Assembly (NCBI GenBank): GCA_008632985.1 | Contig: QPGO01000009.1 | Coordinates: forward strand, 496,001-560,000 | Direction: 5' to 3' | DNA: 64,000 bases | Origin: Psammoneis japonica | Lineage: Eukaryota | Shown: one piece after another, positions 1-64,000 of the stretch | Position numbering within the stretch: position 1 is the stretch's first letter | Layout of the letters: every line of letters starts with the position of its first letter | The notes under the pieces: model-generated | Told to the model about the DNA's origin: nothing | Databases searched by the model: none | What the model saw: only the letters and a program-made list of their open reading frames with translations | Translations under genes and position numbers: made by a program

Positions 1-2854
1 CCTTGACTGTCTTGGGAGACAGCCTCTGCCTTTTGGACCACGTGTTCATCACTCCTGTGGTTCACCACACCATCTGACAATGGATGCTGCACCAAATGCT
101 GGTTGCCTTCACAGTTGCACTGGGCAAACATGTTCTCAGCCATGACACTGGCCATCAGCTTGGTTTCCTGGCCATCAGGGAACTCAACCTTCTTGTGGAC
201 CCCCGTGCCCAGGATGGGATTGGTGCTGGCCAGTCCAGCTGGTGTGCCATCCAGGTTGAGCATGCACCGTGTGACCTTGCTGGTTCTTTGGCACATGTCC
301 CCATGTGGCAGCAACACCTCAGCATTCAAGAGGATGTCATGGGCTGCGTCAGGCAGTGTGTCCTCATCTGGGGCATTGGACGAACCTTGTCCTGAATCAT
401 CCTTGTGTGGGTCAAAGGTGGGAGCAATCACATCAGGGTTGCCAATGTTGCTGATGGTCATCCCAGGGCCTGGCTTGGCCTCCATGATGGTGTCAAACTT
501 GTCACGCATGAGTGCATCTTGTGGCGCAGTTCCTCAGGTGTGAGTGGTCTGCAGGAGGATCAGCAGATGACCCATCCATTCTCCTTGAGTGTCTTTGCAG
601 TCATCACTGGTCTTGCGTCCCTGCTTGGGCCTGGGCACCTCCCTGAGACTTCTTTGTCACAGGGAATGGGACAGCCATGTCCCTGAACATGACCCAGTCA
701 TGCCATCTGACCTCCCATGTGTGTGAAACATTGGCCTTCTGTCCTGACACCACTGTCTCCAGCACTTCACCATTGAGCTTGCAAATGCCATGAAGGGCAT
801 CAGACCAGATCAGAGCTCAAATTCAAGGCAGTCATCCCACAGACGTTTGGGTGCCTGAGTCTTGACCATCTTGTGCCCAACACCTTGCTTGAGCTTGTGC
901 ATGGTGCCTTTGGCAAAGTTGGACCAAGGGGTGCATGGCTTGGTCTGTCAAATGTGGCAGTCCACCACTTGCACCATCTGCTGTCATGGTGTGAGGCACC
1001 CCATCTTGGGTGAAGAGCAGGGGCAGTGCCTCGTGAGCAAGACCTTTGGATCTCATGTGATGGGCATGTGCCCAGCAATTGGCCATGCCAAAAACTGGGG
1101 CACATGTGTCACCGCATCTTGACTTGACAGAAGAGAACAGGGTGTGGGAGCACATCTCCTTTGCAGCGTGGCTGCAATGGAGTTGGCGGTCATTCATGCG
1201 GAAACAATGTAACAGCATTGGGTGCAACATGGTTTGGGCACCGCGCTGAGTGGTGGCCTTGACTGCATTCTCTGTGTCCTTGACACTGATGGACCAATTC
1301 TTGGCCAGCTTTTCAGCATCTGTCTTTAAACCCCATTTTGTCATCTTGAGCAAAGAGAGGCCAACAGAGGCAAGGAGCATGCATTTGTCACATGCATTGG
1401 AAATGTCTTGTGCTCTGAAATGGTTGGTTTCATGGTGGGAAAGCAGCTCTTGTAAATCCATTGAGTTTTAGTGGGATCACCAATTGGTTGTGTGAATCCG
1501 CGTCCTTGAGTGTCACTGCATGTGATGTGCTGTCAGGCTTTGTCAGCAGGAACTTGGGCTTTAAAGTTGAGCCCTGCCTATTCAGCCACAGTTGCGTGGG
1601 ACACAAAAGGCAGTGTTCAAGATGTGGGATGTGGACAGCTTGGTGGACTGCCAAGATGTGGTGTTCACCCAAGGTGGGGTCCGTGCACATCATGGCACCA
1701 ATGATGGTGTGCAAGCTTTTGCCAGTGCCCAAGTCTGGGTCACAACCAACAATGTCTGCTGGGTGATCATGATCAAGCAGAATTGAAGCACATTTTCCTG
1801 ATGCACTTGTGTCAGCATGACCATCTGTCTCAGTCCAAGATCCCCCTCGTGCTCAGCTTCTGTCATGGCAGTCTGAGTCAGGTGCAAAGAGGTTTGAAGT
1901 GGGCTGAGATGCATGACCTTGGGAGGAGGTCACACCTTCCTCCAGCCAGGCTCACAGCCACCAATTTTGTCACACCTGTTCTTGGCCATGGTGTCCTTGA
2001 GAAGAGCAAGATTGTTGTGATTGCTGCACTGCTTGAGGATGACAGGCAGCTTTTTCTCCTCCTCATTAGAGTTGCTTGCAGCATTGTCCTGCTGACCTTC
2101 AAGGTGTGCTTCAATGGCAGCTGCAGTCCAGACAAGAAGGTTGACTTGCTTGGCAGCATCTGACTTGGAATCATTGCATGCATGCCATCATGCAGGGACT
2201 TGAGCTTCTTGTGCACCTTGGGAGAGAATCGGCCGCCATGTTGTTTGTTGGCATGGTGCTCATCCTCAAGTCAATGATGTCCTCAGTGTGGATCACACCA
2301 CACTGCTTGAGCTTGCCAGTCTTCACAGCTGCAATGTGCAGTGAAGGGTTGAAATCCTTGCCAGGCTTGGATTGTTTGAAGAAGTCCTTGCAAAGTGCAA
2401 CCCAGGCATCAAAGTCGCATGATCTGCATGTTTTGACTGAGTCAAGCTTTGGATCCTTGACACTCTCTAGCAGGTGGCAAACCTTGAACTGTTTGTCAAT
2501 GCCATCACAGCCACACTCCTTGAGTCCTTCAAGGATTGTGTGTTGTTTGACATGAACACGTGTGCAGCACTCGAAGTTCCAGTTGCACTTCTCCCTGTGG
2601 CATGAGAGGCCTGCCAGGCACTTCTCGGCAACACTGGCCACATTGTCCACATCATTGGGACCTGGAGAGTGGTTGCACAAGTTGCAACAGGTGGCCCTGC
2701 CATCCTGTGTGTGTTGTGCTGACTCAACATGAGCCCAGCATGAATGCTCTATGGTGATGCCAGATGCCATCGCCCAAACCTTGTGGTTGTCGGGCACAAA
2801 GGTTTCAGCAGGCTGGAGATCATCAGCCCCAAGTGTGGCAGCATGGGGCGCACA

Positions 2855-4750
2855 AGCAAAATCATCTTGGCAATGGCATCCCCATTGCAGTTGGCCTGGT
2901 CGTTGTCTGCTTCAGGTGTGACAGCCGGGTTGTTGCAAGTCACGCAGGCCACGGGTGTGTTGGTCTTGCCCCGGCGTGCATGCAGATGTTCTGTGACAGA
3001 CTCTGCAGTCTTTGGCCAGTCCTTCTCAATGATGTTCAGTGGGGCATCTGGTGCAATGCAGGAGGACTCAACAGTGTGGAGGTGACAGCATCCCCTGATG
3101 CAGTTTAGGGTGACATTGGCAGGATGCAGGTTGCAGGAGATGGGGTGCAGTGGCAAGCAGCGCAAGCGGCGAGCTTGAGATTCATCTCCCCTGGCACGCA
3201 GGGAGACAGCAGTGCCCAAGTTGGGCTGAGGTGGATCTGCTGGGTCTGCTGGAGGAGCCATTCCTCCTGGCCTGCAGATGACCTTGCACAAGGTCTTGAC
3301 CTGGTGGTTGTCCAAATGATGCAGAGTTCATCGACCGAGTCGATTCCCTGCTCATTGGCTGAGGCTGCGGACCCTGAGTCCATGAAGCCCAGATGACAGC
3401 ATGCAGTGTGCATCATTGCAATGGCTGCCATGGTGTTGTCAAAAGGGTGGTGGTTGGTGTTGAAGTTTGTGCAGTGTGTGAAAACTCACAATTCTGGGAA
3501 AAGTGAGGATGATGCACACACTCCGCATTGCTTTTTCATCGTTGCATGTGTTCCGTTAGTTTCATGTGGCCAACATGCCCACAATGAGACACTCACAAGC
3601 AAAATCATCTTGGCAACAGCATCCCCATTGCAGTTGGCCTGGTCATTGTCCACTTCAGGTGTGACAGCCAGGTTGTCCCGAGTCAAGCAGGTCACGGGTG
3701 TGTTGGTCTCGCCCCGGCGTGCGCGCAGATGTTCTGCGACAAACTCTGCAGTCTTCGGCCACCCAGTCCTTCTCAATGATGTTCAGTGGGGCATCTGGTG
3801 CAATGCAGGAGGACTCAACAGTGTGGAGGTGACAGCATCCTCTGATGTGGTTGAGGGCAACATTGGCAGGATGCAGGTTGCGGGAGATGCGGGTGCAGCG
3901 GACGGGTTCCAGTCCCAGGTGGGATTCCGTGTGACATTGGGCCAGCAGAATTCTGCGTGCAAGCTCCGCAGTAAATTCATGCTGCAATGAAAATGTGTGT
4001 GATCACCAACAGAAAAAGAGGCAATTTTATGAACATGTCTCCTCCTTCATGCTTGCAGCACATCATTGACAGTTTGCCTGGGTGTGTTCTTCAGACATTT
4101 GAGAACACACCCAGCGCATTTTCATCATCACAAATGTTGAAAATAGAAAGCCTTTGGCTTTGCAAAACAGGGAGCATGAAACAATTTCGTAGAATGTCGC
4201 ACATAGAAATGCACGTGCGCGACATGCGGTGTGATCCAAAAAACCATTGATGTCACAGTTTGGCAGTGCGAGGTCCCACCTGGAACTGGAGCATGTCAGC
4301 GGCGAGTGGCGCAAGCGGCGAGCTTGAGATTCATCTCGGCCGGCACGCAGGGAGACAGCAGTGCCCAAGTTGGGCTGAGGTGGATCTGCTGGGTCTGCTG
4401 GAGAAGCCATTTCTCCTGGCCTGCGGATGACCTTGCACAAGGTCTCAACCTGGTGGTCGTCCAAATGATGCAGTTCGTCGACCGAGTCGATTCTCTGCTT
4501 GTTGGCTGAGGCTGCAGACCTTGCGTCCGTGAAGCCCAGATGATGGCATGCAGCACGCATCACTGCAATGGCCGCCATGGTGTTGTCAAAAGGGTGGTGG
4601 TTGGTGTCGAAGTTTGTGCAGTGTGTGAGAACTCACAATTCTGGGAAAAGTGAGGACGATGCGATGCGCGCACACTTCGTATCGCTTTTACAGTACATCG
4701 TTGTATCTGTTCCGTTAGTTTTATGTGGCCAACGTGCCTAAAATGAGACA
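2855..4750 (-). repeat. Internal tandem duplication of the 5' gag region of the copia element
   Basis: ~3160-3590 matches ~4310-4750, and ~2855-3140 matches ~3595-3890. Two gag starts at 3431 and 4578. Confidence 0.9.
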
Positions 4751-4790
4751 TGCGTGGTTGAATAAAATATTCACGTTCGTAAGATCTACT

Positions 4791-5177
4791 TGATCGATGC
4801 TGATGGTGAGTGCAAAGTATAATATCGTGAATTATACAGCGAAATAGTATTTGTGTCTGGACATAAAACTGGATTTTAGCGACGAACTTGCGTTATGTCT
4901 TTCATAAATGAATATATTTTAAAATATGATATTATCACCCAGCGATTTTCAAATCGCTCACGCATTTGCTCCGAGATAACTTCGGAATGGAAATGGCGTC
5001 CCAAATCCATGGATTGCACTCTGTGTTCGCGTATGTACTGCATGAAACACATCAGAATAGTCGATACTGTAGTAATCAATAAGTATTATAGTCGAACTCT
5101 AGCTTGGGAGTAAGTAGCCAACTCGTCAAGCACGAGCACCGCTTGTACTCTTAGATGTTTGCTCGTCATCCCTGACA
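4791..5177 (-). repeat. Putative 5' LTR of the copia element
   Basis: TG...CA-bounded segment (tgatcg...cctgaca; minus strand starts TGTCAGG) just upstream of gag, with normal TA and CG content. The second LTR is outside the window, so it is unconfirmed. Confidence 0.5.
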
Positions 5178-5419
5178 CGGTGGAACGAATGCCAGTGTTG
5201 CGAAACGATCGCAAGCGAAATCATCGATACCATTGTTGCTACATGCGGCATATGGCTCTGATAAAGTGAATAAAATACCCTGTGGTCGCACACACTGGGG
5301 AAAGTTTAAAAGAAAGCTTGTGACATCGTGCTGCTATTTTCGAGAAGTGAGCTCACCCGATGAGCTGACATCGAATTGGCTTATCGCTAAATTCCTTATT
5401 CAATGTACAAATTATCACA

Positions 5420-8400
5420 AATTAATTTCACATGGTAAACTCTTCAAATGGCAGGGGTGCTGAGGACATTTTGTTGTCATGTTCATGACTCCTTTTGGTC
5501 TGTTCATGCAGCAACACATCATGCATTTTCTCAATGTCAACCTTGAGCCGAAGGGACCCAGAACACACACATTTTTGTTTTGCCTGTCTTGGGTGCATCT
5601 GCCAGCACAGACCTTCTCCAACAAAGAGTTTGGCAGTGGTGGCTCTGTGGAGATGGATGAGACAGCATTCTTGGACTGGCTCAATGCCCCCCAGCTTCGA
5701 AGTGAGTTCACACTCATTTGTGGAGGATGAGGGCTTCTTGCAGGTGTGTCATGCTTGCAGGTGTTGTGTTGCAAGTTGCACACTGCAGCAATTTTGTGTC
5801 TAGAGCCAGATGTTGCAAAGGGGGCAAAGAAAAGGAAAACATGGGTTGCAAACCCTGGACAACAGAAACAAAAGACATCACAGAATGCCAAGTGTTTGTC
5901 TGCTGACAATGAACCCATCTGCTGCACGGAAAGCATTGCTGGGCTGGTGCTGTTGGAGAAAACAAGAGCTGGACCCATCTGCTGCATGTGGAAAGCATTG
6001 CCAGGCTGGCACTGTTTGAGGAGACAAGGGCATGGCTTCCATTGAAGTGTGGCAAAGATGTGCAAGAAACTGGAAGCTGCTGGCTGGCAATGTGGTGGAT
6101 GCAAATGATTTGAGTGCATCAGAAGCAGAAGAGTTTTACAATGCTGTTGCTGTTTGAAAGCACATGCAAGAAAGGTTGTGCTGCATGTGGCTGTTGTGGT
6201 TGGAGTTGACTGTGACTCCAATGCAGGCAGAGTGTCCAACATTGGTCCAGCCAAAATTCAACATCTCATTGGAGAAAATGATTTGGTGCAGAGCAATTGT
6301 TTGAGAGCACTGTTTCAAGAAGAGAGGCTTGCCAATGGCAGTCCTCAGCATGTGTGCACATTGGCAATTTTGTGCAAGCCAGGAAAACATTGTCAATGAT
6401 GACACCAGCACAGGAAACAAGGTTGCTTTTGTGTGTGCTCCTGTTGCCCACAAATCAATTTGTTGGATCTTGCTTCATGACAAACAACAAGGTCAGAGTG
6501 GCACCCAGCATCTTGAGGAAGGTGCTCAAACTCAAGAAGTCACTCTTTGGGCTCAAAGAATTTTCAAGAAATTTCTCAATTTTCTGAGTTCAAATTTGTG
6601 AGAAGTGGGCTTCAAACAAAATCAAAAAGCAGACCTCCCCCTTGCCTCTTCATTTCAGAAAAGTGCCAGCTTGGTGCCTTGTCTTCATGGAGAGCACTCT
6701 CCTCTGTGCTCTCCAAAACTGCCTCACAAAGATTGTTGCAATCCAATGTCCCCATCAATGGTCATCATGCAGGCTCTGCAGTTTGTTTTGGATTGTCTGG
6801 TCATTTGAACATCAAAACTCATGCCTGAAAGTGCTCTTTTGACAATGGAAGCAAGCACAAGGCACATGGTCTCTGTGCACTCTGATTGATTGCCAGTGGA
6901 ATGGGCCTTGCTTCAAGGCACATTTGCTTCTCAGCTGTGAGTCATGCCAGTGGGTGGATGTGATGCTTGTTGAGGGGATGAACAGAGCGTGCATCCTGTT
7001 GGGGAAGGTGCAAGAGTGCAGGATTGTGCCAACTTAATTGCTCTCTGCTGCAGAGCAGGTGGTGAGCAGTTTTTCTGTGACCTTGCCATGGGAGTTTCCT
7101 CAAATCCTGCACCTCAGCTTCCATCAATGGCCAAACACTCTCTTGTCTCATGCCACACACTGAAGCAGGCACTCTGCAAAACACCATTGCTCATTGAATG
7201 GATTTGGCAGTGAGTGCCTTGTTGCTGTTGCGTGAGAAACTCATTCTTAAAACACCAATCTGCAGCCAAGGATTGGCCCCACATGGCACAACATCTGCTC
7301 ACAGAAAGCTGAGCATCAACGCTCTCTTGATTTTTATTTTAAACTGCCAAATGGCATGTGTTTTCTTCCAATTTGCTCACAAGCCACACCACTCATGTTG
7401 AGTTAACAAGACATCACTGATGTGAACCACACAGATTTAAATCATGCAATGCCATGCACAAACTCCACAACGCAACTCTCCAGCTGCAGTTTCCACCAAG
7501 CTTGCTGACAAGAGAGTGCCGCATTTGCTTTTGATGGTGTCCTTGTTGGAGCCTTCTGGCAAGTTGCAAGTCCTTTGGCACGACAGCAACACACTTTCCA
7601 TGAATTGCTCAAAGATTGGCATCTTCAAAGAGTCCAGCCAAATGAGCTTTAGAGGCCTCTTGTGGTGCCAAGATGGCAGAACCTTGCCAGCAAAAGTTTT
7701 CTTTTTGTAACCTTGATTTTTGAGTCTCACACACCAACCTGGCAAAAGGCAAATGATGCAACAACAACTTGGTGCTTCCCTGGCAAGCTCGGATTTCCTT
7801 CAGAGCCTTTTCCCCTGGAAATGAAAATGAGGAAGTGAGCAATTGGGTGAGGAAATTTGAGTTAGATTTGCTGAAATTGCACTCAAAAACATCAAACACA
7901 CCACAGCGCATGTGGTGCTTCCTCTTTGGCTTTGCTTTGACTCAGGTCTACAACCCAAAACTGGAATGTCAGCTCTTGCATGATGGTGTCGGCCTCCAAC
8001 CAAGGTGCCACCAGCACCACTTGCCCTCTGAGATGGCCCCAAAGAATGGATGTGATCTTGTGTCTCACCATGGCCGGCTTCTGCTTCTCTGTTTGAGCAA
8101 GAGACGAGAGAGCAAAGTCGAGCTTTTTGTACATTCATGAATGTTTTTTACATTTGTCACAGAAAAAGCTGTCCATCACTGTCTCATTGTTGTCTGGGGT
8201 GCAGCAGGATTGCATTTTTGTGTTGTTGAGTTTGCCGCCAATTGGTTGATTGCCAAACACACCTGTTGCTTCATGTGCAAAGCTGGGTTTGAGACAGCAT
8301 GTGCCAAGAACAAAACAAAGCTTGTTCACTCACCCCTCAAAGATGTTGAGCTCTCACAACAGTTTGATGATGGAGTGAGCTGATGCACACGCCACTTCTT

Positions 8401-11400
8401 GTCACACGTTGCTGGAGAACATTGTGGTGTTGCAGCTGGCATGGATCAAATGCCACCTCAGCAATCCCTTGGGATGAGTGCACTCCTGAGCACTTCAACA
8501 AGGCTGTCTGTGCAGTCTTTCCACTTGCATTGTGCTGTGAAGCCTGTTGTGCATGTGATGCTGTGGAGCCCCACCTCCCAACTTGCAAAAAGCTGGGCTT
8601 GGCTGAAGCTGCTGCAACACATGTGGATTGCATGGAAGTGTCATTTTGTCACACTGGCCATTCTTTTTGCTGCAGAGCATGCAGGTGAGCAGTTTTTGTG
8701 TGAGCTTGCCACTTCTAAAATCCTGCACCTTGTGTGGTGCGGCGCCCGCCCACCTCCTGCCACCACTCTTGAGCTTGCACTTGTTGTTTGGCTGTTGATC
8801 ACTGTCATTGTCTGCTTGCAGTGGGACTGCATCTTTTTTGTTGTTGAGCTTGTTGATGATTGGTTGATTGCCAAACACACCTGTTGCTTGCTTCATGTGC
8901 AAAGCTGCTCTTGAGACTGCCTGGTGTGACAATGATGTGCAAAACAAAACTGTCTCACTTGCCCTTGAAAAATGTTGAGAGAGCCCTCACAACAGCTCAA
9001 TGATGGAGCTGGACTGATGCACACTTGTTGTCACATTTTTGCCAGAGAACATGGCATTGAAGCATTGTTGCATGTTTGGGGGGTCACTTCAGTAAAATGC
9101 AGCTCATTGGCTGCAGCTTCTCCTTGCCATGCCGGACCAGAAAAAATGTTTGATCACTTTGACAATGACCGCATGATGCTGAAGAAAAAAAATGATCAAA
9201 TGCCACCTCAGCAATCCCTCAGGATGAGTGCACTCCTCCTGAGCACTTCAACAAGGCTGTGCAGTCTTTCCACTTGCATTGTGCTGTGAAGCCTGCTGTT
9301 CATGCGATGTTGTGGAGCCCCACCTGCCAACTTGCTAAAAGCCTTGCTCAGCTGAAGCTGCTGCAACACATGTGGATTGCACTGTGATGTCATTTTGTCA
9401 CGCTGACCATTTGTCTGGCACACCATCCCTGTTCTTTCAACAAGCAAGACAGGTGAAAAATGCCTTGTTCTTTGTGGCAGCAGCAGCAGCCAACCAGCTG
9501 TGTGGGCATGTTTCTCATTGCATGGCTGTGGCTGAAGACCTGTCTCAAACCCATGTGGGGAACACAAGAAAGTGTTCTTTGCCAATGATGGCAAGAATCT
9601 CAAAAAAGGAGTGTGATGGCAGCAGGGGCTGTGGCAGATGCAAGCACAGCAGAGGCAGTCAAGGAGATTGTGAAAGAGACACACCCTGGTCCTCCTGATG
9701 TGATCCTTGTGCAGTGCTGTGCAGCGCCAAGGCTCCAACCATGCATGGTGCTGGTGGCTGCTGCAACCCCCAAGTGATCCCCCAATTGTTGGGGCCCACT
9801 GAGTTGCAATGGTGGACAAAAAGGAAGCCAAGGCTCTGGTGGTCATGGAGGCAATGCCAGAAGCCAAGGACATGGCAGAGAGGATGCCATGGTGGCAGCC
9901 AAGGAGGGCACTGTCACACAATCCCCCATTCATCATGGAGAAGCTCAACATTTGCAGCAATCAAGAAGATGGAGTTGACCATGATGGTGGCCAGCACTGC
10001 CACAATGATCAAACCAGTCAAGCTCAAGATCAGAGCTGCAGATGCCAGCAAGCTTTTGGACAGAATGGAGCTGCTTGAGCAGAAAATGACAACCACCAGG
10101 CTCAAGGAGCTCCTTGTGGCAAAATGCCCCATTTGCCCCTGCAATTGGACAAGGCCCTTCAAGCAAAAAAGGTCTGGAGAGCAGCTTGCCTGACAGACAG
10201 AATCCTTGATGCTGTTGATTTGGAGCTGACAGCTCCAGAGCTGAGTGCTCCCAGCCATCTCACTGCATTGAACCCTGTGTCAAAAGCTTGTGCTGCATTG
10301 AAAATTGCACGAGCAAAGAACATGAGTGAAATTTGTGCTGCAAAGCTGCTGCTGGTCTGTTGTTTTGTTTTGAATGTGCTGCCAGCCACAGATTGTGTGA
10401 ATGATGAGGAGGATGCTTTGACCAAGATGTGCTCAACTTTGGAAAGCTCCTCATCCCAAGATTGCCTCTCAAGCATCCCCAACAGTGCTGTGGCTCTTGC
10501 CACTCTCCTCTTGTGGCGCGCACAATCCACCAGTGGCAAGTGCTGCAAGTGCTTTTTGATTCTGGCGAGTTGCACACACCCTGATCAGCTCCAGCATTTT
10601 TGCCCATGTGGGAGCTGTGCCATCTGTCAGTGAAGAAGGTTTTTGCTTGTTGTCCTCTTCCAAAAACAGCAGTCAGAGTGTTCCAATCAGGGTGGTGGGT
10701 GATGCTTGGCAAAACATGGCATTGTTGGCAGAATCTGACAAGATTCATTGAGGCAACAGTGTGTCAATGCACATCTTCAATGCACACCTTCTTGCACATC
10801 TGTGACATGACTCTGGGCCATGATGTCCTCAGCAAGATCAGGCTGTGAATCAATTTTGACAATGGGGCTTTTCCTCCCTAGGTGCACAAGGTTGTGCCAA
10901 CAAAGGAGGTGAGCCATTTGCCCAAGCTCTGCAGCTGGTGCATTGCACTTGATCATTTTGATCGGCTTGACAACAAACTTGAAGATGAACATGAGTGCAA
11001 AGATGCTGACTGCAGCACTGGCTGCATTTTGGATGTCAAGCACAAACTGACCAGTGTGGCCAAGATCATCAAGAACCTTCTTGATCATCTGATGGACTGG
11101 CAGTGGGAAAAGCCATTGTCCTGTGCTGGAAAAATGTGATGCTTTGTTTGACTGCATGTGAGGAGTCCATTCTCATGAGGAGAAGGTGTGCCCAGAAGTC
11201 AAGAAAAATTCTGCATTCACCCCATCATTCCAGACCATGCAAAGCTCCACAAGCAAACTGAGAAGTGCTCAAAAAGGAGCTCAAGCATCCACTCAACATT
11301 GGAGTGATGTGACCTTGTGGGCCAACTGGGTGGGCACAAATCACCTTTGTCATTCCAAAGAAAGACAACCCAGTGTGCCAGGTGTCCAAGTTTTGTGAGC

Positions 11401-14400
11401 TCAACAAGGTGTTGAAATGAAAGGTCTGTTCTTTGCCAGCAATTCAAGATGTGTTGCAATGTTGTGAATTCTTTGTGAAAATTGATCTTGCCACATTCTG
11501 TTGTCATCTCAAGTTTGATGATGAGAGCAAGAGGAGCCAGCCACTGTCATCACACCACACAGGAAAGTCCACCAGCATGATTGCCGCCACATGACTGTGG
11601 GATTGAAAATTGAAAATGGCTCCCAACATTGTGCAACAATTGGTGGTTTTGACATTGAAGCATGTGTTGACAATGTGGGTGCTTTTGACATTGACTTTGA
11701 TGCTCAGCCAGCTTGTCTTGACAAAGCATTGAATCACATCTGCAGGACAAGAATGGCTTGAAGCAAGGTGAGTCTGCTGAAGTGGGAGAGCAGTGCATGC
11801 TGCATGCGGGAGAGCTGACTGCCTGGGACACTGGCTCATGTCAAGTGGTGTCAAGCCATTAAAAGAAATGGTCAAGGCTGTCCTGTGTGTTTGCAGCTGC
11901 CTCACAGAGTGCTTTGCAACTCTGATCTTTCCTTGGTGTGGCAACCTGTCATCACAACATGTGGCCTCATTGGCTGCATTTCCCAGCTCCACACTCTGAT
12001 TGATTTCACAGGCAAGAGCAAGTTTGAGTGGACCAGTGCATGCAAGAGAAGGTGCTGGATGAGACAAAAGCTGTCAACACATTTAAGAGGTGCTGCTGGG
12101 CTGTCCCAACCACAACCTTCCTTTTCTTCACATCTGCACTGATTCTTCCAACCATCCTCAAATGGGTGCACCACTGTCATCCAAGAAGGCAAACCAGTGG
12201 TGTGCTGGTCCAAGCAGCCATCTGAGGCTCACACCTGGCACAACTTTTCAACCATGGAAAAAGATTTGGTTGCTGTTTCCATGTGCCTCCTCAAAGAGTT
12301 CCACAATGTGCTGCTCAGCACAGATGTTGCTGTTTACACCAGCTGCAAGAATCTTCCCTTTTGACTTCAAAGCACTCACTTGCATTGATGCTGTTTTGCT
12401 GGCTTCACACCAGAGCTTGCTCACATTGACCAGGAAACTTCTCAACACTTGGCTCACAAGTTTTGCAACCTTTGGTCATTTTGTCATCCCAGGCCAAATT
12501 GCTGCACAACAACGGTGGCAAGTTCATCAGCTGAAAATTTCAAATGCTGCTCAAAACCAAGCTGGAACAGTGGACAATGTGCCAACTGCTTCAAGCAGCT
12601 TGACAGCCAATGCAGTCTGGGACAAATGTGCCAGGCAGTGTGGCAGCTGACACCCCTTCTGTGTGCTGCGCTTGTCTCTGGTGCTCCCAAAATCATTCAA
12701 CAAGCAAATGAAGTGGTGGGCAATGTGCCAGCTGCTGCAGTGTTCCAGCAACATGTGATTTTGGACCTGCTGGCAAGTGACAGCAGATCATGCTCCTGTC
12801 ATTCAAGACAGTGATCAAGCTCATTCCTTCCAATGTGGAAGCTTGTGCAGTCAGAACATTTGGGACATTGCAAGTCTGGGCCCATGGAGCTGCACTTGTG
12901 CCACCTGCATCAAATGCAGTGTGGAGTGGAGATTGCTGTGTCTGTCAAGTGGTGCAGTGTTGAGGTTGGGGGGTTTCTTCCCTTGAACACTTGGGTTTCC
13001 CTTTCCTTGCCACAGAGGGAAAGAGTGAGCAGAGCAGTCATCTGGCCACTGTGTTCTGCAGTCATGAGTGCCTCATCTGAGGGAAGCATTGTGTGGGGCT
13101 CTGTCCATCAGCAAGCCCTTCCAGGTTTTCTCACAATTTTCTTAGAAAGTGCTGTTGTCAAGTCTTTGTCAAGCCAGACCTTGCAGGGACATGCTCTCCA
13201 GCAGCTGCAAGACCCACCCAGGGTGCAAACCTCACTCACTCCAGTCAGCACCAGAAGAAAGAAAAACCATGCAAAGTTGACTGCAGCCCCTTTCTCACAG
13301 ACACAATGCATGGAAACTGTGCCAGAAGTGATGTGCCACCATCACACACCTTTTTTCAGAACTCATCAACATGCCAAGACAGCAATGACAAAGGACTCCA
13401 CAGCACATGGTCATGAGAACAAGCAGAAAGCCAACATGGCATCTTGTCAAACCACATGTGCATGCATTGAACCCACCAACATTGGCAAGAAACGTGAAGC
13501 CATCATGGATCTCATGAAAAACACATGTGAAAAAGCAACACTCCAAAGATGATGACAGCATTTGTTGTCCTCTGTTGCCATGCAATGAGACACATGCCTC
13601 CCTGCCCTGATGTGCAGCACTTGCTTCTGAGCAATGAAAGGATCTGATGGAGCTGCAGGGGGCAAGAAGCTTTGAAAAAGCAGCCCTGAAGCATGCTGAA
13701 AAAGGCCTCACAAGCAAGTGAGAATTGTGCAAAACACAAAAAATCAGTGCAGTGTGTAGAGACAAGAACAGGCCACAGCTTGTGAGGGCACCCAGTCCCA
13801 AGTTTTGTTCATGTCAACTGTTTGACAAATTGAGGCTCAAGCACATGAAAACAAAACAAGCTTGTGCACAAGCTTCTGTGGCCCAATGTCCCAAAATTTC
13901 CACTCAGAGCTGGGCCATTGCTCATGAAGGATCTCAACAAGGGCAATCTCTGCAAGCTGACACAGGCCATCCTTTGTGGGGCAGCTCTCTGCTGGCCACA
14001 TTGTTGCACACAAGTTGGGAGCAAGAGAGCACTTTTTGTGTTTTCAGCAATGCCTGAAGTGATGGCTTGGTGGACTCTTGGTTTGAGGGACATGGGTTGT
14101 TTTGCTTCTTGCTTTGCATGCCAAAAAATTCTTGTGCCAACCTGTGCAGCTGGCTGGCAGCTGGTTGCTGCCCACTCTTTGGCCCCATCATGTGACACAT
14201 CAAGACAACAAACTTCAGAGCTGTTTTGGGTGCATCTGTGGTCTGCACACATGCCAAAAATGGCACTTGTTGTGCCAGTGACTCCTCAATTGACTGCCCC
14301 CATGCTGTGTGTGTGTGTGGCTTGCAGCCACGTCTGCAGCAACAACTTTGACACAAAAACTTTGATGCTTTGGCAAACAAACAAGTGCAGGTGCAAGCGC

Positions 14401-14950
14401 ACATGTGGGCCTCAGCTGGTTGACTGAATTGCCCCAGTCAACAGCTCCCAGTTTTCGAGAGTGGGCAGCAGCACAGCAGCTTTAATTGAAAGCAGCAGTT
14501 GCGCACATCTGAAAAAATGATTTGGAGTGCTGTGTGATGTCAGTGGGCGGGCTTTCATCAAATGGTTTTTGCCCACAAGACCAAACATTGCAAGCCCTCA
14601 AATGAAGTGTCTCAGGCTGGATTTCCCAAATTTCGCATGTTCCAGCCACCTCTGTTTTTGGTTGGAGAGTGCGCTTTCAGTTTTTGCATGCTTGCACCAA
14701 CTTGGAGTGTCCTTGAGCTCAATTCATTGCCTTTGACAGTTCACTTCTTGACTTTTTTGAGAAGCTCACATTCTGTTCGCATGGTGGCATTTGTCTTGTT
14801 TTGAAGAAGGCATCAGATTCTCGGCGTCCATCTTTTCATGACTTCCTGCCACAACAAAAAATTCTGTTCATGACGCTGGACACAAGCCCCGCAGACGACG
14901 ATTCAGCGCTGGACGGATGTCTGTCACAGTGTGTCATCATGATGCCACTC
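5420..14950. other. TpA- and CpG-depleted hypermutated domain; original content not identified
   Basis: About two dozen TA dinucleotides by eye in ~9.5 kb. The ORFs are almost Tyr-free and Cys/His-rich. No recognisable domain. Confidence 0.85.
8200..9410. repeat. Diverged tandem duplication within the hypermutated domain
   Basis: ttggttgattgccaaacacacctgttgc occurs at ~8242 and ~8860. gatcaaatgccacctcagcaatccct... occurs at ~8444 and ~9194, with similarity extending ~200 bp further. Confidence 0.85.
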
Positions 14951-15911
14951 TAGCAGCTAGAGAGCACCGGTAGAGTAAATCTCAACTTGAGGGATGCTAA
15001 ATAATGAAAAATGCCCAACATCCATGGAAGGATACTTTTAAATGATGTGCCGTGAACGGACGAAGTTATGCAGTATGGGTCCTACAGCACATCCGACTAG
15101 AGGTAATCATGTTTGAATGCGATGATTAGATGGTGCGAACCCCTTCGACGCATGTCATTGGTCAAGAACTTTTCCCAGAAAAAACACTTAAGGGAGACAC
15201 GTAGTACACAACCTGCGTAGAAATTGTGTAGGGTTTGGCGGCACATAATGACACTCGATCATCTCGCGCCATCAGCACGGGATCTCACACGGAAGCGGTA
15301 CGTTTCCTTGGCATACAATGGCCGCCCATTGCGTAGCTTTGCTCTGTCATAACGGAGACCTTCTGTTTGCATCGAGAAGAATTGTTTGTCGTGAATAGAG
15401 AACAACAAGAACAAACGCGGTTCACAGGTGTATTTTGTTCTTCTGATCGTACTCTCTCGTAGAATTGCACGGGGATCTTTCTGCCGTACGTAGACGCAGT
15501 AGTATCCTCGCGTAGGAACTGACGTTTCAGAACGTACCGCAGCAGCGCATGGCGTGGCACACAGCGAAATCGCCGAATGCGTTGTGTCCCTCTTTGTACC
15601 AGTGTATATCCTTTTGTGTGAGCAACGTTGAAATTGTTTCGTACTTGATGATTCATTCTATGGGTGGTGGAGACACAGAGTAGGGTCGTTTTGTGCAGAG
15701 TCGGCTCGAAATTGCTCTCCTGTCCTGTCTGTTCTCTCGCTTGGATTGCTCATCTGTCATCAAATTGCCGGCTTCTTCTCTAGGTGGCTTGTGGTTGACT
15801 ATTTTGTTTATTAATTCTCCACACAAGTCCGGATAGTGCTAGGCTCTGTTGATTTGTTGGGACGCGTTTTCGGTGGTATAGTAGCTGACACAGGGTTGAA
15901 CAACTTTAAGA

Positions 15912-18900
15912 ATGTCTACTCGAAATGCATCGGGCAGGTATGGTGGTAGTATCGGAAATTCAGTGTCCTTTGACAAGGATGTCCACGATGCGTCGCCTCA
16001 CGGTCTCTACGATGAACCGCCCTCCGAAGGAAGCGCCCCGCGACATACGCAATTTCTGGATCTGACCAACGGCGAAGGAGGAGGCGGAGAAAGCTCTTTT
16101 AGCCCTGAGAACACAACCGAAGAACCTCGGCCTGAATCTACAATTACTCGTCCTACTACCAGCAGTATGAAACGTCCCGCACGATTTGACCCAAACACGC
16201 CCGGTAGAGTGGTGGAAGCTGGCCAAGAGCACACGGGGCGCTGGACTCGGGAAGAGCACGAAGCGTTTCTTAGCGCTCTCCAAATGTATGGGAAAGAATG
16301 GAAAAAGGTAGCAGCCAAGGTGAAGACGAGAACGGTGGTTCAGACAAGGACTCATGCGCAGAAGTACTTTCAGAAATTACATAAGGTGATGAATGGTGCG
16401 GAGGGTAAAGGAGAAGTCGCGCATGTCGAAATGGGGGTCGCCGTAGAGGCCAAGAAGGCTAGTGCACAAAAGAAGAAACGTTTACCCCGGCAGCAGTCTG
16501 CTTCGACTCAGGCAGCCGCGCATCTCATGACGAATTTATCATCGGTGCCTCAGACTGTAGCGTCGGTGAGTCCGTATGCTTCTGGTGGCGCTCCCGCTGC
16601 CCATGGTTCGGGTCACTTTCCCACTCCTCATGGATTCTCCACGTCGTCGTCGGGAGCACCGAATGAGCAACCCCTCCGACAACCGCATTCAGTGTCGTAT
16701 CAAGGGGGCTTTGGGCCAATGAAGATTAAGGCTCCTGACCCAGATTCTGCCTTTGCGCGAGGAAAATTCCCCGAACCATCACCGGCAGCGTGTGGGAAGA
16801 GGAAGGTGGCAGAGATTGCCGCGGCCCGAATGCTTGCCGGTGTGGCCGCGATTGGGGGTAGCACAGGAAAGGCTAAGAAGAAGCGCGCTTCTCTTGCGGG
16901 TGACGAAACTCCTCCTCCTCCTGATGCTGAGAAGGGTCCGGCTGCTATACCCAACGTGGCGAAGGGGCTCTCGCTTCAGATTGTGAACCCCGAGTCTCTG
17001 GGTGTGCCGCATTCGGGAAACAAGAAAAGGAGGGGCTTAGATGGAGAGGCCTCTCCGACAACTCCGTGGGATGGTCAGCTAGAGGCACTTGTCAGGTGAG
17101 TGTCATGCGTGTGCACTGCTTTTTTTTTTTTAAGGTTTTTGTTGTTGGAGCCTAACATGTACCACCTTCTCTGTACGGTTAGCGAGTCAAAGAGCAAGGA
17201 AGCTATTAAGAAGAGTGAAAACATGGAGGACGACGCGGACAATGACCATGACTCCTATTTTTACCCTCACACAGTGTGTGGGCCGGGATCTTTGTATGGT
17301 AGATCGGCTTTGCATAAGGCAGTTTGTGATATCAATGTTTTGTCAGTCAGCAATCGTATTGACAATGATGGCAAGGCGCTTGTCTGTGAAGCGGACGAGT
17401 GTGGCTACTATCCAATCCACACGGCGTCGTCGCTTCGCATGGTAGAGCCTACTGCTGCAGCAGCAAAGCTTGTACGAATTTTGTTATCGAACGGAGCTGA
17501 TCCTGCTTGTGTTGATACCAATGACAACACTCCTCTTCATTGGGCGGCTAGGGCTGGTGACGAAGACGTGGCGCATATGCTTCTAATGAAGAATTGCCCT
17601 CTTGGTATGTGACACTATATTTGGTGATGTCCATTGGCAAAAGCCTCGTTGTATCTTTGTGCTCTTAACATTTTCTCTTTCTTTGGAACAAAGATTCCCA
17701 GAACAAGCAAGGAGATACGCCTCTTCATGTGGCGATGCGCATTGGCCGCAAGGGTATGGGTGTAGTTGCCGTCTTGTTAAAAAATGGCGCTCGCTCCGCG
17801 GCATTCAACAAGCAATTCAGAAGGCCACTGGACGTTGCAGCCGATGGATTCTCTGAAGAGTCGAAAGCGGGTTTGTCTCCAAGTGGTTCGAGTGGTGACC
17901 TGAAAATGACTAAGAAGACCAACAAATCTGAACAGAAGAAGCTGCAGATAGCCAAAACCGAAGAAGTCCGTGACACTCGCGCCAACTTTCTCAGACTCTC
18001 GCCAAAAGCTCGAACCCTTGTGCTTCACCATCCGGAGTGTCTGGAACATATTCCGAAGTCTGAAAGTGATTGGGAAGTTCCTGATCGCGTCGAGTCTATC
18101 ATGAGACGAATCGTCCCACCAGTGGGCTCCACGGAAACGACAGGTATCTTTCCGCACGAGGTGACGGTTTCAACCGATTTTGAAAAGGCAGAGATCGAGC
18201 TTCTTAGCCGTGTGCACAGCACCGAGTATTTGTCATTTGTTGACTCTCTGAGCAAGGAGCTCGAGCGCAAGCAACAAGAGGCGTTGTCTGAAACGAACGG
18301 AGATTCGGACGAAGCCAGCGACAACAAGTCGGCACACGCTGCAGGGGTTCCGTTTACGCCAATGGTAAGCTCACACTCTAGGTTTTGTTCTCTGCGTGTT
18401 TCAACATTGATACTTGCTCACACCCATACTCTCCTATCAGGTGCAAAAATCAATGATGAAGTTCGATAACGTAAAACAGGCGGCTCACTCGGACACTTCG
18501 TTTAGCGCTGGGTCTCTTCGTGCAGCAAGAAGAGCAGCCGGTGCAGTACAGCATGCGGTGGATAGGTGGGTCTAGTTTTTGCGCCGTCCCGTCGCCAGGT
18601 CATTATTTGCTTCGCTTTTTTGCTGACAAAATGCCTTTTGTCTCATCTCGTCGTGACAAAGAGTTCTTGTGGGTCGTGATAGAAATGCGTTTTGCGTAGT
18701 TCGGCCGCCTGGTCACCATGCTGGTGTCCAAGGCCTTTTGGACGGGGGCGAATCATGTGGCTTCTGTATTTTCAACAATGTTGCAGCTGGTGCGATGCAC
18801 GCGATATCGGACGAACGTCTCATTTGCGAGCGTTGCGCTATTGTGGACATTGACGCACACCATGGAAATGGCGTAAGTGTCCCCGATGAGTTGTGTCTTG

Positions 18901-19918
18901 GTCTTGTTTCGAACGATGCTCACAGAGTTTGTTTCTTTTGTTTTCGGTAGACGGAAGAAATTGTGAAAAAGTGCTACGACCCGGGGAGGCTGTTTTTCTT
19001 TTCTATCCACCTCTATGACAACGACAAGAGAAAAAGCAACCCGTATAAGTTCTACCCTGGAACTGGTGACGAAGATGACATCGCTCACAATATCATCAAC
19101 GTGCCTATCACTCCGCTGTGGAAGCAACAACGAGATAGCCCCTCGCAAGTTCCGGCTGCTCCCAAAACATTTCACAACACACGCCGAAAAGCGAAGGAGG
19201 CAGCAGCCGCGGCTACTTTCCCTCCACCACCACCCTTCGGGGACGATTCCGCACCTTCGTCATCTCTTCTACTGCCAATAGGCGATTCTCCGCGAGATTC
19301 TGTTGGGGGCTACGAATCATCCTCGGAGTATGGGGGTGGAGGTCTCGAAAGCGCTCGAACAAGTGACGCAGAAAGTGTGTCTCAAAGAAGTGCAGCTGGC
19401 ACATCAAAGCCGGGGAGTCCACGGTTCCTTCCTGGATCTGGGCGTCATGCGTACCGACGGGCAATTCAGCATCGCCTCATACCTGCTCTCCGTGCTTTCA
19501 ATCCCGACCTTATCTTAATCAGTGCGGGCTTTGATGCTGCCAAGGGCGACGTAGGGAATGCCAAGCACATGGTTGGACGCAAGGAGAAAATGGGAATGGA
19601 TCTATTGCCGTCTGATTATGGCTGGGCAACAAGAAAGGTATGAAATCTGCGGTTATTGTGGGATCGTTTCTTGATCTCCAGTTTTCAGCTTCTAACAAGT
19701 TCACTTTTGTGTTTCAGATTTTGGAAGTGGCAGATATCTGTTGTCAGGGACGGGTCGTGTCTGTGTTGGAAGGAGGGTACGGACGGACACCAGTTGTTCC
19801 TACTGATGACGGCTCTACTGGCGATGGACGTCTTGACAAGAGCTTGTTTAGTGAATGCGCTGTTCGGCATTTGCAGGCAATGGTTGATCCGTACGACTCG
19901 GAAGCGCGATTTTCTTAG
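15912..19918 (+). CDS. Myb/SANT (SHAQKYF-class) + ankyrin repeat + class II-like histone deacetylase fusion protein, 7 exons
   Basis: Exons 15912-17095, 17183-17604, 17694-18364, 18441-18565, 18662-18872, 18951-19717 region split as 18951-19637 and 19718-19918, joined by GT-AG introns; the junctions I translated preserve frame. Motifs: GRWTREEHEAFLSAL..YGKEWKKVA..RTVVQTRTHAQKYF; ankyrin NTPLHWAA and GDTPLHVA; HDAC RPPGHHAG, GFCIFNNVA, DIDAHHGNG, SAGFDA, LEGGY. Confidence 0.92.
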
Positions 19919-20239
19919 CCGCGATCAAACGTCGTTTGCCACAGAGACTCCTCATCACTGTGACGTTTTGAAAGAAGTGATTAGTCGTAAATGTAAAAGG
20001 TCTTGGACGCAGTCGCGAGTTAAAAGTCTCAAGTCTCATATCATATGTCAGTGCACCATTATAAGATTTTAGAAATATCCACATGTTCGAACTACAAGTT
20101 GCGAATGATTGAATTCCCGGTTAATATATGAATGCTCTCCACGACGGCGAATGCTCCCCTGCTCCGCAATGGTGAATGAATTCCGTGGTGCGTGACAGGC
20201 GGTTTCTTCAACTTGTTTTCATGGTTTTGTTGTTCGCCA

Positions 20240-23200
20240 GGTTGAAGAAGAAATGGGCCATCACTGTGTTGAGACGCTGAGACGGATCGTTAGAAACCAT
20301 AAGATGGCAAAGAGCAAAGAGACGTGCCATGGGGCTCTCTCTTTTGATGTCAATCAGGAAACATGGTTTGTTGCAACCGGCGGCATTTCCACCTCACAAA
20401 TGCATGATTTGAAAAAGAAGATGAATCAATGCACCCATGAAATTGTGCAAAGCACTCCTGCTGGAATCCATTGCCATTGCACCAACAACAGCACTGAAAG
20501 ACATTTGTTGCAGCTGCCAGGGGCGACACCCATCAGGACAGTGATGCCAAGGACAGACCACCAGCACTGCAATGACCAAGCTCTTGCTCTGTTTTGCTTG
20601 GGACTTGCAGCAGTGATTTCACCAGTGACATTGGGAGCAAGAATGTTGTGGTCTGGTGAGAGCAGTTGATTCTTTGAGTGACAGAATGCAGATCCCTCCC
20701 ACCCTTCTTAGCACACTCCACTCAGCCATTTGTGCCCAACAGAGTGTCTCCAGAACATGCCAGTCAATGGGAAGAGGGGACAAAGGTCATGGGCATTTTG
20801 TTCAGATCTTGTGAGTTTGCCACCAGTGGCTCTCCACAGCCATTTGTTGTGAGAGGGGGTGCAGCAACAATGAGCACCAGACAAGGAGCAGATGTCCAAG
20901 AGACAAAGTTTTTTGATCACTTCTCCACAGCTCTGTCTGTGCAAGAGGAACTTGACATTGTGTGCTCCAAAGATGAGAGTGAGAATTGTTCTGGCTTAAA
21001 CCAGGATGAGATTGAGCACCCCCCAAGGAACCAAAATGTGATTGCCAGTTTGAAGAGGACATCACTGCTGGCTTAGATGGCTTCTTTTTTTGCACATTTT
21101 TGGTGCAATGCACCCTTGTGGGCCAGGTTTGTGGCGCATGTGATGATCCCCAAATGTGTGGTTTGCTGCAGTCACAAATGCTGCCACACAGCAGCTTCAA
21201 CATGCTGGGCAAATGATGCATGCCAAATGATCTTTTTTCTTGACTCAATCTTCCCCCCACATGTCAGCTGCATTGTCATTTCCTGACATCTGTGACATGC
21301 TTGTTGATGAGATGGAGGCAACAAGGTGTCAAAGCTTGCAGCAGCAACAAAGATCATCAGTTTTCAATGGCAGTGATGGGCCAGAACCTTGAAGTGCAGA
21401 GTGAGGTGTGCAGCAAAGAAAGTGTGAGAAAATCTGGTTGGGCCACTGTGTTGATGCATGGGACCTTCTGCCTTGTTTTTCTCTTGGTTGTGAGGATCAA
21501 GAGACACTCAAAAAGAAAAAGACTTTTAGCAGAACAGCTGTTGATGTGCGCAGCACTCTGTGAGGTGCAGCTTGAGCTCACCCCTCATTTTCTCCTGTGA
21601 TTGCACTTCTGTGATTGCCCTGTTCATCATGATGGATTATTTTGGGGGCAGCTGAGCACAAGTGTCATTTTTCAACCAATCTGTTTGGGCAACAATCAAG
21701 CACCTGGAGCAGTTTTGAAAGAAGAGAAAACCATGATGATGGATGAGCCCAGCATGACTCCTTGCAGCTGTGCAGGGGGACTTCATGGCAGATGGTGTCT
21801 CTGTCTCTGCTTGATAGCCCCACACTTTTGCAATTTGCTGTGACATCCTTCTTGCAAGAAGCAAGATTCAGGGTGGAAGAATTTTGCTCAAACCATCAAT
21901 GGCACCACTGCTTTTGGACCAATCCAACATTGGTGAGTTGAGCTGCCTCACTGTCCCCTTTGTTCACACAGTGCATCCCATCAAGATGGCACCAACAAGT
22001 GAGAGGAGGCAACAATTCATTTGGGCTTGATGCCTTGGCAAAGGTGCATCACAAAGATGAGACACCAACAACTTGTTGCTGATGCTGCTTTCTCAATGAT
22101 GTTCCTCTTGCACACATTGCATCTTTCCTTTGCAAATTCCATCCAAGAAGTGTGCCACTTTCATGAGCATCCCCCAACTTGTTCATCAGTGGCATGTGTG
22201 AGAGAACTCAGGAGTTCCCCCCAGTGCCAGAGAAAAGTGAGCTTCCAGATCTTTGCCTGGGCACCTCTGATGATGTTGCATTTTGGAGTCCTTGCATTGC
22301 AGAGATGATTTTGCAGGTGTGCTGCAACACAAACTTGCAACACAGACATCTTTTCCTCAAACACTTTGGTGCCTGGGTGGTGCTTCATTTGTTGCAAGCA
22401 TTCAGCGAGCATGGCACAAAACTTGAAAACTGCAAGTTTGTTGATTTTCTGAGGACCATTTTTGGAAAGGCAAAAACAATGATCATCTGCGCTCTCAGCT
22501 CCTTGCCAAACTGACTTGAATTTGTGACTCATTGTTGGCTGTCAGTGGAAGTGAAAGCCTGATGATGCACAAACATTGCCTTGGAGATCAGCTGTCTTGG
22601 CATTGGCTGATTGCAACGCGAATGATGTTGATTTTGCCGTGCAATGCCACAGGTGTGTTTGTCATGTCACTGGGCAGAACATCAAGCAGAGCCATTCCTC
22701 ACATTTGCTTTGCTGGGTGCACCCAAGCAAAATGGAGATGATTGGCAACAGAGCTGGCTGCTGCATTGTGGAAAATGTCTTCCATGGCCTCCAGAAATTC
22801 GAGGGTGCTTTTGACTCCAGAGATGTGGGATCTTGTGAAGTGGAGGACTTCTGGGAGGAAGTCACCACATTTCTGCAAAAAGCATCTTGTCTCTGCCAGC
22901 CACATGCAAATCAAGCTGAACCTGTGTGACTGTTGTCACATTTTTCTTAAAAAACAAGCTGTGACACTGCAGACTGCATGTGTTGTGGGAATGTCTCTGT
23001 GCTTTGGACAAGGCAGAGTCAGCGGATCACCCAACAATTGCTTTGACAACAAGAGTTTGTTGCTGCACATGCTTTCTTGGCTTGACATTGATTGATGGAG
23101 TCATCCTTCTGCTCCAGAGCTCCTGTTCTCAGCTTGCCCCGGAACAAGCAAGGCACATGAGGGGTGGGTTGAATGATTGTAAAAGACAATGGCAGTGGAA

Positions 23201-23660
23201 GGCACAGGCTCTGCCAGAAGTGTGCACCCACTTGGAATTGCTCCATCAGCCTTCTGGCTTGAACAGCACACAGTTTCATTGCCCTCTGCGGTGTTGGCTG
23301 CACTTGTGTTTTCTCAGAGACCTCTGGGCTTTTGCCAGCGGCTCGTTTTCAACACAATGTGTTTCACAGGTGTCCAGGGGTTTGCAACAACTTGACCAGT
23401 GCAAATCAAAAAAGGCAAAAGTAATTTTGACCATGCACACAGTGAAAAATTGCATTGCAGCTTGCTCACAGCAGCCAGTGCAGCAACAAGTGTGTCTCCC
23501 AGCTGTTTCTGCCTGGAACCACTCAGCCCTTCTGCAAGCAGCATGATGTGGGTTTCATTCAAAATCAAACAAAAAAATCCAAAGGACAGGCTTGGGCATG
23601 GACTAAAAACATGTAGAGATGGAACGAGAAAGAGTTCAGCAAGTGGCAAGAGCCACCAGT
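20240..23660. other. TpA- and CpG-depleted hypermutated domain; unidentified remnant
   Basis: Same compositional signature, with sharp return to normal composition near 20200 and 23680. Confidence 0.8.
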
Positions 23661-23757
23661 GAAGATCGTCGCATCATCTTTTAGCGAAAAAGAATGAGGC
23701 AAAGATACAAAGTTAAACAGCATTTAGAACACACCGGCACATGATCATTTTAGTTTT

Positions 23758-26014
23758 GAAATGTTCGAAATCTACGTCTGATGTGCGTCCGCAAAGATCT
23801 GAGGACTAACCAACGCGCGACCACACAACAACAATCAAATCAAAAAATCAAAGAACGAGAAACTTCACCATGACGCTCGCGATCGATTTGCCGCTCGTTT
23901 TTGGAAGATTCGGCATGCCAGTACCGGTTCCGACATTTTTGAAAATATCTGATCCCACTAGAGGATAAGTTGTCGAAACCTGCCAGGCACCGAGAGCACA
24001 CGAGTCGTGGAAGACCGAGGACTGAGGCTCCGTGGACTTTACGTGCTTCTGGTACACGAACAATCCGATGCTGAATTTCCGCTCGCTCTCGATTCGCTCA
24101 TAATTCTGACAATCAACTCAAACAACACGGCAGTAAAATGGAGGAGTTGATTGTGTTTCTCTTTTGACCATGGCGCTCTTTGCGGTGGCCATGGGCGTTC
24201 TGCTTGCTGCCGGCTTTGTCGTTGCAGAGTAAGGTACGTGTGTTCTTGTCGTGATCGTGTATCGTGTTGTTCCTTTTTCTTTTGTATTTCATCCACTCAA
24301 CTCGCTCTTGCCTTCTTGTACGTACACAGAGACAGAATTATCATTCACCGTGGTTGTGGGCAAGAAGCGGATACGTTGAGGTGCTCGTGTCTAGGTTGCG
24401 GCACGGCGGTCTGGGATATTCAAGGCGAGGCGATGTACTGATTGTGGTTTGGGATTGGATTCACCAAGAAGGACGTTTTGAAAAGTACAGCAGCAATGCG
24501 AGGCTACCCATTAGGATTGAGCAGACGTGGCACTCAGTCTCCCAACAACGTTGGAATAAGAGACGGCCTCTTGTCAATTGCTCTACCCGAAGCAGTAGCA
24601 AAATCTCGTACTTGACTTGTTGTGGCTTTTGCTGCCATGGGGCAGCGTGAACGTGGAAGCGGGGTTACTCATTAGGACTTGGATAGACGTGGCACTCAGT
24701 CTCGCAACCCGAGACGGCCTCTTGTCAATTATCCAGACTCGAAGCAGTAACGCGAACTCGCACACGAATTCACAGTACGGAATGTTAGATTGCGGGGCCG
24801 CCCATTAGGGCATGAGTAGACGTGAAGGCTTCAGCCTCTCGTCAATTAGTCATAGTCACGAAGCAGTGGCACAACAACTCGCAAGCATGTCCATTGGTTG
24901 GGAGAAGAACGAACTTTGCCGCAAAGGCAAGGTGGACGTTAGACGGGGCTACCTAATAGGGCATCGGCGGACCGGGCAATCAGCCTTTACCGATAGTCAC
25001 GAAGCAGTAGCGCAACACTCGCCAACGTTTCACCAAGGGGGGCATTACGTCAGTCGTGGGGTTGCCTAGTAGGGCTACCTGTGTGGTAGTCTCGAAGCAG
25101 TAGCTAAAACTCACCAGATGCCCCCACCTGTTCCACCAACAAGTCCTTCCGAAGAGGTGTTTGTTACGACATCCGGTGACCATGCCAAACCATATGAAGG
25201 CTAGTACTCGGAATATTGATGACACAGTCGGTTCATGAACATTGCAATCTATCAGAGAACGCGCTTTCTCTGCGGTTTGCACCATGTCGGTTCGCTTTTT
25301 CAGCTCAAGAATTCAGGCTCGCAGTATTGTAAGCCGAGGCCGTTTCGGACGTCAGGTTGAAACAGAGAGGCAGCATTGACGAAAGAGAATTCATTGACCA
25401 CACTCTATTTCAGGCTCGCATTGCTATCATGTAAGTCGTGTCGCTTCGGAAGTCAAGCTTGTTGTTGAAACATTGACGGAAGAGAATAGAGCATTCATTG
25501 GGGGCAAGATTTTCACAAGGCTGCCATTGAAAAAAACAAAAACAAATCATACCTCTCTAGCAGAGAGACAATAAAAACACGTCTCACATAAAAGGAATAG
25601 AAAACAGAGTTCCTAAAACGTCCGCTTGCAATTCTATACAATACCTTAGTACTACTGCTAGCTCGCACATGAGCACTTCTACCGTATGAGGCGGTCGTCA
25701 GTCTTTTAAAGCAAGACGGAAATCTATGTCGTATCATATTCTGGCTGTATCCTTTACGTTGCGAAACCGCACGTGCATATTGTGGACTAGATTTTTCTTT
25801 CAATTGTGGATGTGGTGCGGGTAGCTTTTTGAAGATTTGAATCTTCTGGCGCGCGAATCATCGCCACTCCTTCCTTGCGATTAGCATACCGTATGGCTGA
25901 CGATTGGCTAGAATACGTCAAAGAACCGCATTGACCTAATAAAAATAAAGTGTTTACTACTTGCCGCTTCCGTAATAATTACAGTCTCGCAATTATCTCT
26001 TCGGGTGTCGCATC
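23758..26014. repeat. Copy 1 of ~2.2 kb direct segmental duplication
   Basis: Near-identical to 27350-29625 (starts gaaatgtt.gaaatctacgtctgatgtgcg, ends ctcttcgggtgtc.cat). Offset ~3.6 kb. Confidence 0.95.
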
Positions 26015-27349
26015 CCGTCCTAGCTTTTTGCGATTGGATCCAAACAACGAGAATCTAGTTGGACCCCCCCCCCCGTGTCGACTCTTGGGTATCTTCTACT
26101 TCCTTTTCTCTTGGTCGTACAGATTAAGAGACACTTGAAAAGAGAAAAGGCTTCTCAGCGGAAATATTGTCGATGTGCATGGCGCTCCGGGAGGCGGCTT
26201 GAGCTCGCGCCTCATTTTCTTCTACCAACGTATGATTATTTTATTCGCGACCGATCTATTTGGGGGGCAATCGAGTACCCGTGTGATTCTTCTTTTCGCC
26301 ACCGATCTCTTTGCACGACAATCGAGTACCTGGAGCGGTTTAAAGAAGGGAAATTTTACGATTTTCTGACATCCTTCAAACAAGAGGCAAGATTCGGGGT
26401 AGAAGAATACCGTTCTAGCCATCAATGATGCCAGTGCTTATGGATCGTCGTAAGATCACGGAGAATCCGACATCGTCGAGCGGACCTATCTCTCTATCCC
26501 CAGTATTCAAAATGCACTATGTGGCTTTTATTGCGCACTTTTTGAAAGTATGAGCATTGATATTATAGTCTAGATGGCACGGGTGGAGGAGCCCTGTGGC
26601 AAGTTTGTTGTATTGTGGGAATGGTTCTCTCGGCCTTGGACAAGGAAGAATCAGTGGAAAACGTTTTATGACAAATGCGGTCGCATCGTTTGCCTATTAC
26701 TTTGGCGAGAAGAGACTGTCGCAGCGTATGTTTTTTTGGTTGGATGTTGATGCAATCGCCTTTGCAGTATTACCAAACGGTTTCCTTCGGGTCAAGACGA
26801 ATTTTGATAAGGAAGTCACTCGACTTGTGAGGTTGACGCATGAGGTTATCCTGAGACATCTCTAGATAGACTATGTGCATACTCTCTGATAAGACATTGC
26901 CAGCAGAAAACAACTACGAGCGTAGCTAGCATTCCATACCAGGCAGGCGATTGCAACTACCAAATGATTCAAGAACATTGCCTAAAAGCATCCGATGCCA
27001 TAGCAGCTGCTAACACTACTTGTCTACTGTAATCTTTGTTAGTTTTTTTCTTATCACTAGAGATCCCATTGAAAAAAGATCTTTACAACACAAAAGATAG
27101 ACAAGAGCTGTTTTAGGCCAAGTACGATCTTGAAGTAGAAGGAGCTAGAAACAAAAGACAGATCGTGTCGTAGGCCCCATCCCCGAGCACACAGTGCCGT
27201 GGACCTCCTTCTACATGGAAATCTGTTTGCAAGGGACCACTAGTAGTCTATTTCCCAATAGAACAGCTCGGTAAAGATCGATGCAGCATTCCACGAGATG
27301 GAAGATCCGAAAGATATCAAGACAAAATAACATTCATGCTCATAAAAAT

Positions 27350-29625
27350 GAAATGTTTGAAATCTACGTCTGATGTGCGTCCGCAAAGATCTGAGGACTA
27401 ACCAACGCGCGACAACACAACAACAATCAAATCAAAAAATCAAAGAACGAGAAACTTCACCATGACGCTCGCGATCGATTTGCCGCTCGTTTTTGGAAGA
27501 TTCGGCATGCCAGTACCGGTTCCGACATTTTTGAAAATATCTGATCCCACTAGAGGATAAGTTGTCGAAACCTGCCAGGCACCGAGAGCACACGAGTCGT
27601 GGAAGACGAGGACTGAGGCTCCGTGGATTTTACGTGCTTCTGGTACAAGAACAATCCGATGCAGAAATCTGTTCGCTCTTGATTTGCTCATAATTCTCAC
27701 AATCAACTCAAACAACACGGCAGTAAAATGGAGGAGTTGATTGTGTTTCTCTTTTGACCACGGCGCTCTTTGCGGTGGCCATGGGCGTTCTGCTTGCTGC
27801 CGGCTTTTGTCGTTGCAGAGTAAGGTACGTGCGTTATTGTCGTGATCGTGTATCGTGTTGTTCCTTTTTCTTTTGTATTTCATCCACTCAACTTGCTCTC
27901 GCCTTCTTGTACGTACACAGAGACAGAATTATCATTCACCGTGGTTGTGGGCAAGAAGCGGATACGTTGAGGTGCTCGTGTCTAGGTTGCGGCACGGTGG
28001 TCTGGGATCTTCAAGACGAGGCGATGTACTGATTGTGGTTTGGGATTGGATTCACCAAGAAGGACGTTTTAAAAAGTACAGCAGCAATGCGAGGCTACCC
28101 ATTAGGACTGAGCAGACGTGGCACTCAGTCTCCCAACAACGTTGGAATAAGAGACGGCCTCTTGTCAATTGCTCTACCCGAAGCAGTAGCAAAATCTCGT
28201 ACTTGACTTGTTGTGGCTTTTGCTGCCATGGGGCAGCGTGAACGTGGAAGCGGGGTTACTCATTAGGACTTGGATAGACGTGGCACTCAGTCTCGCAACC
28301 CGAGACGGCCTCTTGTCAATTATCCAGACTCGAAGCAGTAACGCGAACTCGCACACGAATTCACAGTACGGAATGTTTGATTGCGGGGCCACCTATTAGG
28401 GCATGGGTAAATGTGAAGGCTTCAGCCTCTCGTCAATTATTCATAGTCACGAAGCAGTGGCACAACAACTCGCACACATGTCCATTGGTTGGGAGAAGAA
28501 CGAATTTGCCGCAAAGGCAAGGTGGACGTTAGACGGGGCTACCTAATAGGGCATCGGCGGACCGGGCAATCAGCCTTTACCGATAGTCACGAAGCAGTAG
28601 CGCAACACTCGCCAACGTATTCACCAAGGGGGGCATTACGTCAGTCGTGGGGTTGCCTAGTAGGGCTACCTGTGTGGTAGTCTCGAAGCAGTAGCTAAAA
28701 CTCACCAGATGCCCCCACCTGTTCCACCAACAAGTCCTTCCGAAGAGGTGTTTGTTATGACACCCGGTGACCATGTCAGACCATATGAAGGCTAGTACTC
28801 GGAATGTTGATGACACAGTCGGTCCAAGAACTTTGCAATCTATCAGAGAACGCGCTTTCTCTGCGGTTTGCACCATGCGGTTCGCTTTTACGGCTCAAGA
28901 ATTCAGGCTCGCAGTACTGTAAGCCGAGGCCGTTTCGGACGTCACGTTGAAACAGAGAGGCGACATTGACGAAAGAGAATTCATTGACCACACTCTATTT
29001 CAGGCTCGCATTGCTATCATGTAAGTCGTGTCGCTTCGGAAGTCAAGCTTGTTGTTGAAACATTGACGGAAGAGAATAGAGCATTCATTGGGGGCAAGAT
29101 TTTCACAAGGCTCCCATTGAAAAAAAAAACAAAAACAAATCATACCTCTCTAGTAGAGAGACAATAAAAACACGTCTCACATAAAAGGAATAGAAAACAG
29201 AGTTCCTAAAACGTCCGCTTGCAATTCTATACAATACCTTAGTACTACTGCTAGCTCGCACATGAGCACTTCTACCGTATGAGGCGGTCGTCAGTCTTAA
29301 AGCAAGACGGGTAGCTATGTCGTAGGATATTCTGGTTGTATCCTTAACGTTGCGAAACCGAACGTGCATGGTGTGGACTAGATTTTTCTTTCAATTGTGG
29401 AGGTGGTGCGGATAGCTTATGGAAGATTTGAATCTTCTAGCGCGCGAATCATCTCCAATCCTTCCTTGCGATTGGCATACCGTACGGTTGACGATGGGCC
29501 AGAAGATGTCAAAGAACCGCATATCTACTGTATCCATTGACCTTATAGTATAATATTCAATATAGAGTTTGCCACCTGCCGCTGCTGTAATTGCAATCTC
29601 GCAAAGATCTCTTCGGGTGTCACAT
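27350..29625. repeat. Copy 2 of ~2.2 kb direct segmental duplication
   Basis: See copy 1. Paired ORFs in the track (e.g. 24264-24650 vs 27855-28241) are nearly identical. Confidence 0.95.
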
Positions 29626-30869
29626 TTTTGATCAACAGTAAAACTAAAGGTATAAATGCCCATTGACTTTTTTCCACGCCAAGAGTCTGTACTTTCTCTA
29701 TTGTCAGAGCCCATCCTGAGCACTGACATTCGTAGAGGCTTCGCTTCGAGACTTGCTACTCTTTTCACATCTTGCAACTGGTCAGTGTTGGCACTCGTCA
29801 ACACTCTATCCAAATAGGCACCTCTTGCAACTTCTTTTCTGTCTATTTCCGGTACCCATTGGACTATCTCGATTTCGAGAGTGTTTGCTTCAAGGGCTTA
29901 TGGTTGGGCAAGAGTTTGTAAGCGCTCTAAGATTGAAGAAAGATGCGCTGACGCGTAGAATGTCAGCAGCCGGTAAAATGCGTCCGTTGCCTCCGACAAA
30001 GTCCTATGCATAGTCATGGTCCCCTAGCTCGTCCCTGAAGACTTCCAGGTATTCTTCTCCGGATACGGTACTCCTTCTTGACTCCAACAGACTGGCGGAG
30101 TCTTCGTCGCCTAGAACCGCTGTCGTTCATGGGAGTCTCTGTTTTGTTGTGAATGCACATGCTTCTCGCTGAAAGTTGTTGTTTTTCCAGACCATTCCAG
30201 GCCACCCTTGAGAATCGCTTTTTTCTCCTGCAAGTCACACGAGAGTCAGAAGTAGTAGGGGGCTACTGGGGTCATTGTGTCGTCGAGTGTCAAACGGCTT
30301 GGCAGAATTATCCATCCTCCGGATAGTATGAGTTCACCCATCCAGTATATTCTTGGACGACCTGTGTAGTTTGATGGAGACCTTATTACATCCAAGTGTT
30401 CAGAGTGACGTGTGAGTAACAGCGTTTACGTTTTTGATGTTTCGAAAGACAGAGCGAGGTGAAAGGTGATTCTTCATCATGGCATCCAGCATCCAGCACG
30501 GCATCAGCGATTTCGATTTCCCACCTGCTGCCAATGTACGTAGAAGCCGTACGAGCCCTACGTGGTTTTGATTTTTCGAAACGGACAGACGGTGGTTCCC
30601 GCATGCGCACGAGGCACGCACGCATCAAGAAGTTTCGTGAGTGCTGATGGCGGTGATGGGAGGTCTGCAACACCAAACACGTCTTGAACAACGCCACAGC
30701 TGCCTTCGTGTCAGAGAAAATATTGCGGTATACCATAATAAGCTCCGTGATTCTGTCGTTCCTTCAGCTTTTGGAGGTTTCTAATCACTGTTCTTAGTGC
30801 ATATTTTCCCGCGAAGAAAGAACATGTCGCACGCGAGACCCAACAGTGATAGACGTTCTCCATCGCATC

Positions 30870-32379
30870 ATGGATTCCAGTAGTATAAACGAGACCTTCC
30901 AGAGCAATAACCAAGAAGAGCGAAATCGTCAGATCAGAAAATGGCTTTTGATCGTCACTGCCATTTACGTTCCAGTCTATGGTGGCGCACTGTTTGGGTG
31001 GGGCCCGATGCAGCTTATGCTGGAGGAAAACGGAGCGTTCGAAGGCAGATGCAGCGAGGACGAAAAACTACCGTGCGCTTCACAAACATCGAGGCTCCTT
31101 AACGTCCAGTTCATAGCTCTGCTTACAATGATGTTTGCGCCCCTCTTTGGTATTCTTTCCGACAAGCACGGCCCCTTGGCTCTCATGTGGTTTGTTGCGC
31201 TTTGTGGATGCATCGGACTGGCTCTCTTGACGATTGCTACCGGGTTGTTTGTCGATGATTTGCTCTTTGTGGCTTTTATTATTTTGGGATGCATGGCTGT
31301 GAGCACTAGCATTATGATTGTCGAAACTGGACTGGTATTTGAAGGCAAAACACGCCAACGAATCATATCTGTGCTCAATACACTGTATGACTCAGGTGCC
31401 TTGGTGTATCTCGGTTTGTGGGGGATAAAGCAAGCCACTGGAGCGACCCTCGCGCTGATCTCCGGAATTTATCTTGGTACAGCGATGCTCTGTTATTCTC
31501 AGCTCTCTACCTCTGGAGCAAGGTCGTCCCCCTGTCGTGTGTTGATGACGACGACAGCGCCGATGAAGCGACCGATATTGACGATGCTATTGATACTTCA
31601 AGAATTACATCATTCATTGAGTCTCACTCTTCCACAGCGACAAACGTAGCTCAGGTGGCCGGTGAAGAAGACGAGGAAGAAAAAGATCCACCAGAAAGCG
31701 CAATTGAGTCCACCACCGAAGAGGATCAGACGAGTGCTGAAACCGTCTCTGACTATGTCCTTATTGCGAGCGCACGCACCTACAGCAACTCAGATCATCA
31801 CAATACATTCTCCTTGTAATCTTCTTCGCCTTTTATGGAGCACGAAACGTTTTCACTCTAACGACGGCACGTGACTTTCTCGCATATTTGGGCGACGATG
31901 AAACAGGCAACAAGTATCTCACTATATTCACGCTGCTTACACCTGCATCTATTTTGGGACTCCCATTTATGGATTGGATAGTCAATCACCGTGGATACCA
32001 TGCGGCTTTGCAGTCCATCAACATTCTTGCCTTTGCTCACGGAGTCATTCAAATATCGAGCGAAAACCTCAATGTCCAAGTTCTTGGCTTCATTGTGTTT
32101 TCCTTCTTTCGGTGCTTCTTGTTCACGATTGTCTTTAGCTTTCTACCAACATTTATGGGCTTGCCAGTGGTTGGGAGAGCCGCTGGCATTATGACTTGTG
32201 CTTTTGGCGCCTTGAGCTTTATCAACATTCCGTTGGCAAATCTCGCGGTGAACCAGTTTGACGGGAACTTCTTTTGGCCTAACCTATTCTATACGATTGC
32301 TGTGATCCCTTTTGTCTTTGTGGCTTGGTGTTTGGGATGTGGAATTAACAAGGAGGAAGCTGCGAGAAATAAGCGGTAG
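30870..32379 (+). CDS. MFS-type transporter (LAT3/LAT4, SLC43-like) with two apparent frameshifts
   Basis: YGGALFGWGPMQLMLEENGAF, FGILSDKHGP, multiple hydrophobic helices, an acidic central loop, and TTARDFLAYLGDDE. Frame changes near 31490 and 31768. Confidence 0.8.
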
Positions 32380-33173
32380 CGCTTGGCGACGATATTGTGG
32401 TGGATGCAGTCCTCCCCACGTGACAGTTCACAAGCTCTATGTTTATCTTTAGCTTATCATTGAGACTCACTCGAGCTCAGATATCACATCATAACGATCG
32501 TGAGAGAACCAGAAACACTTTGTGCGAGTGGCATCGCATAGCGAAAAATCCAAAGCGAGTGGCATATTATTCATGACACAGGCGCGCTCTTGGGAATCTT
32601 GGTCGAGTGCTTGTATTCGCAACCCTGACAGAATTAACCGTAGATGATAATACTTCCCGCGACTGTACTTTGAAGCCAAGTCATCGGTGTTGGCCCATAA
32701 CACCTACCTACCGCCTGATTCTTCTGTTTCTGCTTCATACGATCACTGTGGCATTTCCCTTTTTTCCGCCACCAAGGTCGCACTTTAGACGGGTTTGTCT
32801 GTCTGCATAATCTTTCCTGCATGTCGGTAGATCCTGAGTCGCGGTCTTCGTGGGGTCGTCCCCTGGTAGGGCCTCTCTAGAGAGTAGAGAAGGTAGAGTT
32901 TGCGGTTATCAGACTTTAGTGGTGCTTGTAGGGATTAATATTGTCATGCGTGTCTCTCTGATACGATGTATTTTCTCGCAATACTAGACTCACACGGTAG
33001 ACTTACTACCTTATCATCAAGCTTTTTCAACAATATTGAACTATATTTTATGTCTTTCGTTGCATTATCAGCGACCTCATCAGTCAATGATCGCTAAACA
33101 GCAGTGAAACCCTCAGCCGGTATCTTCTCCATAGTAAGTTGAAATGTAACACTCTTGTCGGCGTTCTCACTTA

Positions 33174-33653
33174 CTAAAGGTGCCACACCACACCGGTGAT
33201 GCCTCCGCAAACGGCACTCTGTGCAAGGTAGCCACACCGAGAGTTCTTGTCGTGATCGACGTGACTGAATCGGATGTGCGAATTCGAAAGCTCCGCCAAA
33301 AGCTTCTTGACAGTGTCGTAAAGCGGTGCAATGTTGGCACTCTTGACTTTTCGCTTGTCTTGTATCTGTTCAATAGTCATGACGGAATCACTTCGGATGT
33401 AGAGCTTCTTCACAACGAATTTGTCTCGCACACATTGCAACCCGTTAATCAAGCCCTCGTATTCAGCCTGAGAATTGGAGCATTCCATACCAAGAAGCCG
33501 AGAGAAATCCACGACGAAACTGCCATCAGCGCCGTGCTCGTCCATCTCGACAATATGGAACGCACAACCGGCGGGTCCGCGAGGATTGTATAGCGAAGTG
33601 CCGTCAAAGTAAAGGATGGCGCGGTCCAAATGAAGCATGGCGTAATGAAACAA
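33174..33653 (-). CDS. RNase HI-like protein (bacterial/archaeal-type RNase H fold)
   Basis: LYFDGTSLYNPRGPAG, NSQAEYEGLINGL, LYIRSDS, FSHVDHDKNSRCGYLA. The last catalytic Asp position reads Gly. The N-terminus is uncertain. Confidence 0.8.
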   Translation of the reverse strand: MFHYAMLHLDRAILYFDGTSLYNPRGPAGCAFHIVEMDEHGADGSFVVDFSRLLGMECSNSQAEYEGLINGLQCVRDKFVVKKLYIRSDSVMTIEQIQDKRKVKSANIAPLYDTVKKLLAELSNSHIRFSHVDHDKNSRCGYLAQSAVCGGITGVVWHL

Positions 33654-33889
33654 AAGCCGTCGAAAACTGTTAGTGCTTCAATGAGCAATGATGGCGGGTG
33701 AGAAAAAATTGGCGCGTTGGGCCCGCGGTGTGCATTTTTTGCGTGTGCACGCATAGCCGCGCCTTTTCAGCGGATGACCCAAACGACTGCCGGTGACACT
33801 GGTCTTGGGGGGGAATGGGTTGGGATTCGATTTGTGCAGGTTCTCTACCATTTTTTGTTCAGTAGAAGCGTGCGACTTGGCCAACACTG

Positions 33890-35400
33890 ATGAACAATGA
33901 CAATGCGCGCTCTATTCTACACTGCGCCATTCTACGCCACACTGCAACACGACAACCCAAATCTGCAGAGAGCCAACGCAAGTTCTGCCAGTTGCAATCT
34001 AGACTTGGCAGCTGCAGTGGCGGTGCGCGGACTCCACATCCGTGTGGGTGAATGCCCACATGATGGCTGCAGCATGGCAGGCCACCTGGTCCTCACCCCA
34101 GAAAAGGCGTCCAAGCCAGCAGACAAAAGGTGTTGCACAAGATGGCTCTGCAGCAGCTCAGTTTGGTTCATCTCAGGGGCTCGGGGTGGGAGGAGCACCA
34201 GACCAACTTGAAAGTTGTCCCACAACCACTCATCCAAAATGTCGTTGTCACCAGCAACATGGATCTGTGCATTGTCACAAACAAGCACATCACAAGGCTT
34301 CAAAAAGCCCGGCACAATGGCCTTTTCAACTGCAATGGAAAAGTCCACAGAATCATTGGCATCTTGATTTAGACAGAAAAAGAACAGGTCGGCAGACTGG
34401 TCGACACCGCAGAAGCCAACAACATTGCAAACATTGCGAAAGTCAGAGTCCGTCGCAATGGATGGCATTTCTCCAGGGAGTGGATTGCGCCGGACTTTTT
34501 GGTTGAAAAGCTCTGTTCCTTTGAGAGATTTTTCATCAGTGAACTTGACATGCCTGTGGTCAAGTTGCACGATCAATCGAAGACATTCGGTGGCTCTTTC
34601 AACATTGTCGGGTCTGAGTTTGTCAACTGGGACCAAGTTTGGTTTCCTCAAAGCAGCAGAATGTGGAGAGCCACAAAGCAACGTGCGAGATGTTGCACTT
34701 TGTGATGCAAGTGTTCCAGCACAATGAAAGAGTTCCGTCTGGTGGCTTCTTGGCATTCAGGAAGGGTTCTCGTGATGAAGTGCGATCAAGCAAACAGCGT
34801 CGTCCGTGTCGAGCATCAGCGCTCCTGCCCCCCTGTGTCTCAAAGGCTTTTGATGGCAAGGATCAACGAGCCCCTCTTCACTCTGAAGCTCCACAATGAC
34901 CTTCTTGGCCCACTTGTCACTGACTTTCGCCACTCGTCCAAGCTCCACCCACGACGGCTCCCGATCCGCCCTCGTTGCGGTCACACAGCTCCTCGCACTT
35001 CTCCGCCAATTCTGTCTTCTTTGGGACATCGTAGGGAACACCATTTCGACATGCACCACCGTTTACATTGTGGGACAGTCCCAAGGCGGCGACGGCATGC
35101 GAAGAAATGCCGGCCACAGTGTCGTCCCCTTCAAAACAACACGAAAAAGAGCGCTTTGTGCAGACAATGCAAGAGTCTCGCTGACGAATTTGAAAGTTTT
35201 GAAGTGACAACATTGACGTTGACATAAAGCGACAAACGATGAAAGCCTTTGATGGAGCAAAAAGAAGGCCGCATTATGACAAAAGACGGCAAATGACCGC
35301 CATGGAGGCAGAATTCGCCCATTTTGCAACCAACCTCGAAGAAAAAATGTCGGAGCGTGACGCGGGAGCGGCGCGAAAAAAGTCGCTCGAACGGTTGCTA
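33890..35400 (-). mobile_element. IS630/Tc1-mariner superfamily DNA transposon remnant (DD38E transposase pseudogene, ~35225-33932)
   Basis: KFTDEK, VLVCDNAQIH and LPPRAPEMNQTE motifs with 38 residues between D2 and E. In-frame TGA at 34757-34759 and a frameshift near 34970. No Tyr in the 274-aa ORF. TIRs not identified. Confidence 0.85.
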
Positions 35401-35648
35401 TGCGCGCGATAGATAACAATTGACTTCATTTACATAAGGACCGTATTCCTCAACTTGAACATTCAAATATATTATATCTACAGATACAGTTACTCTTTAC
35501 CAAGAAAGCCCGCAGGCAAACGAGATGCTCACATTTTGATGCACAGGGCCCGTCGATCATCGATTCTTCTTTTTCTTTTCCATTTATGTGAGCCTGCGTT
35601 GAACGAACAAACCGCTCATGCGTCGTTGATTATCGAGTCAAAGAGAGC

Positions 35649-37073
35649 ATGGCATTCTGTCGGCGCTACATATTGATTGCGGCTATTGTATTTGCTGTCC
35701 TACCCCAACCCGGTAAGGGTAGTCAAAACAATGTCCCAGATATTCAAGCAGACAAGGATTATCAGCCAAAGGTAACGATTATTGAGCCGCTGACACGCGT
35801 GTTTGGACCTACAATGATAATGCCAGAAGGATCGCCATGGTGTAATAATTCTAGAACGTATTGGTGGGTGGGTCATCAGAGACCAGAGATGCCCTATTGT
35901 GAGACAAGCGAAGGTGCATGGGAAGAAAGCAAGGTTGCTAGACTTGCGGATAAAGACGAAGTTGGCGGTAAAAAAGGTATTGATCGACACGGTTGTGGAG
36001 CCATGGATGTCAACAACGATGGGTTTCAGGATTTAATATGCACCATCGGAGCATCAAAGGGGAAGGGGGAGGGGCACAATGAAGTGTACATTACACAACC
36101 AGATGGATCACTTGAAAAGGTACTCAACCATGGTTTGTACGACGTGCCTTCCATGCGATCTCGGGATGCAATTCCTCTGAGAGGTGCAGACGGCTCAAAA
36201 CTTTTGCTAATTACAACCAACGGCCAATCACGATCGGATGGTCTTCCAAATTGGCACAGGGTATACAAAGTCATACCCAAAAAGAAGAATGGGCGGCTTT
36301 TCATGGAAGTTAGAAACAAGCATATCAACAAGGAAGTGGCGCTTTCGCGAGTGCTTGTGGCAGATTTCAACAATGACGGTGCTGATGATTTACTTTTCTG
36401 TCCTAGTAGAACCAATAATGGTTTATCAACCGTTCTCATACAGAGAAAGAACAAAAGGTTTGCTCCGTTTAAACTGCCTCGCTCCAGGAGGATGCGAAAC
36501 GCCCGTTTTGAAGACATGACAGGTGACGGTGTGCCGGATCTATTGGCTATTACTGAAGTGTCTCGCAAACCAACATTAAAGATATTCCAGGGATTGCGAC
36601 AGAAGCCGTATTTTGACATGCGTCGGCCTTTCTATGAGATATCGTTGCCGCATGCTGCTCCGGATTTGGAGGTTCTGGACGTGAATGGCGACGGAGTCAT
36701 GGACATTTATGTCATTCAAAGCAATGAGAAAGGCGCCTTTGAGGAGAATTACTGTGCTGGAAGGTTTGATTCAAGTCTGTACGTGAGATCCGAAGTACAA
36801 GTTGAAGGGTGGCTTCCACCAGTTGATCCAATGCCTGACCTTTTATTCATTGGGACGGAAACAAACCAAACGGGTTGGAATTCGTTCATAGTACACGCAA
36901 TGAATCATTCAGAAAGAGGATGTGGGACATTTTTGCACAAGCTCAGTCCATCTGAACTGGCATTGGCTCAGGGTACGCCATCTCGGCCGGGATCAAATCT
37001 TTTGTTGCGGTGGCCTGGTGAACCGAGCGGCGACGGTAGCAGCACCACAATGGTACACGACGGAGAGGAGTAA
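35649..37073 (+). CDS. Secreted FG-GAP/VCBS-repeat (beta-propeller) protein
   Basis: Hydrophobic N-terminal signal and four DxNxDG-type motifs (DVNNDGFQDL, DFNNDGADDLL, DMTGDGVPDLL, DVNGDGVMDIY). Intronless 474-aa ORF. Confidence 0.85.
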   Translation: MAFCRRYILIAAIVFAVLPQPGKGSQNNVPDIQADKDYQPKVTIIEPLTRVFGPTMIMPEGSPWCNNSRTYWWVGHQRPEMPYCETSEGAWEESKVARLADKDEVGGKKGIDRHGCGAMDVNNDGFQDLICTIGASKGKGEGHNEVYITQPDGSLEKVLNHGLYDVPSMRSRDAIPLRGADGSKLLLITTNGQSRSDGLPNWHRVYKVIPKKKNGRLFMEVRNKHINKEVALSRVLVADFNNDGADDLLFCPSRTNNGLSTVLIQRKNKRFAPFKLPRSRRMRNARFEDMTGDGVPDLLAITEVSRKPTLKIFQGLRQKPYFDMRRPFYEISLPHAAPDLEVLDVNGDGVMDIYVIQSNEKGAFEENYCAGRFDSSLYVRSEVQVEGWLPPVDPMPDLLFIGTETNQTGWNSFIVHAMNHSERGCGTFLHKLSPSELALAQGTPSRPGSNLLLRWPGEPSGDGSSTTMVHDGEE

Positions 37074-37458
37074 CAATGGACCAGTTACAGCCAACTCCCT
37101 GTGTTCAATGTATTTTATTACTGTAAAATTTTTTTATTCTCCTCGCTGTGGCTTCGCCGAGGTTCAAGCTCTCTATGAATATTCTTCAACCATGGAGGAG
37201 ATACGGCTTTTCCTTTTTTCTGTTACTGCTATCAAGACAAAGTCTATGGAGACTGGATGGTTTATCCGACTCCAGCATAATCGACATCATGTAGACTAGG
37301 GTATTGTTTATTTGTTTTGCCATTTGAACTTGCTACTATTCCTATATTTTCAATCTACTGTCTACCTACCGGTACTATGTGCCCCATCACAAGCACAGGT
37401 AGCACGTCGCACAATTGCGGCACGATGCTGGTCCCATCCCAATACGATGCCTTACGCT

Positions 37459-39766
37459 TTACGAATGAACTTGGAGGTATTTGGGGAATTTCGTTTTGAG
37501 CTTGGATTCAGCAAACACGCACCGGCCATTGTTTGTGTAGCCTACCACCTCCGAGTAGACCCACTTATCGCCATCTTGGAAGCGGACAGCAACTGGCTTA
37601 TGCTCCGACGCAATATCCTTGAAGTCCTCTTTCTTGGCCTGACGCCATTCAATATTTTCAGGCACTGCGCCTTGAGGCGGAGCTGTGGACTGGTCAGCAA
37701 TCAAGCTGTCCAATTCATCTGTCAACAGAAACAAGGAAAGAACGAAGGAAGCATCAGACGAAATGCACACGACGCACAATACATACGATGCAGCGGTGAA
37801 TACTTACCATCATGAACTAGCTGCAAACCACTGCGGTTGAGATATGCATTCATGGTTGATGCATGATTCTCATTTGATGCTCTCATTTTGGCAACATGAC
37901 TCTCATTTGATGCTCTCATTCTAGCTACATGATTCTCACTTTTTGCTCTCATTTTAGCAGCATGGATCTCATTTGAAATTCTCATTTCGTCGAGAGACTT
38001 TTCCATTTTCGCTTGAGTACTGATCTCTGCTTTTTTCTTCATAACCTTCTCGGTATCAGATGCAAGATTGGAATTCGACGTATTAACCAACGACTCGAGC
38101 TCGGAAGGTTGCTGCATCGACTCGCCGAGTTTATGTTGTAGTTCATCAATCGTTTGATTTTTGGACCCGACAGCAGATTCAAGAACCGCAACCTCGTCTT
38201 AGATTCTTCCAAATCACAAGCAATGTTTTTGGCAGCAATCTGTTGCGATGTAAGCTCGAGTTGACTCCTCTTCAAAGATTCTCTTAGTTCCGCAATCTCG
38301 CGATTCGCGGAAGACTTCTCCTCCTCCAGTGCAGCCATCTTTGCTTCCAATGAATTCACGGTCCCAAGGGCCTCATCTTTTTCAGCTATCGCTTCTTGTA
38401 AGCCTGCAGTCAAAAGTTGCACGCGCCCTTTGTCCTCGTTGCGTTCCTTGATGTATTGTCGCTCCATTCCTTCTTCACCACTTTCCGCACCGATCCAATG
38501 AGCATGCGAGCATTGGGAGACAGATTCATGAAGCTGTCTGCGGTGGAAGAACTGGCCGCAGATGCTGGAGACACGGGTTTCGTCTCGACTTTATCGAGCT
38601 CGTCCCACGCCTTGTTCACATTCGCCGCGACGACCTTAGGATCAACATTGAGCTCACCCCATTGACCCATTTCCTCCAGCTTTTGGAGGAACTCTGCATA
38701 GACGGGAGTGAAGCATCTGGAGTTTTTGTTTACGCAAAGGTCGGCGATGAGGGTTCCACACCCACGAAGGTAGAAAGAAGAGTTTAGAACTGCCACCAGA
38801 TTTCGATGATATTTGGAGTGCGAGTGACCCAAGCGAAGTTTTCCTTTCATGTGAGCAAACGCAAGCACAGACGCAATGTGAAGTAAGCCCACTTTGTCGT
38901 TCGTTGCGACAGCTGGGCGGTGGCCATCAGCTGACGACAGGCCGTAGGGAGCGGCTTCATCGAGTTGGACGATCCACTCGGACTTCGTGGAATCCCATGC
39001 AGAAACTTTCTTTGGTTCCTCATTCTCGTACTTCACGGATTTTTGACCTCTGTTTCCCTTTTCGCAGAGGAGCTGGAGCTTTTCAATTTTCTCAACACCA
39101 AAGTGCTCGCTTGCTGGCGTGGACTCGCCTTCACGGAGCAACATCTCGGTGAAGCCCATCAGCACGGCATATAAGCCAGGACAAGGCTCATCCTGCAGGA
39201 GCTCCGGATGGTTGAGCTCTTCTAGCACCACGGAGCAGTCAACTTCGACAGAAGTAGGCTTTGTGGCATTGTCGTTTGACGATTCGTTGGTGGAATGCGT
39301 CTGGCTCATGATTGCAGATTCTGTGGCGAACGCGGATGCAGGGGACAAACAAAAAGGTCAGCATGCAAGCACCACCAAAGAAATATAGTGTCGTACAGTG
39401 AGATGCGTCAAACAAAACATGCCGTTTGCATTCCGAAAAAACGCCACCGTCACCACTTTGTTTCACACACACGTACCTACGATTCTTTCTCCTTCACCAC
39501 CCTGCTCAACTGCTGCATCTGCTGCCGGTAATGCCGGAGCTCTCTTGGGAGAATGAGCCATTTTGATAGTTCTTGGCAGCCGTGACCGACTCGGTGTGGT
39601 TGCTGGTTCTCGTAGGGTACTTCTGGCTGTTGCTTTTCTTCGTTGTGCCGCCGGTGACGGAGACTTGAAATTCGATGGCATGGGAATCACACTTGTCGTC
39701 TTGGTGGCGGAACATGCGTTTAGGAGTACCAGCCGCTGCTGCCGCCTTGCGTGGCGGCGTTCTCAT
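37459..39766 (-). CDS. Hypothetical coiled-coil protein, fragmented across frames (introns and/or indels)
   Basis: Consecutive overlapping minus-strand ORFs 39348-38410, 38467-38039, 38117-37722 and 37779-37459, with E/K/L-rich heptads. Confidence 0.55.
37862..37986 (-). repeat. 33-bp coding tandem repeat (about 4 units, MR.SNE.H.AK)
   Basis: The unit catg..tctca.tt....tctcatt recurs at 33-bp spacing. Confidence 0.8.
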
Positions 39767-39795
39767 GGTCACTCTCGTCGTGATGCTGAGAAAAT

Positions 39796-40144
39796 CGTTC
39801 TTTTTCTGTTGATTTCTTTGTGACGTTTCAAACGCTGTCACCTTGAGATTTTGAATTTATACGAAACGTAGGAATCAGGACTGGTTCTATTAGAATAGAA
39901 GTAGCGCCGTCGTTGATGGTCCAGTCGGAGACAATACTGAGGTCGATATACAATCACCAGTCCTCTCGAAGCCGTTCTTTTTCTGTTGATTTCTTTGTGA
40001 CTTTTCAAACGCTGTCACCTTGAGATTTTGATTAAACGTAACGTAGGAATCAGGACTGGTTCTACTAGAACAGAAGTCAAACCGTCGTTGATGGTCCAGT
40101 CGAGAGACAATACTGAGGTCGATATACAATCAGTAGTCCTCTCG
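39796..40144. repeat. Two-copy ~177-bp tandem direct repeat
   Basis: cgttctttttctgttgatttctttgtgac...gatatacaatca..agtcctctcg at 39796 and 39973. Confidence 0.9.
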
Positions 40145-41487
40145 GAGGGTGGATAATAGCAATAGCGAGGTGTAACAGATCGTTGTTGTTGTTGTTGTTT
40201 GTGAAAGTAAGTTCGTTCTACGATCTGGAAAAGACGGTTTGTGTGTGTGATCCAGATCGGCTAAATAAATTGATGAGTTTAGCGTGGTACGAGGTACGAA
40301 CACCGTTAAAATTTGTAGTAGGGCTACATTACACGCATCAACGACAACATCATTTTTTCTTGGTCCTCTCGCTCGGGTCCTCTGTCACGGTTTACTATCT
40401 CGTGGTATGGAATGCGGGGTACTCTGAACTCGGATATTGCCCGTTATCTACACCTTGACGCCACTTCAGGGCTTTGGAATGCATTCATCTTTGCAAGATC
40501 GCACTGTCTTCAAATCAAGAATTGCAGCGGCGAGAATCTTGGCTTTTGGCGAACCACAAAGTTGGTCTTTTTTCCAACCACGCAGAAACCTACAAGCTGC
40601 GAGCGGCGCACCTCATCTCCCATCCCATGCTTCCAGTTCAACCGCTCAAAACCAAAGCATTATGGAATCCGTCCGAGTGGAAGGAGTCGAAGAGGGCGCA
40701 CCAAAGAGCGCAACGCTATCACTTCAGCCAATGGCTGAAGTCGAGGGTGCGGTGGATACAATCGAAGTCGAAGTTATTGACGTGGGTGTACGATGGGGAG
40801 GCTTTGTTATTGATACATTTTTTATTTGCAACCTGTACGCAGAAACAAGAACGCCAGCTCAAAGGAGTCAAACTAGAAACTTCCATCTCCTTCGAACCGA
40901 AACTGCCGCGAGTAAGAGTGCTCTCTCTAGGTTATATTAAGATTTCTAGCGGTTCTTCTTCTCCTTCTTCTGGCTGTGACTCTTCTTATTGCACTTGCTG
41001 CATTCGCTCGGCTGCCACTAGACCATGTTTTCTTGAAAGAAGACCTGTCCCGTCGATACACTCCGATGGTATAAAGAAGCATGGACATGCCGATTAAAAC
41101 GTACTGTACTTAGCCCGCAACCGCAATGAAGTAGAATTGCTGGGGTGTATGAAATATGAGCCCAAGATAGCCCGACCCCATAGTGAAAAAAGAAATTGAG
41201 TGACCGTTAGTTGGGTGCCGATAATTAGACTGCGCACTCCATCTGGAACCAGTTCTTAGTACAGCTAGGTGACAGTAATGTCAAACACCCACGAGCCATT
41301 TCGACGACTCGTGGCGGTGCTAGCCACAACAAGTAGACACTGGTAGGATTGTCCTAATCCTGCTTATCGTCTTGCGGTATCAAAAAGGAACCAGAGGCGT
41401 GCTGCGCTGAGGCGGTTGGTTGTATCCAACCATCTTCCGATGGGAGCTCCGAAGACCAGTAGTATCGACAACCCACAAAAGGGGGCT

Positions 41488-42260
41488 ACATTCTCTCCAT
41501 GGAAACGGAACGACACCATCGAACTCAACGGACTCGATTGCCCACGATCGTCAGTACCAAATGTCTTGATAGTGCCGCCATCCCTCGTGATGGCGTCACA
41601 ACAGCTTTTCGGACGGGCGATAGAGACACGCGTTCTCCGTTGAATGAATCGATGCAAAAGGACCTCTCGAGTCGGTCTTGCAAATGACCTTGGCAATACT
41701 GTCATTTATTTCATCGTGCAGAGTGGATGCGCTAAAAGGCTCCACCGTTTGGATCCTTGTAGTCACCACAGGAGTATGCCGCTCAGATAGATTTGTCGAA
41801 GGTGTCATTGGTCTTGCTTAGCTGCGCCTCTGGTTCACTGGTCAATTGGTTCAAGCCCACAATCCAATCTCGCTCAATTGTCACCACAAATGCTTGATGG
41901 AGCAAGATGGCGAGGGATCCAAAGATGTGAACAACCACCAGTAGTAGCATGGACAACCCGCAAAAAACCGGTCTGTCGGTGGAAGAAATCGAACGCTACA
42001 TTCCATCGACGGAAACGGAACGACGCCATAGAATTCAACGGACTCAATTGCTCACGATCGCCAATACCAAATGTCTTGAAAAAGGATTTTCGGACTGGCA
42101 ATAGTGGACACGCGTTCCCATTGAATCAATGCAAAGGACCGGTCTCGAGTCGGTCTTGGCCTTAGCAATACCCTCATCTATTTCATTGCGCAGAGTGGGT
42201 GGACGACGCTAAAAGGCTCCACCGTTTGGATCCCGTTAGGCAACACAGGAATATGCCACT
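41488..42260. repeat. Diverged ~300-bp direct repeat pair (~41488-41780 and ~41998-42260)
   Basis: ggaaacggaacgac.ccat.gaa.tcaacggactc.attgc and cgctaaaaggctccaccgtttggatcc are present twice. Confidence 0.85.
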
Positions 42261-42347
42261 CTGTCTACTTCTGGACAGTTGATGATCTCACGCTCCTCGC
42301 GGATAAGCTAATTCACGTAAATCTCCAACTCTCCCAAAAAGTCATTC

Positions 42348-43567
42348 TCATGTGACAATCCCCGTAAAGTCCTTGACAAGGTCGTCACAAAATGCCCAGA
42401 CATTCTTTTGTAAAGCTTGGTCGAGTGCAAATGGATTCACAACTTCAGTCGCCTGTGGAAGGAAGAATCTTCCTCGAATATTCTTTTTTACCAGTTCCTC
42501 CGTGTCAACACCAACGTAAAGCATGGTGAGGGCTCCTTCTGCACTGGTCCACATTATTCTTTCTCGCGCGTAGTTGAATAGCTTCATGGCAATTGCGGGA
42601 ATGCCGGGAATCTTGTCCCAAACATTAGTATTCACACAACCCGGGTGTGCCGCATTGACATAAATATTTGAGCTTGGTCCAAGTCGACGTGTCAGTTCCT
42701 TGGTAAGCAAAATTTGGGCTAGCTTGCTTTGGCCATAAACTTTCCAGGAATGCCTTCTGTACTCAACTGAATTCAATGTTTCGATATCGGTTGCAACCTT
42801 GTAGTTAAATGTGTCAAAGCTTGCTGCCGACGACGTGAGAACGACCCTTGCTATTTTTGATTTGAAAAGCAAAGGCTCTAGCAGCTTGTATAACAAATGA
42901 TGACCAACGACGTTTGTGGCAAACACCAATTTAATGCCATCCTCAGACAGCCTCGTCGATCCGTCCTCGTTGGCACTAATGATCCCAATTCCGGCGTTCA
43001 GAAAAAGCATGTCCAAAGCTTCATCATTATTTTTTGAGAGATAGTCCTGGGCAAAAGCCTTGACTGACTCGAGAGACGACGTATCAAGTACCATGGTAAC
43101 GGTTTTGCTGTGGGTGCTTTCGATTTGATGTTCTCAGCTGCAGCCTTGCATCGGTCGGCATTCCGACACGCCAGTGTGACGTTGGCACCACGCTTGGCCA
43201 GTTGTAATGCTGTTTCATATCCCACTCCGCTATTAGCTCCCGTCACTATTGCGTTTTGACCCGTCAAATCAATCGTGTTGAGTTGTTGCGGAGTAAATCC
43301 CCATTCTTCACTGGCAAACGCGGGAAACAAGCCAGTCAGCGGTGGGTTTTTCTTGACAAGCCATTTGTAAAGTCCTGAACCCGCTGGAAGAGGGAAAGAC
43401 AACAATAAAAAGAGAATCTCGAAAAGACGGACTCCGTACACTCGAAATGAAACGCTTCTCTTCACCGTTAACGTCTTCATTGCTCTCTTCGGCGGCATTT
43501 TGTTGCGCTCCAGTACGTGCATCACAAAAAAAATGAAACGCCATCGCCGCGTCCACCGAAAGGACAC
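42348..43567 (-). CDS. Short-chain dehydrogenase/reductase (retinol dehydrogenase/WWOX-like), one apparent frameshift
   Basis: AIVTGANSGVG, LACRN, FLNAGI, FATNVVGHHLL, YGQSK, HPGCVNT. Frame change near 43097. Start codon uncertain. Confidence 0.88.
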
Positions 43568-43837
43568 GTCATCCCGTAAAGCATAGTATTGATCCTACGT
43601 AGGTACAACTTGGAAGTCATTCGAACATAATTGTGACGTGCGTGGCGGTGGCGGGAAAGGGCAATAGGGGTGTTCAGCGTCGGCGAACGGCGAGGTCTTG
43701 AAAAGTTCTTGCTCAGGCAGGCCATCATCAAAGGGCAACGCAGTGTTCACACTGACAAGTTATTACTGTGGTATCGGAGTAGGTGGTGACTTGTACTATC
43801 GATTATCAAAGATTTGTGTATAGTATAGAAGCCGACC

Positions 43838-45844
43838 ATGACACCGAAAACAGAGCACAGCGAACAAGAAAGCAACTCACCGTCGGTTGGTGCGACGACT
43901 CTAACAACTGCGTCATCAACCTTGTCGAGGCTAGCTCCGCCTCCTCTTGTGAAAGTAGAACTAGAAAACATCACGTATGCACCAATGGTTGCCTCTACTA
44001 CAACAAGAGCAATCAGAAGAAGCAAGGGATCAGCACCACTGAAAAAGCGCAAGGTTGTCTTGGACAATGTCTCGACCAGCATCTCTCCTCACGAGCTGAC
44101 GGCATGGATGGGTCCATCTGGCAGCGGTAAGACTTCCTTGGTGTCAGTAGTCGCAGGACTTGCCGACCAAGACGACTTGATGCAAAACAGCAGAATCCTA
44201 GTCAATGGCATGGAGGGGCGTTTGCCCAAACAGCTTGTCGGTGTTGTTTGGCAGGACGATTTGTTGCTTTCCAACCTGACGGTGGAGGAAATCATTACGT
44301 TTTCCGCTCGTCTCAAATCGTCTCTGACAGACAAGGCTGAAATTGACGCTCTCGTAGAGGACACCATGAGACAATTGGGACTGCTCCATGTACGTCATAG
44401 CTTGATTGGATCTGGTCACAACACGAAGAATCGCGGTGTTTCTGGAGGCGAAAGGAAACGCGTGTCTGTAGCATCCGAACTGGTGTCGCGGCCATCCCTA
44501 TTGTTGCTTGACGAGCCAACATCGGGTTTAGATGCCAGCTCGGCACAATCGCTCATGTTGACTCTGAAACAACTGGCCTTGGCTGGACACTCGGTGGCGG
44601 TGGTGTGTCATCAACCCCGTACTAGCATTTTCGAAATGCTTGACAAGTTGTTGCTCCTGAGCAAGGGCCGTGTTTTGTACAATGGCAAGGCCTGTCATGC
44701 TCGTGCTCATCTAGAGGCGTGTCCCACGGTTGTACCCTTGCCACCTGAAACGGGAATTGCGGATTGGTTTCTAGATGTCATTACAGAAGACGAACAGCAA
44801 CCCAACAACACAAGCTTAAGTGGTGGCGACAACAACAAATCACCAAGTGTCCTGGCCCAACACTGGCAAGATCGTAGCGACAGCGGGACTGTCGGAGACG
44901 TTGATCCTGCTTGTAGTGCCACACGATCTTCCCCAGAGAGACAGCTCTCTACTCTTCAGGAGCTTCACGAAACTATTCCCAAATTTGAAGTATCCTTTTG
45001 GACTCAACTCGTGTTGCTCTCGAAGCGTGCTCTCAAGCAACAGCGTGGAGAAAAGCTGACTCGTGTGGGCGTACTACTCACGGCAACGTATACCTTTTTC
45101 ACGGGTCTCTTTTGGTGGCGCTTGCCGGATGATACGAGTCGGGTGTTTGAACGCAACTCTGTCATGTTCTTCATGCTGATTGCCCAAGCCAACGGTATTG
45201 TCACGTCGAGCATGACCATTTTTCAACAAGAACGCGCCCTGCTATCACGAGAACGTGCCAAGAAACTCTATGGCGTGCTTCCTTACTTTTTGGCAAAGAC
45301 AGCGTCAGACATGACCAACAATGTGTTTCTGCCGACGTGTTATTGTGCCGTCACGTATTGGTTGGTTGGATTGCGACCCTCGGCGGCGGCGTACTTTAGC
45401 TTTTTGTTGACAATGTATCTTACCTTGTCAACGGCGCAATCTATGGGACTGATGTTTAGCATTGCGATTCCCAACATGCAGATTGCACTCATGCTCGCAC
45501 CGCCCATTACCTTGTTTTTCATCATTTTGGCTGGTTTTTACATTCCTCTCGAGAATTTGCACAAGGGGATTCAGTGGGCTAGTTACTTGTCCTTTGCTCG
45601 GTATGGTTATTCGGCCATGATTGTGAATGAGTTTTCGGGTCGAGACGTGCCTTGCGCTGACAGCGACGATCTCTCTGTCTCGATTGGTACAATCGACGAG
45701 TGTCCCGTGCCAGGAGAGGATATCATTGCCAGCATGGGCATTACTGGCGTCTCGACCGAGTTTTGGTTTAACATTGTGATTGTCGCAGCTTTACAAATTG
45801 TGTTTCGAGTAACAGCATACGTGCTTTTAAGAAGATCCAAATAG
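43838..45844 (+). CDS. ABCG (White-family) half transporter
   Basis: Walker A GPSGSGKT, signature SGGERKR, Walker B LLLLDEPTSGLD, and a C-terminal transmembrane domain. Intact 668 aa. Confidence 0.95.
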   Translation: MTPKTEHSEQESNSPSVGATTLTTASSTLSRLAPPPLVKVELENITYAPMVASTTTRAIRRSKGSAPLKKRKVVLDNVSTSISPHELTAWMGPSGSGKTSLVSVVAGLADQDDLMQNSRILVNGMEGRLPKQLVGVVWQDDLLLSNLTVEEIITFSARLKSSLTDKAEIDALVEDTMRQLGLLHVRHSLIGSGHNTKNRGVSGGERKRVSVASELVSRPSLLLLDEPTSGLDASSAQSLMLTLKQLALAGHSVAVVCHQPRTSIFEMLDKLLLLSKGRVLYNGKACHARAHLEACPTVVPLPPETGIADWFLDVITEDEQQPNNTSLSGGDNNKSPSVLAQHWQDRSDSGTVGDVDPACSATRSSPERQLSTLQELHETIPKFEVSFWTQLVLLSKRALKQQRGEKLTRVGVLLTATYTFFTGLFWWRLPDDTSRVFERNSVMFFMLIAQANGIVTSSMTIFQQERALLSRERAKKLYGVLPYFLAKTASDMTNNVFLPTCYCAVTYWLVGLRPSAAAYFSFLLTMYLTLSTAQSMGLMFSIAIPNMQIALMLAPPITLFFIILAGFYIPLENLHKGIQWASYLSFARYGYSAMIVNEFSGRDVPCADSDDLSVSIGTIDECPVPGEDIIASMGITGVSTEFWFNIVIVAALQIVFRVTAYVLLRRSK

Positions 45845-45882
45845 ATTAAAGGCGAAATATGATTCTTTCAACGTTTTGTAAC

Positions 45883-46803
45883 TTATAATGTATTCAAATG
45901 ATCCGCATGAGTCAGCTCCACTAGCCGAGCATCCAAATCGCTTTCATCGTCGGCTACTTCTTCTTTTGGAGTAATGTCAACAATAGTGATTGACGTGTTG
46001 GGGATATACAACATTCCGGGCTTGGCGCCGTCTTTTCCTGCCGGTGTTAGATCGATAGAGGACGGCAGTTGCGATCCCACCAGGTTTCGAATGCAAGCGC
46101 GCATGGCTCCAGAATGTGAGAGACAAAAGACGGGATAGACCCGTGGTTGCTCTTGTCGCTCAGCCACCAATGCTGCAGCAGGTGATGATTCCTTTTCCAA
46201 TTCCGCGGCAGTACCAGCACCACTGGTTGACTCACTCTCTGCCGTCGCTGCAAGTTGTGATCGCGTTTCAGTCTCTTGCGCAAAATGTTGAACGGCATCC
46301 GCTACAACCTCGCGGAGAAACTCTTGCATTCGGTCCCACACATCATCTTCCGTCTCGTATAGAAACGCCTCTGGATCTTGGTTGTTTTCTTTGCGATAAT
46401 TGGTGGCTCGATCATAATCCCATTTCTTGGATAGCCCCTCTCGAACGCCCTTTGCTCGTTCCCTCAAACGCTGGTCCAGAAGCAAAGTTGTGATTCCACG
46501 AGACTCCAGAATTAACCTTGCCGTCATTTCGGCTCGTCCCAAATCAGAAGCATACTGTCTCCAAAACAAAGTAGGCAACACTGGTGATTTGCTCGCTGCT
46601 TTTGCCTGCGCTTCACCCAATTTTGTGAGCGGCGAGTCTAGTTGACCCACTACAATTCCGTCGAGATTTGCCTGTGTCTCGCCGTGTCGCACAAAGTAGA
46701 ATCGGACTATAATGTCATTATTGTTGGTCATGGAAGCAGAGCAGTGGGAACCAAACCAGTACAGCAACAGTATGGCTCTGGAAAAGAGGCGGCTGTGCGT
46801 CAT
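45883..46803 (-). CDS. Histidine phosphatase (phosphoglycerate mutase family)
   Basis: FVRHGETQAN, SDLGRA..TA, DQRLRE, SHSG, PNTSIT. N-terminal signal-like peptide. Confidence 0.92.
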   Translation of the reverse strand: MTHSRLFSRAILLLYWFGSHCSASMTNNNDIIVRFYFVRHGETQANLDGIVVGQLDSPLTKLGEAQAKAASKSPVLPTLFWRQYASDLGRAEMTARLILESRGITTLLLDQRLRERAKGVREGLSKKWDYDRATNYRKENNQDPEAFLYETEDDVWDRMQEFLREVVADAVQHFAQETETRSQLAATAESESTSGAGTAAELEKESSPAAALVAERQEQPRVYPVFCLSHSGAMRACIRNLVGSQLPSSIDLTPAGKDGAKPGMLYIPNTSITIVDITPKEEVADDESDLDARLVELTHADHLNTL

Positions 46804-47133
46804 GGCTGACGCAAAAGATGAATGAGCTACAGTACTGGAGAATGGAGAAGCGTCTGCACTGTGTATTGAGAAATAGGCTCGCGATCTTTTGTAATATTTA
46901 AATTTATTTAGTCATAAGGGAAAGCATTGAATTTTCAAAAAAGTGCATCCGACATGGTACAATGTCATCGTAGCTTCTACTTACGCTAAAGGCTACGGGT
47001 GCGTTTCGTATGCTTTTTCGGGCCAGATGGCCTTTGTGTCATCATGCGCTGGATTCATTCTATTGGCCTGTTGTTGAGGGCTTGCTGCTATTATCATTGC
47101 TGAGTTGTTACTGCTGATACGAACGAGATTGAC

Positions 47134-48444
47134 ATGATACGGGGTCGTTCTTGTGCTTATACTGCTGCGCTGATCTTGATATGCGTTGGATGTTATTCAG
47201 TAAGCAGCTTTGTGACTTTCCACCTTATCAGCACGGCGCGAAGCAAGAGTTGTCTCTCTGTTTCCAACAATGGGCGAGAAGAAACACTCTATGATATTTT
47301 GGGAGCTTCTCCCAATGACTCGCAACGCTGCTAAAGACTCGCTATACAGAACTGGCTAAGCTTACGCATCCAGACGCCAGTAACGGAGGAGATTCGGATC
47401 GATTCAGAAAGATTGCAGCAGCCTGGAGCGTGCTCGGAGACCCAAAGGAACGTTTGAGATACGACCGTAATCGTAAGGCCAAGGAATTTACCAGCAACAT
47501 GGAGAGCTTGCTCGATGTAGGTTCAAAAACGCTGTTCCCTTTATAAAGAAAACAGCAGATACAACCATTGCAGCCGTGGAGACTTCTAGCCGAACCGTAA
47601 AGGGCGTTTCCACTCAGCTCGGTCGAGCAAAAGATCGATTCGATTTGGATCAGAAATGTCGCGATTTGGAACAACAGTAAGAACTATGGCCTGTATCTGC
47701 ATAGTCCTATGACTATCTGGATGATTTGGTCCATCTTACCGTTTTTTTTCTCTCTCTCTTTCTCGTCAGAGCGTCGAGTCAGTTTGCACTCGCCAAAAAG
47801 TTCAAGTCACAGAGCGAAAACATTAACGATAAACGCCACAAGACACTTAGCAGCCCCGATTCCGTAATTACAGCGGTAGAGGCCCGTCGGCTCTTGGATG
47901 GCTTTGTATCAACAGAGAGAAAGATCTCGGTCAAATCGAAACCACAGGGCCCGGCAAACAAGGACATTCGATATCTTGACAAGGTGGAATCCGATTTCAC
48001 ACCAAGCAGGCCAAGTTGCAAGACGCGGAACGCCAGGTGGCCAAGGCACAGAAAAATGAAGAGGCAGCCCAAAAGGCACAAGCAGCAGCACAAGAACGGT
48101 TACGACAAGCCGAAAAGGAACTGGCTCAAGCAACCAAGGCGACGGAATCCTGCCAAACCACACATCAAAAGGCGGTTTCACTCCAAGAAAAATTCAGTCT
48201 AGAAGTAGACAAGGCGAATGGCGTCCTGGAAAAGCAACAAGAAAAGGTCCGGGCCGGCCTGATCAAGAAGGAGAGCGAGACTCTCCAAAGCGAAGCGGAG
48301 CATTTGAAAAAGAAGAGTGAAGTTGTAGAGCAAAAAGCAAAGGAGTTGGAGAACCAAGCGCAAGAAATGCGGATCCAATCAGAAAAGATGCACGCTGAGC
48401 ATCGGAAATTACAACAGAAAGAAAGAGGAAACGCAACAACTTAG
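47134..48444 (+). CDS. DnaJ-domain protein with C-terminal coiled coil, probably plastid-targeted; several apparent frameshifts and one intron (~47677-47769)
   Basis: TLYDILGA...LAKLTHPDA...FRKIAAAWSVLGDPKERLRYD (HPD motif). Signal peptide followed by SSF. Confidence 0.82.
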
Positions 48445-48899
48445 CAGCTAGCAAGTAATTTTAATACACAAATATACATGGAGAGGAAGCGCCAAGCTAT
48501 ACATTGTTGCCTTGTAGTCCGACACCTCCCTGTGGAGCTACCCTACACCAATAGACTCTCTTTCTTCAACTGCGTAAACAACAATAATGGTACGCGATAC
48601 GCGATGCCCGTCTTTTTCCAGAAGCGGTGGCAACTTATTCAGAAATACCAACTCCCCTTGCTCATGTTTTCCTGAGACTGAGACGCCCTCACTTCTTCTT
48701 CCATACCATTGAGCAAGAACGAGTGGTTGCAGCACTAGCGCTTTTTTCTTGATTCGGTAGAGAGGGCACGGTGTTGTTTTTGAAGAACCGTGAACTCGTG
48801 ACTCGTGAGTTCCTGGTGTCGGCATCGAAAAAAACATGGAACTTCCACGAGCCACTTGCAGGATGTGGGCTGCTTCTGAGAAAATTCAGAAATAATCAT

Positions 48900-51800
48900 C
48901 TCAAGCAATCCCCTGGTGACAGCACAAAGCAAGGGCATCAGGTGGTTTGGCTGCTTGCAGTCTAAGAGAGAGATTCCGGACCGTCATGTTCAATGTTGTG
49001 GCACAGTCTTTGGGTGACAGCAGCATCGCCGTGGGCTGCGTTGGCAAAATGGCAACCAATCGGCTTCCTCGCTCCCCATTTCTAGGTTCATAATCACCAA
49101 GGAGACGACTCTCATCCGATCCCATGAGTGGGTCAAACTTAAATTAAGCAACTTGCTTGTTGGCAAAACCCGGAGCTGGAGGTGCGATCTGGCTGTTGCT
49201 TGACACAAGAAACTGTGCAAAGGAGGAAACGGCACCCGCCAAGCGTCGATCGTGAATGCCAACAATCCCACTACAAACTTTTGGTCTGGTCGGTGATCAT
49301 CATCGAAGGGATTCATTGCCGCACACCACGGACAGGGTTCAAGGAATGCACCAACTTTGGATGGGACAACAGAGTGCGATTGGTCGCACTCAAAAGACTG
49401 CCACCATCGAGTTGCAGCCATGGGAGGAATCCAACCAAGCAATCATTTTCAACACATGCCCTTCAAGAGTGACGGCATTTGTGACACTCTCAAGTGCCGT
49501 GGCCATCCCTGCCCAGTCTCACGTCAATTTCCGTGAGCTGCCCAAAACCTTTGTCCACCGGCGGGCAATCCAATGCAACGACACGGAGCTCATTGTCTTC
49601 TTCAGCAATCGCAAAAAAGTTCCTCAGTGCCAAGCATCAACATTGTCGTTGACATTTTCCCATTCAATCCTGGACATGACAGAGGATGGCGTGCAGTTTG
49701 CAATGACATTGCTCTCCTCTCCACTGACATTTCCCACGCACACCAAGCTGCCCAGAATTGCACAAGTGAGAAAAGTGATCCCTGACAAGCCTTGAAAAAT
49801 GACACGCCACGCATGGGACAAACTGTGGTCAAAGTTGCCACAAAAGTGGGAGGTGGAACAAGTGCTCCAAAGAAAGGGGCACAAAATTGAATGACGTGCT
49901 TGTGCAAAAAGGGAGAAATTGACCAAGCATCCAACTGGGCATTCCAGACAGAGAGAGCACAAAGCATCAAACAAGAAAGAAACTCATGTCAAAGCCATGG
50001 CAGAGAATTCCAAGGAAGCCAAGACCAACAGGACCAAGGACGACATGGCTGGGATGGCAGAACTCATCAAGAGAGGTGTGCCACAAGTGGAGGCTCAAAA
50101 GCAGGCCTTTTTGGTCAATCCATCAATGGACATTGCCCAGTTGCAACTTCTGAGATTGTTGCAACTGTGGAAGAATCCATCTTGGCAAAGGTGAACAAAG
50201 TTGAGGCCAGAGAAATCAAAGAGAATTTTGAGATGCCAGAATCATTGAAAGAGATGCACAGCATGGATGATCAAGAGCAGTCAAAACCACAGGCTGAAGT
50301 TTCAACAGATGCTGTCAGAAATGAGGTGGAAGATTGCTCATTTCTCAATCAAGACAAAGCTTCAGTGTTCAATGCAAGCAAGCAGGAAACAATGACAAAG
50401 CCACCACCCATTTGTGTCATTTCATCTTCCAACATGCACCATGAAGCACCTCATCTTGAAGACTCCAAACCTGTTGCTGTGAAGGTTGTGGGTGGCACAG
50501 TGCCTGACTGTCACCCTCCTTTGATTTGCACACACAAGGTCAGTTGATTGACAGCTCATGCAAAGGAGTGCATTGGGGCACAAGGCATTTTCAGGAGGAG
50601 AGGCAGACAACATTGCAGCAAAAGATTGTCAGTGACATCTTGAACTCATGTTTGTAAATTCACAATGAGCACGGGTTTCATGACCACTTTTTTGGCTTCT
50701 GCTGCACCAGGGCAACATGGCGATGTGCAGCAACGGCATCAATGGCAGCATGGGAGATGTGTTTGCAGCCCACATTGTGAGTCTTGGAGTTGACAAGACT
50801 GGTGCAGACCAGCTGGCAAGCCTTGAAGTTCTGACACTGAATGGCACCTCTTGAGCCAGGTCCTGCTCATGGGATGGTGTGTCGACTCCTCATTTTGTGA
50901 CACTGCTGACAGCAACCTGTTGCAACACATCAACCCAGCACCAAACATTGCCACTGCAGAGCAGCTTGTGATGAGTGCCAGCACATCAAAGAACAATCCA
51001 ACACTGTCATGTGGCAACAACAAGTGCCGCGGTGCACAAAGTGCTCTGACCAAAATTTAAAAAAAAAGCTCAAAGAAGCCAAAGGCTCTGTGAGGGAATG
51101 CTGCCTTGTTGTGTCTCTGTGGTGAGAGATTCAGTGTGCCCATTTTGTCAAGTCTTTTGTTTGAATTTTCAACTCAGATTGTGGCACTTTCTCTGTGCAA
51201 AAAAATTTCCACGCAGCTTCAGCTCCTTTTCTGCTCTTCAGCACAAGAAATGATGTGCAAAGCACACCCAGTTCTTCTTGTGTGCACAGCACTTGGACAG
51301 ATTTTTGAGATGACAATGGGTCAAGTTGAGTCATCTGTCGCTTTTCACCAGCCTTCTCTTTCCAAGTTTTCTTGAAATGAGTTTGCACTCACAAAGGGTG
51401 TTCACTTTTTTTCTTGGTGCCGAGAAGTGTGGGGAGGCCTTGCAGCAGTGCTTTCAATTGGGGGGCCTGTGCAACTCTGTGCATGACTGCTTTCTTTCTC
51501 TCAACCCTGCGCTGTCTTCTCTGTGCTGTGTGTGTGTGTTTTTTTTTGTTGATGTTTCATCACAGGAAGTTCTTTTGCTTTTTCAAGCACATCATCGTTG
51601 GAGCACACGTGTTTTTTCCATGATTGTGTCACAAATGATCAAAACATTGGCCATTTTTGATGCTTTTTAAAAAAGCATTTGTCCAAAAAACAAGGGATTT
51701 TGCACCCCTTGATGTCATGTTTTAATTGTCACAATGTTGTGTGACACATGCACAGCATTCAAAAATCAAATGATCGTTGGGCCATCATCGCGACACTCTT

Positions 51801-54800
51801 GACCGTTGACGATGACAGGGTGCAGAGGTTGCACTGAATTCACTTTTCACCGCTGCGCATCATCTTTGCAGGAGAAACATGGACATGAATCCAAACTTAG
51901 ATTTGTTGTTAAGTCTGGTTCATGGGGAAAACACAGAAGACGTTCGTCGTGCACGTGCACTGCAAGCCGGCGCCGACCCAAACCATGCTGTGATTTGGAG
52001 TGATGATGTTGTTTTGTTGCCCATCCTGTTTTTTGCTGCCACTCCGATGCCAAGAAACCTCGATGCAAAATTGCAACTCTTGCTGGACGCTGGGGCACGC
52101 TTGAATGTTCGATGTGGACGCCATGGTTGGACCCCCTTGCACTGCGCGTGCGCTCTCGGGCGTGTGTCCTTGGTTTGGACAATCGTGTCAAACGGTTCGG
52201 AAATCAACGGAAGAGAAACCAGGCATGGTCACACGCCTCTGCATCTCGCCGCAATGAACGGACACGGTGATGTCTGTCGGTTTTTCTGCAGAACAATGCT
52301 GGTGTGGATTTGAAGTCACCAGGTGGCCTCACAGCTCTTCACATTGCTGTGAGCAGCTCGGGTCAAGAAAGCATTGTGAGACTGCTTTTGGAGCATGGAG
52401 CCAATGTGAGTGCCACAAGTGACAATGGAAACACGCCATTGCATTCTGCTGGCGGGCATGGCAGCGAAAGCATTGCAAGACTGCTGTCAGAGCACGGCAC
52501 TGATTTGAAGTCTAGAGCCCAGGATGGGTTGACACCATTGGACTGTTCCATCAAACATGGCAACCACGGTGCCACCTCTGCCTTGATGGAAGCACATGGG
52601 CAACAACTGTTGTTGCACGATGACATTCCGCCAGCACTCTGGGCCCATGTGTTGGCCAAGGTGGGGAGCAGGAGCACAGATGTGTCCAGAGTGGGCCTTG
52701 TTTTCTCTTTGCTTTGTGAGAAGCCGGATCTTGCTTGGTGGCTTTGTTGCATTTGCTGTTCAAAGATGCATTGGGAGCAGCCATTCTTTGTCCAATGCAC
52801 TGGAAACCACACATCCGCCCATCGTTCTGCTGGCAACAGATTTGCTGTCTACTTTTCTTTCATCTCTGAGGAACATTGAAAGCCAAACAGCACTGCCTGC
52901 ATCCTCTGGAGAGCAATGATGAGGCTGACCACCAAAAACCAACGCACTGCATCCAAGCAAGCATCGCCTTGATCCAATTGGGCCTGGCCTCAATGCGCTG
53001 GGGCTAGACCTGCATCCTTTCTACTGTGCAGCCACAGCCAGGGAGGGCGGAGCAGTGGCAGTGGTGTTTCAAGTGTGCGGTGTGCACCAGGTTCATTGCA
53101 GCATTGTGTTTTGTGGCAAGCACATGCAGGCCGTCAAGACTCACTCTTTCATCAAGACTGTGTCGACACCACGCGTGCAATGCTCGTGACAATTCGTCAC
53201 TGGTTCAACAACAAAATTGCCATGATCAAAAGTGTGTTGATGTCCCATTTCCAATTGCATGGCTTGAGAAACGTGTTGGATGGGTGCCATGGTCCATCCC
53301 TTGACATTGGCAATCTCTCAAAGACAGTGTCATTGTTGTTGGTAAAAAGCAGAGGATTGCCAAAGGCAAGACTGGCTTGTGTCGTGCCCCGTTTCCAAGG
53401 TTGGATCAAGGAAGAGAGCGGAGCCACACTGTCATCATTGTCCTTCTTGTCGTCACAATGATCCGTCATCAAGACGTCCTTGTTGACCCAATGTCATGTG
53501 GGAATGTGTGTTTTCCAACAACTGGACATTGCGATTCTGTCCAGTCCACGGATGCACAACATTTTGATTGGACTCCAATTCAATTTGATCTTGAGGAGTG
53601 TCGCACGGAGTGAATCGATTTTTGATCAAGCTTCCAACAAAACGCTTCACCACTGCCATGACAGTGGCGACCCTGTGGATGCCATGGACTGCTTGCAAAG
53701 GAACCAAAGACGTGGTCCCATCCAAGGTTTTTCAATGGCAAGAATTGGTTCATGCCGAACCACGAATGTGTGACAGCAGACATCGCACGCGACACTCCAT
53801 TGCACAGTGGCGAGCATTTGAGCCAATGATTGTCTTGTTGAATGCAAAAGGGCAATTGATGCGCACGGAGTGTGTCCATCATTGGTGGTGACAGGACGTG
53901 TGGGGCAACCCGTGTCGGGCACGTGCATCACCAAAATGACAGACAACAGGTGATGTCATGCTTTTTTCTTTTTCTTTTGAATCTTTGTCTTGCAGTGCTT
54001 GTTTTTGATTTTCTTGTTGTTTCATTCCAAAGAGCTTGTCAAGCAAGATGGTTGTCCGTTCTTCTTGTTGTTTCTGCGGTGCTTCTCCTTGGAGAGAATG
54101 CGCAGAGGATGGTGGCGGTTTGGGTGCATGCTCGAGCCATGCATGCTGTTTCCTTTTGAAAGGATGGCCCCCTCTTGACTCAATTTGGGTCGAGAAAAAG
54201 TCTGGGCTGCTGTCGCAGTGGGTTGACAAACTCGGCTCTGCTTTCATTGTCGTCATCACAAAGTGGATCGCTGCTTTGTGCGAGCTGCTGCCACCACACA
54301 AGACTCTGTAAACAGCGACAGCATCACGCATCAACATCTCACAGATTGAAGATCAAAGATGACATGATGTGTCATTCAACACAGGCATCGCCAATCTAAT
54401 CGAAATCGCGGGCATTTTTTTACCTGGTGTGGGCAGCAGGTTTTGATCAACTCGACTCGAGCGAAGCGAGAGTTGCAAAAGTGACCCGGATGTTAAAGTG
54501 GGGAGAACAAACAACTCTGCACAAGCACCCATCACCAAAGGCATCTCCTCTCAAAAGGACAAGGAACAACATTTGAAGCAAAGTGCAACATGCAGACAAG
54601 GAGCTTGTGCCAAAACAGAGTGTCTGGCCACAGCACCAGTGGCTGCAACAAAAGGCAAAGCAAGAACAAGCAAAAAAGAGGCAGCGCCAGAGGAGGAGGG
54701 GCAAGAGCAGGGGTGCAGAGAGGAGAGTGGTGTGTGCTGTGCACTGAAGAGCTGGGTGGAAGGGGTGAACAAAATGCCAAAAAGGGAAAATTGTGAGACT

Positions 54801-55920
54801 GCATTGGGTGCCAAAAGCAAGCAGCAGTTGAGAGATGTTCTGCAGCGTGTTTTGTGCTGTGACCCAGCAGCAAGAGAGCTGGCTGCTGCCCCCCAGCTGG
54901 CCCCAGCCAAGAAGGCCGAAGGTTGTCCGCAGCCAAGCAGCACCCCACAAAGTGTTTTCAATGCCATTTTGGGGTGTGTGACAGCTGCGCCAGTTGAGAT
55001 TTGCCTCACAATTTGGTGTGAAACAAAGTGTGGCGTGCAGACAAGGAGAGAGTTTGTGCAGAACCAGTGTGTCCAGCTGCAGCTCTGATGGCTGCAAGAG
55101 GCAAAGCAAAAGATGCCAGGATGGCACCACATGCCAGCTCTCACAGAGAGCCCTGCTGCAGGCTGCATCTTAAAGAAACAGGTGGAAGGGATGAACAAGA
55201 TGCCAAAAGAGAGACTTGTGAGACGGCTTTGGGTGCCAAAAGCACAAGCAGCTGAGATGCTCTGCACAGCACAACCCAGCAAGAGCTCATTGCCACAACA
55301 GCAAGCCAGCTGAGAAACTCTGCATGTTGTCCATGACCAAGCAACACCTTGCAAACTGCAAAGTGTTCTCAGCACCACTTTGGGGTTTGGCCCAGTTGTT
55401 GTTGAGAGCTGCCTCACAAAAAACTGCTGCTTTGGTGCTTGTTGCAGATCTGGAAAATCATCTCTTTGCAGCTTTGGCAAGGAGCTCTCCAGCATGATGA
55501 TCATGAACAAAAGCAGCAACAGCAGCAGCAGCAGCAAAAAGCAGTGCTGTGTGTTGGAGCAGCAAGAAGCCAGAGTAACAACAAAAAGAAAAGACAAAAA
55601 GTGCAGACAAGTTCACAGGTGTGCAGCATCTGAGGTGGCCAGAAATGATCTCCAGCACATGCCAAAGCCAAAGCCCAAGGTGGGCAGCAGCAGAAAGCAG
55701 AATCAGGGCAAGGAAACAAAGGCTTGCTTTTGTGAGGATGGCATGAGCAAAGTCAAGAAGCCACAGCGCCAAGCTTTTCGGATGAATTGCACAATTTTTG
55801 TTAAGAAATCAAAAACAAACGGGAAAATCGGCGAAAGCGTCATTGAGACATCATGCCGTAAAGTGAGACACCGGCGGCACGCATCATTGTGGTGCTGCAG
55901 TTTGTTGCGTGGTGCCTGCG
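48900..55920. other. TpA-depleted hypermutated domain (CpG loss variable)
   Basis: TA nearly absent. CpG is retained at ~49000-49600, 51800-52300 and 55750-55920, and lost in the cores. Includes an internal repeat (~54760 vs ~55185). Confidence 0.85.
51879..52750 (+). pseudogene. Ankyrin-repeat gene remnant, hypermutated
   Basis: GWTPLHCAC, GHTPLHLAAMNGH, GLTALHIA, GNTPLHSA, GLTPLDC. Frameshift near 52290. No Tyr in the ankyrin region. Confidence 0.85.
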
Positions 55921-56012
55921 AAGCATACATATTCATCGATGTATGTCGGTAATCCAAACTGAAAATTGACCCATTACCTTTCTGTCTTTCTTCATAATTG
56001 TGGATGTCACTT

Positions 56013-56112
56013 TATAGCGTACATAGGGGAGATTTGTAGCGTACATAGAGGCAGAATGACCCTATAACGTCAGCAGCTCTCTATGTACGCTATAAACTTT
56101 ATAGCGTACATA
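56013..56112. repeat. Cluster of an 11-bp motif TAGCGTACATA (three direct copies, one inverted)
   Basis: Direct copies near 56015, 56037 and 56102; inverted ctatgtacgcta at 56081-56092. Confidence 0.85.
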
Positions 56113-56529
56113 TTATTTCCACGAGCATTGTATTGCTAACGAATCCAAATAATTTTATTTCTATATTTGACCGTAAATGCAGTGTTTATTATTTTCATAA
56201 ATAAAATCCGTGAGACATGAAGACACGTCGGACATTTTCCTACTTAGGTTGATGACATCATCTATCACTATTTTAATTAAGCCTTCGACGCCAAACGAGG
56301 CCGGTGTCAGGCAGTTCCGACGCACGCCTACCCAGAAAGACCCTTATGACGTCATTTATGACGCAAGTTAAACTCACACTAAATGTTCGAATAAAAGTTA
56401 CCTAAATGCAATTGTCACGTTTCTTCGCCAATAAAGTCTAACGAACAAGCAATCGTCCGGGACAACAAATGACAAACACTAGATCGGTGACTCCTGTAGC
56501 CCCTCAATTTTAACAATGCAGCACAATTT

Positions 56530-59500
56530 ACAGCAAAAGTGTTGTGTCATGTACAGCATGTGCGTGTCGATGGAAATCACGACAAAGATCATTTGTTGCC
56601 TCACACAAAGACTTTTGCCGAAGTCGTCAAGAGCTCAAAAACCAAAACTCCAAAACCAGCAAACGAAAAACGCTTGGCCACAGCGCTGAAGATTGCAGCG
56701 GCATTCCGAGTTTGGGTTCGAGATGATTGCTTTGATTGAGCCCAGCACATGCCATTTAAATTGTGTCAAAACCAACTTTGCACTTGACTGACACGATTGC
56801 CTTCCCGCGAAAATTTGAACGATGAAAGCACGCACTTGGCCACACACTTTCGTCATCTCACAATCGCAGCTCTGGCAAGAAAGCAAAGTGTCGCATCAAC
56901 AATGTCACCATGTTGTGCACTTTCATCTTCTTGAGTGCCTTGTTTCTCTTTGATGAATCTGGCCGAACCATGGATGAGTTCAGCCCAGTTGGCGCAATTT
57001 GCTGGTTCCTCGTGTTTCTCTTTTTGAGAGAAGTCAACGTCTGGTTGTTCGCGGTTTTTTGCCTCATCTGTCTCTTTCTGGTCTTCAAGGAGCAATGCCA
57101 GATGCACCTTTGCGACAAGGGCTGGACCACCACTTTGACCTTTGAAGACAACAAGCCATTTTTGTCGCAAGTTCTCCATTGCTCTTGTTTGAACTGCCTG
57201 TTGCGACGCCATGTGTTTCTGATGTCCCGTTCGTTCTTTTGTTTTTCTCGCATTCAGCCCTGATTGTGGCATTGGTTGGAACGACAACGTCAAAGTTTTG
57301 CCAAGCCCTCCCATGCACCAGCTCAGCTCTGCTCACTGTGATGGTTGCACGTGGCAGAGCTTTCCGAACGTCAAGTTGAATTCTGTCTGGTCGTCCATCG
57401 TCAGATCTCCCATCTGGAGCCCAGTCTATCTCTTCTTCGTCAAGTTCAAGAAATTCTTGCTGAAGTGTGTGGGTCTCGTCATTGGCATGTCCAAGGGATG
57501 CATCAAGCGTGTCGACTTTGCGAGTGCTGCAGCTGTCTTGAAGTGCTTCGATTTGACTGCTGTTGTTGTCGTGTTTCACTTCGGCATTGCTTTCAAGAAT
57601 TTTGATGTCAGCAGCCTCATGGGATTTCTCTTCCGTCTCATGTTGGTGGCAGCACTGGCCTTTCTCATTCACGTGCATGCGACGGGATTGTGCTTGCCAT
57701 CAACCGAGGACGATCTGTCTGGCCATCGCAACGACCATGTCAAGAAACCTTGTTGGAAGGAGCCAACGTCCAAATTCAAGAAGGGACAGCACGTGCATTG
57801 TTGCCATTCGAACGAGACATTCAGGGCAAAGATTTTGAAGGTTTGCTTCAACGACGACTTTGTCCCATGCTGCGACGTGAAATTGGGCGATGAACGCGAG
57901 AAGCAGACGACCGATGACCACCTTTCGGACAAGCTGGGGTCGGGTCACTTTTGATTTTTCAGTGACATCTTTGACGACCATCCGGATTGCGACTTGTGAG
58001 GTTCTCAATGGGGAGGGGAGGGGACATCGTTGTTGCAGTCTTGTGACGATTGTCATTCCAACAAGATGTTCGACTGGGGAGAATTGCCGAGCATTTTTAT
58101 GGGGGTGCGGCTGTGACTTGCAGTTCTGGCTCGCTTTTTCGAAAAGCAGGCCTTTGCTGTCAAAATGAGAGGTGCAACCATTGAAGTGCTTTGTGAAGGA
58201 CACTTTGATTGATCACGTTGGGTCTTGAATTCAAGCTTGTGTTGGATGCACAGGGCCCTGTGTGCCTCGAGCTGATTCCGAAGCATGTCTTTGTTTTTGA
58301 ACAACATGTGATCGAGAACAAGAGATCCATGTGTCATTCAAACTCACACTCATTTTATGGACATGTAAATTGAGTTGTTTCTGAAACAAAATCCGAAAGA
58401 GGCGCCTTCTTTTTGAAAGCAGAGTCAAGTGGAAAAGGAAAATTGAAGCCAAGGAAACACTGCTCGAGACGAGAAACGCATGGAGACACTTTTTTCTGTT
58501 CTGGTTCAGTTGGGTGATCTGTCATTGCTTTCATTCGATCAAGATGAGCAGAGTCTTGTAAAATGCAAACATGAAATAAAAATGAAAATTTGATCAACAC
58601 TTCTCCATCTCGTTGTGAACCAGTTTTAATGGCACCATTCGTCATTCGTGTCGCAATCGATCAATCGAAGGCTGAGGACGCCACCACGGCATCGGCAGAC
58701 CAGCGCGGCACCCATTTGCTGCGGACTGGTTCCTTCTCAACAATGGGGTCCGTCTCAAGCACAAGAACAGCAGTGCAGTCTATCCTGACAAATTGACACT
58801 GCGACAGCCACCATCTGCTGCCAGTTGTAAAAAACAAAGTGAAGCCCTCCCGAGAACGAAGTTGTCTGATGTCCGACCGAAACAAGGTTGGGTGGAATGC
58901 CGGGCATGTCACTCGCAACTTCAGCACACTGAACATGGTTCGACAACACTGCCAAGTGTCGAGTGTCAGATCATTGCAGTCACAGAGTTCAGAGTGGAAG
59001 GCCTCCGGTGAGTTCAAATCACAAAAATCACCGGACGATGGACGACGGACGGAAAACATGGGCGATTTCCAAAGAAAACAGGCGCACTTTCAAAAATTCG
59101 GTGTGCACACCCAATCCACACAAAATGTGCGTACGTAAAAATGCACTGCAAAATTCGTAGAGATGTTCATTTGAACTCACTTCACACACAAACATCACGG
59201 CAATGATGCCGCGACATCGGCAATGGACGCACACAACAACGACAGCGGACTGGGAGGTTGTGATGCACCGAGACAACAACTGATGTGATGAGAAATGAGA
59301 CATCAATGTCAAATGACAATGATCAAGTTGTTTTGGGAGCTGGTTGAGCCATTGGTGACGAAGGGTTTTTGGCACGTGCAACTTGGCACTGAAATCACGC
59401 AGAGGTTTTGGCCACGGTGGGACTGTTGTTTTTCACTTTTTTTGGGTGCATTTTGTGTTTTCTTGGTCGATCGCATTGACGAAGCACTGAAGTGAGCACG

Positions 59501-59650
59501 AGACAACAGATTTTGATGAAAAGTTGGATTTTCATTCATTGTGGAGGATTGGCACGGGGTTTTTAACACGGTGAAGCACGGGGGGGCGATTTTTTTCACC
59601 AGATTTGCAAGATCCTGCATCCCATCCAATTCGCGTGCGCAACACCAGTG
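56530..59650. other. TpA-depleted but CpG-rich domain with unidentified coding remnants, including a small SH3/Tudor-like motif at ~57772-57933 (+)
   Basis: TA rare while CG is frequent. KFKKGQHVHCC..AKILKVCFNDDFVPCCDVKLGDEREKQT resembles a 'DD..PYY.I.L.DGREKQT' motif I recall from diatom proteins, with Y->C/H. Confidence 0.7.
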
Positions 59651-60013
59651 GATTCATGTACTTTTTATACGCAAGAAGCGCAATGATGTCGATGTACCCG
59701 ACATGATAGACTTCCCGTGCTGTTGTCGTAATGAGTGAAATCTTGTTGTGTTCGGTGCGTAGAGTCTAGCACTGTTTGTCCGTATGTAGACGAGTGCTGC
59801 GCACCGCACTTTTGGAAAGTACGCCACTCCATTATTTCCTTATTTCCTTGGCAGGAGGAGCGCGTCGCGCGTGCGGTTCAAGGAAGTTAGACGGGACTGA
59901 TTCAGTCACGTGCTCATCATTCCTCAAAACAGCACACACCATGAGAATCGGAGCGGCCTATTAGACTAATTCCGATCCTTTCAACAATACCAACGCTTTC
60001 TACTAGTCTTTAC

Positions 60014-60760
60014 CTACATATTGAAACAACTTATGTTGCTCATTTGAAGGTAAGCAGGTAATGCACCAGAATTGGTCTCATCACGAACATCTTCTAGCCC
60101 AACATCACAATTCAGATCATCTCCAAGTTCTTCCAATTGATCTTTAATTTTCTTGGCATCAAAAGCTTTGGAAAGAGGAGCCGGAACAGAGACGAGGCCA
60201 TTCATAAAGTCGTTCCGCCGTGGGGTGCGGGTTCTTCAGCAGTCTCAAGAGAATCGATATTGACACCCAACCTTGCCGACAAGGAAGTGACCTTGTGTAC
60301 AATACCAAGTAGGTTGGCTCCACTCAATGTCACAGGCCCAGTGTCTGAAGATTGCAGTAGCGCGTAGGCAGATTGAAAAATGACGTACTTCAGAGCGAAC
60401 TCAAGAACAGCAATACTCGCAGCATTTTCAAATACTAGGAGTAACTCACATCCTACTGGACTGGACACTCGTTCGGTTTTTGAATATCCGTTTCAAAAAC
60501 ACTAGTACTCATACCCTCAATGGTTTGTAGCGCTTCACGGCGTGCATGGGGGACGGCACTTGGACCATCATCATCGCACTAAACAAAGGAGAAGCCATGA
60601 TGGACGCCCTTGATTCACCTACATTGCCGCCAGCCTCTAATACATGCTTTTCAAGTTTACTTCAAATGGCTGGACGATCGACTCCAGCCGCGTTGATGCC
60701 CAACTGCACATTCTTGTCGGTGCTAAAGTATGAAGCTGGTCGAAAGAGAACCGGTGACTG
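60014..60760 (-). pseudogene. Tandem ACT-domain protein (GcvR-like) remnant
   Basis: INAAGVDRP, AGGNVGESR, VTLSGANLLGIVHKVTS..GVNIDSLET..APHGGTTL, IKDQLEELGDDLNCDV. Interrupted by a stop and frameshifts. Confidence 0.7.
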
Positions 60761-61374
60761 CGTAACAAAGAGCCGCCAGGAAAGGAGTTAAGAACAGCAC
60801 GATCTCGATTAATAAGACATGAGAAGTACATGAGAAGTGAAAAACGCGATAGTCTGGACATCGATTTACTACTTTCACGAATGACGGAATACCCATCACA
60901 CACGCATCAGACACTCAAAAAAGAACAATTGAGCAAATCTTTTGGTTTTCTCGATGTATTTTCTCACGCCGTATTCTCTCAATCACAAGACTCAATCATA
61001 ACTCACTCTTACATTCAACGACAAGACACGGCGTGCCATGGTAGCGGTACATGCATGCATGCATCATCATTGTGAAAACACACTTGCAGGCAACACCAGT
61101 TGCTGTCAGCTGTCAGTCTTCTTTCCAAAATTTTCCGTCAACGCTTCGCGTGTCTCATCGCGCTCGTTGGATCTTGGATCTTGAATTTTCAAGTCTGTAT
61201 GCAACTGCTGCCGACGGACGAAGGCAGGACACCCATAGGCTCCCCTATGGGACGGACCGGACACCAGTGCTCTCGACCGTGCGTGCGCGCGTGCGCGCGG
61301 TGACTGGCGTCCCTGAACAAAGAACAAACCCATGCTGGATGCTGGATGCATCAGACGATGATGGCTATTGTACC

Positions 61375-62046
61375 ATGACGAGAGCTCACTTCTTATCATC
61401 AGTCCTTTTATTGGTCATTATGCCAAGGTGCCGTGTCGCTGGATTCTCCGCTCCTTCGTCCCCTCGAGCAACACTGGAAGATTACACTCACTTTCATGGC
61501 ATGCTTTGCAATCCGTGGACAGCAAGACGATGCATTCGAAGTTTCACCGGAAATGTCCTTCTCATACCGAAAGGCAACCATACCACAGAGGATCTGGAGA
61601 GATATGATTTTTCCGATGGAGCGCTGTCTCTGGTAACATATTATCTGCTTGTTTTGATTAGCATGACTGGCCTGTGCAGTTTGTTTCGATTGAATCAGTT
61701 TCTTGTGGCAAAGGAAAATGGCATGATGCAACCCCGTGTCGATCAGAGTGAGGTTGCTGCATCTTTTGACAAGGAGCTTGTTATAGATACAACTATCATG
61801 GACTATTGCAAAGCCAAGAGTCATTCAAAATACCTTTATCTCAAGCGCCAATTTGAATACAATGCACGATTATTGGGCTTGTCCGTAATGATGGTGCATC
61901 TTGAGTGTGACAATAGTAAGTTGCACTTGGTAGAAGTGTATCGGTTCAAGAATGTTATTATCAGGAGATTCTTTGGTGGACTGGGTAGTATCGTGGGATT
62001 TGTTCTGCACAAAGTACGAAGCATGAAAAGGTTAGTGTCGAGGTAA
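61375..62046 (+). CDS. Hypothetical protein with signal peptide + AGF (possible plastid targeting)
   Basis: Open frame with normal composition and a hydrophobic N-terminus. No recognisable domain. Confidence 0.45.
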   Translation: MTRAHFLSSVLLLVIMPRCRVAGFSAPSSPRATLEDYTHFHGMLCNPWTARRCIRSFTGNVLLIPKGNHTTEDLERYDFSDGALSLVTYYLLVLISMTGLCSLFRLNQFLVAKENGMMQPRVDQSEVAASFDKELVIDTTIMDYCKAKSHSKYLYLKRQFEYNARLLGLSVMMVHLECDNSKLHLVEVYRFKNVIIRRFFGGLGSIVGFVLHKVRSMKRLVSR

Positions 62047-62301
62047 CAGCGAGTACTGTATGCCAAAACATGGACTGTACTTTGCCGGTATAACAAAACT
62101 AAGGTAGAGGTAAATTCTTTTCACATTTTGGTGGTTAGCATTAGAGACGAATGAAGCTTCGGATCTAGGAGATCAAAGGTTTCTATAGAAAAGTATGAGA
62201 TGTCAGATGTCAACCGCACGGTGTGTCACATAAGGAAAATAAAAGCACACGTTTCTCGGTGTTCGCCCTCTCCTTATGGTCGTACCGTTCTTGGTAGAAG
62301 T

Positions 62302-62612
62302 ATCTTGAACCCAATCGTCGTTGACATCCATGGCTCCACAGCTGTGTCGATTAATGCTTTTTCCTCTTCCTTATCTGCATGTCTAGCGATCTTGCTTTCA
62401 TCCCATGCACCTTCCCGCGTCTCACAATAGGGCATCTCTGGTTTGGTTTCTGATGACCAACCCACCAATATGTTCTAGCATTATCACACCATGGCGATCC
62501 TTCTAGCATAATCATGGTAGGTCCAAGCACGCGTGTTAGCGACTCAACAACCGTTACCTTTGGCTAGTAATCCTTGTCTGCTTGTATCTGGAACATTTTG
62601 ACTACCCTTACC
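62302..62612 (-). pseudogene. Partial, inverted, degenerate copy of the 5' part of the FG-GAP gene at 35649
   Basis: IQADKDY*, LTRVLGPTMIM, PEMPYCETREGAWDESKIARHADK and GAMDVN match ~35710-36035. Confidence 0.9.
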
Positions 62613-62965
62613 AAGTTGGGCAGCAAATACATATCCTCAGTGCGGAGGTAACCAGCAAAGCTAAGAGCTTTATCTTTCAGTCGGCCATCTGCTGTTCCAC
62701 CACGGACGCCAGGAAAGTCGAGAGGTGTACTATTTTCCCTTTCTTGGTTTTTGTTCTCCTTCATCGTGTACCGGTACGAAGTTTGACTTTCTCAGGAATT
62801 CTTCTCTCCTACGGTGAGCTTACGCAGATTCGTTCGCTAGAGAGCTAAGCCAGATTTTGACGCCTGCGGTAGTTCCTTCCATGGGTCCCTCCTTTCATAT
62901 CGACGGGTTCTAACAATAGCCTTGGCTCAAAAATCGTGGCCTGCTTCCATAGTGCGCCCAACAGC

Positions 62966-63602
62966 TGTCATGTATCCTACCCAAAGTGCGAGCTACATAA
63001 ATAGATGAGATGCCGTCATACTGCCTGACGGTTACGGTACCGGTAAGCCTCTTTACCATCTCGCTCGCTCAGTGGGCACTTTAATGTCTTAACCATTGAA
63101 TCAACTAGTACATCGCCTACGTGGACATATCACCACACGCGACATCCTCCTTACTAGTGACTTCAATGTTCTTCGTTCAACGGAGATCGATTCAGATTTC
63201 TTCGATACTCCTCGTTCCTTTGTCAAGTCGGTTCCCCTGAGATTCCTGATTCCTAGGTCAGAGAATCGGTCTGTACACCGCTCCTTCTCATCCCTTCGAA
63301 CAGAAAGTCTCTTTCGAGTTTCGAACCTTCGACCTCTTTGACCTCACCGCCAATCGGAACTTTCAGCTGCGAAGACCTCGTCTTGCATCCGCTGTGTCAA
63401 GTAGCTATGTAGGTATCTCACCATGTCATGTATCCTACCCAAAGTGCGAGCTACATAAATAGATGAGATGCCGTCATACTGCCTGACGGTTACGGTGCCG
63501 GTAAGCCTCTTTACCATCTCGCTCGCTCAGTGGGCACTTTAATGTCTTAACCATTGAATCAACTAGTGCATCGCCTACGTGGACATGTCACCACACGCGA
63601 CA
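62966..63602 (-). mobile_element. Non-autonomous miniature LTR retroelement (TRIM-like)
   Basis: 179-bp TG...CA direct repeats at 62966-63144 and 63424-63602 around a 279-bp non-coding interior. 6-bp TSD AACAGC (62960-62965 and 63603-63608). On the minus strand, a TGG-starting PBS-like sequence (TGGTGAGATACC) follows one LTR and a purine tract AAGGAGGA precedes the other. Confidence 0.9.
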
Positions 63603-63608
63603 AACAGC

Positions 63609-64000
63609 AGCGAATCATGGCTACACAGTGCAGCTTTGAAATCATCTGGCAGAGGAGCGGTGATGCTGGGCAACCCATCCAACTCCAAACAGAGACAGTG
63701 GAGTCCGAGTCGATTCAACCCCAGTCGTTGCCGCCACCATCGATTGACTTTGGAATCTCCATGAGCAGTGTCACCAATCACAGGTTGTCCCATTCTTTGT
63801 GCGTGGCGGCGAATCTGATGTGTCCGTCCTCCCAATGCGGGTTCCACCAACACTGCACAAGACGAACCAAAAGTTTCACCATCCTTGCCAGTTGCAGCAC
63901 AATGAGATGAAATGACAGCAAACTTCGTCTTGGCTTCCTTTTCGATCCCATGAATGTTGAGTGGTGCATCAACGACGCAGAACGCTTCATCGTGACGCGA
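63609..64000 (-). pseudogene. RluA/TruC-family pseudouridine synthase C-terminal part, interrupted by the TRIM; 3' remainder at ~62830-62959
   Basis: GRTHQIRRH...PVIGDTAHGD...RLGLHCL. The frame continues across the TSD as LLGALWKQATIFEPRLLLEPVD. Confidence 0.82.

What the first reader, a model, noticed from the sequence alone, without database searches (positions are those of the whole stretch)
1..64000. Domain-restricted TpA->TpG/CpA hypermutation: a candidate 'reverse-RIP' genome-defence system
Seen: seven sharply bounded domains, over 30 kb in total, have almost no TA dinucleotides and excess TG/CA, while the intervening genes are normal. Their ORFs lack Tyr (TAY) and are Cys/His-rich. The copia segment GRCPGPS..AKTLK..IC*SSCRPL departs from the CoDi consensus I recall (GRYLGPS..AKILK..YRS.YRPL) by TAC->TGC, CTA->CCA, ATA->ACA and CGA->TGA. 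Established: 5mC deamination explains CG->TG/CA only, and fungal RIP creates TpA rather than removing it. Inference: a second process causes A:T->G:C transitions at TpA in transposon or heterochromatic DNA. Candidate mechanisms are a TadA-like DNA adenine deaminase (TadA-derived editors favour TA), Pol eta-type error-prone repair (WA motif, as in somatic hypermutation) coupled to mismatch repair, or a mutagenic A or T modification. I know of no description of this in diatoms, but I cannot search the literature.
Basis: partly seen in the sequence, partly recalled or inferred. Interest (0 to 1): 0.95.

Follow-up and report, generated by a model that had tools for sequence, protein, structure and literature searches.

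The report
TpA-erasing hypermutation domains in a diatom
About 29 kb of silent, decayed DNA in this diatom window has had almost every TA turned into TG or CA while neighbouring genes are untouched, the same odd mutation signature that a 2026 preprint reported in an unrelated alga.

Summary
Seven sharply bounded domains (29.25 kb) hold 89 TA against about 1,266 expected (TA o/e 0.04-0.07 inside, 0.56-0.83 outside), with TG/CA at 1.4-2.0. The direction is TA->TG/CA. This is shown by normal versus erased repeat pairs, by a repeat that straddles a boundary, by CA<->TG doublets, and by Tyr->Cys/His at conserved positions of an H3-like and a DDE-transposase remnant. CpG->TG/CA decay co-occurs but varies separately (CpG o/e 0.09-0.83). 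Converting TA and CG in silico in the window's own normal DNA reproduces the domains' k-mer composition. Accurate-read contigs from a public run reproduce the TA-free sequence. Relatives of the transposase elsewhere are not TA-poor (0 of 26 loci). AA, AT and TC are not depleted, which argues against Pol eta and against 6mA at ApT. A 2.3 kb duplication is untouched, so the process is not RIP-like by homology. The host is a diatom by its best-named relatives. A 2026 preprint measured the same TpA-only hypermutation in Bigelowiella natans. Six literature searches found no report in diatoms. The enzyme is unknown; a 5'-T-dependent DNA adenine deaminase is my favoured mechanism, by inference only.

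The parts
1..4679 (.). Domain 1: TA-erased block, open at the window's left end. CpG o/e is about 0.1-0.3 up to about 3500 and 0.5-0.7 from 3500 to 4679. It contains tandem repeats with a period of about 745 bp.
   Evidence: 16 TA observed against 203 expected; TA o/e 0.063; CpG sub-blocks; repeats.
4680..5436 (.). Island 1: 757 bp of ordinary AT-rich DNA (GC about 0.41, TA o/e about 0.76, CpG o/e about 1.2) between domains 1 and 2, with razor-sharp edges on both sides.
   Evidence: TA positions; composition; sequence read.
5437..14950 (.). Domain 2: the largest and most fully erased block, depleted in both TA and CpG.
   Evidence: 24 TA observed against 412 expected, p=1e-140; CpG o/e 0.09; X1 contigs match with 1 difference over 5001-7814 and 6 over 9352-16188.
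7612..7941 (-). H3-like histone-fold remnant (pseudogene) inside domain 2. Both conserved Tyr in the aligned stretch are replaced: TGC Cys and CAT His. L->P is CCA, and three Arg are replaced by TGY/CAT codons. The frame continues past an in-frame stop.
   Evidence: Pfam Histone E=1.5e-13; alignment to solved H3 chains; codons; read-through seen in the text printed.
20128..23603 (.). Domain 3: block depleted in both TA and CpG. It contains three collinear segments (21446-21727, 21841-21921, 23026-23092) that are homologous to normal DNA at 26073-26751.
   Evidence: 11 TA observed against 150 expected; homology found in full and purine/pyrimidine alphabets; alignment.
26073..26751 (.). Un-erased homologue of part of domain 3, used as a proxy for the ancestral state.
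   Evidence: 69% nucleotide but 86% purine/pyrimidine identity; TA and CG here align with TG/CA in domain 3.
34001..35398 (.). Domain 4: 1.4 kb block with TA erased but CpG largely kept (o/e about 0.67). It holds a DDE_3 transposase remnant.
   Evidence: 5 TA observed against 61 expected; best-fit conversion TA 0.9, CG 0.1.
33932..34756 (-). DDE_3 (Tc1/mariner-type) transposase remnant. It has 0 Tyr in 275 residues, and three well-aligned conserved Tyr columns read His CAC, Cys TGT and Cys TGC.
   Evidence: Pfam DDE_3; 552 relatives at E<=1e-3; Tyr content of relatives; column analysis.
49146..55801 (.). Domain 5: TA-erased block that is a mosaic of CpG-poor and CpG-retaining sub-blocks. It holds ankyrin-repeat ORFs (51816-52879, +) and a TLDc fragment (53583-53927, -). 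The left edge is graded over about 0.5 kb.
   Evidence: 18 TA observed against 288 expected; CpG bins 0.00-0.74; Pfam; TA positions.
55802..56552 (.). Island 2: 751 bp of ordinary AT-rich DNA (GC about 0.41, TA o/e 0.83, CpG o/e 1.27) between domains 5 and 6.
56553..59658 (.). Domain 6: TA erased with CpG almost intact (o/e 0.64-0.95). This is the clearest case of TA loss without CpG loss.
   Evidence: 14 TA observed against 134 expected; CpG o/e 0.83.
63577..64000 (.). Domain 7: start of a further TA-erased block, cut off by the window's end.
   Evidence: 1 TA observed against 18 expected.
63424..63602 (.). 179-bp direct repeat copy whose end abuts domain 7. It differs from its partner (62966-63144) at 3 sites, all TA in the partner and TG here.
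   Evidence: chance probability 2e-4.
3148..3603 (.). Inner copy of a repeat whose outer copy (4297-4762) straddles the sharp boundary at 4680. Beyond 4680 the outer copy keeps TA where this copy has CA.
   Evidence: Alignment.
23757..29625 (.). Control: a 2.3 kb direct duplication (23757-26013 and 27349-29625, 94.7% identical) lying in normal DNA and not TA-erased.
   Evidence: spectrum: A of TA->G is 5 of 102 and 2 of 101 in the two directions.

Best explanation
SHOWN. The domains are genuine genomic DNA in which nearly every ancestral TpA has been converted in place to TpG or CpA. These are A:T->G:C transitions on either strand, about 50:50, site by site. CpG has separately decayed to TpG/CpA, to a degree that differs from block to block. 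The erased DNA is decayed and non-coding-looking. It is partly transposon-derived (a DDE transposase remnant) and partly pseudogene-like (H3-like, ankyrin, TLDc). Intron-containing genes with spliced transcripts, ordinary intergenic DNA, two AT-rich islands and a 2.3 kb duplication are untouched. INFERRED. This is the saturated end state of the TpA-specific hypermutation measured directly in Bigelowiella natans mutation-accumulation lines. The most likely chemistry is enzymatic deamination of an adenine preceded by T (A to hypoxanthine, copied as G) by a CDA-fold, TadA/ADAT2-type deaminase. I infer that it is recruited by position or chromatin state rather than by sequence repetition. I infer that CpG loss is a second, slower process: 5mC deamination in the same silenced DNA. 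The shown part I hold at about 0.9; the deaminase and chromatin targeting at about 0.45. The confidence given is for the whole statement.
For: Reality: TA is 89 observed against about 1,266 expected, with 49 TA-free gaps of 200 bp or more against 0 in 200 shuffles. X1 contigs with k-mer depth of about 65 reproduce 5001-7814 (1 difference), 9352-16188 (6) and 19339-23783 (7). Direction: across four normal-to-erased blocks, A of TA->G is 9 of 26 and T of TA->C is 8 of 25, against 6 of 88 and 23 of 130 for other A and T (pooled p=0.0015). C of CG->T is 11 of 32 and G of CG->A is 16 of 32. With a stricter filter, 1 of 19 TA and 2 of 24 CG are kept. A repeat straddling the 4680 boundary keeps TA only outside it. 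There are 20 CA<->TG doublets in 1,212 aligned bp of in-domain repeats against 0 in 2,527 bp of controls. H3-like remnant: 2 of 2 conserved Tyr become Cys (TGC) or His (CAT). DDE remnant: 0 Tyr in 275 residues against a 3.67% median in 150 relatives, and 3 of 4 well-aligned Tyr columns become His or Cys (the fourth, 41% Tyr, reads Phe). Sufficiency: in-silico TA (0.9-1.0) plus CG (0.1-0.8) conversion of the window's normal DNA raises the dinucleotide correlation with the domains from 0.50-0.93 to 0.92-0.98 and the tetranucleotide correlation from 0.46-0.84 to 0.88-0.95; the TG/CA mass balance is 0.96-1.04. Two processes: TA o/e is 0.04-0.07 in all domains while CpG o/e is 0.09-0.83. Not a family trait: 0 of 26 related transposase loci are TA-depleted. 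Position rather than homology: the 2.3 kb duplication is untouched, and the same sequence is erased at 21.4-23.1 kb but not at 26.1-26.8 kb. Recency: 3 of 3 differences in the repeat abutting domain 7 are TA->TG, and 1 of 6 X1-versus-window differences in domain 2 hits one of its 24 residual TAs. Precedent: in B. natans, 230 of 231 mutations in two integrated viral regions were A->G or T->C, the GC-biased ones all at TpA, at about 6e-7 per site per generation, and an ADAT2-like candidate was proposed (Results and Discussion read). From established knowledge (recalled): TadA and ADAT deaminate A34, which always follows U33, so a 5'-T requirement is natural for this fold.
Against: No enzyme, inosine, chromatin or methylation data exist for this organism, and no whole genome is held, so no TE-family consensus or proteome search was possible. 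TA is palindromic, so A->G on one strand cannot be told from T->C on the other; a mutagenic T modification fits equally well. There are no strand-coordinated TG or CA runs of the kind single-strand deaminases often leave (runs z between -0.8 and +1.8). ADAT2 is universal in eukaryotes, so its presence cannot explain a lineage-restricted signature. In E. coli, amphioxus ADAT2 preferred GAA for adenine, not TA (passages read). The direction evidence rests on about 500 aligned bp plus two protein remnants. T of TA->C alone is not significant (p=0.11), and 'other T->C' is high (23 of 130), so the 'normal' copies are imperfect ancestors. Of 47 departures of the DDE remnant from consensus, only 11 are explained by TA and 4 by CG conversions; 22 need another single change and 10 need two or more. 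Targets are only partly identifiable, and a viral origin as in B. natans is not shown. X1 may be the sample the window was assembled from, so it is not independent support.
Confidence: 0.5

Rival explanations
1. A mutagenic thymine or adenine modification is responsible rather than direct adenine deamination. For example, a TET/JBP-type oxidation of T at TpA to 5hmU or 5fU could mispair with G and give T->C. Alternatively, an adenine modification at TpA could be lost as hypoxanthine.
For: TA is palindromic, so every observation here fits T->C as well as A->G. The even TG:CA split and the lack of strand runs suit a symmetric duplex-DNA mark. That 5-substituted uracils promote A:T->G:C transitions is recalled knowledge and was not checked here.
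Against: The known eukaryotic 6mA systems act at ApT (recalled), and AT keeps 83-103% of the modelled frequency while TA keeps under 7%. No such modification at TpA is known to me in diatoms. Nothing in the window bears on it directly.
Confidence: 0.17
2. One dual-specificity deaminase erases both palindromic YpR steps in the same DNA, adenine in TpA and cytosine in (T)CpG, without needing 5mC.
For: TA and CG boundaries nearly coincide in domains 2 and 3. Surviving CpGs in domains 2+3 are depleted in TCG (0.64x) and enriched in GCG (1.6x), p=1.5e-4. Amphioxus ADAT2 deaminated both A and C in DNA with a TCG preference (passages read).
Against: TA loss is uniform (o/e 0.04-0.07) while CpG loss ranges from almost none (domain 6, 0.83) to near complete (0.09), and sub-blocks within one domain differ, which is the behaviour of two separate processes. 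The TCG bias is modest and could reflect methylation preference or GC-rich clusters. CpG methylation of diatom TEs by DNMT5a is established in Phaeodactylum (passages read) and is enough to explain CpG decay. TC outside CpG is barely depleted (0.86-1.02).
Confidence: 0.1
3. Editing occurred before integration. Transposition or viral intermediates (RNA or cDNA) were hyper-edited, ADAR- or APOBEC-style, and then inserted, so the domains are simply the inserted elements.
For: Several boundaries are razor-sharp, and two ordinary islands lie between erased blocks, as expected if each block is an insertion. ADAR-type enzymes favour a 5' U (stated in the preprint's Discussion).
Against: A repeat unit is erased inside but not outside the 4680 boundary. 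A repeat copy outside domain 7 shows 3 TA->TG changes next to the edge. A segment homologous to non-mobile flanking DNA is erased at one position only. The one identifiable element is a DNA transposon, not a retroelement. Erasure of 93-96% on both strands, with independent CA/TG resolution between tandem copies, implies many events in place. That ADARs are confined to animals is recalled.
Confidence: 0.05
4. Sequencing or assembly artefact: a modified base in heterochromatin is systematically miscalled, so TA is read as TG or CA.
For: The platform behind the window is unknown. Systematic miscalls at modified motifs are known for some long-read base-callers (recalled).
Against: Contigs built from exact 31-mers at depth of about 65, up to 6.8 kb long, reproduce the TA-free sequence with 14 single-base differences over about 14 kb. 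The domains also carry indels, frameshifts, in-frame stops and non-TA substitutions typical of old pseudogenes. CA versus TG doublets between tandem copies are not what a deterministic miscall would give.
Confidence: 0.03
5. Error-prone repair at WA motifs by Pol eta, coupled to mismatch repair as in somatic hypermutation, acts in these domains.
Against: WA includes AA, but AA/TT is not depleted (obs/model 1.03-1.21 in five domains, 0.72 in GC-rich domain 1). A->G at non-TA adenines is 6 of 88 against 9 of 26 at TA. There is no strand bias.
Confidence: 0.03
6. The blocks are foreign DNA that was TA-poor when it arrived, or TA is removed by selection. No hypermutation is involved.
For: Some viruses avoid TA (recalled); most of the domain DNA has no identifiable relatives.
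Against: Homologous normal copies in the same window carry TA exactly where the domains have TG or CA. Conserved Tyr codons became Cys or His. Relatives of the transposase are not TA-poor (0 of 26). Converting the window's own normal DNA reproduces the domains' k-mer spectra.
Confidence: 0.02

Closest known systems
TpA-specific hypermutation of integrated viral DNA in Bigelowiella natans (Mettrop et al., bioRxiv 10.64898/2026.01.13.699255; abstract, Results and Discussion read)
   Same: [quoted passage not shown] They are confined to particular regions of non-host-like DNA. The long-term signature is TpA depletion with CpA+TpG enrichment in clusters of consecutive 1-kb windows. DDE endonuclease and reverse-transcriptase domains are enriched among TpA-poor CDS there, and a DDE remnant sits in domain 4 here.
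   Different: The host is a diatom (stramenopile), not a chlorarachniophyte (rhizarian). Erasure here is saturated (TA o/e 0.04-0.07), against Rho 0.45 for their NCLDV region and a 0.43 cut-off for their clusters. Identifiable targets here are a DNA-transposon remnant and pseudogene-like fragments, with no shown viral origin. CpG decay co-occurs here, whereas the preprint's text does not contain 'CpG'. No de novo rate is measured here. The enzyme is unknown in both.
Fungal repeat-induced point mutation (RIP)
   Same: It works similarly in outline: regional, near-saturating transition hypermutation of a specific dinucleotide that destroys the coding capacity of mobile or silent DNA, with sharp edges.
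   Different: The direction is opposite, since RIP turns CpA into TpA and so creates TA. RIP is triggered by duplication and hits both copies, whereas here a 2.3 kb, 94.7% identical duplication is untouched and one of two homologous segments is erased alone. RIP's RID/Dim-2 cytosine-methyltransferase chemistry cannot act on A:T pairs.
CpG decay by 5-methylcytosine deamination in methylated transposons (diatom TEs are CG-methylated through DNMT5a: PMC9998398, passages read)
   Same: It explains the CG->TG/CA component and why that component is confined to the same silent blocks.
   Different: It cannot remove TA. TA loss here is complete even where CpG is almost intact (domains 4 and 6).
TadA/ADAT2-ADAT3 tRNA adenosine deaminases and their DNA-acting forms (amphioxus ADAT2, PMC10354150, passages read; engineered adenine base editors, recalled)
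   Same: The chemistry (A to hypoxanthine, read as G) gives A:T->G:C. The natural substrate A34 follows U33 (recalled), which matches a 5'-T requirement. DNA activity on both A and C has been shown for the amphioxus enzyme.
   Different: No such enzyme has been linked to this signature in any organism. The reported DNA preferences of the amphioxus enzyme in E. coli were TCG and GAA and hairpin loops, not TA in duplex chromatin. These enzymes need single-stranded or looped substrate, and no strand-run signature is seen here.
APOBEC3 and ADAR editing of retroelements and viruses in animals
   Same: Host deaminases that hypermutate parasitic nucleic acids in a dinucleotide context; ADAR favours a 5' U (as stated in the preprint's Discussion).
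   Different: APOBEC gives C->T, not A->G. ADAR acts on dsRNA, and any genomic trace needs reverse transcription. Here resident DNA, including a DNA-transposon remnant and flanking sequence, is changed in place.

Membership tests
TpA-targeted regional hypermutation (B. natans type, 2026 preprint) | [quoted passage not shown] | tested here: met
   At TA positions in the normal-to-erased pairs, 17 of 23 changes are A->G or T->C and 6 are transversions or misalignments. Differences between in-domain repeat copies are mostly transitions: 29 of 32, 26 of 29, 14 of 21, 23 of 33 and 24 of 32.
TpA-targeted regional hypermutation (B. natans type, 2026 preprint) | The mutated A is preceded by T, or the mutated T is followed by A (TpA only) | tested here: met
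   TA keeps under 7% of its normal level, while AA/TT, AT and TC keep 72-121%, 83-103% and 86-102% of the model. A of TA->G is 9 of 26 against 6 of 88 for other A.
TpA-targeted regional hypermutation (B. natans type, 2026 preprint) | [quoted passage not shown] | tested here: met
   1-kb windows in domains 1, 2, 3 and 5 have TA o/e 0.00-0.14 and mean TG/CA o/e about 1.6-2.0 over many consecutive windows. Domains 4 and 6 meet the TA criterion but have TG/CA of only 1.26-1.59, because CpG is retained.
TpA-targeted regional hypermutation (B. natans type, 2026 preprint) | Targets are integrated foreign DNA (NCLDV, virophage, transposons) | tested here: inconclusive
   One DDE_3 transposase remnant was found. 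H3-like, ankyrin and TLDc fragments could be host pseudogenes or viral genes. Of the 212 domain and flanking ORFs scanned, only these matched Pfam. No retroelement or virus hallmark was found.
TpA-targeted regional hypermutation (B. natans type, 2026 preprint) | A directly measured, about 1000-fold elevated de novo mutation rate | not testable with these tools
   There are only hints of recency: 3 of 3 TA->TG differences in a near-identical repeat at the edge of domain 7, and one X1-versus-window difference at a residual TA.
Fungal RIP | C:G->T:A transitions, chiefly CpA->TpA, so TpA accumulates | tested here: not met
   The direction is the opposite: TA is removed and CA/TG accumulate.
Fungal RIP | Triggered by sequence duplication, with both copies mutated | tested here: not met
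   The 2.3 kb, 94.7% identical direct duplication is not erased. Of the homologous segments at 21.4-23.1 kb and 26.1-26.8 kb, only the first is erased.
5mC-deamination CpG decay | Loss of CpG to TpG/CpA with no effect on TpA | tested here: not met
   The CpG component fits (27 of 32 CG converted), but TA is lost too, and fully even where CpG o/e is 0.83. This process therefore explains only part of the pattern.
Pol eta / somatic-hypermutation-type WA mutagenesis | A:T mutations at WA (both AA and TA), usually strand-biased | tested here: not met
   AA/TT is not depleted; TG:CA skew is at most 0.13 and there are no runs.
   No retroelement Pfam family at E<=0.05 in three minus-strand frames of 1-4601, nor in the domain 1 ORFs. 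No LTR-like long repeat pair was found in domain 1. Heavy erasure could hide a true relationship.

The most novel reading that the evidence does not exclude
Diatoms and chlorarachniophytes share an inherited, chromatin-targeted DNA adenine-deaminase defence, an 'A-RIP'. It erases every TpA in silenced or invading DNA within thousands of years. That would make regional A:T->G:C editing an old and widespread genome-immunity arm of the SAR supergroup, and perhaps of eukaryotes, and its enzyme a natural duplex- or chromatin-acting adenine editor.
Probability: 0.3. Interest if true: 0.92.

Novelty: new member of a known kind. Interest (0 to 1): 0.74.

Why it matters
If the reading holds, a mutational process so far documented in a single rhizarian alga, in a months-old preprint, also operates in diatoms, one of the ocean's main primary producers. 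Here it has run to completion across whole blocks of silent DNA. That matters in three ways.

1. **Finding the enzyme.** Two distant lineages carrying the signature make the unknown enzyme tractable by phylogenetic profiling: look for genes shared by species with the signature and absent from species without it.
2. **Annotation.** Erased elements lose all Tyr codons and about a tenth of their bases, so they escape homology searches. Almost all of the 29 kb here is unrecognisable. Diatom repeat, pseudogene and viral-insertion content is therefore probably underestimated, and composition-based gene finders will be misled by long TGA-only ORFs.
3. **Biotechnology.** A natural enzyme that makes A:T->G:C changes in chromatin with strict 5'-T context would be of direct interest for base editing.

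It also gives a simple genome-wide diagnostic: TA o/e below 0.1 with TG/CA above 1.5, independent of CpG.

Tried and rejected
- **Whole genome.** None is held, so no TE-family consensus, genome-wide scan or deaminase search was possible.
- **Six-frame Pfam scans.** I replaced them with plain ORF references and one small X-read scan.
- **Copia label.** Not supported.
- **RNA.** No RNA holder was listed for 20301-26500. X2, filed as 'DNA?', behaves like RNA, with spliced GT..AG joints in the 17-19.7 kb gene. It has no cover over 5001-15005 and next to none (0-0.86) over 20342-23676. This is a part without cover and I do not use it as evidence of silence.
- **Strand coordination.** No strand-coordinated TG or CA runs were found.
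- **Domain 4 element ends.** No terminal inverted repeats or TA target-site duplication were found.
- **Collinearity across 23604.** Homology of 23093-23770 with 26752-27360 is not above shuffles (143.5 against 132.5 +/- 10.3), so a whole-unit tandem duplication is not shown.
- **Further paralogues.** tblastx of domains against normal DNA found none; the domain 5 ankyrin ORFs are not detectably related to the 17 kb ankyrin-HDAC gene.
- **Longest domain ORF.** The ESM Atlas gave nothing usable for the 353-aa ORF.
- **RNA genes at boundaries.** No tRNA or Rfam family anywhere in the window.
- **TA-erased relatives elsewhere.** 0 of 80 metagenome loci have whole-locus TA o/e below 0.30. The 10 loci with a TA-poor 600-bp window are GC 0.59-0.68 and have no TG/CA excess. 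The search pattern favours intact copies, so this says nothing about how common erasure is.
- **Earlier notes of this scan.** Nothing relevant.
- **Literature.** Six searches found only the B. natans preprint for TpA hypermutation and none in diatoms or stramenopiles. Subscription-only papers are not covered, and the preprint's supplements were not seen.

Full report
**1. The observation.** A 1-kb sliding window shows blocks where TA observed/expected falls to 0.00-0.14 and the mean of TG and CA rises to 1.5-2.0, while the DNA between them has TA 0.4-0.9 and TG/CA about 1.0-1.3. A two-state segmentation finds seven such blocks. Refined by the positions of single TAs they are 1-4679, 5437-14950, 20128-23603, 34001-35398, 49146-55801, 56553-59658 and 63577-64000, together 29,253 bp. 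They contain 89 TA, against 1,504 TA in the remaining 34,747 bp. Each domain is depleted at Poisson p between 2e-7 and 1e-140. The window has 49 TA-free gaps of 200 bp or more (longest 1,543 bp), whereas 200 shuffles gave none (longest 187 bp). Six edges are razor-sharp and others are graded over about 0.5 kb. Two islands of ordinary AT-rich DNA, 757 and 751 bp long, lie between erased blocks. ORFs inside the domains have 0.07% Tyr against 2.36% outside, with Cys 2.1-fold and His 1.6-fold higher. The total is 29 kb, not over 30 kb.

CpG is also depleted, but unevenly: o/e is 0.09 in domains 2 and 3, 0.28 in domain 1, 0.39 in domain 5, 0.67 in domain 4 and 0.83 in domain 6, and it varies in sub-blocks within domains 1 and 5. 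TA loss is uniform at 0.04-0.07. The 'copia' peptide exists at 643-542 on the minus strand, but no retroelement family is detectable in the three minus-strand frames of domain 1, even reading through stops, and the consensus it was compared with was recalled. That piece of evidence is therefore not confirmed.

**3. Is the sequence real?** Contigs of a public run (X1; built from exact 31-mers, depth about 65, pieces up to 6.8 kb) lie on 5001-7814 with 1 difference, on 9352-16188 with 6 and on 19339-23783 with 7 plus 13 gaps. They do not restore TA. X1 may be the very sample that was assembled, so it is not independent, but it argues against a long-read base-calling artefact. The domains also carry indels, in-frame stops and ordinary substitutions.

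**4. Host.** No genome is held. The 671-aa ABC-transporter ORF at 43829-45844 has its best relatives at 50-61% identity, and all 8 of the 120 listed rows that name an organism name genera I know as diatoms. The nearest cluster to the domain 4 transposase includes a transcript of Gedaniella, a fragilarioid diatom. Spliced contigs show introns of 76-97 bp with GT..AG ends in the ankyrin-HDAC gene at 17-19.7 kb. I therefore treat the host as a diatom, not closely related to any sequenced one.

**5. Direction of change.**
- (a) A segment of normal DNA (26073-26751) is homologous to three collinear pieces of domain 3, at 69% nucleotide but 86% purine/pyrimidine identity. Where the normal copy has TA or CG, the domain copy has TG or CA.
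- (b) A repeat unit occurs once wholly inside domain 1 (3148-3603) and once across the sharp edge at 4680 (4297-4762). To the right of 4680 the outer copy keeps TA where the inner copy has CA.
- (c) Pooling these blocks, A of TA->G is 9 of 26 and T of TA->C is 8 of 25, against 6 of 88 and 23 of 130 for other A and T (pooled Fisher p=0.0015; T alone p=0.11). C of CG->T is 11 of 32 and G of CG->A is 16 of 32. With a stricter local-alignment filter, 1 of 19 TA and 2 of 24 CG are kept.
- (d) Between tandem copies inside domains there are 20 CA<->TG doublets in 1,212 aligned bp, against 0 in 2,527 bp of repeats in normal DNA. A doublet needs an ancestral TA or CG resolved independently in each copy.
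- (e) An H3-like remnant (7612-7941, minus strand; Pfam E=1.5e-13), aligned to solved H3 chains, has Cys (TGC) and His (CAT) at the two conserved Tyr. It also has Pro (CCA) for Leu, GAT|GCC for GAT|ACC, and three Arg replaced by TGY or CAT codons.
- (f) The DDE_3 remnant (33932-34756, minus strand) has 0 Tyr in 275 residues, against a median of 3.67% in its 150 best relatives. At the four Tyr-consensus columns in the well-aligned part it has His CAC, Cys TGT, Cys TGC and Phe. Of its 47 departures from consensus, 11 are single TA->TG/CA steps, 4 are CG steps, 22 are other single steps and 10 need two or more.

**6. Sufficiency and specificity.** I converted TA (90-100%) and CG (10-80%, fitted per domain) to TG/CA at random in the window's own normal DNA. 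That raises the correlation with each domain's composition from 0.50-0.93 to 0.92-0.98 for dinucleotides and from 0.46-0.84 to 0.88-0.95 for tetranucleotides. It also predicts GC content: domain 4 is 0.516 observed and 0.508 modelled, against 0.475 for normal DNA. The gain in CA/TG balances the loss to within 4%. AA/TT (obs/model 1.03-1.21, or 0.72 in GC-rich domain 1), AT (0.83-1.03) and TC (0.86-1.02) are not erased. This rules against a WA-motif polymerase signature and against loss at ApT. The 2.3 kb direct duplication in normal DNA (94.7% identical) shows no TA effect. Relatives of the transposase fetched from metagenomes are not TA-poor: 0 of the 26 clear relatives, with TA o/e 0.53-0.94.

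**7. Clues to mechanism.**
- TG and CA are gained about equally (skew at most 0.13), without runs and without more local dispersion than in normal DNA. Both strands are therefore hit independently, in many events.
- Surviving TAs are biased: 21 of 89 are TTAA, against 60 of 1,504 in normal DNA (p=4e-10). A 5' T is 2.35-fold over-represented and a 5' A 0.34-fold (p=1e-18). No ATAT, ATAC or GTAT survives. This may reflect enzyme context, or the contexts in which new TAs arise.
- Surviving CpGs in the most decayed domains are GCG-rich (1.6x) and TCG-poor (0.64x, p=1.5e-4).
- A 179-bp repeat whose end abuts domain 7 differs from its partner at 3 sites, all TA->TG in the abutting copy (chance about 2e-4). 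One of the six X1-versus-window differences in domain 2 is a TA->CA at one of its 24 residual TAs. The process therefore looks recent and can spill about 100 bp beyond an edge.
- Targeting follows position, not homology: the same sequence is erased at one place and intact at another, and duplication is not enough to trigger it.

**8. What the targets are.** Across the 212 ORFs scanned, the domains yield only a DDE_3 transposase remnant, an H3-like fold, ankyrin repeats and a TLDc fragment. The rest is unrecognisable, as expected when about a tenth of the bases and every Tyr codon have changed. No viral hallmark, LTR or terminal inverted repeat was found. No tRNA or Rfam RNA marks the edges.

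**9. Comparison with what is known.** Six literature searches turned up one description of this signature: a 2026 bioRxiv preprint on Bigelowiella natans, of which I read the abstract, Results and Discussion.
- In its mutation-accumulation lines, 231 of 302 nuclear single-nucleotide mutations fell in an integrated NCLDV and a virophage region. Of these, 230 were A->G or T->C, the GC-biased ones all at TpA, at about 6e-7 per site per generation.
- It reports 124 TpA-poor, CpA+TpG-rich clusters genome-wide and suggests an ADAT2-like deaminase.
- Its text does not contain 'diatom', 'stramenopile' or 'CpG'.

The window meets its signature criteria, far more extremely. By my arithmetic from its figures (6e-7 per site, with 3.3% of dinucleotides being TpA), a TpA would have a half-life of a few tens of thousands of generations, so saturation as seen here is the expected end state. 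The pattern is not RIP: the direction is opposite and it does not depend on duplication. CpG decay by 5mC deamination is plausible, since DNMT5a methylates TEs in Phaeodactylum (passages read), but it explains only the CG part.

For the chemistry, amphioxus ADAT2 deaminates both A and C in DNA, but with TCG and GAA preferences in E. coli (passages read). That is a proof of principle for the fold, not a match to the context.

**10. Verdict.** This is a real, striking and mechanistically unexplained mutational process. It is best filed as a new, stramenopile member of a kind first described in 2026 in a rhizarian, and here it is saturated and superimposed on separable CpG decay. I favour a 5'-T-dependent DNA adenine deaminase recruited by chromatin position, at about 0.45. 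A mutagenic T or A modification cannot be told apart from it by sequence.

Noticed in passing
window 23757-26013 and 27349-29625: A 2.3 kb direct duplication, 94.7% identical (98.2% in the purine/pyrimidine alphabet), lies in normal DNA. RNA-like contigs of run X2 lie on its first copy. It is not TA-erased.
   Followed up: partly
window 4680-5436 and 55802-56552: Two islands of almost the same length (757 and 751 bp), AT-rich (GC about 0.41) with CpG o/e above 1.2, each lie between two erased domains with sharp edges. They are not detectably similar to each other. They may be original host DNA between insertions, or protected active elements.
   Followed up: partly
window 56000-56115: A short motif (about 13 bases) recurs in both orientations within island 2, including a 31-bp palindrome at 56082-56112.
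   Followed up: no
window 33174-33677 (-): An RNase H-like ORF (Pfam RVT_3 E=6e-12, RNase_H E=3e-6) lies directly downstream of the erased DDE remnant on the same strand, but it has ordinary TA and CpG content. Its relation to the transposon is unclear.
   Followed up: no
proteins P0156 and P0222 (public metagenome contigs of 810 and 1,440 bp): Two of the 150 best relatives of the DDE remnant have no Tyr at all. P0156 has Cys at both conserved Tyr columns it covers, and P0222 at 1 of 3. These may be TA-erased copies in other environmental organisms. Their DNA could not be fetched.
   Followed up: partly
window 15006-20341 (run X2): Run X2 is filed as 'DNA?' but its contigs skip 76-97 bp stretches with GT..AG ends in the ankyrin-HDAC gene, so it behaves like a transcriptome.
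   Followed up: partly
window 15980-16188 and 19339-19522: A 393-base contig in both X1 and X2 joins 19522 back to 15980 with 15-18 mismatches per side. It probably comes from a diverged paralogous locus elsewhere in the genome.
   Followed up: no
window 2838-4762, 8168-9412, 54574-55278: Tandem repeats lie inside domains 1, 2 and 5, with periods of about 745, about 620-750 and about 430 bp. Their copies differ mainly by CG/TG/CA interchange.
   Followed up: partly
window 54551-55612 (-): A 353-aa open frame in domain 5 is longer than I would expect by chance even with TGA as the only common stop (my rough estimate is about 0.15 such ORFs expected). It has no Pfam or Atlas match.
   Followed up: partly

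Follow-up and report, generated by a model that had tools for sequence, protein, structure and literature searches.

A TpA-specific A:T>G:C hypermutation of DNA, bounded by domain borders, is probably what separates two tandem copies of a retroelement leader in the diatom DNA studied here, and four CA dinucleotides of the inner copy would derive from TA dinucleotides that are still present in the copy at the domain edge. The DNA, hereafter the window, is a stretch of 64,000 nucleotides that was analysed as a whole. The original prediction had placed TA at 4680, 4704, 4722 and 4739 of the edge copy and CA at the four inner positions listed in Table 1, and all eight coordinates were exact. What the locus would contribute beyond surveys of composition is that 71 nt of identical sequence came to lie both inside and outside an erased domain and that the inside copy alone was rewritten, which points to targeting by a bounded chromatin state rather than by repeat recognition.

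The duplicated leader and its surroundings

The left erased domain is occupied by a dead copia-like retroelement on the minus strand, whose 5' leader and gag start are duplicated in tandem with a period of 745 bp. The inner unit consists of B and A and the edge unit of B' and A' (Table 1); a 2-nt indel shifts the frame of B. The edge unit also carries X, a MITE-like insertion with 30-nt inverted arms (3895-3924 vs 4274-4303) that are 80% complementary. It is flanked by a 9-nt direct repeat of its target (3893-3901 and 4295-4302, as read from the sequence) and belongs to a very high-copy family, with a summed contig depth of 34,000-169,000 compared with ~62 for the flanks. Contigs of the public run X1 (word depth ~56-75), which may be the assembly's own data and would then not count as independent support, match the window with 0-1 differences at 2800-3045, 3064-3222, 3225-3792 and 4374-5600, and they span both the junction of the inner leader with A' and that of the edge leader with the adjoining island.

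Ninety-five gag homologs match ORF 2749-3327 (E<=1e-3), and the polyprotein P0001 (1,323 aa; RVT_2, PF07727) aligns to the window at 1753>36. A homolog search with the integrase ORF found none of near length and, when longer proteins were allowed, one protein, P0001. With gag followed by an integrase region homologous to RVT_2-bearing copia polyproteins, the carrier can be classed as a putative Ty1/copia-type LTR retrotransposon. The erased domain D1 contains its gag and protease/integrase region; the reverse-transcriptase part lies outside the window, past its left end, and no LTR was found. Pfam gave no match in the seven ORFs of 1-6257, as expected for hypermutated coding sequence.

Table 1. 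Positions and properties of the features discussed (TpA-erased domains are numbered D1 to D6; o/e, observed/expected).
Feature	Position	Strand	Properties
B', edge copy: leader and gag start	4297..4750	-	87.7% alignment to 3148-3591; translation resembles gag homolog N-termini
Leader of B', then first 94 gag codons	4750>4579 (leader); ATG 4578-4576	-	
Terminal 71 nt of B', outside the TpA-erased domain	4680..4750	-	7 TA and 4 CG present
B, inner copy: leader and gag start	3148..3591	-	Leader 3591>3432; ATG 3431-3429
Inner counterpart of 4680-4750	3526..3591	-	CA at 3526, 3545, 3563, 3580; TA remaining at 3557
A, gag continuation of inner unit	2851..3145	-	~90% identity to 3594-3892; in frame with B in ORF 2749-3327
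A', gag continuation of edge unit	3594..3892	-	4-nt insertion shifts frame
X, MITE-like insertion	3893..4296	.	Alignment gap: in edge unit only, none in inner unit
D1, TpA-erased, copia-like element	1..4679	-	Continues past left window end; 16 TA; TA o/e 0.06, CG o/e 0.29
Un-erased AT-rich island between D1 and D2	4680..5436	.	59 TA; TA o/e 0.86, CG o/e 1.35
D2, erased	5437..14950	.	TA o/e 0.04, CG o/e 0.09; no Pfam match in 18 ORFs
D3, erased	20301-23421		
D4, erased, DDE_3 transposase block	34001-35031		TA o/e 0.02, CG o/e 0.60
D5, erased, ankyrin ORFs	49273-55801		
D6, erased	56553-59563		CG o/e 0.83
Seventh erased domain	Opens 63623		Cut by window end

TpA-depleted DNA makes up ~44% of the window (sum of domain spans). 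The six full domains have TA o/e values of 0.02-0.06 and TG/CA o/e values of 1.41-2.02; the corresponding values in normal DNA are 0.55-0.69 and 1.10-1.27, with a CG o/e of 0.93-1.00. Selfish DNA in the erased domains comprises the copia-like gag-pol, the DDE_3 transposase and the MITE-like insertion. Large parts of D2, D3 and D5 contain nothing recognisable, and Pfam searches of 43 ORFs from erased domains other than D1 gave only ankyrin repeats and one weak match. No terminal repeats delimiting the DDE_3 element and no tRNA genes in the window were found. The D5 ankyrin ORFs are not DNA-level duplicates of the ankyrin/deacetylase gene at 17100-19643, and the islands 4680-5436 and 55802-56552, each ~755 bp long, share no homology with each other.

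Differences between the copies and their polarity

The copies were compared over their homologous core, which comprises 737 ungapped aligned columns; they are identical at 670 of these and differ at 67. Six edge TAs are aligned, and in the inner copy they correspond to CA at four sites, TT at one and a retained TA at one (4716/3557); the seventh edge TA (4689) falls inside a 5-nt indel. Among the 37 aligned edge CGs, the inner copy has CG at 13, TG at 12, CA at 9 and another dinucleotide at 3, which makes 21 of 37 that are TG or CA. Of the 17 inner CGs, 13 are common to both copies; of the other four, three read CA and one reads AG in the edge copy. When the aligned substitutions were tabulated by context, as had been suggested, the leader (4680-4750, 66 aligned columns) showed nine substitutions, four of which fall on the six T-of-TA positions (Fisher p = 0.0023).

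The earlier claim that both strands are affected agrees with two comparisons. Adjacent double differences in which one copy has TG and the other CA number nine between the leader/gag copies and are split 5:4. In a second in-window pair, one member normal (26075-26444) and the other erased (21448-21918), 18 TAs correspond to TG at 7, CA at 3, TT at 3, other dinucleotides at 4 and TA at 1, and 22 CGs correspond to CA at 11, TG at 8 and others at 3. The variance of the TG-CA imbalance over 100-400 nt is 1.15-1.51 in erased DNA vs 1.41-1.77 in normal DNA, with no excess of strand clustering; together with the 5:4 split and the second pair, this indicates that both strands are affected without long one-strand tracts. 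That all four leader sites changed to CA does not amount to a significant strand bias in so small a sample.

In the coding part, TA and CG are the ancestral states. Twelve pol columns count as conserved for Tyr, with a threshold of 60% or more across P0001 and as many as 26 metagenome relatives. Tyr is absent from the window at all twelve, its place being taken by Cys at 3, His at 2, Phe at 2 and other residues at 5, and other conserved pol residues are mostly retained (Trp 4/5, Cys 3/3, Gly 19/26). Compared with P0001 alone, none of 19 aligned Tyr residues is Tyr in the window, and 7 of the 16 ungapped ones are Cys or His. In gag (54 homologs), both copies carry CAT at Tyr column 367 and TGC at Tyr column 382, and at Arg columns 109, 239, 312, 369 and 385 the edge copy has CGT, CGC or CGG and the corresponding inner codons are CAC, TGC, TGC, CAT and TGC. 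Each of the nine TG/CA double differences likewise requires a CG or TA ancestor; the discordant pair at column 232 is more readily derived from an ancestral CG.

The polarity of the four leader sites was taken from context, since the leader is non-coding and has no outgroup. The one read set holds no further leader copies (depth 68 at 4680-4773 vs ~62 for single copy), and when both units were compared with the 54 metagenome loci by blastn, no leader was found and the alignment was confined to a 37-46-nt coding piece. TA o/e is 0.40-0.92 in 54 of 54 metagenome gag relatives, a sample drawn from a locus scan with a 9-sequence gag alignment and biased against erased copies in that one of its two retrieval peptide patterns requires Tyr or Phe, and 0.06 in 1-4679. 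The TA density of the edge leader (98.6/kb) is in line with that of the adjoining unique DNA (75.8/kb), and the density in 4297-4679 is 0. Together with the Tyr losses in pol and gag, these values support the predicted derivation of the inner CA from edge-type TA, and from them we infer that TA is ancestral and CA derived at the four leader sites.

Domain border, targeting and history

At the right border of D1, TpA erasure is an all-or-none step at 4680 and CpG decay is graded. Across successive segments toward the edge, TA density is 3.2, 3.4, 2.3, 0, 12.4 (X) and 0 per kb up to 4679, followed by 98.6 and 75.8, and CG density in the same segments is 10.5, 20.3, 24.8, 36.8, 32.2 (X), 62.7, 56.3 and 53.9 per kb, the last value being from outside. 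Within the edge copy, 0 TA in 4297-4679 (383 nt) give way to 7 in 4680-4750 (71 nt). Because A and A', and likewise B and B', were identical at origin, the contrast in CG density between them reflects a real inequality of load. When 11 domain edges are pooled, CG density runs inward as 32.7, 28.0, 15.1, 21.8 and 16.0 per kb, and TA density remains at 1.1-3.6/kb as far as the border; at some edges, for example 5437 and 20301, the drop in CG is abrupt. The idea that the load depends on position within the domain therefore held for CpG loss, which is graded toward the edge, and failed for TpA loss. In some TpA-erased domains CpG is largely retained, indicating that TpA is lost faster or earlier than CpG.

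Duplication as such did not suffice for erasure. The duplicate pair 23757-26013/27349-29625 (2.3 kb, 96.2% identity) lies in normal DNA and is not erased: 89 TAs are common to both members, and TA changes are sparse and symmetric (13 in copy A, 11 in copy B). This unerased pair, the spared 71 nt and the erased transposase block count against duplication sensing and against RNA editing carried by reverse transcription, and argue for targeting that follows a sharply bounded domain rather than homology or duplication; the bounded domain is most likely a chromatin state. Of the 158 strand contexts of TAs that survive in erased domains, 79 have T at -2, compared with 641 of 3,028 in normal DNA. A -2 base rule was not confirmed on the product trinucleotides, among which TTG+CAA showed the largest gain.

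At all six columns where a conserved Tyr or Arg codon was lost from both copies, the product is identical in the two, which suggests that part of the erasure is older than the duplication, and much of it may be. Changes that would have arisen after the duplication are those at the four leader sites, the CpG losses confined to the inner copy (21) and the discordant pairs (nine). Independent CpG loss would yield ~2.4 discordant pairs (arithmetic from the copy counts) where nine were observed, an excess suggesting that TpA erasure went on in both copies once the duplication had taken place; hot CpG sites could partly account for it. The insertion of X is younger than the duplication, and its TA density is intermediate (12.4/kb). 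The simplest history would be a repeated or continuous process.

Proposed mechanism, related systems and alternatives

We propose that in transposon-filled domains of the diatom, 5'-TA-3' is converted to TG or CA, on either strand, until TA is nearly exhausted. In this scheme, a dead copia-like element would have undergone tandem duplication of the 745-bp stretch comprising its leader and gag start, and the TpA process would have been still active, or reactivated, afterwards. The inner 71-nt counterpart, ~1.1 kb inside the domain, would then have lost its TAs, four becoming CA and one surviving, and the edge 71 nt, just past the border at 4680, would have kept all seven. This would place renewed activity of the process after an event that can be dated, the tandem duplication. 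The chemistry that we favour is deamination, in DNA, of the adenine that follows T, with a TadA/ADAT- or ADAR-like deaminase as the candidate; both this chemistry and the chromatin nature of the boundary are inferred.

The CpG>TpG/CpA decay would be a second and slower process, presumably 5-methylcytosine deamination in transposon DNA that is methylated. Methylation of diatom transposons is reported in the available text of PMC9998398, as is a RID-related diatom DNMT4 with no known function; "hypermutat" and "deaminat" do not occur in that text. Methylation-driven decay fits the CG>TG/CA component (21 of 37 edge CGs) but does not account for the TpA loss, which is complete even in the CpG-retaining D4 (0.60) and D6 (0.83). 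If the scheme is right, the fast, all-or-none TpA erasure and the slow, graded CpG decay could together serve as a relative clock for dating insertions.

The closest parallel is in the rhizarian alga Bigelowiella natans. According to the sections of the preprint that were available (Mettrop et al., bioRxiv 10.64898/2026.01.13.699255), 230 of the 231 hypermutable-region mutations in mutation-accumulation lines were A>G or T>C, and TpA was the site of every GC-biased change; the DNA affected is that of integrated NCLDVs and virophages. TpA-poor clusters there are enriched for reverse-transcriptase and DDE domains, and the authors propose that a TadA/ADAT- or ADAR-like enzyme deaminates adenine in DNA (bioRxiv 10.64898/2026.01.13.699255). 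The two cases agree in A:T>G:C changes at TpA only, which give TpG or CpA according to strand, and in the presence of reverse-transcriptase and DDE-endonuclease coding sequences among the TpA-depleted DNA. In the window, four of the six aligned sites are CA, Tyr codons have become Cys or His codons, and the targets are foreign or selfish DNA and not host genes. The cases differ in that the host there belongs to Rhizaria and here is a diatom, in the depth of depletion (TA o/e 0.02-0.06 here vs a Rho of 0.45 in the NCLDV region there), and in the CpG decay that accompanies erasure in older domains here, of which the preprint sections consulted make no mention. Occurrence in real time was demonstrated there and the process is read from sequence alone here; a bp-sharp border and the comparison of the same sequence inside the domain and at its edge are added here. 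On this evidence, the process appears to be of the same kind as that in B. natans.

A broader reading, which we offer tentatively and hold to be possible rather than probable, is a diatom 'inverse RIP', in which a TpA-specific adenine deaminase acts on silenced transposon chromatin in an episodic, near-bp-sharp and homology-independent manner and represents an old genome defence of the SAR lineage. Were this correct, the same signature in a rhizarian alga would make it an old SAR-lineage defence rather than a single-species curiosity. Under the main reading alone, if it holds, a major group of marine primary producers disables transposons by rewriting TA to TG or CA, which strips every Tyr codon and every TAA/TAG stop from the target. 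Full-text literature searches found no description of TpA hypermutation in diatoms, and the one experimental precedent so far is in an unrelated alga.

Fungal RIP itself converts CpA to TpA (C:G>T:A), is triggered by duplication, and requires a RID-type DNA methyltransferase and a sexual cycle. RIP in Neurospora and other Ascomycota resembles the diatom process in its dinucleotide-specific transitions on both strands, which ruin transposon coding and leave neighbouring genes intact. It differs in that RIP creates TpA, whereas the diatom process destroys TpA by A:T>G:C changes, and in that RIP follows duplication, whereas here the 2.3-kb pair of ~96% identity is untouched and one of two 71-nt copies is spared. 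We therefore rejected membership in RIP itself, given that D1 has lost TA (TA o/e 0.06) and is enriched in TG and CA, and that sizeable duplicates, namely the 2.3-kb pair and the edge 71 nt, are un-erased.

Several other explanations of the copy differences were weighed. The best of them, although we consider it improbable, takes the thymine of TpA as the target, through 5-hydroxymethyluracil, another modification of T or aberrant glycosylase repair, after which the base would be taken for C or changed to C in repair. Because TA is palindromic, T>C and A>G look alike in sequence. In dinoflagellates, 5-hydroxymethyluracil takes the place of T, with a preference for TpA. In human cells, aberrant repair by a thymine glycosylase is reported to give T>C at TpG/CpA in the accessible part of PMC4041421. 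For diatoms, however, no sign of a modification of this kind was found, and the B. natans authors, in the sections available, prefer adenine deamination, on indirect grounds only (bioRxiv 10.64898/2026.01.13.699255).

Considerably less probable is a route through RNA, in which an ADAR-like activity edits A>I in double-stranded transposon RNA and the edited copy is then reverse-transcribed and re-inserted. The carrier is a retrotransposon, and ADAR matches both the base change and the preference for a 5' U/T, as the available sections of the B. natans preprint indicate (bioRxiv 10.64898/2026.01.13.699255). ADAR and TadA/ADAT enzymes share with the diatom process an adenine-to-inosine change (read as G) with U/T directly 5' of the target, but their substrate is RNA, whereas here genomic DNA was changed in place, a DNA-transposon block included; they stand here as a candidate enzyme class only. 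The copies are an in-place tandem duplication with contig-bridged junctions and diverged without new retrotransposition, and the erased domains of 3-9.5 kb include stretches without a recognisable retroelement. In B. natans, moreover, a single-copy integrated virus is reported to acquire the changes de novo (bioRxiv 10.64898/2026.01.13.699255, available sections). Editing confined to sequences that have passed through RNA was rejected, as the in-place tandem copies differ and the DDE_3 DNA-transposase block is also erased.

Slightly less likely again is the reverse polarity, in which the inner CA is ancestral and the edge TAs arose from CA by a RIP-like C>T at CpA on the duplicated copy. The CpA-to-TpA conversion of duplicated DNA by fungal RIP is a precedent, and neither the read set nor the 54 relatives contain a leader outgroup that would decide against this polarity directly. 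But a RIP-like activity would have to have acted on the final 71 nt alone, since 4297-4679 of the same copy has 0 TA. Neither TG (o/e 1.32) nor CA (o/e 1.06) is depleted in the island 4680..5436, the coding tests all give TA and CG as ancestral, and CA>TA changes cannot yield the nine TG/CA double differences.

Ordinary neutral divergence or chance between copies that are 9% diverged is very improbable: transitions are the commonest change everywhere and 67 of 737 columns differ, but this explanation does not fit the concentration of four of the nine leader substitutions on six T-of-TA positions, the symmetric and sparse TA changes of the normal duplicate pair, or 0 TA in 383 nt beside 7 in 71 nt. 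An artefact from misread modified bases in transposon DNA or from misassembly has just as little probability: position 3756 is T in the run contig and C in the window, but the X1 contigs (library type unrecorded, and perhaps the source of the assembly) reproduce the erased sequence of both copies and their junctions with 0-1 differences, and the lost Tyr/Arg codons, frameshifts and MITE insertion fit a long-dead element.

The normal DNA of the window carries ABC transporter, FG-GAP and other ORFs. The window is eukaryotic and its genes are intron-poor; its assignment to a diatom is supported by the best named relatives of the ABCG transporter at 43829-45844, which are all from diatoms, with at most 61% identity.

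Duplicated sequences in normal and erased DNA

Three duplications were compared between or within the erased domains, the blocks in which TpA is nearly lost through change of TA to TG or CA, and normal DNA, the remainder of the window (table below). The 2.3-kb direct duplication displayed no TpA erasure: 89 TAs are common to both copies, and the few TA changes between them are symmetric. In the pair with one copy in normal DNA and one in an erased domain, 18 TAs became TG (7), CA (3), TT (3) or other dinucleotides (4), with one kept, and the 22 CGs became CA (11), TG (8) or other dinucleotides (3). For the tandem duplication, the aligned TAs were gone from both copies, with a single exception.

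The 79 TAs that remain across all erased domains of the window are strongly biased towards T-flanked contexts, with TTAA over-represented approximately 6-fold. No ATAT or ATAC survived there, whereas normal DNA holds 97 and 218, respectively. A simple rule in which the flanking −2 base determines TA survival was not confirmed by the product trinucleotides in the erased domains.

Coordinates of the features, with their setting and properties
Feature	Position	Setting	Properties
MITE-like insertion	3893-4296	edge unit (outer unit of the copia-like element's tandem duplication) only	30-nt inverted termini, 9-nt target duplication
TG/CA swap sites (examples)	3978-3979, 4050-4051, 4245-4246, 4261-4262	MITE-like insertion	
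Un-erased islands	4680-5436; 55802-56552	erased domains on both sides of each	757 nt; 751 nt
Tandem duplication	8168-8662 and 8791-9411	entirely within one erased domain	~82% identical
Normal/erased copy pair	26075-26444 and 21448-21918	normal DNA; erased domain	~70% identical
2.3-kb direct duplication	23757-26013 and 27349-29625	normal DNA	96.2% identical
DDE_3 (Tc1/mariner-type) transposase remnant	34001-35031	minus strand	
Ankyrin-repeat ORFs	51816-52876	erased domain retaining much CpG	two frames

Domain contents and un-erased islands

The domain carrying the DDE_3 remnant, around which a search for terminal repeats found none, contains one TA in 1,031 nt, yet its CG observed/expected ratio (o/e) is 0.60; here CpG decay has hardly started, while TpA erasure is already complete. 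The ankyrin ORFs may stem from a defunct copy of a host gene, from cargo carried by a transposon or from a virus; at the DNA level they are no duplicate of the ankyrin/deacetylase gene at 17100-19643. The two islands share no sequence similarity when compared; their composition is nearly equal (GC 0.40, TA o/e 0.86, CG o/e ~1.3).

MITE-like insertion and contig mismatches

The MITE-like insertion belongs to a family that is very high-copy in the read set. Family copies differ from it mostly by adjacent TG/CA swaps, as if, judging from these sequences, CG or TA sites were the ancestral state behind this family's swaps too.

At 3756 and 3515, the window has C and the contigs of run X1, a public read set that is possibly the assembly's own data, have T. 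The T accounts for all of the run's depth at 3756, a CpG, and for about half at 3515; these mismatches may represent polymorphism or a paralogous copy.

Follow-up and report, generated by a model that had tools for sequence, protein, structure and literature searches.

Three TA/TG differences between the LTRs of a TRIM-like element at the edge of a TpA-purged domain in DNA with diatom-type genes

The closest described counterpart of the locus reported here comes from Bigelowiella natans. In mutation-accumulation lines of this species, A-to-G and T-to-C changes restricted to TpA occur at ~1000x background and only within an integrated giant virus and a virophage, as stated in the main text of a preprint (Mettrop et al., 10.64898/2026.01.13.699255). 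The same text describes TpA-poor clusters rich in CpA and TpG in the B. natans genome, and its authors propose an ADAT2-like adenine deaminase (10.64898/2026.01.13.699255). Diatoms, CpG loss and wider sequence context are absent from that main text; the supplements may hold context data (10.64898/2026.01.13.699255). Our full-text literature searches found no report of such a process in diatoms.

Two better-known kinds of sequence change also invite comparison. RIP, which operates in Neurospora and other fungi, changes C to T mainly at CpA, creates TpA, needs duplicated sequence and leaks into the flanks of its targets. APOBEC and ADAR edits precede integration, being made in cDNA or RNA, and the LTRs of a retroelement share template segments, so that an edit in the template appears in both of them. 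Footprints of APOBEC and ADAR editing are described as recorded in the copies of vertebrate LTR retrotransposons (Knisbacher and Levanon 2015, PMC4866542).

Here we analyse a short retroelement that lies between TA-normal and TA-purged DNA in a 64-kb stretch (the window, by which we mean the whole stretch of DNA analysed). The explanation that we favour, and hold to be probable, is a regional, TpA-specific A:T-to-G:C hypermutation of DNA that acted after the element had inserted and faded ~100 bp into the adjacent LTR. The element consists of the following parts:

62960..62965, no strand: left target-site duplication AACAGC, 6 bp
62966..63144, minus strand: left LTR copy, read as the 3′ LTR, with TA at 63038/39, 63109/10 and 63128/29
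63145-63152, minus strand: purine tract adjoining the 3′ LTR, recognised in the sequence
63145..63423, minus strand: internal region of 279 bp, without coding capacity
63412-63423, minus strand: putative primer-binding-like site, TGG-initiated, adjoining the 5′ LTR, likewise recognised in the sequence
63424..63602, minus strand: right LTR copy, read as the 5′ LTR, with TG at 63496/97, 63567/68 and 63586/87
63603..63608, no strand: right target-site duplication AACAGC, 6 bp

A repeat search found a single direct-repeat pair here, 62966-63144 and 63424-63602 (179 nt each, 98% identical, 458 nt spacing). The copies start with TG and end with CA, and identity breaks off at both repeat ends. Read on the minus strand, the TGG site comes directly after the right copy and the purine run directly before the left copy, which places the element on that strand and thus makes the right copy the 5′ LTR and the left copy the 3′ LTR.

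TRIM elements are characterised by short LTRs, a non-coding interior, a total length below ~1 kb, primer-binding-like and purine-tract sites and a target duplication. The element studied here resembles them in its 179-bp LTRs, its 279-bp non-coding interior, its target duplication, its intragenic location and its apparently multi-copy family. With its total length of 637 bp it is, as far as such anatomy can predict, a non-autonomous LTR retroelement of TRIM-like kind that lies on the minus strand and is flanked by a 6-bp target duplication. The first-pass annotation, made from the letters alone, had also taken the repeats for the LTR pair of a TRIM, and the TG..CA ends, the 6-bp duplication and the short non-coding interior bear this out.

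The longest stop-to-stop frames of the internal region (80-82 aa) gave no family signal, and an Rfam search of the same region gave no match above chance. No tRNA genes were found within the 64-kb window for comparison with the putative primer-binding site. A blastn search found no further copies of the element in the window, and two degenerate LTR/primer-site patterns had 0 matches among metagenome contigs. In a public run, summed contig depth was 814 in the bin of the element vs 55-113 in the bins of its unique flanks, a quantity that by the tool's own warning does not equal copy number; a variant of the element with a 5-bp deletion at 63033 accounted for a depth of 536 out of 786. These depths suggest a multi-copy family.

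The two flanks of the element carry the two parts of one gene:

63603..64000, minus strand: upstream part of a pseudouridine synthase CDS, 132 codons seen before it runs off the window; TA-purged, CpG-normal
62845..62965 (frame 62845-62967), minus strand: last 39 codons and TAG stop of the same gene; TA content normal

The frame in the right flank corresponds to the C-terminal half of a pseudouridine synthase. Among 612 candidates, 50 matched it at E<=0.001 (best 6.3e-28), all of them with PF00849. The named homologs come from diatoms, with names that include tRNA pseudouridine65 synthase and pseudouridine synthase C. Aligned with 14 of the homologs, the right-flank protein keeps 25 of 25 invariant columns. 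We had considered the HG of the GD..HG motif as a Tyr-to-His change by way of TA to CA and rejected this, the H being invariant across the family alignment. The homologs run ~45 residues further at the point where the frame enters the LTR. In silico removal of 643 bp (the element plus one duplication copy) rejoins the frame to the left flank, where it reaches TAG 39 codons on, and the left-flank tail matches the C-terminal consensus of the homologs. The rejoined frame and the matching tail show that the element inserted inside a gene of the TruC/RluA type, 39 codons before its stop, a circumstance that the earlier reader was not in a position to see. The best named relatives of a 668-aa ABC transporter frame elsewhere in the window are from pennate diatoms (~55-61% identity).

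Purging of TA extends over much of the window. We found 41 TA-free runs of at least 250 bp, which fall in about eight domains, and the domains almost free of TA make up ~26 kb of the 64-kb window. The purged stretches are located as follows:

1-3971: TA-purged domain
4205-4679: TA-purged domain
5437-7034: TA-purged domain
8150-14950: TA-purged domain
20301-22947: TA-purged domain
34001-35031: TA-purged domain
49273-55575: TA-purged domain
56758-59563: TA-purged domain
63623 to window end: TA-purged domain adjoining the element

Purged DNA holds 58 TA in 26,010 bp (2.2/kb) vs 1302 TA in 31,766 bp (41/kb) of normal DNA. Its GC content is ~46-54%, and its observed/expected ratios are 0.01-0.1 for TA and 1.6-2.1 for TG/CA. 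Fungal RIP can be rejected as the cause, since these ratios are the opposite of those that RIP leaves. Many purged domains are also depleted in CpG and some have retained it, among them the domain that adjoins the element; we regard the CpG loss as a separate process, later or slower than the loss of TpA.

The direction of change can be read from a pair of related sequences, one purged and one not. The 18 TAs of the unpurged copy at 26075-26444 correspond in the purged copy at 21448-21918 to seven TG, three CA, one TA and seven other dinucleotides, and its 23 CGs correspond to eight TG, 11 CA and four other dinucleotides or gaps. Judged by unpurged paralogs and by the expectation from codon usage, the process in the domains appears to run from A/T to G/C. 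Between the tandem copies 2851-3591 and 3594-4750 we counted nine double differences of the kind TG<->CA. Each of these represents the independent resolution of one ancestral dinucleotide, and hence the purge acted on chromosomal DNA, in place and after the duplication.

The pattern is present in sequencing reads as well. A 2986-nt contig from run X1, with a depth of 60.6 like that of the unique flanks, matches the purged segment 49111-52089 with 14 other letters and nine gaps and so reproduces the pattern from the reads of that run, which lends no independent support because runs X1-X3 come from one sample, perhaps the assembly's own source. Run X3 contributed no aligned contig.

Little of the purged DNA can be identified, the exceptions being the host gene broken by the retroelement, ankyrin repeats and the remnant of a transposase. 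Of the frames of at least 90 aa in the purged domains, 150 of 151 were scanned against Pfam (the one omitted being 63551-63907 on the plus strand), and only ankyrin repeats, in two frames, scored above the curated cut-offs. The transposase remnant is a DDE_3 match in a TA-free patch, with 27.9 bits against a cut-off of 28.6; three further matches were weak and below their cut-offs. Around the remnant no terminal inverted repeats were found, and for the 353-aa frame at 54554-55612 no relatives were found. A repeat-triggered (RIP-like) rule is unsupported by the distribution of the purge: the apparently multi-copy element and the high-depth segment 59845-60359 are TA-normal and the low-depth DNA at 49-52 kb is purged. 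With the element apparently multi-copy yet unpurged, the targeting is not explained by repeat status.

The TAs left in purged DNA are not a random sample with respect to their flanking bases. Retention of TA by flank, in purged (58 TA) relative to normal DNA (1302 TA), was as follows:

TTAA: 0.36
CTAA/TTAG: 0.16
GTAA/TTAC: 0.10
CTAG: 0.08
ATAG/CTAT: 0.04
ATAA/TTAT: 0.03
CTAC/GTAG: 0.02
GTAC: 0.012
ATAC/GTAT: 0
ATAT: 0

Thus, R-TA-Y is purged best and TTAA least. A hand calculation recovers these values if the base 5′ of T contributes additively on either strand (A > G > C > T).

At the element the purge has a sharp boundary. We simulated synonymous codons with the protein fixed and with the codon usage of five intact frames of the window, and compared the TA counts on the two sides of the element with the result. 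The 132 codons to the right contain one TA vs 12.2+-2.9 expected, a count of one or fewer being reached in 0 of 20000 simulations; the 39 codons to the left contain five TAs vs 4.6+-1.6 expected. The first-pass annotation had described the G-carrying LTR as abutting a TA-free region, and the stretch 63603-64000 is indeed depleted: its single TA gives an observed/expected ratio of 0.04, alongside ratios of 0.80 for CG, 1.60 for TG and 1.57 for CA. The TA-free run proper measures 378 bp (63623-64000) and continues up to the window end, so that the purged side is visible for 398 bp only, the window ending at 64000. The purge boundary coincides with the element, and only the half of the gene on the side of the 5′ LTR is purged. 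One TA, at 63622, survives between the LTR and the purged run.

The composition of the right gene part by codon position is informative about the order of events. At codon positions 2-3 there are 0 TAs vs 4.8 expected and 15 TGs vs 10.9 expected, and at codon boundaries there is one TA vs 7.4 expected. T-G across codon boundaries, which is non-synonymous, is found 22 times vs 15.7 expected (P=0.022), and the synonymous C-A across codon boundaries 12 times vs 6.0 expected (P=0.0098). The non-synonymous class is therefore inflated as much as the synonymous one, a pattern consistent with neutral change in a gene broken beforehand. On the coding strand the excess amounts to ~10 TG and ~8 CA, and both strands are affected about equally; a rule based on the transcribed strand (R-loops) is unsupported, the two excesses being similar. 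Because the boundary falls at the element and the changes in the gene look neutral, we infer that the insertion came first and the purge later.

The reverse order would mean that the purge is older than the insertion, that the element landed at, or was targeted to, the edge of a purged domain, and that the differences between its LTRs reflect later low-level activity. Integration of LTR elements in or close to silent chromatin is frequent, and several purged domains of the window are clearly old, for they have lost CpG as well. We nevertheless consider this order unlikely, because without the element nothing marks the spot 39 codons before the stop of the gene, and on either side the boundary is no more than 16-20 bp away from the element, the nearest TAs being at 62950 (16 bp to the left) and 63622 (20 bp to the right). 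The purged gene part, with its normal CpG (0.80), points to a young purge, and the excess of non-synonymous T-G boundaries fits change after the breakage of the gene. Graded purge edges, common in the window, were counted in favour of the older purge; the other edges show on average ~300 bp of partial depletion before TA becomes normal, and so a short tail into the LTR is typical of the edges in this window.

Base-by-base comparison of the LTRs gave exactly 3 differences in 179 positions (176 identical), the left copy having TA and the right copy TG at each:

63039A/63497G: GGTACCG vs GGTGCCG
63110A/63568G: AGTACAT vs AGTGCAT
63129A/63587G: CATATCA vs CATGTCA

The count of three, their restriction to TA/TG (3 of 3 sites, with G in the right copy) and the absence of any changed CpG had all been stated in the first-pass annotation and are confirmed here; either LTR contains 11 CpGs, and all 11 (22 cytosines) are unchanged. 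The 179-bp pair shows 0 differences outside TA, and ~11 of 12 TAs have been lost in the neighbouring 398 bp, an indirect hint at the speed of the process.

Counted from the end of the right copy that faces the purged gene, the changed sites are at 106, 35 and 16 bp. A rank test for a trend toward the purged side gave 31 of 560 subsets (P=0.055), so that the trend within the LTR is only suggestive. The idea, likewise put forward earlier, that the process spreads from the adjacent domain has behind it three events, with this P value, and a boundary that coincides with the element. As a whole the earlier interpretation is partly supported, and the split gene strengthens it. The LTR holds 16 TAs, of which only five are of the R-TA-Y kind, and the changed sites (GTAC, GTAC and ATAT) are those three of the five that lie closest to the purged gene, the two farthest being unchanged. 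The chance that all three changes fall in the R-TA-Y class is 10/560, a figure that is supporting and no independent test, the class having been defined post hoc on the same data.

With only three events, the direction TA->TG would follow from what surrounds them. It is favoured because the same process is demonstrably at work next door, because CpG is untouched, which speaks against the decay of methyl-cytosine in the left copy, and because the sites fit both the contexts preferred by the purge and the purged side. If instead TG were ancestral, three G-to-A changes (C to T at CpA) would have occurred in the left copy, by ordinary mutation biased from GC to AT, by methylcytosine deaminating outside CpG or by a RIP-like CpA-to-TpA process. 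In most genomes no class of mutation is more common than G:C-to-A:T transitions. For B. natans, the preprint's main text gives a background that is AT-biased 2.65-fold (10.64898/2026.01.13.699255). By dinucleotide context alone both directions fit about equally: 29 of 88 G/C sites lie in TG/CA, which cubed gives 0.036 for the reverse direction vs 0.039 for TA->TG. Still, 0 of 11 CpGs changed, though methyl-driven deamination should reach CpG first, and the window contains no TA-enriched, TG/CA-poor stretch of the kind that a RIP-like process would leave. The reversed polarity would further need TAs to have arisen by accident in contexts that the purge prefers, and at the three such sites nearest the purged gene. 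A weak hint comes from the dominant 5-bp-deletion variant, which shows no other letter at 63039 among the 40 of 1301 differing letters listed, none of which falls at the three sites. On balance we regard a reversed polarity as distinctly unlikely.

It is also conceivable, though we think it very unlikely, that the differences arose in assembly or polishing, by variants of other copies being written into one LTR or by haplotypes being mixed between the LTRs. The summed depth in the bin of the element, high against that of the flanks, means that variants of other copies could have entered the assembly. The run contigs differ from the reference mainly by small gaps (five gaps and 0 other letters in 950 nt; nine gaps in 2986 nt), a pattern that suggests a long-read assembly with residual errors. 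An artefact would leave unexplained that each of the three differences is TA/TG, that the variants sit in a single copy and that they gather on the side of the purged DNA. A contig from run X2 matches 61370-62967, up to the edge of the LTR, with 0 other letters and 0 gaps, and the one-sided purge of the gene is independent of base calls in the LTRs.

As a background for the type of difference we used four paralog pairs from TA-normal DNA of this window, in which 21 of 175 substitutions were of the TA<->TG/CA type (11/85, 2/12, 7/38 and 1/40 in the individual pairs), the others including 69 transversions or gap-adjacent changes, 33 of CpG type and 51 other transitions. That three ordinary substitutions are all TA/TG by accident is highly improbable even for only three events and a hypothesis formed on the same window, the probability for 3 of 3 being ~0.0017 against this background, with a further factor of 0.25 for all TA alleles in one copy, and the pair being the only LTR-like pair in the window, so that no choice among pairs was made. 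RNA-level (ADAR-type) editing fixed by retrotransposition was rejected, as the LTRs differ from one another, a host gene that was never retro-copied and the DDE remnant are purged, and the tandem copies are independently TG or CA.

The favoured explanation, hypermutation after insertion, would run as follows. The TRIM-like element integrated into the pseudouridine synthase CDS, 39 codons before the stop. A regional process at the DNA level would have come after it, on the order of events argued above, and turned nearly every TpA of the upstream gene part into TpG or CpA on both strands. The purge would have halted at the element, and in the first ~106 bp of the 5′ LTR only the three most susceptible R-TA-Y sites would have changed. 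The chemistry would be an A:T-to-G:C transition restricted to TpA, for which enzymatic adenine deamination in DNA, as proposed for B. natans, may be the likeliest cause. Targeting would be to a domain defined by chromatin or transcription. Of this account, the insertion, the gene, the one-sided deficit of TA, the differences between the LTRs and the context preference are observed here; the polarity of the three changes, the order of events, the enzyme and whatever sets the boundary are inferred.

A broader proposal, which we put forward tentatively, is that diatoms, like B. natans, have a DNA-editing defence that erases TpA, with a preference for R-TA-Y, in marked domains, on both strands and in place. 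It would be fast enough for LTRs to stay otherwise identical as a gene fragment beside them is stripped of ~11 of 12 TpAs, and a transposon could set the edge of a domain or trigger its marking. If this is true, the system would be ancient and widely distributed in the SAR supergroup, with LTR pairs serving as its clocks.

Dinucleotide-specific A-to-G hypermutation of DNA has so far been shown only in one chlorarachniophyte preprint, and the present locus would extend it to a second lineage of the supergroup. The locus offers a datable, sharp boundary, a gene split by an insertion and purged on one side only. The order of preference, with R-TA-Y best and TTAA least, constrains any candidate enzyme. 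The locus also adds evidence that the loss of TpA precedes that of CpG and that host genes can be targets. Differences between LTRs, set against their distance to purged domains, would provide an experiment-free measure of direction, rate and spread. Purging also conceals the genes and mobile elements of such domains from searches by homology, and it biases analyses of diatom genomes that depend on base composition.

Among the known systems, RIP is similar in being a regional, dinucleotide-specific, in-place transition hypermutation that disables mobile DNA and fades across the edge of its target. Its outcome is the opposite, for RIP creates TpA and here TpA is destroyed and TpG/CpA created. 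RIP also needs duplication, whereas here the near single-copy segment 49111-52089 (depth 60.6) is purged and an apparently multi-copy element is spared. With APOBEC/ADAR editing the locus shares the use of retroelement copies as a record of clustered, context-specific deaminase changes. Unlike in such editing, the LTRs differ here, and a host gene and the remnant of a DNA transposon are purged, which argues for an event on chromosomal DNA.

The comparison with B. natans, drawn from the preprint's main text (10.64898/2026.01.13.699255), is the closest. The evidence there is direct, from mutation-accumulation lines, and here it is a footprint in sequence. B. natans is a chlorarachniophyte (Rhizaria), and the genes here are of diatom type. 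Its targets are viral, whereas those found here are mostly unidentifiable DNA together with a host gene that a retroelement has broken, ankyrin repeats and the remnant of a transposase. Depletion is near total here (58 TA in 26 kb) vs a Rho of 0.45 in the viral region of B. natans, and many domains here have lost CpG, which that text does not mention for B. natans. DDE-endonuclease domains are enriched in the TpA-poor CDSs of B. natans, and here a DDE_3 remnant lies in a TA-free patch. In B. natans the changes are almost exclusively A to G or T to C; in both systems they fall at TpA, which becomes TpG or CpA, in regions on the scale of kilobases, and the locus looks like the same kind of process as that of B. 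natans in a diatom-type genome.

The purged DNA of the window, in which TA has been almost entirely lost by change to TG or CA, falls into two classes, one with loss of TA only and the other with loss of both TA and CpG:

34001-35031, TA loss only
56758-59563, TA loss only
63623 to window end, TA loss only
51-54 kb, TA loss only over much of the interval
5928-14330, TA and CpG loss
20525-22405, TA and CpG loss
50042-50671, TA and CpG loss

The existence of the two classes suggests that TpA loss comes first and that CpG loss is later or separate.

Two paralog pairs are bigger natural experiments than the LTR pair (two 179-bp copies with three TA/TG differences), and a duplication offers a further comparison:

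21448-21918 (purged) and 26075-26444 (unpurged), paralog pair
2851-3591 and 3594-4750, purged/less-purged paralog pair
23757-26013 and 27349-29625, 2.3-kb duplication, 94.7% identity, in TA-normal DNA

In both pairs, sites that are TA or CG in one copy read TG or CA in its paralog; the pair 2851-3591/3594-4750 also has nine double differences between TG and CA. Over the final ∼250 bp of the duplication, copy 27349-29625 carries TG or CA where copy 23757-26013 carries TA (six sites) or CG (three sites), with the opposite direction seen once for each type. The end of copy 27349-29625 may thus be a small partial purge patch remote from the large domains.

Two coding features were also noted:

51816-52876, plus strand, two adjoining ankyrin-repeat frames (E = 6.5e-14 and 2.2e-22)
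62302-62631, minus strand, FG-GAP repeat gene fragment (82% identity to 35687-36032, plus strand)

The ankyrin repeats are clear, and these frames are a second host-like coding sequence inside a purged domain. The FG-GAP fragment matches, in inverted orientation, a portion of the gene with FG-GAP repeats that spans 35649-37073; immediately to the right of the fragment is the disrupted pseudouridine synthase gene.

Contigs from run X1 (public reads of one sample, possibly the assembly's own source) gave summed depths, which do not equal copy number, of 1200-2000 at 54180-56239 and 59330-59844 versus ∼55-60 in unique flanks; both stretches are purged and have the look of repeats present in many copies. 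A search for relatives of the 353-aa frame at 54554-55612 detected none. The 637-bp TRIM-like element appears to be a member of a minority subfamily, since both its LTRs carry the 5 bp that are missing at 63033-63038 from the family's dominant variant (depth 536/786, run X1). Differences between run X1 contigs and the reference at 48127-52089 and 60923-62489 are mainly small gaps (in one example, five gaps and no other letters over 950 nt), which hints at leftover indel errors in the assembly.

The ∼1-kb patch at 34001-35031 has one TA and fairly normal CpG, and contains a transposase remnant:

33935-34756 (frame), minus strand, DDE_3 transposase remnant (E = 2.4e-6, slightly below the Pfam cut-off)

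No terminal inverted repeats were found for this remnant. According to a preprint on TpA-only hypermutation in Bigelowiella natans (bioRxiv 10.64898/2026.01.13.699255), the domain class of DDE_3 is over-represented in TpA-poor genes of that species, the same class as that of the remnant in our window.
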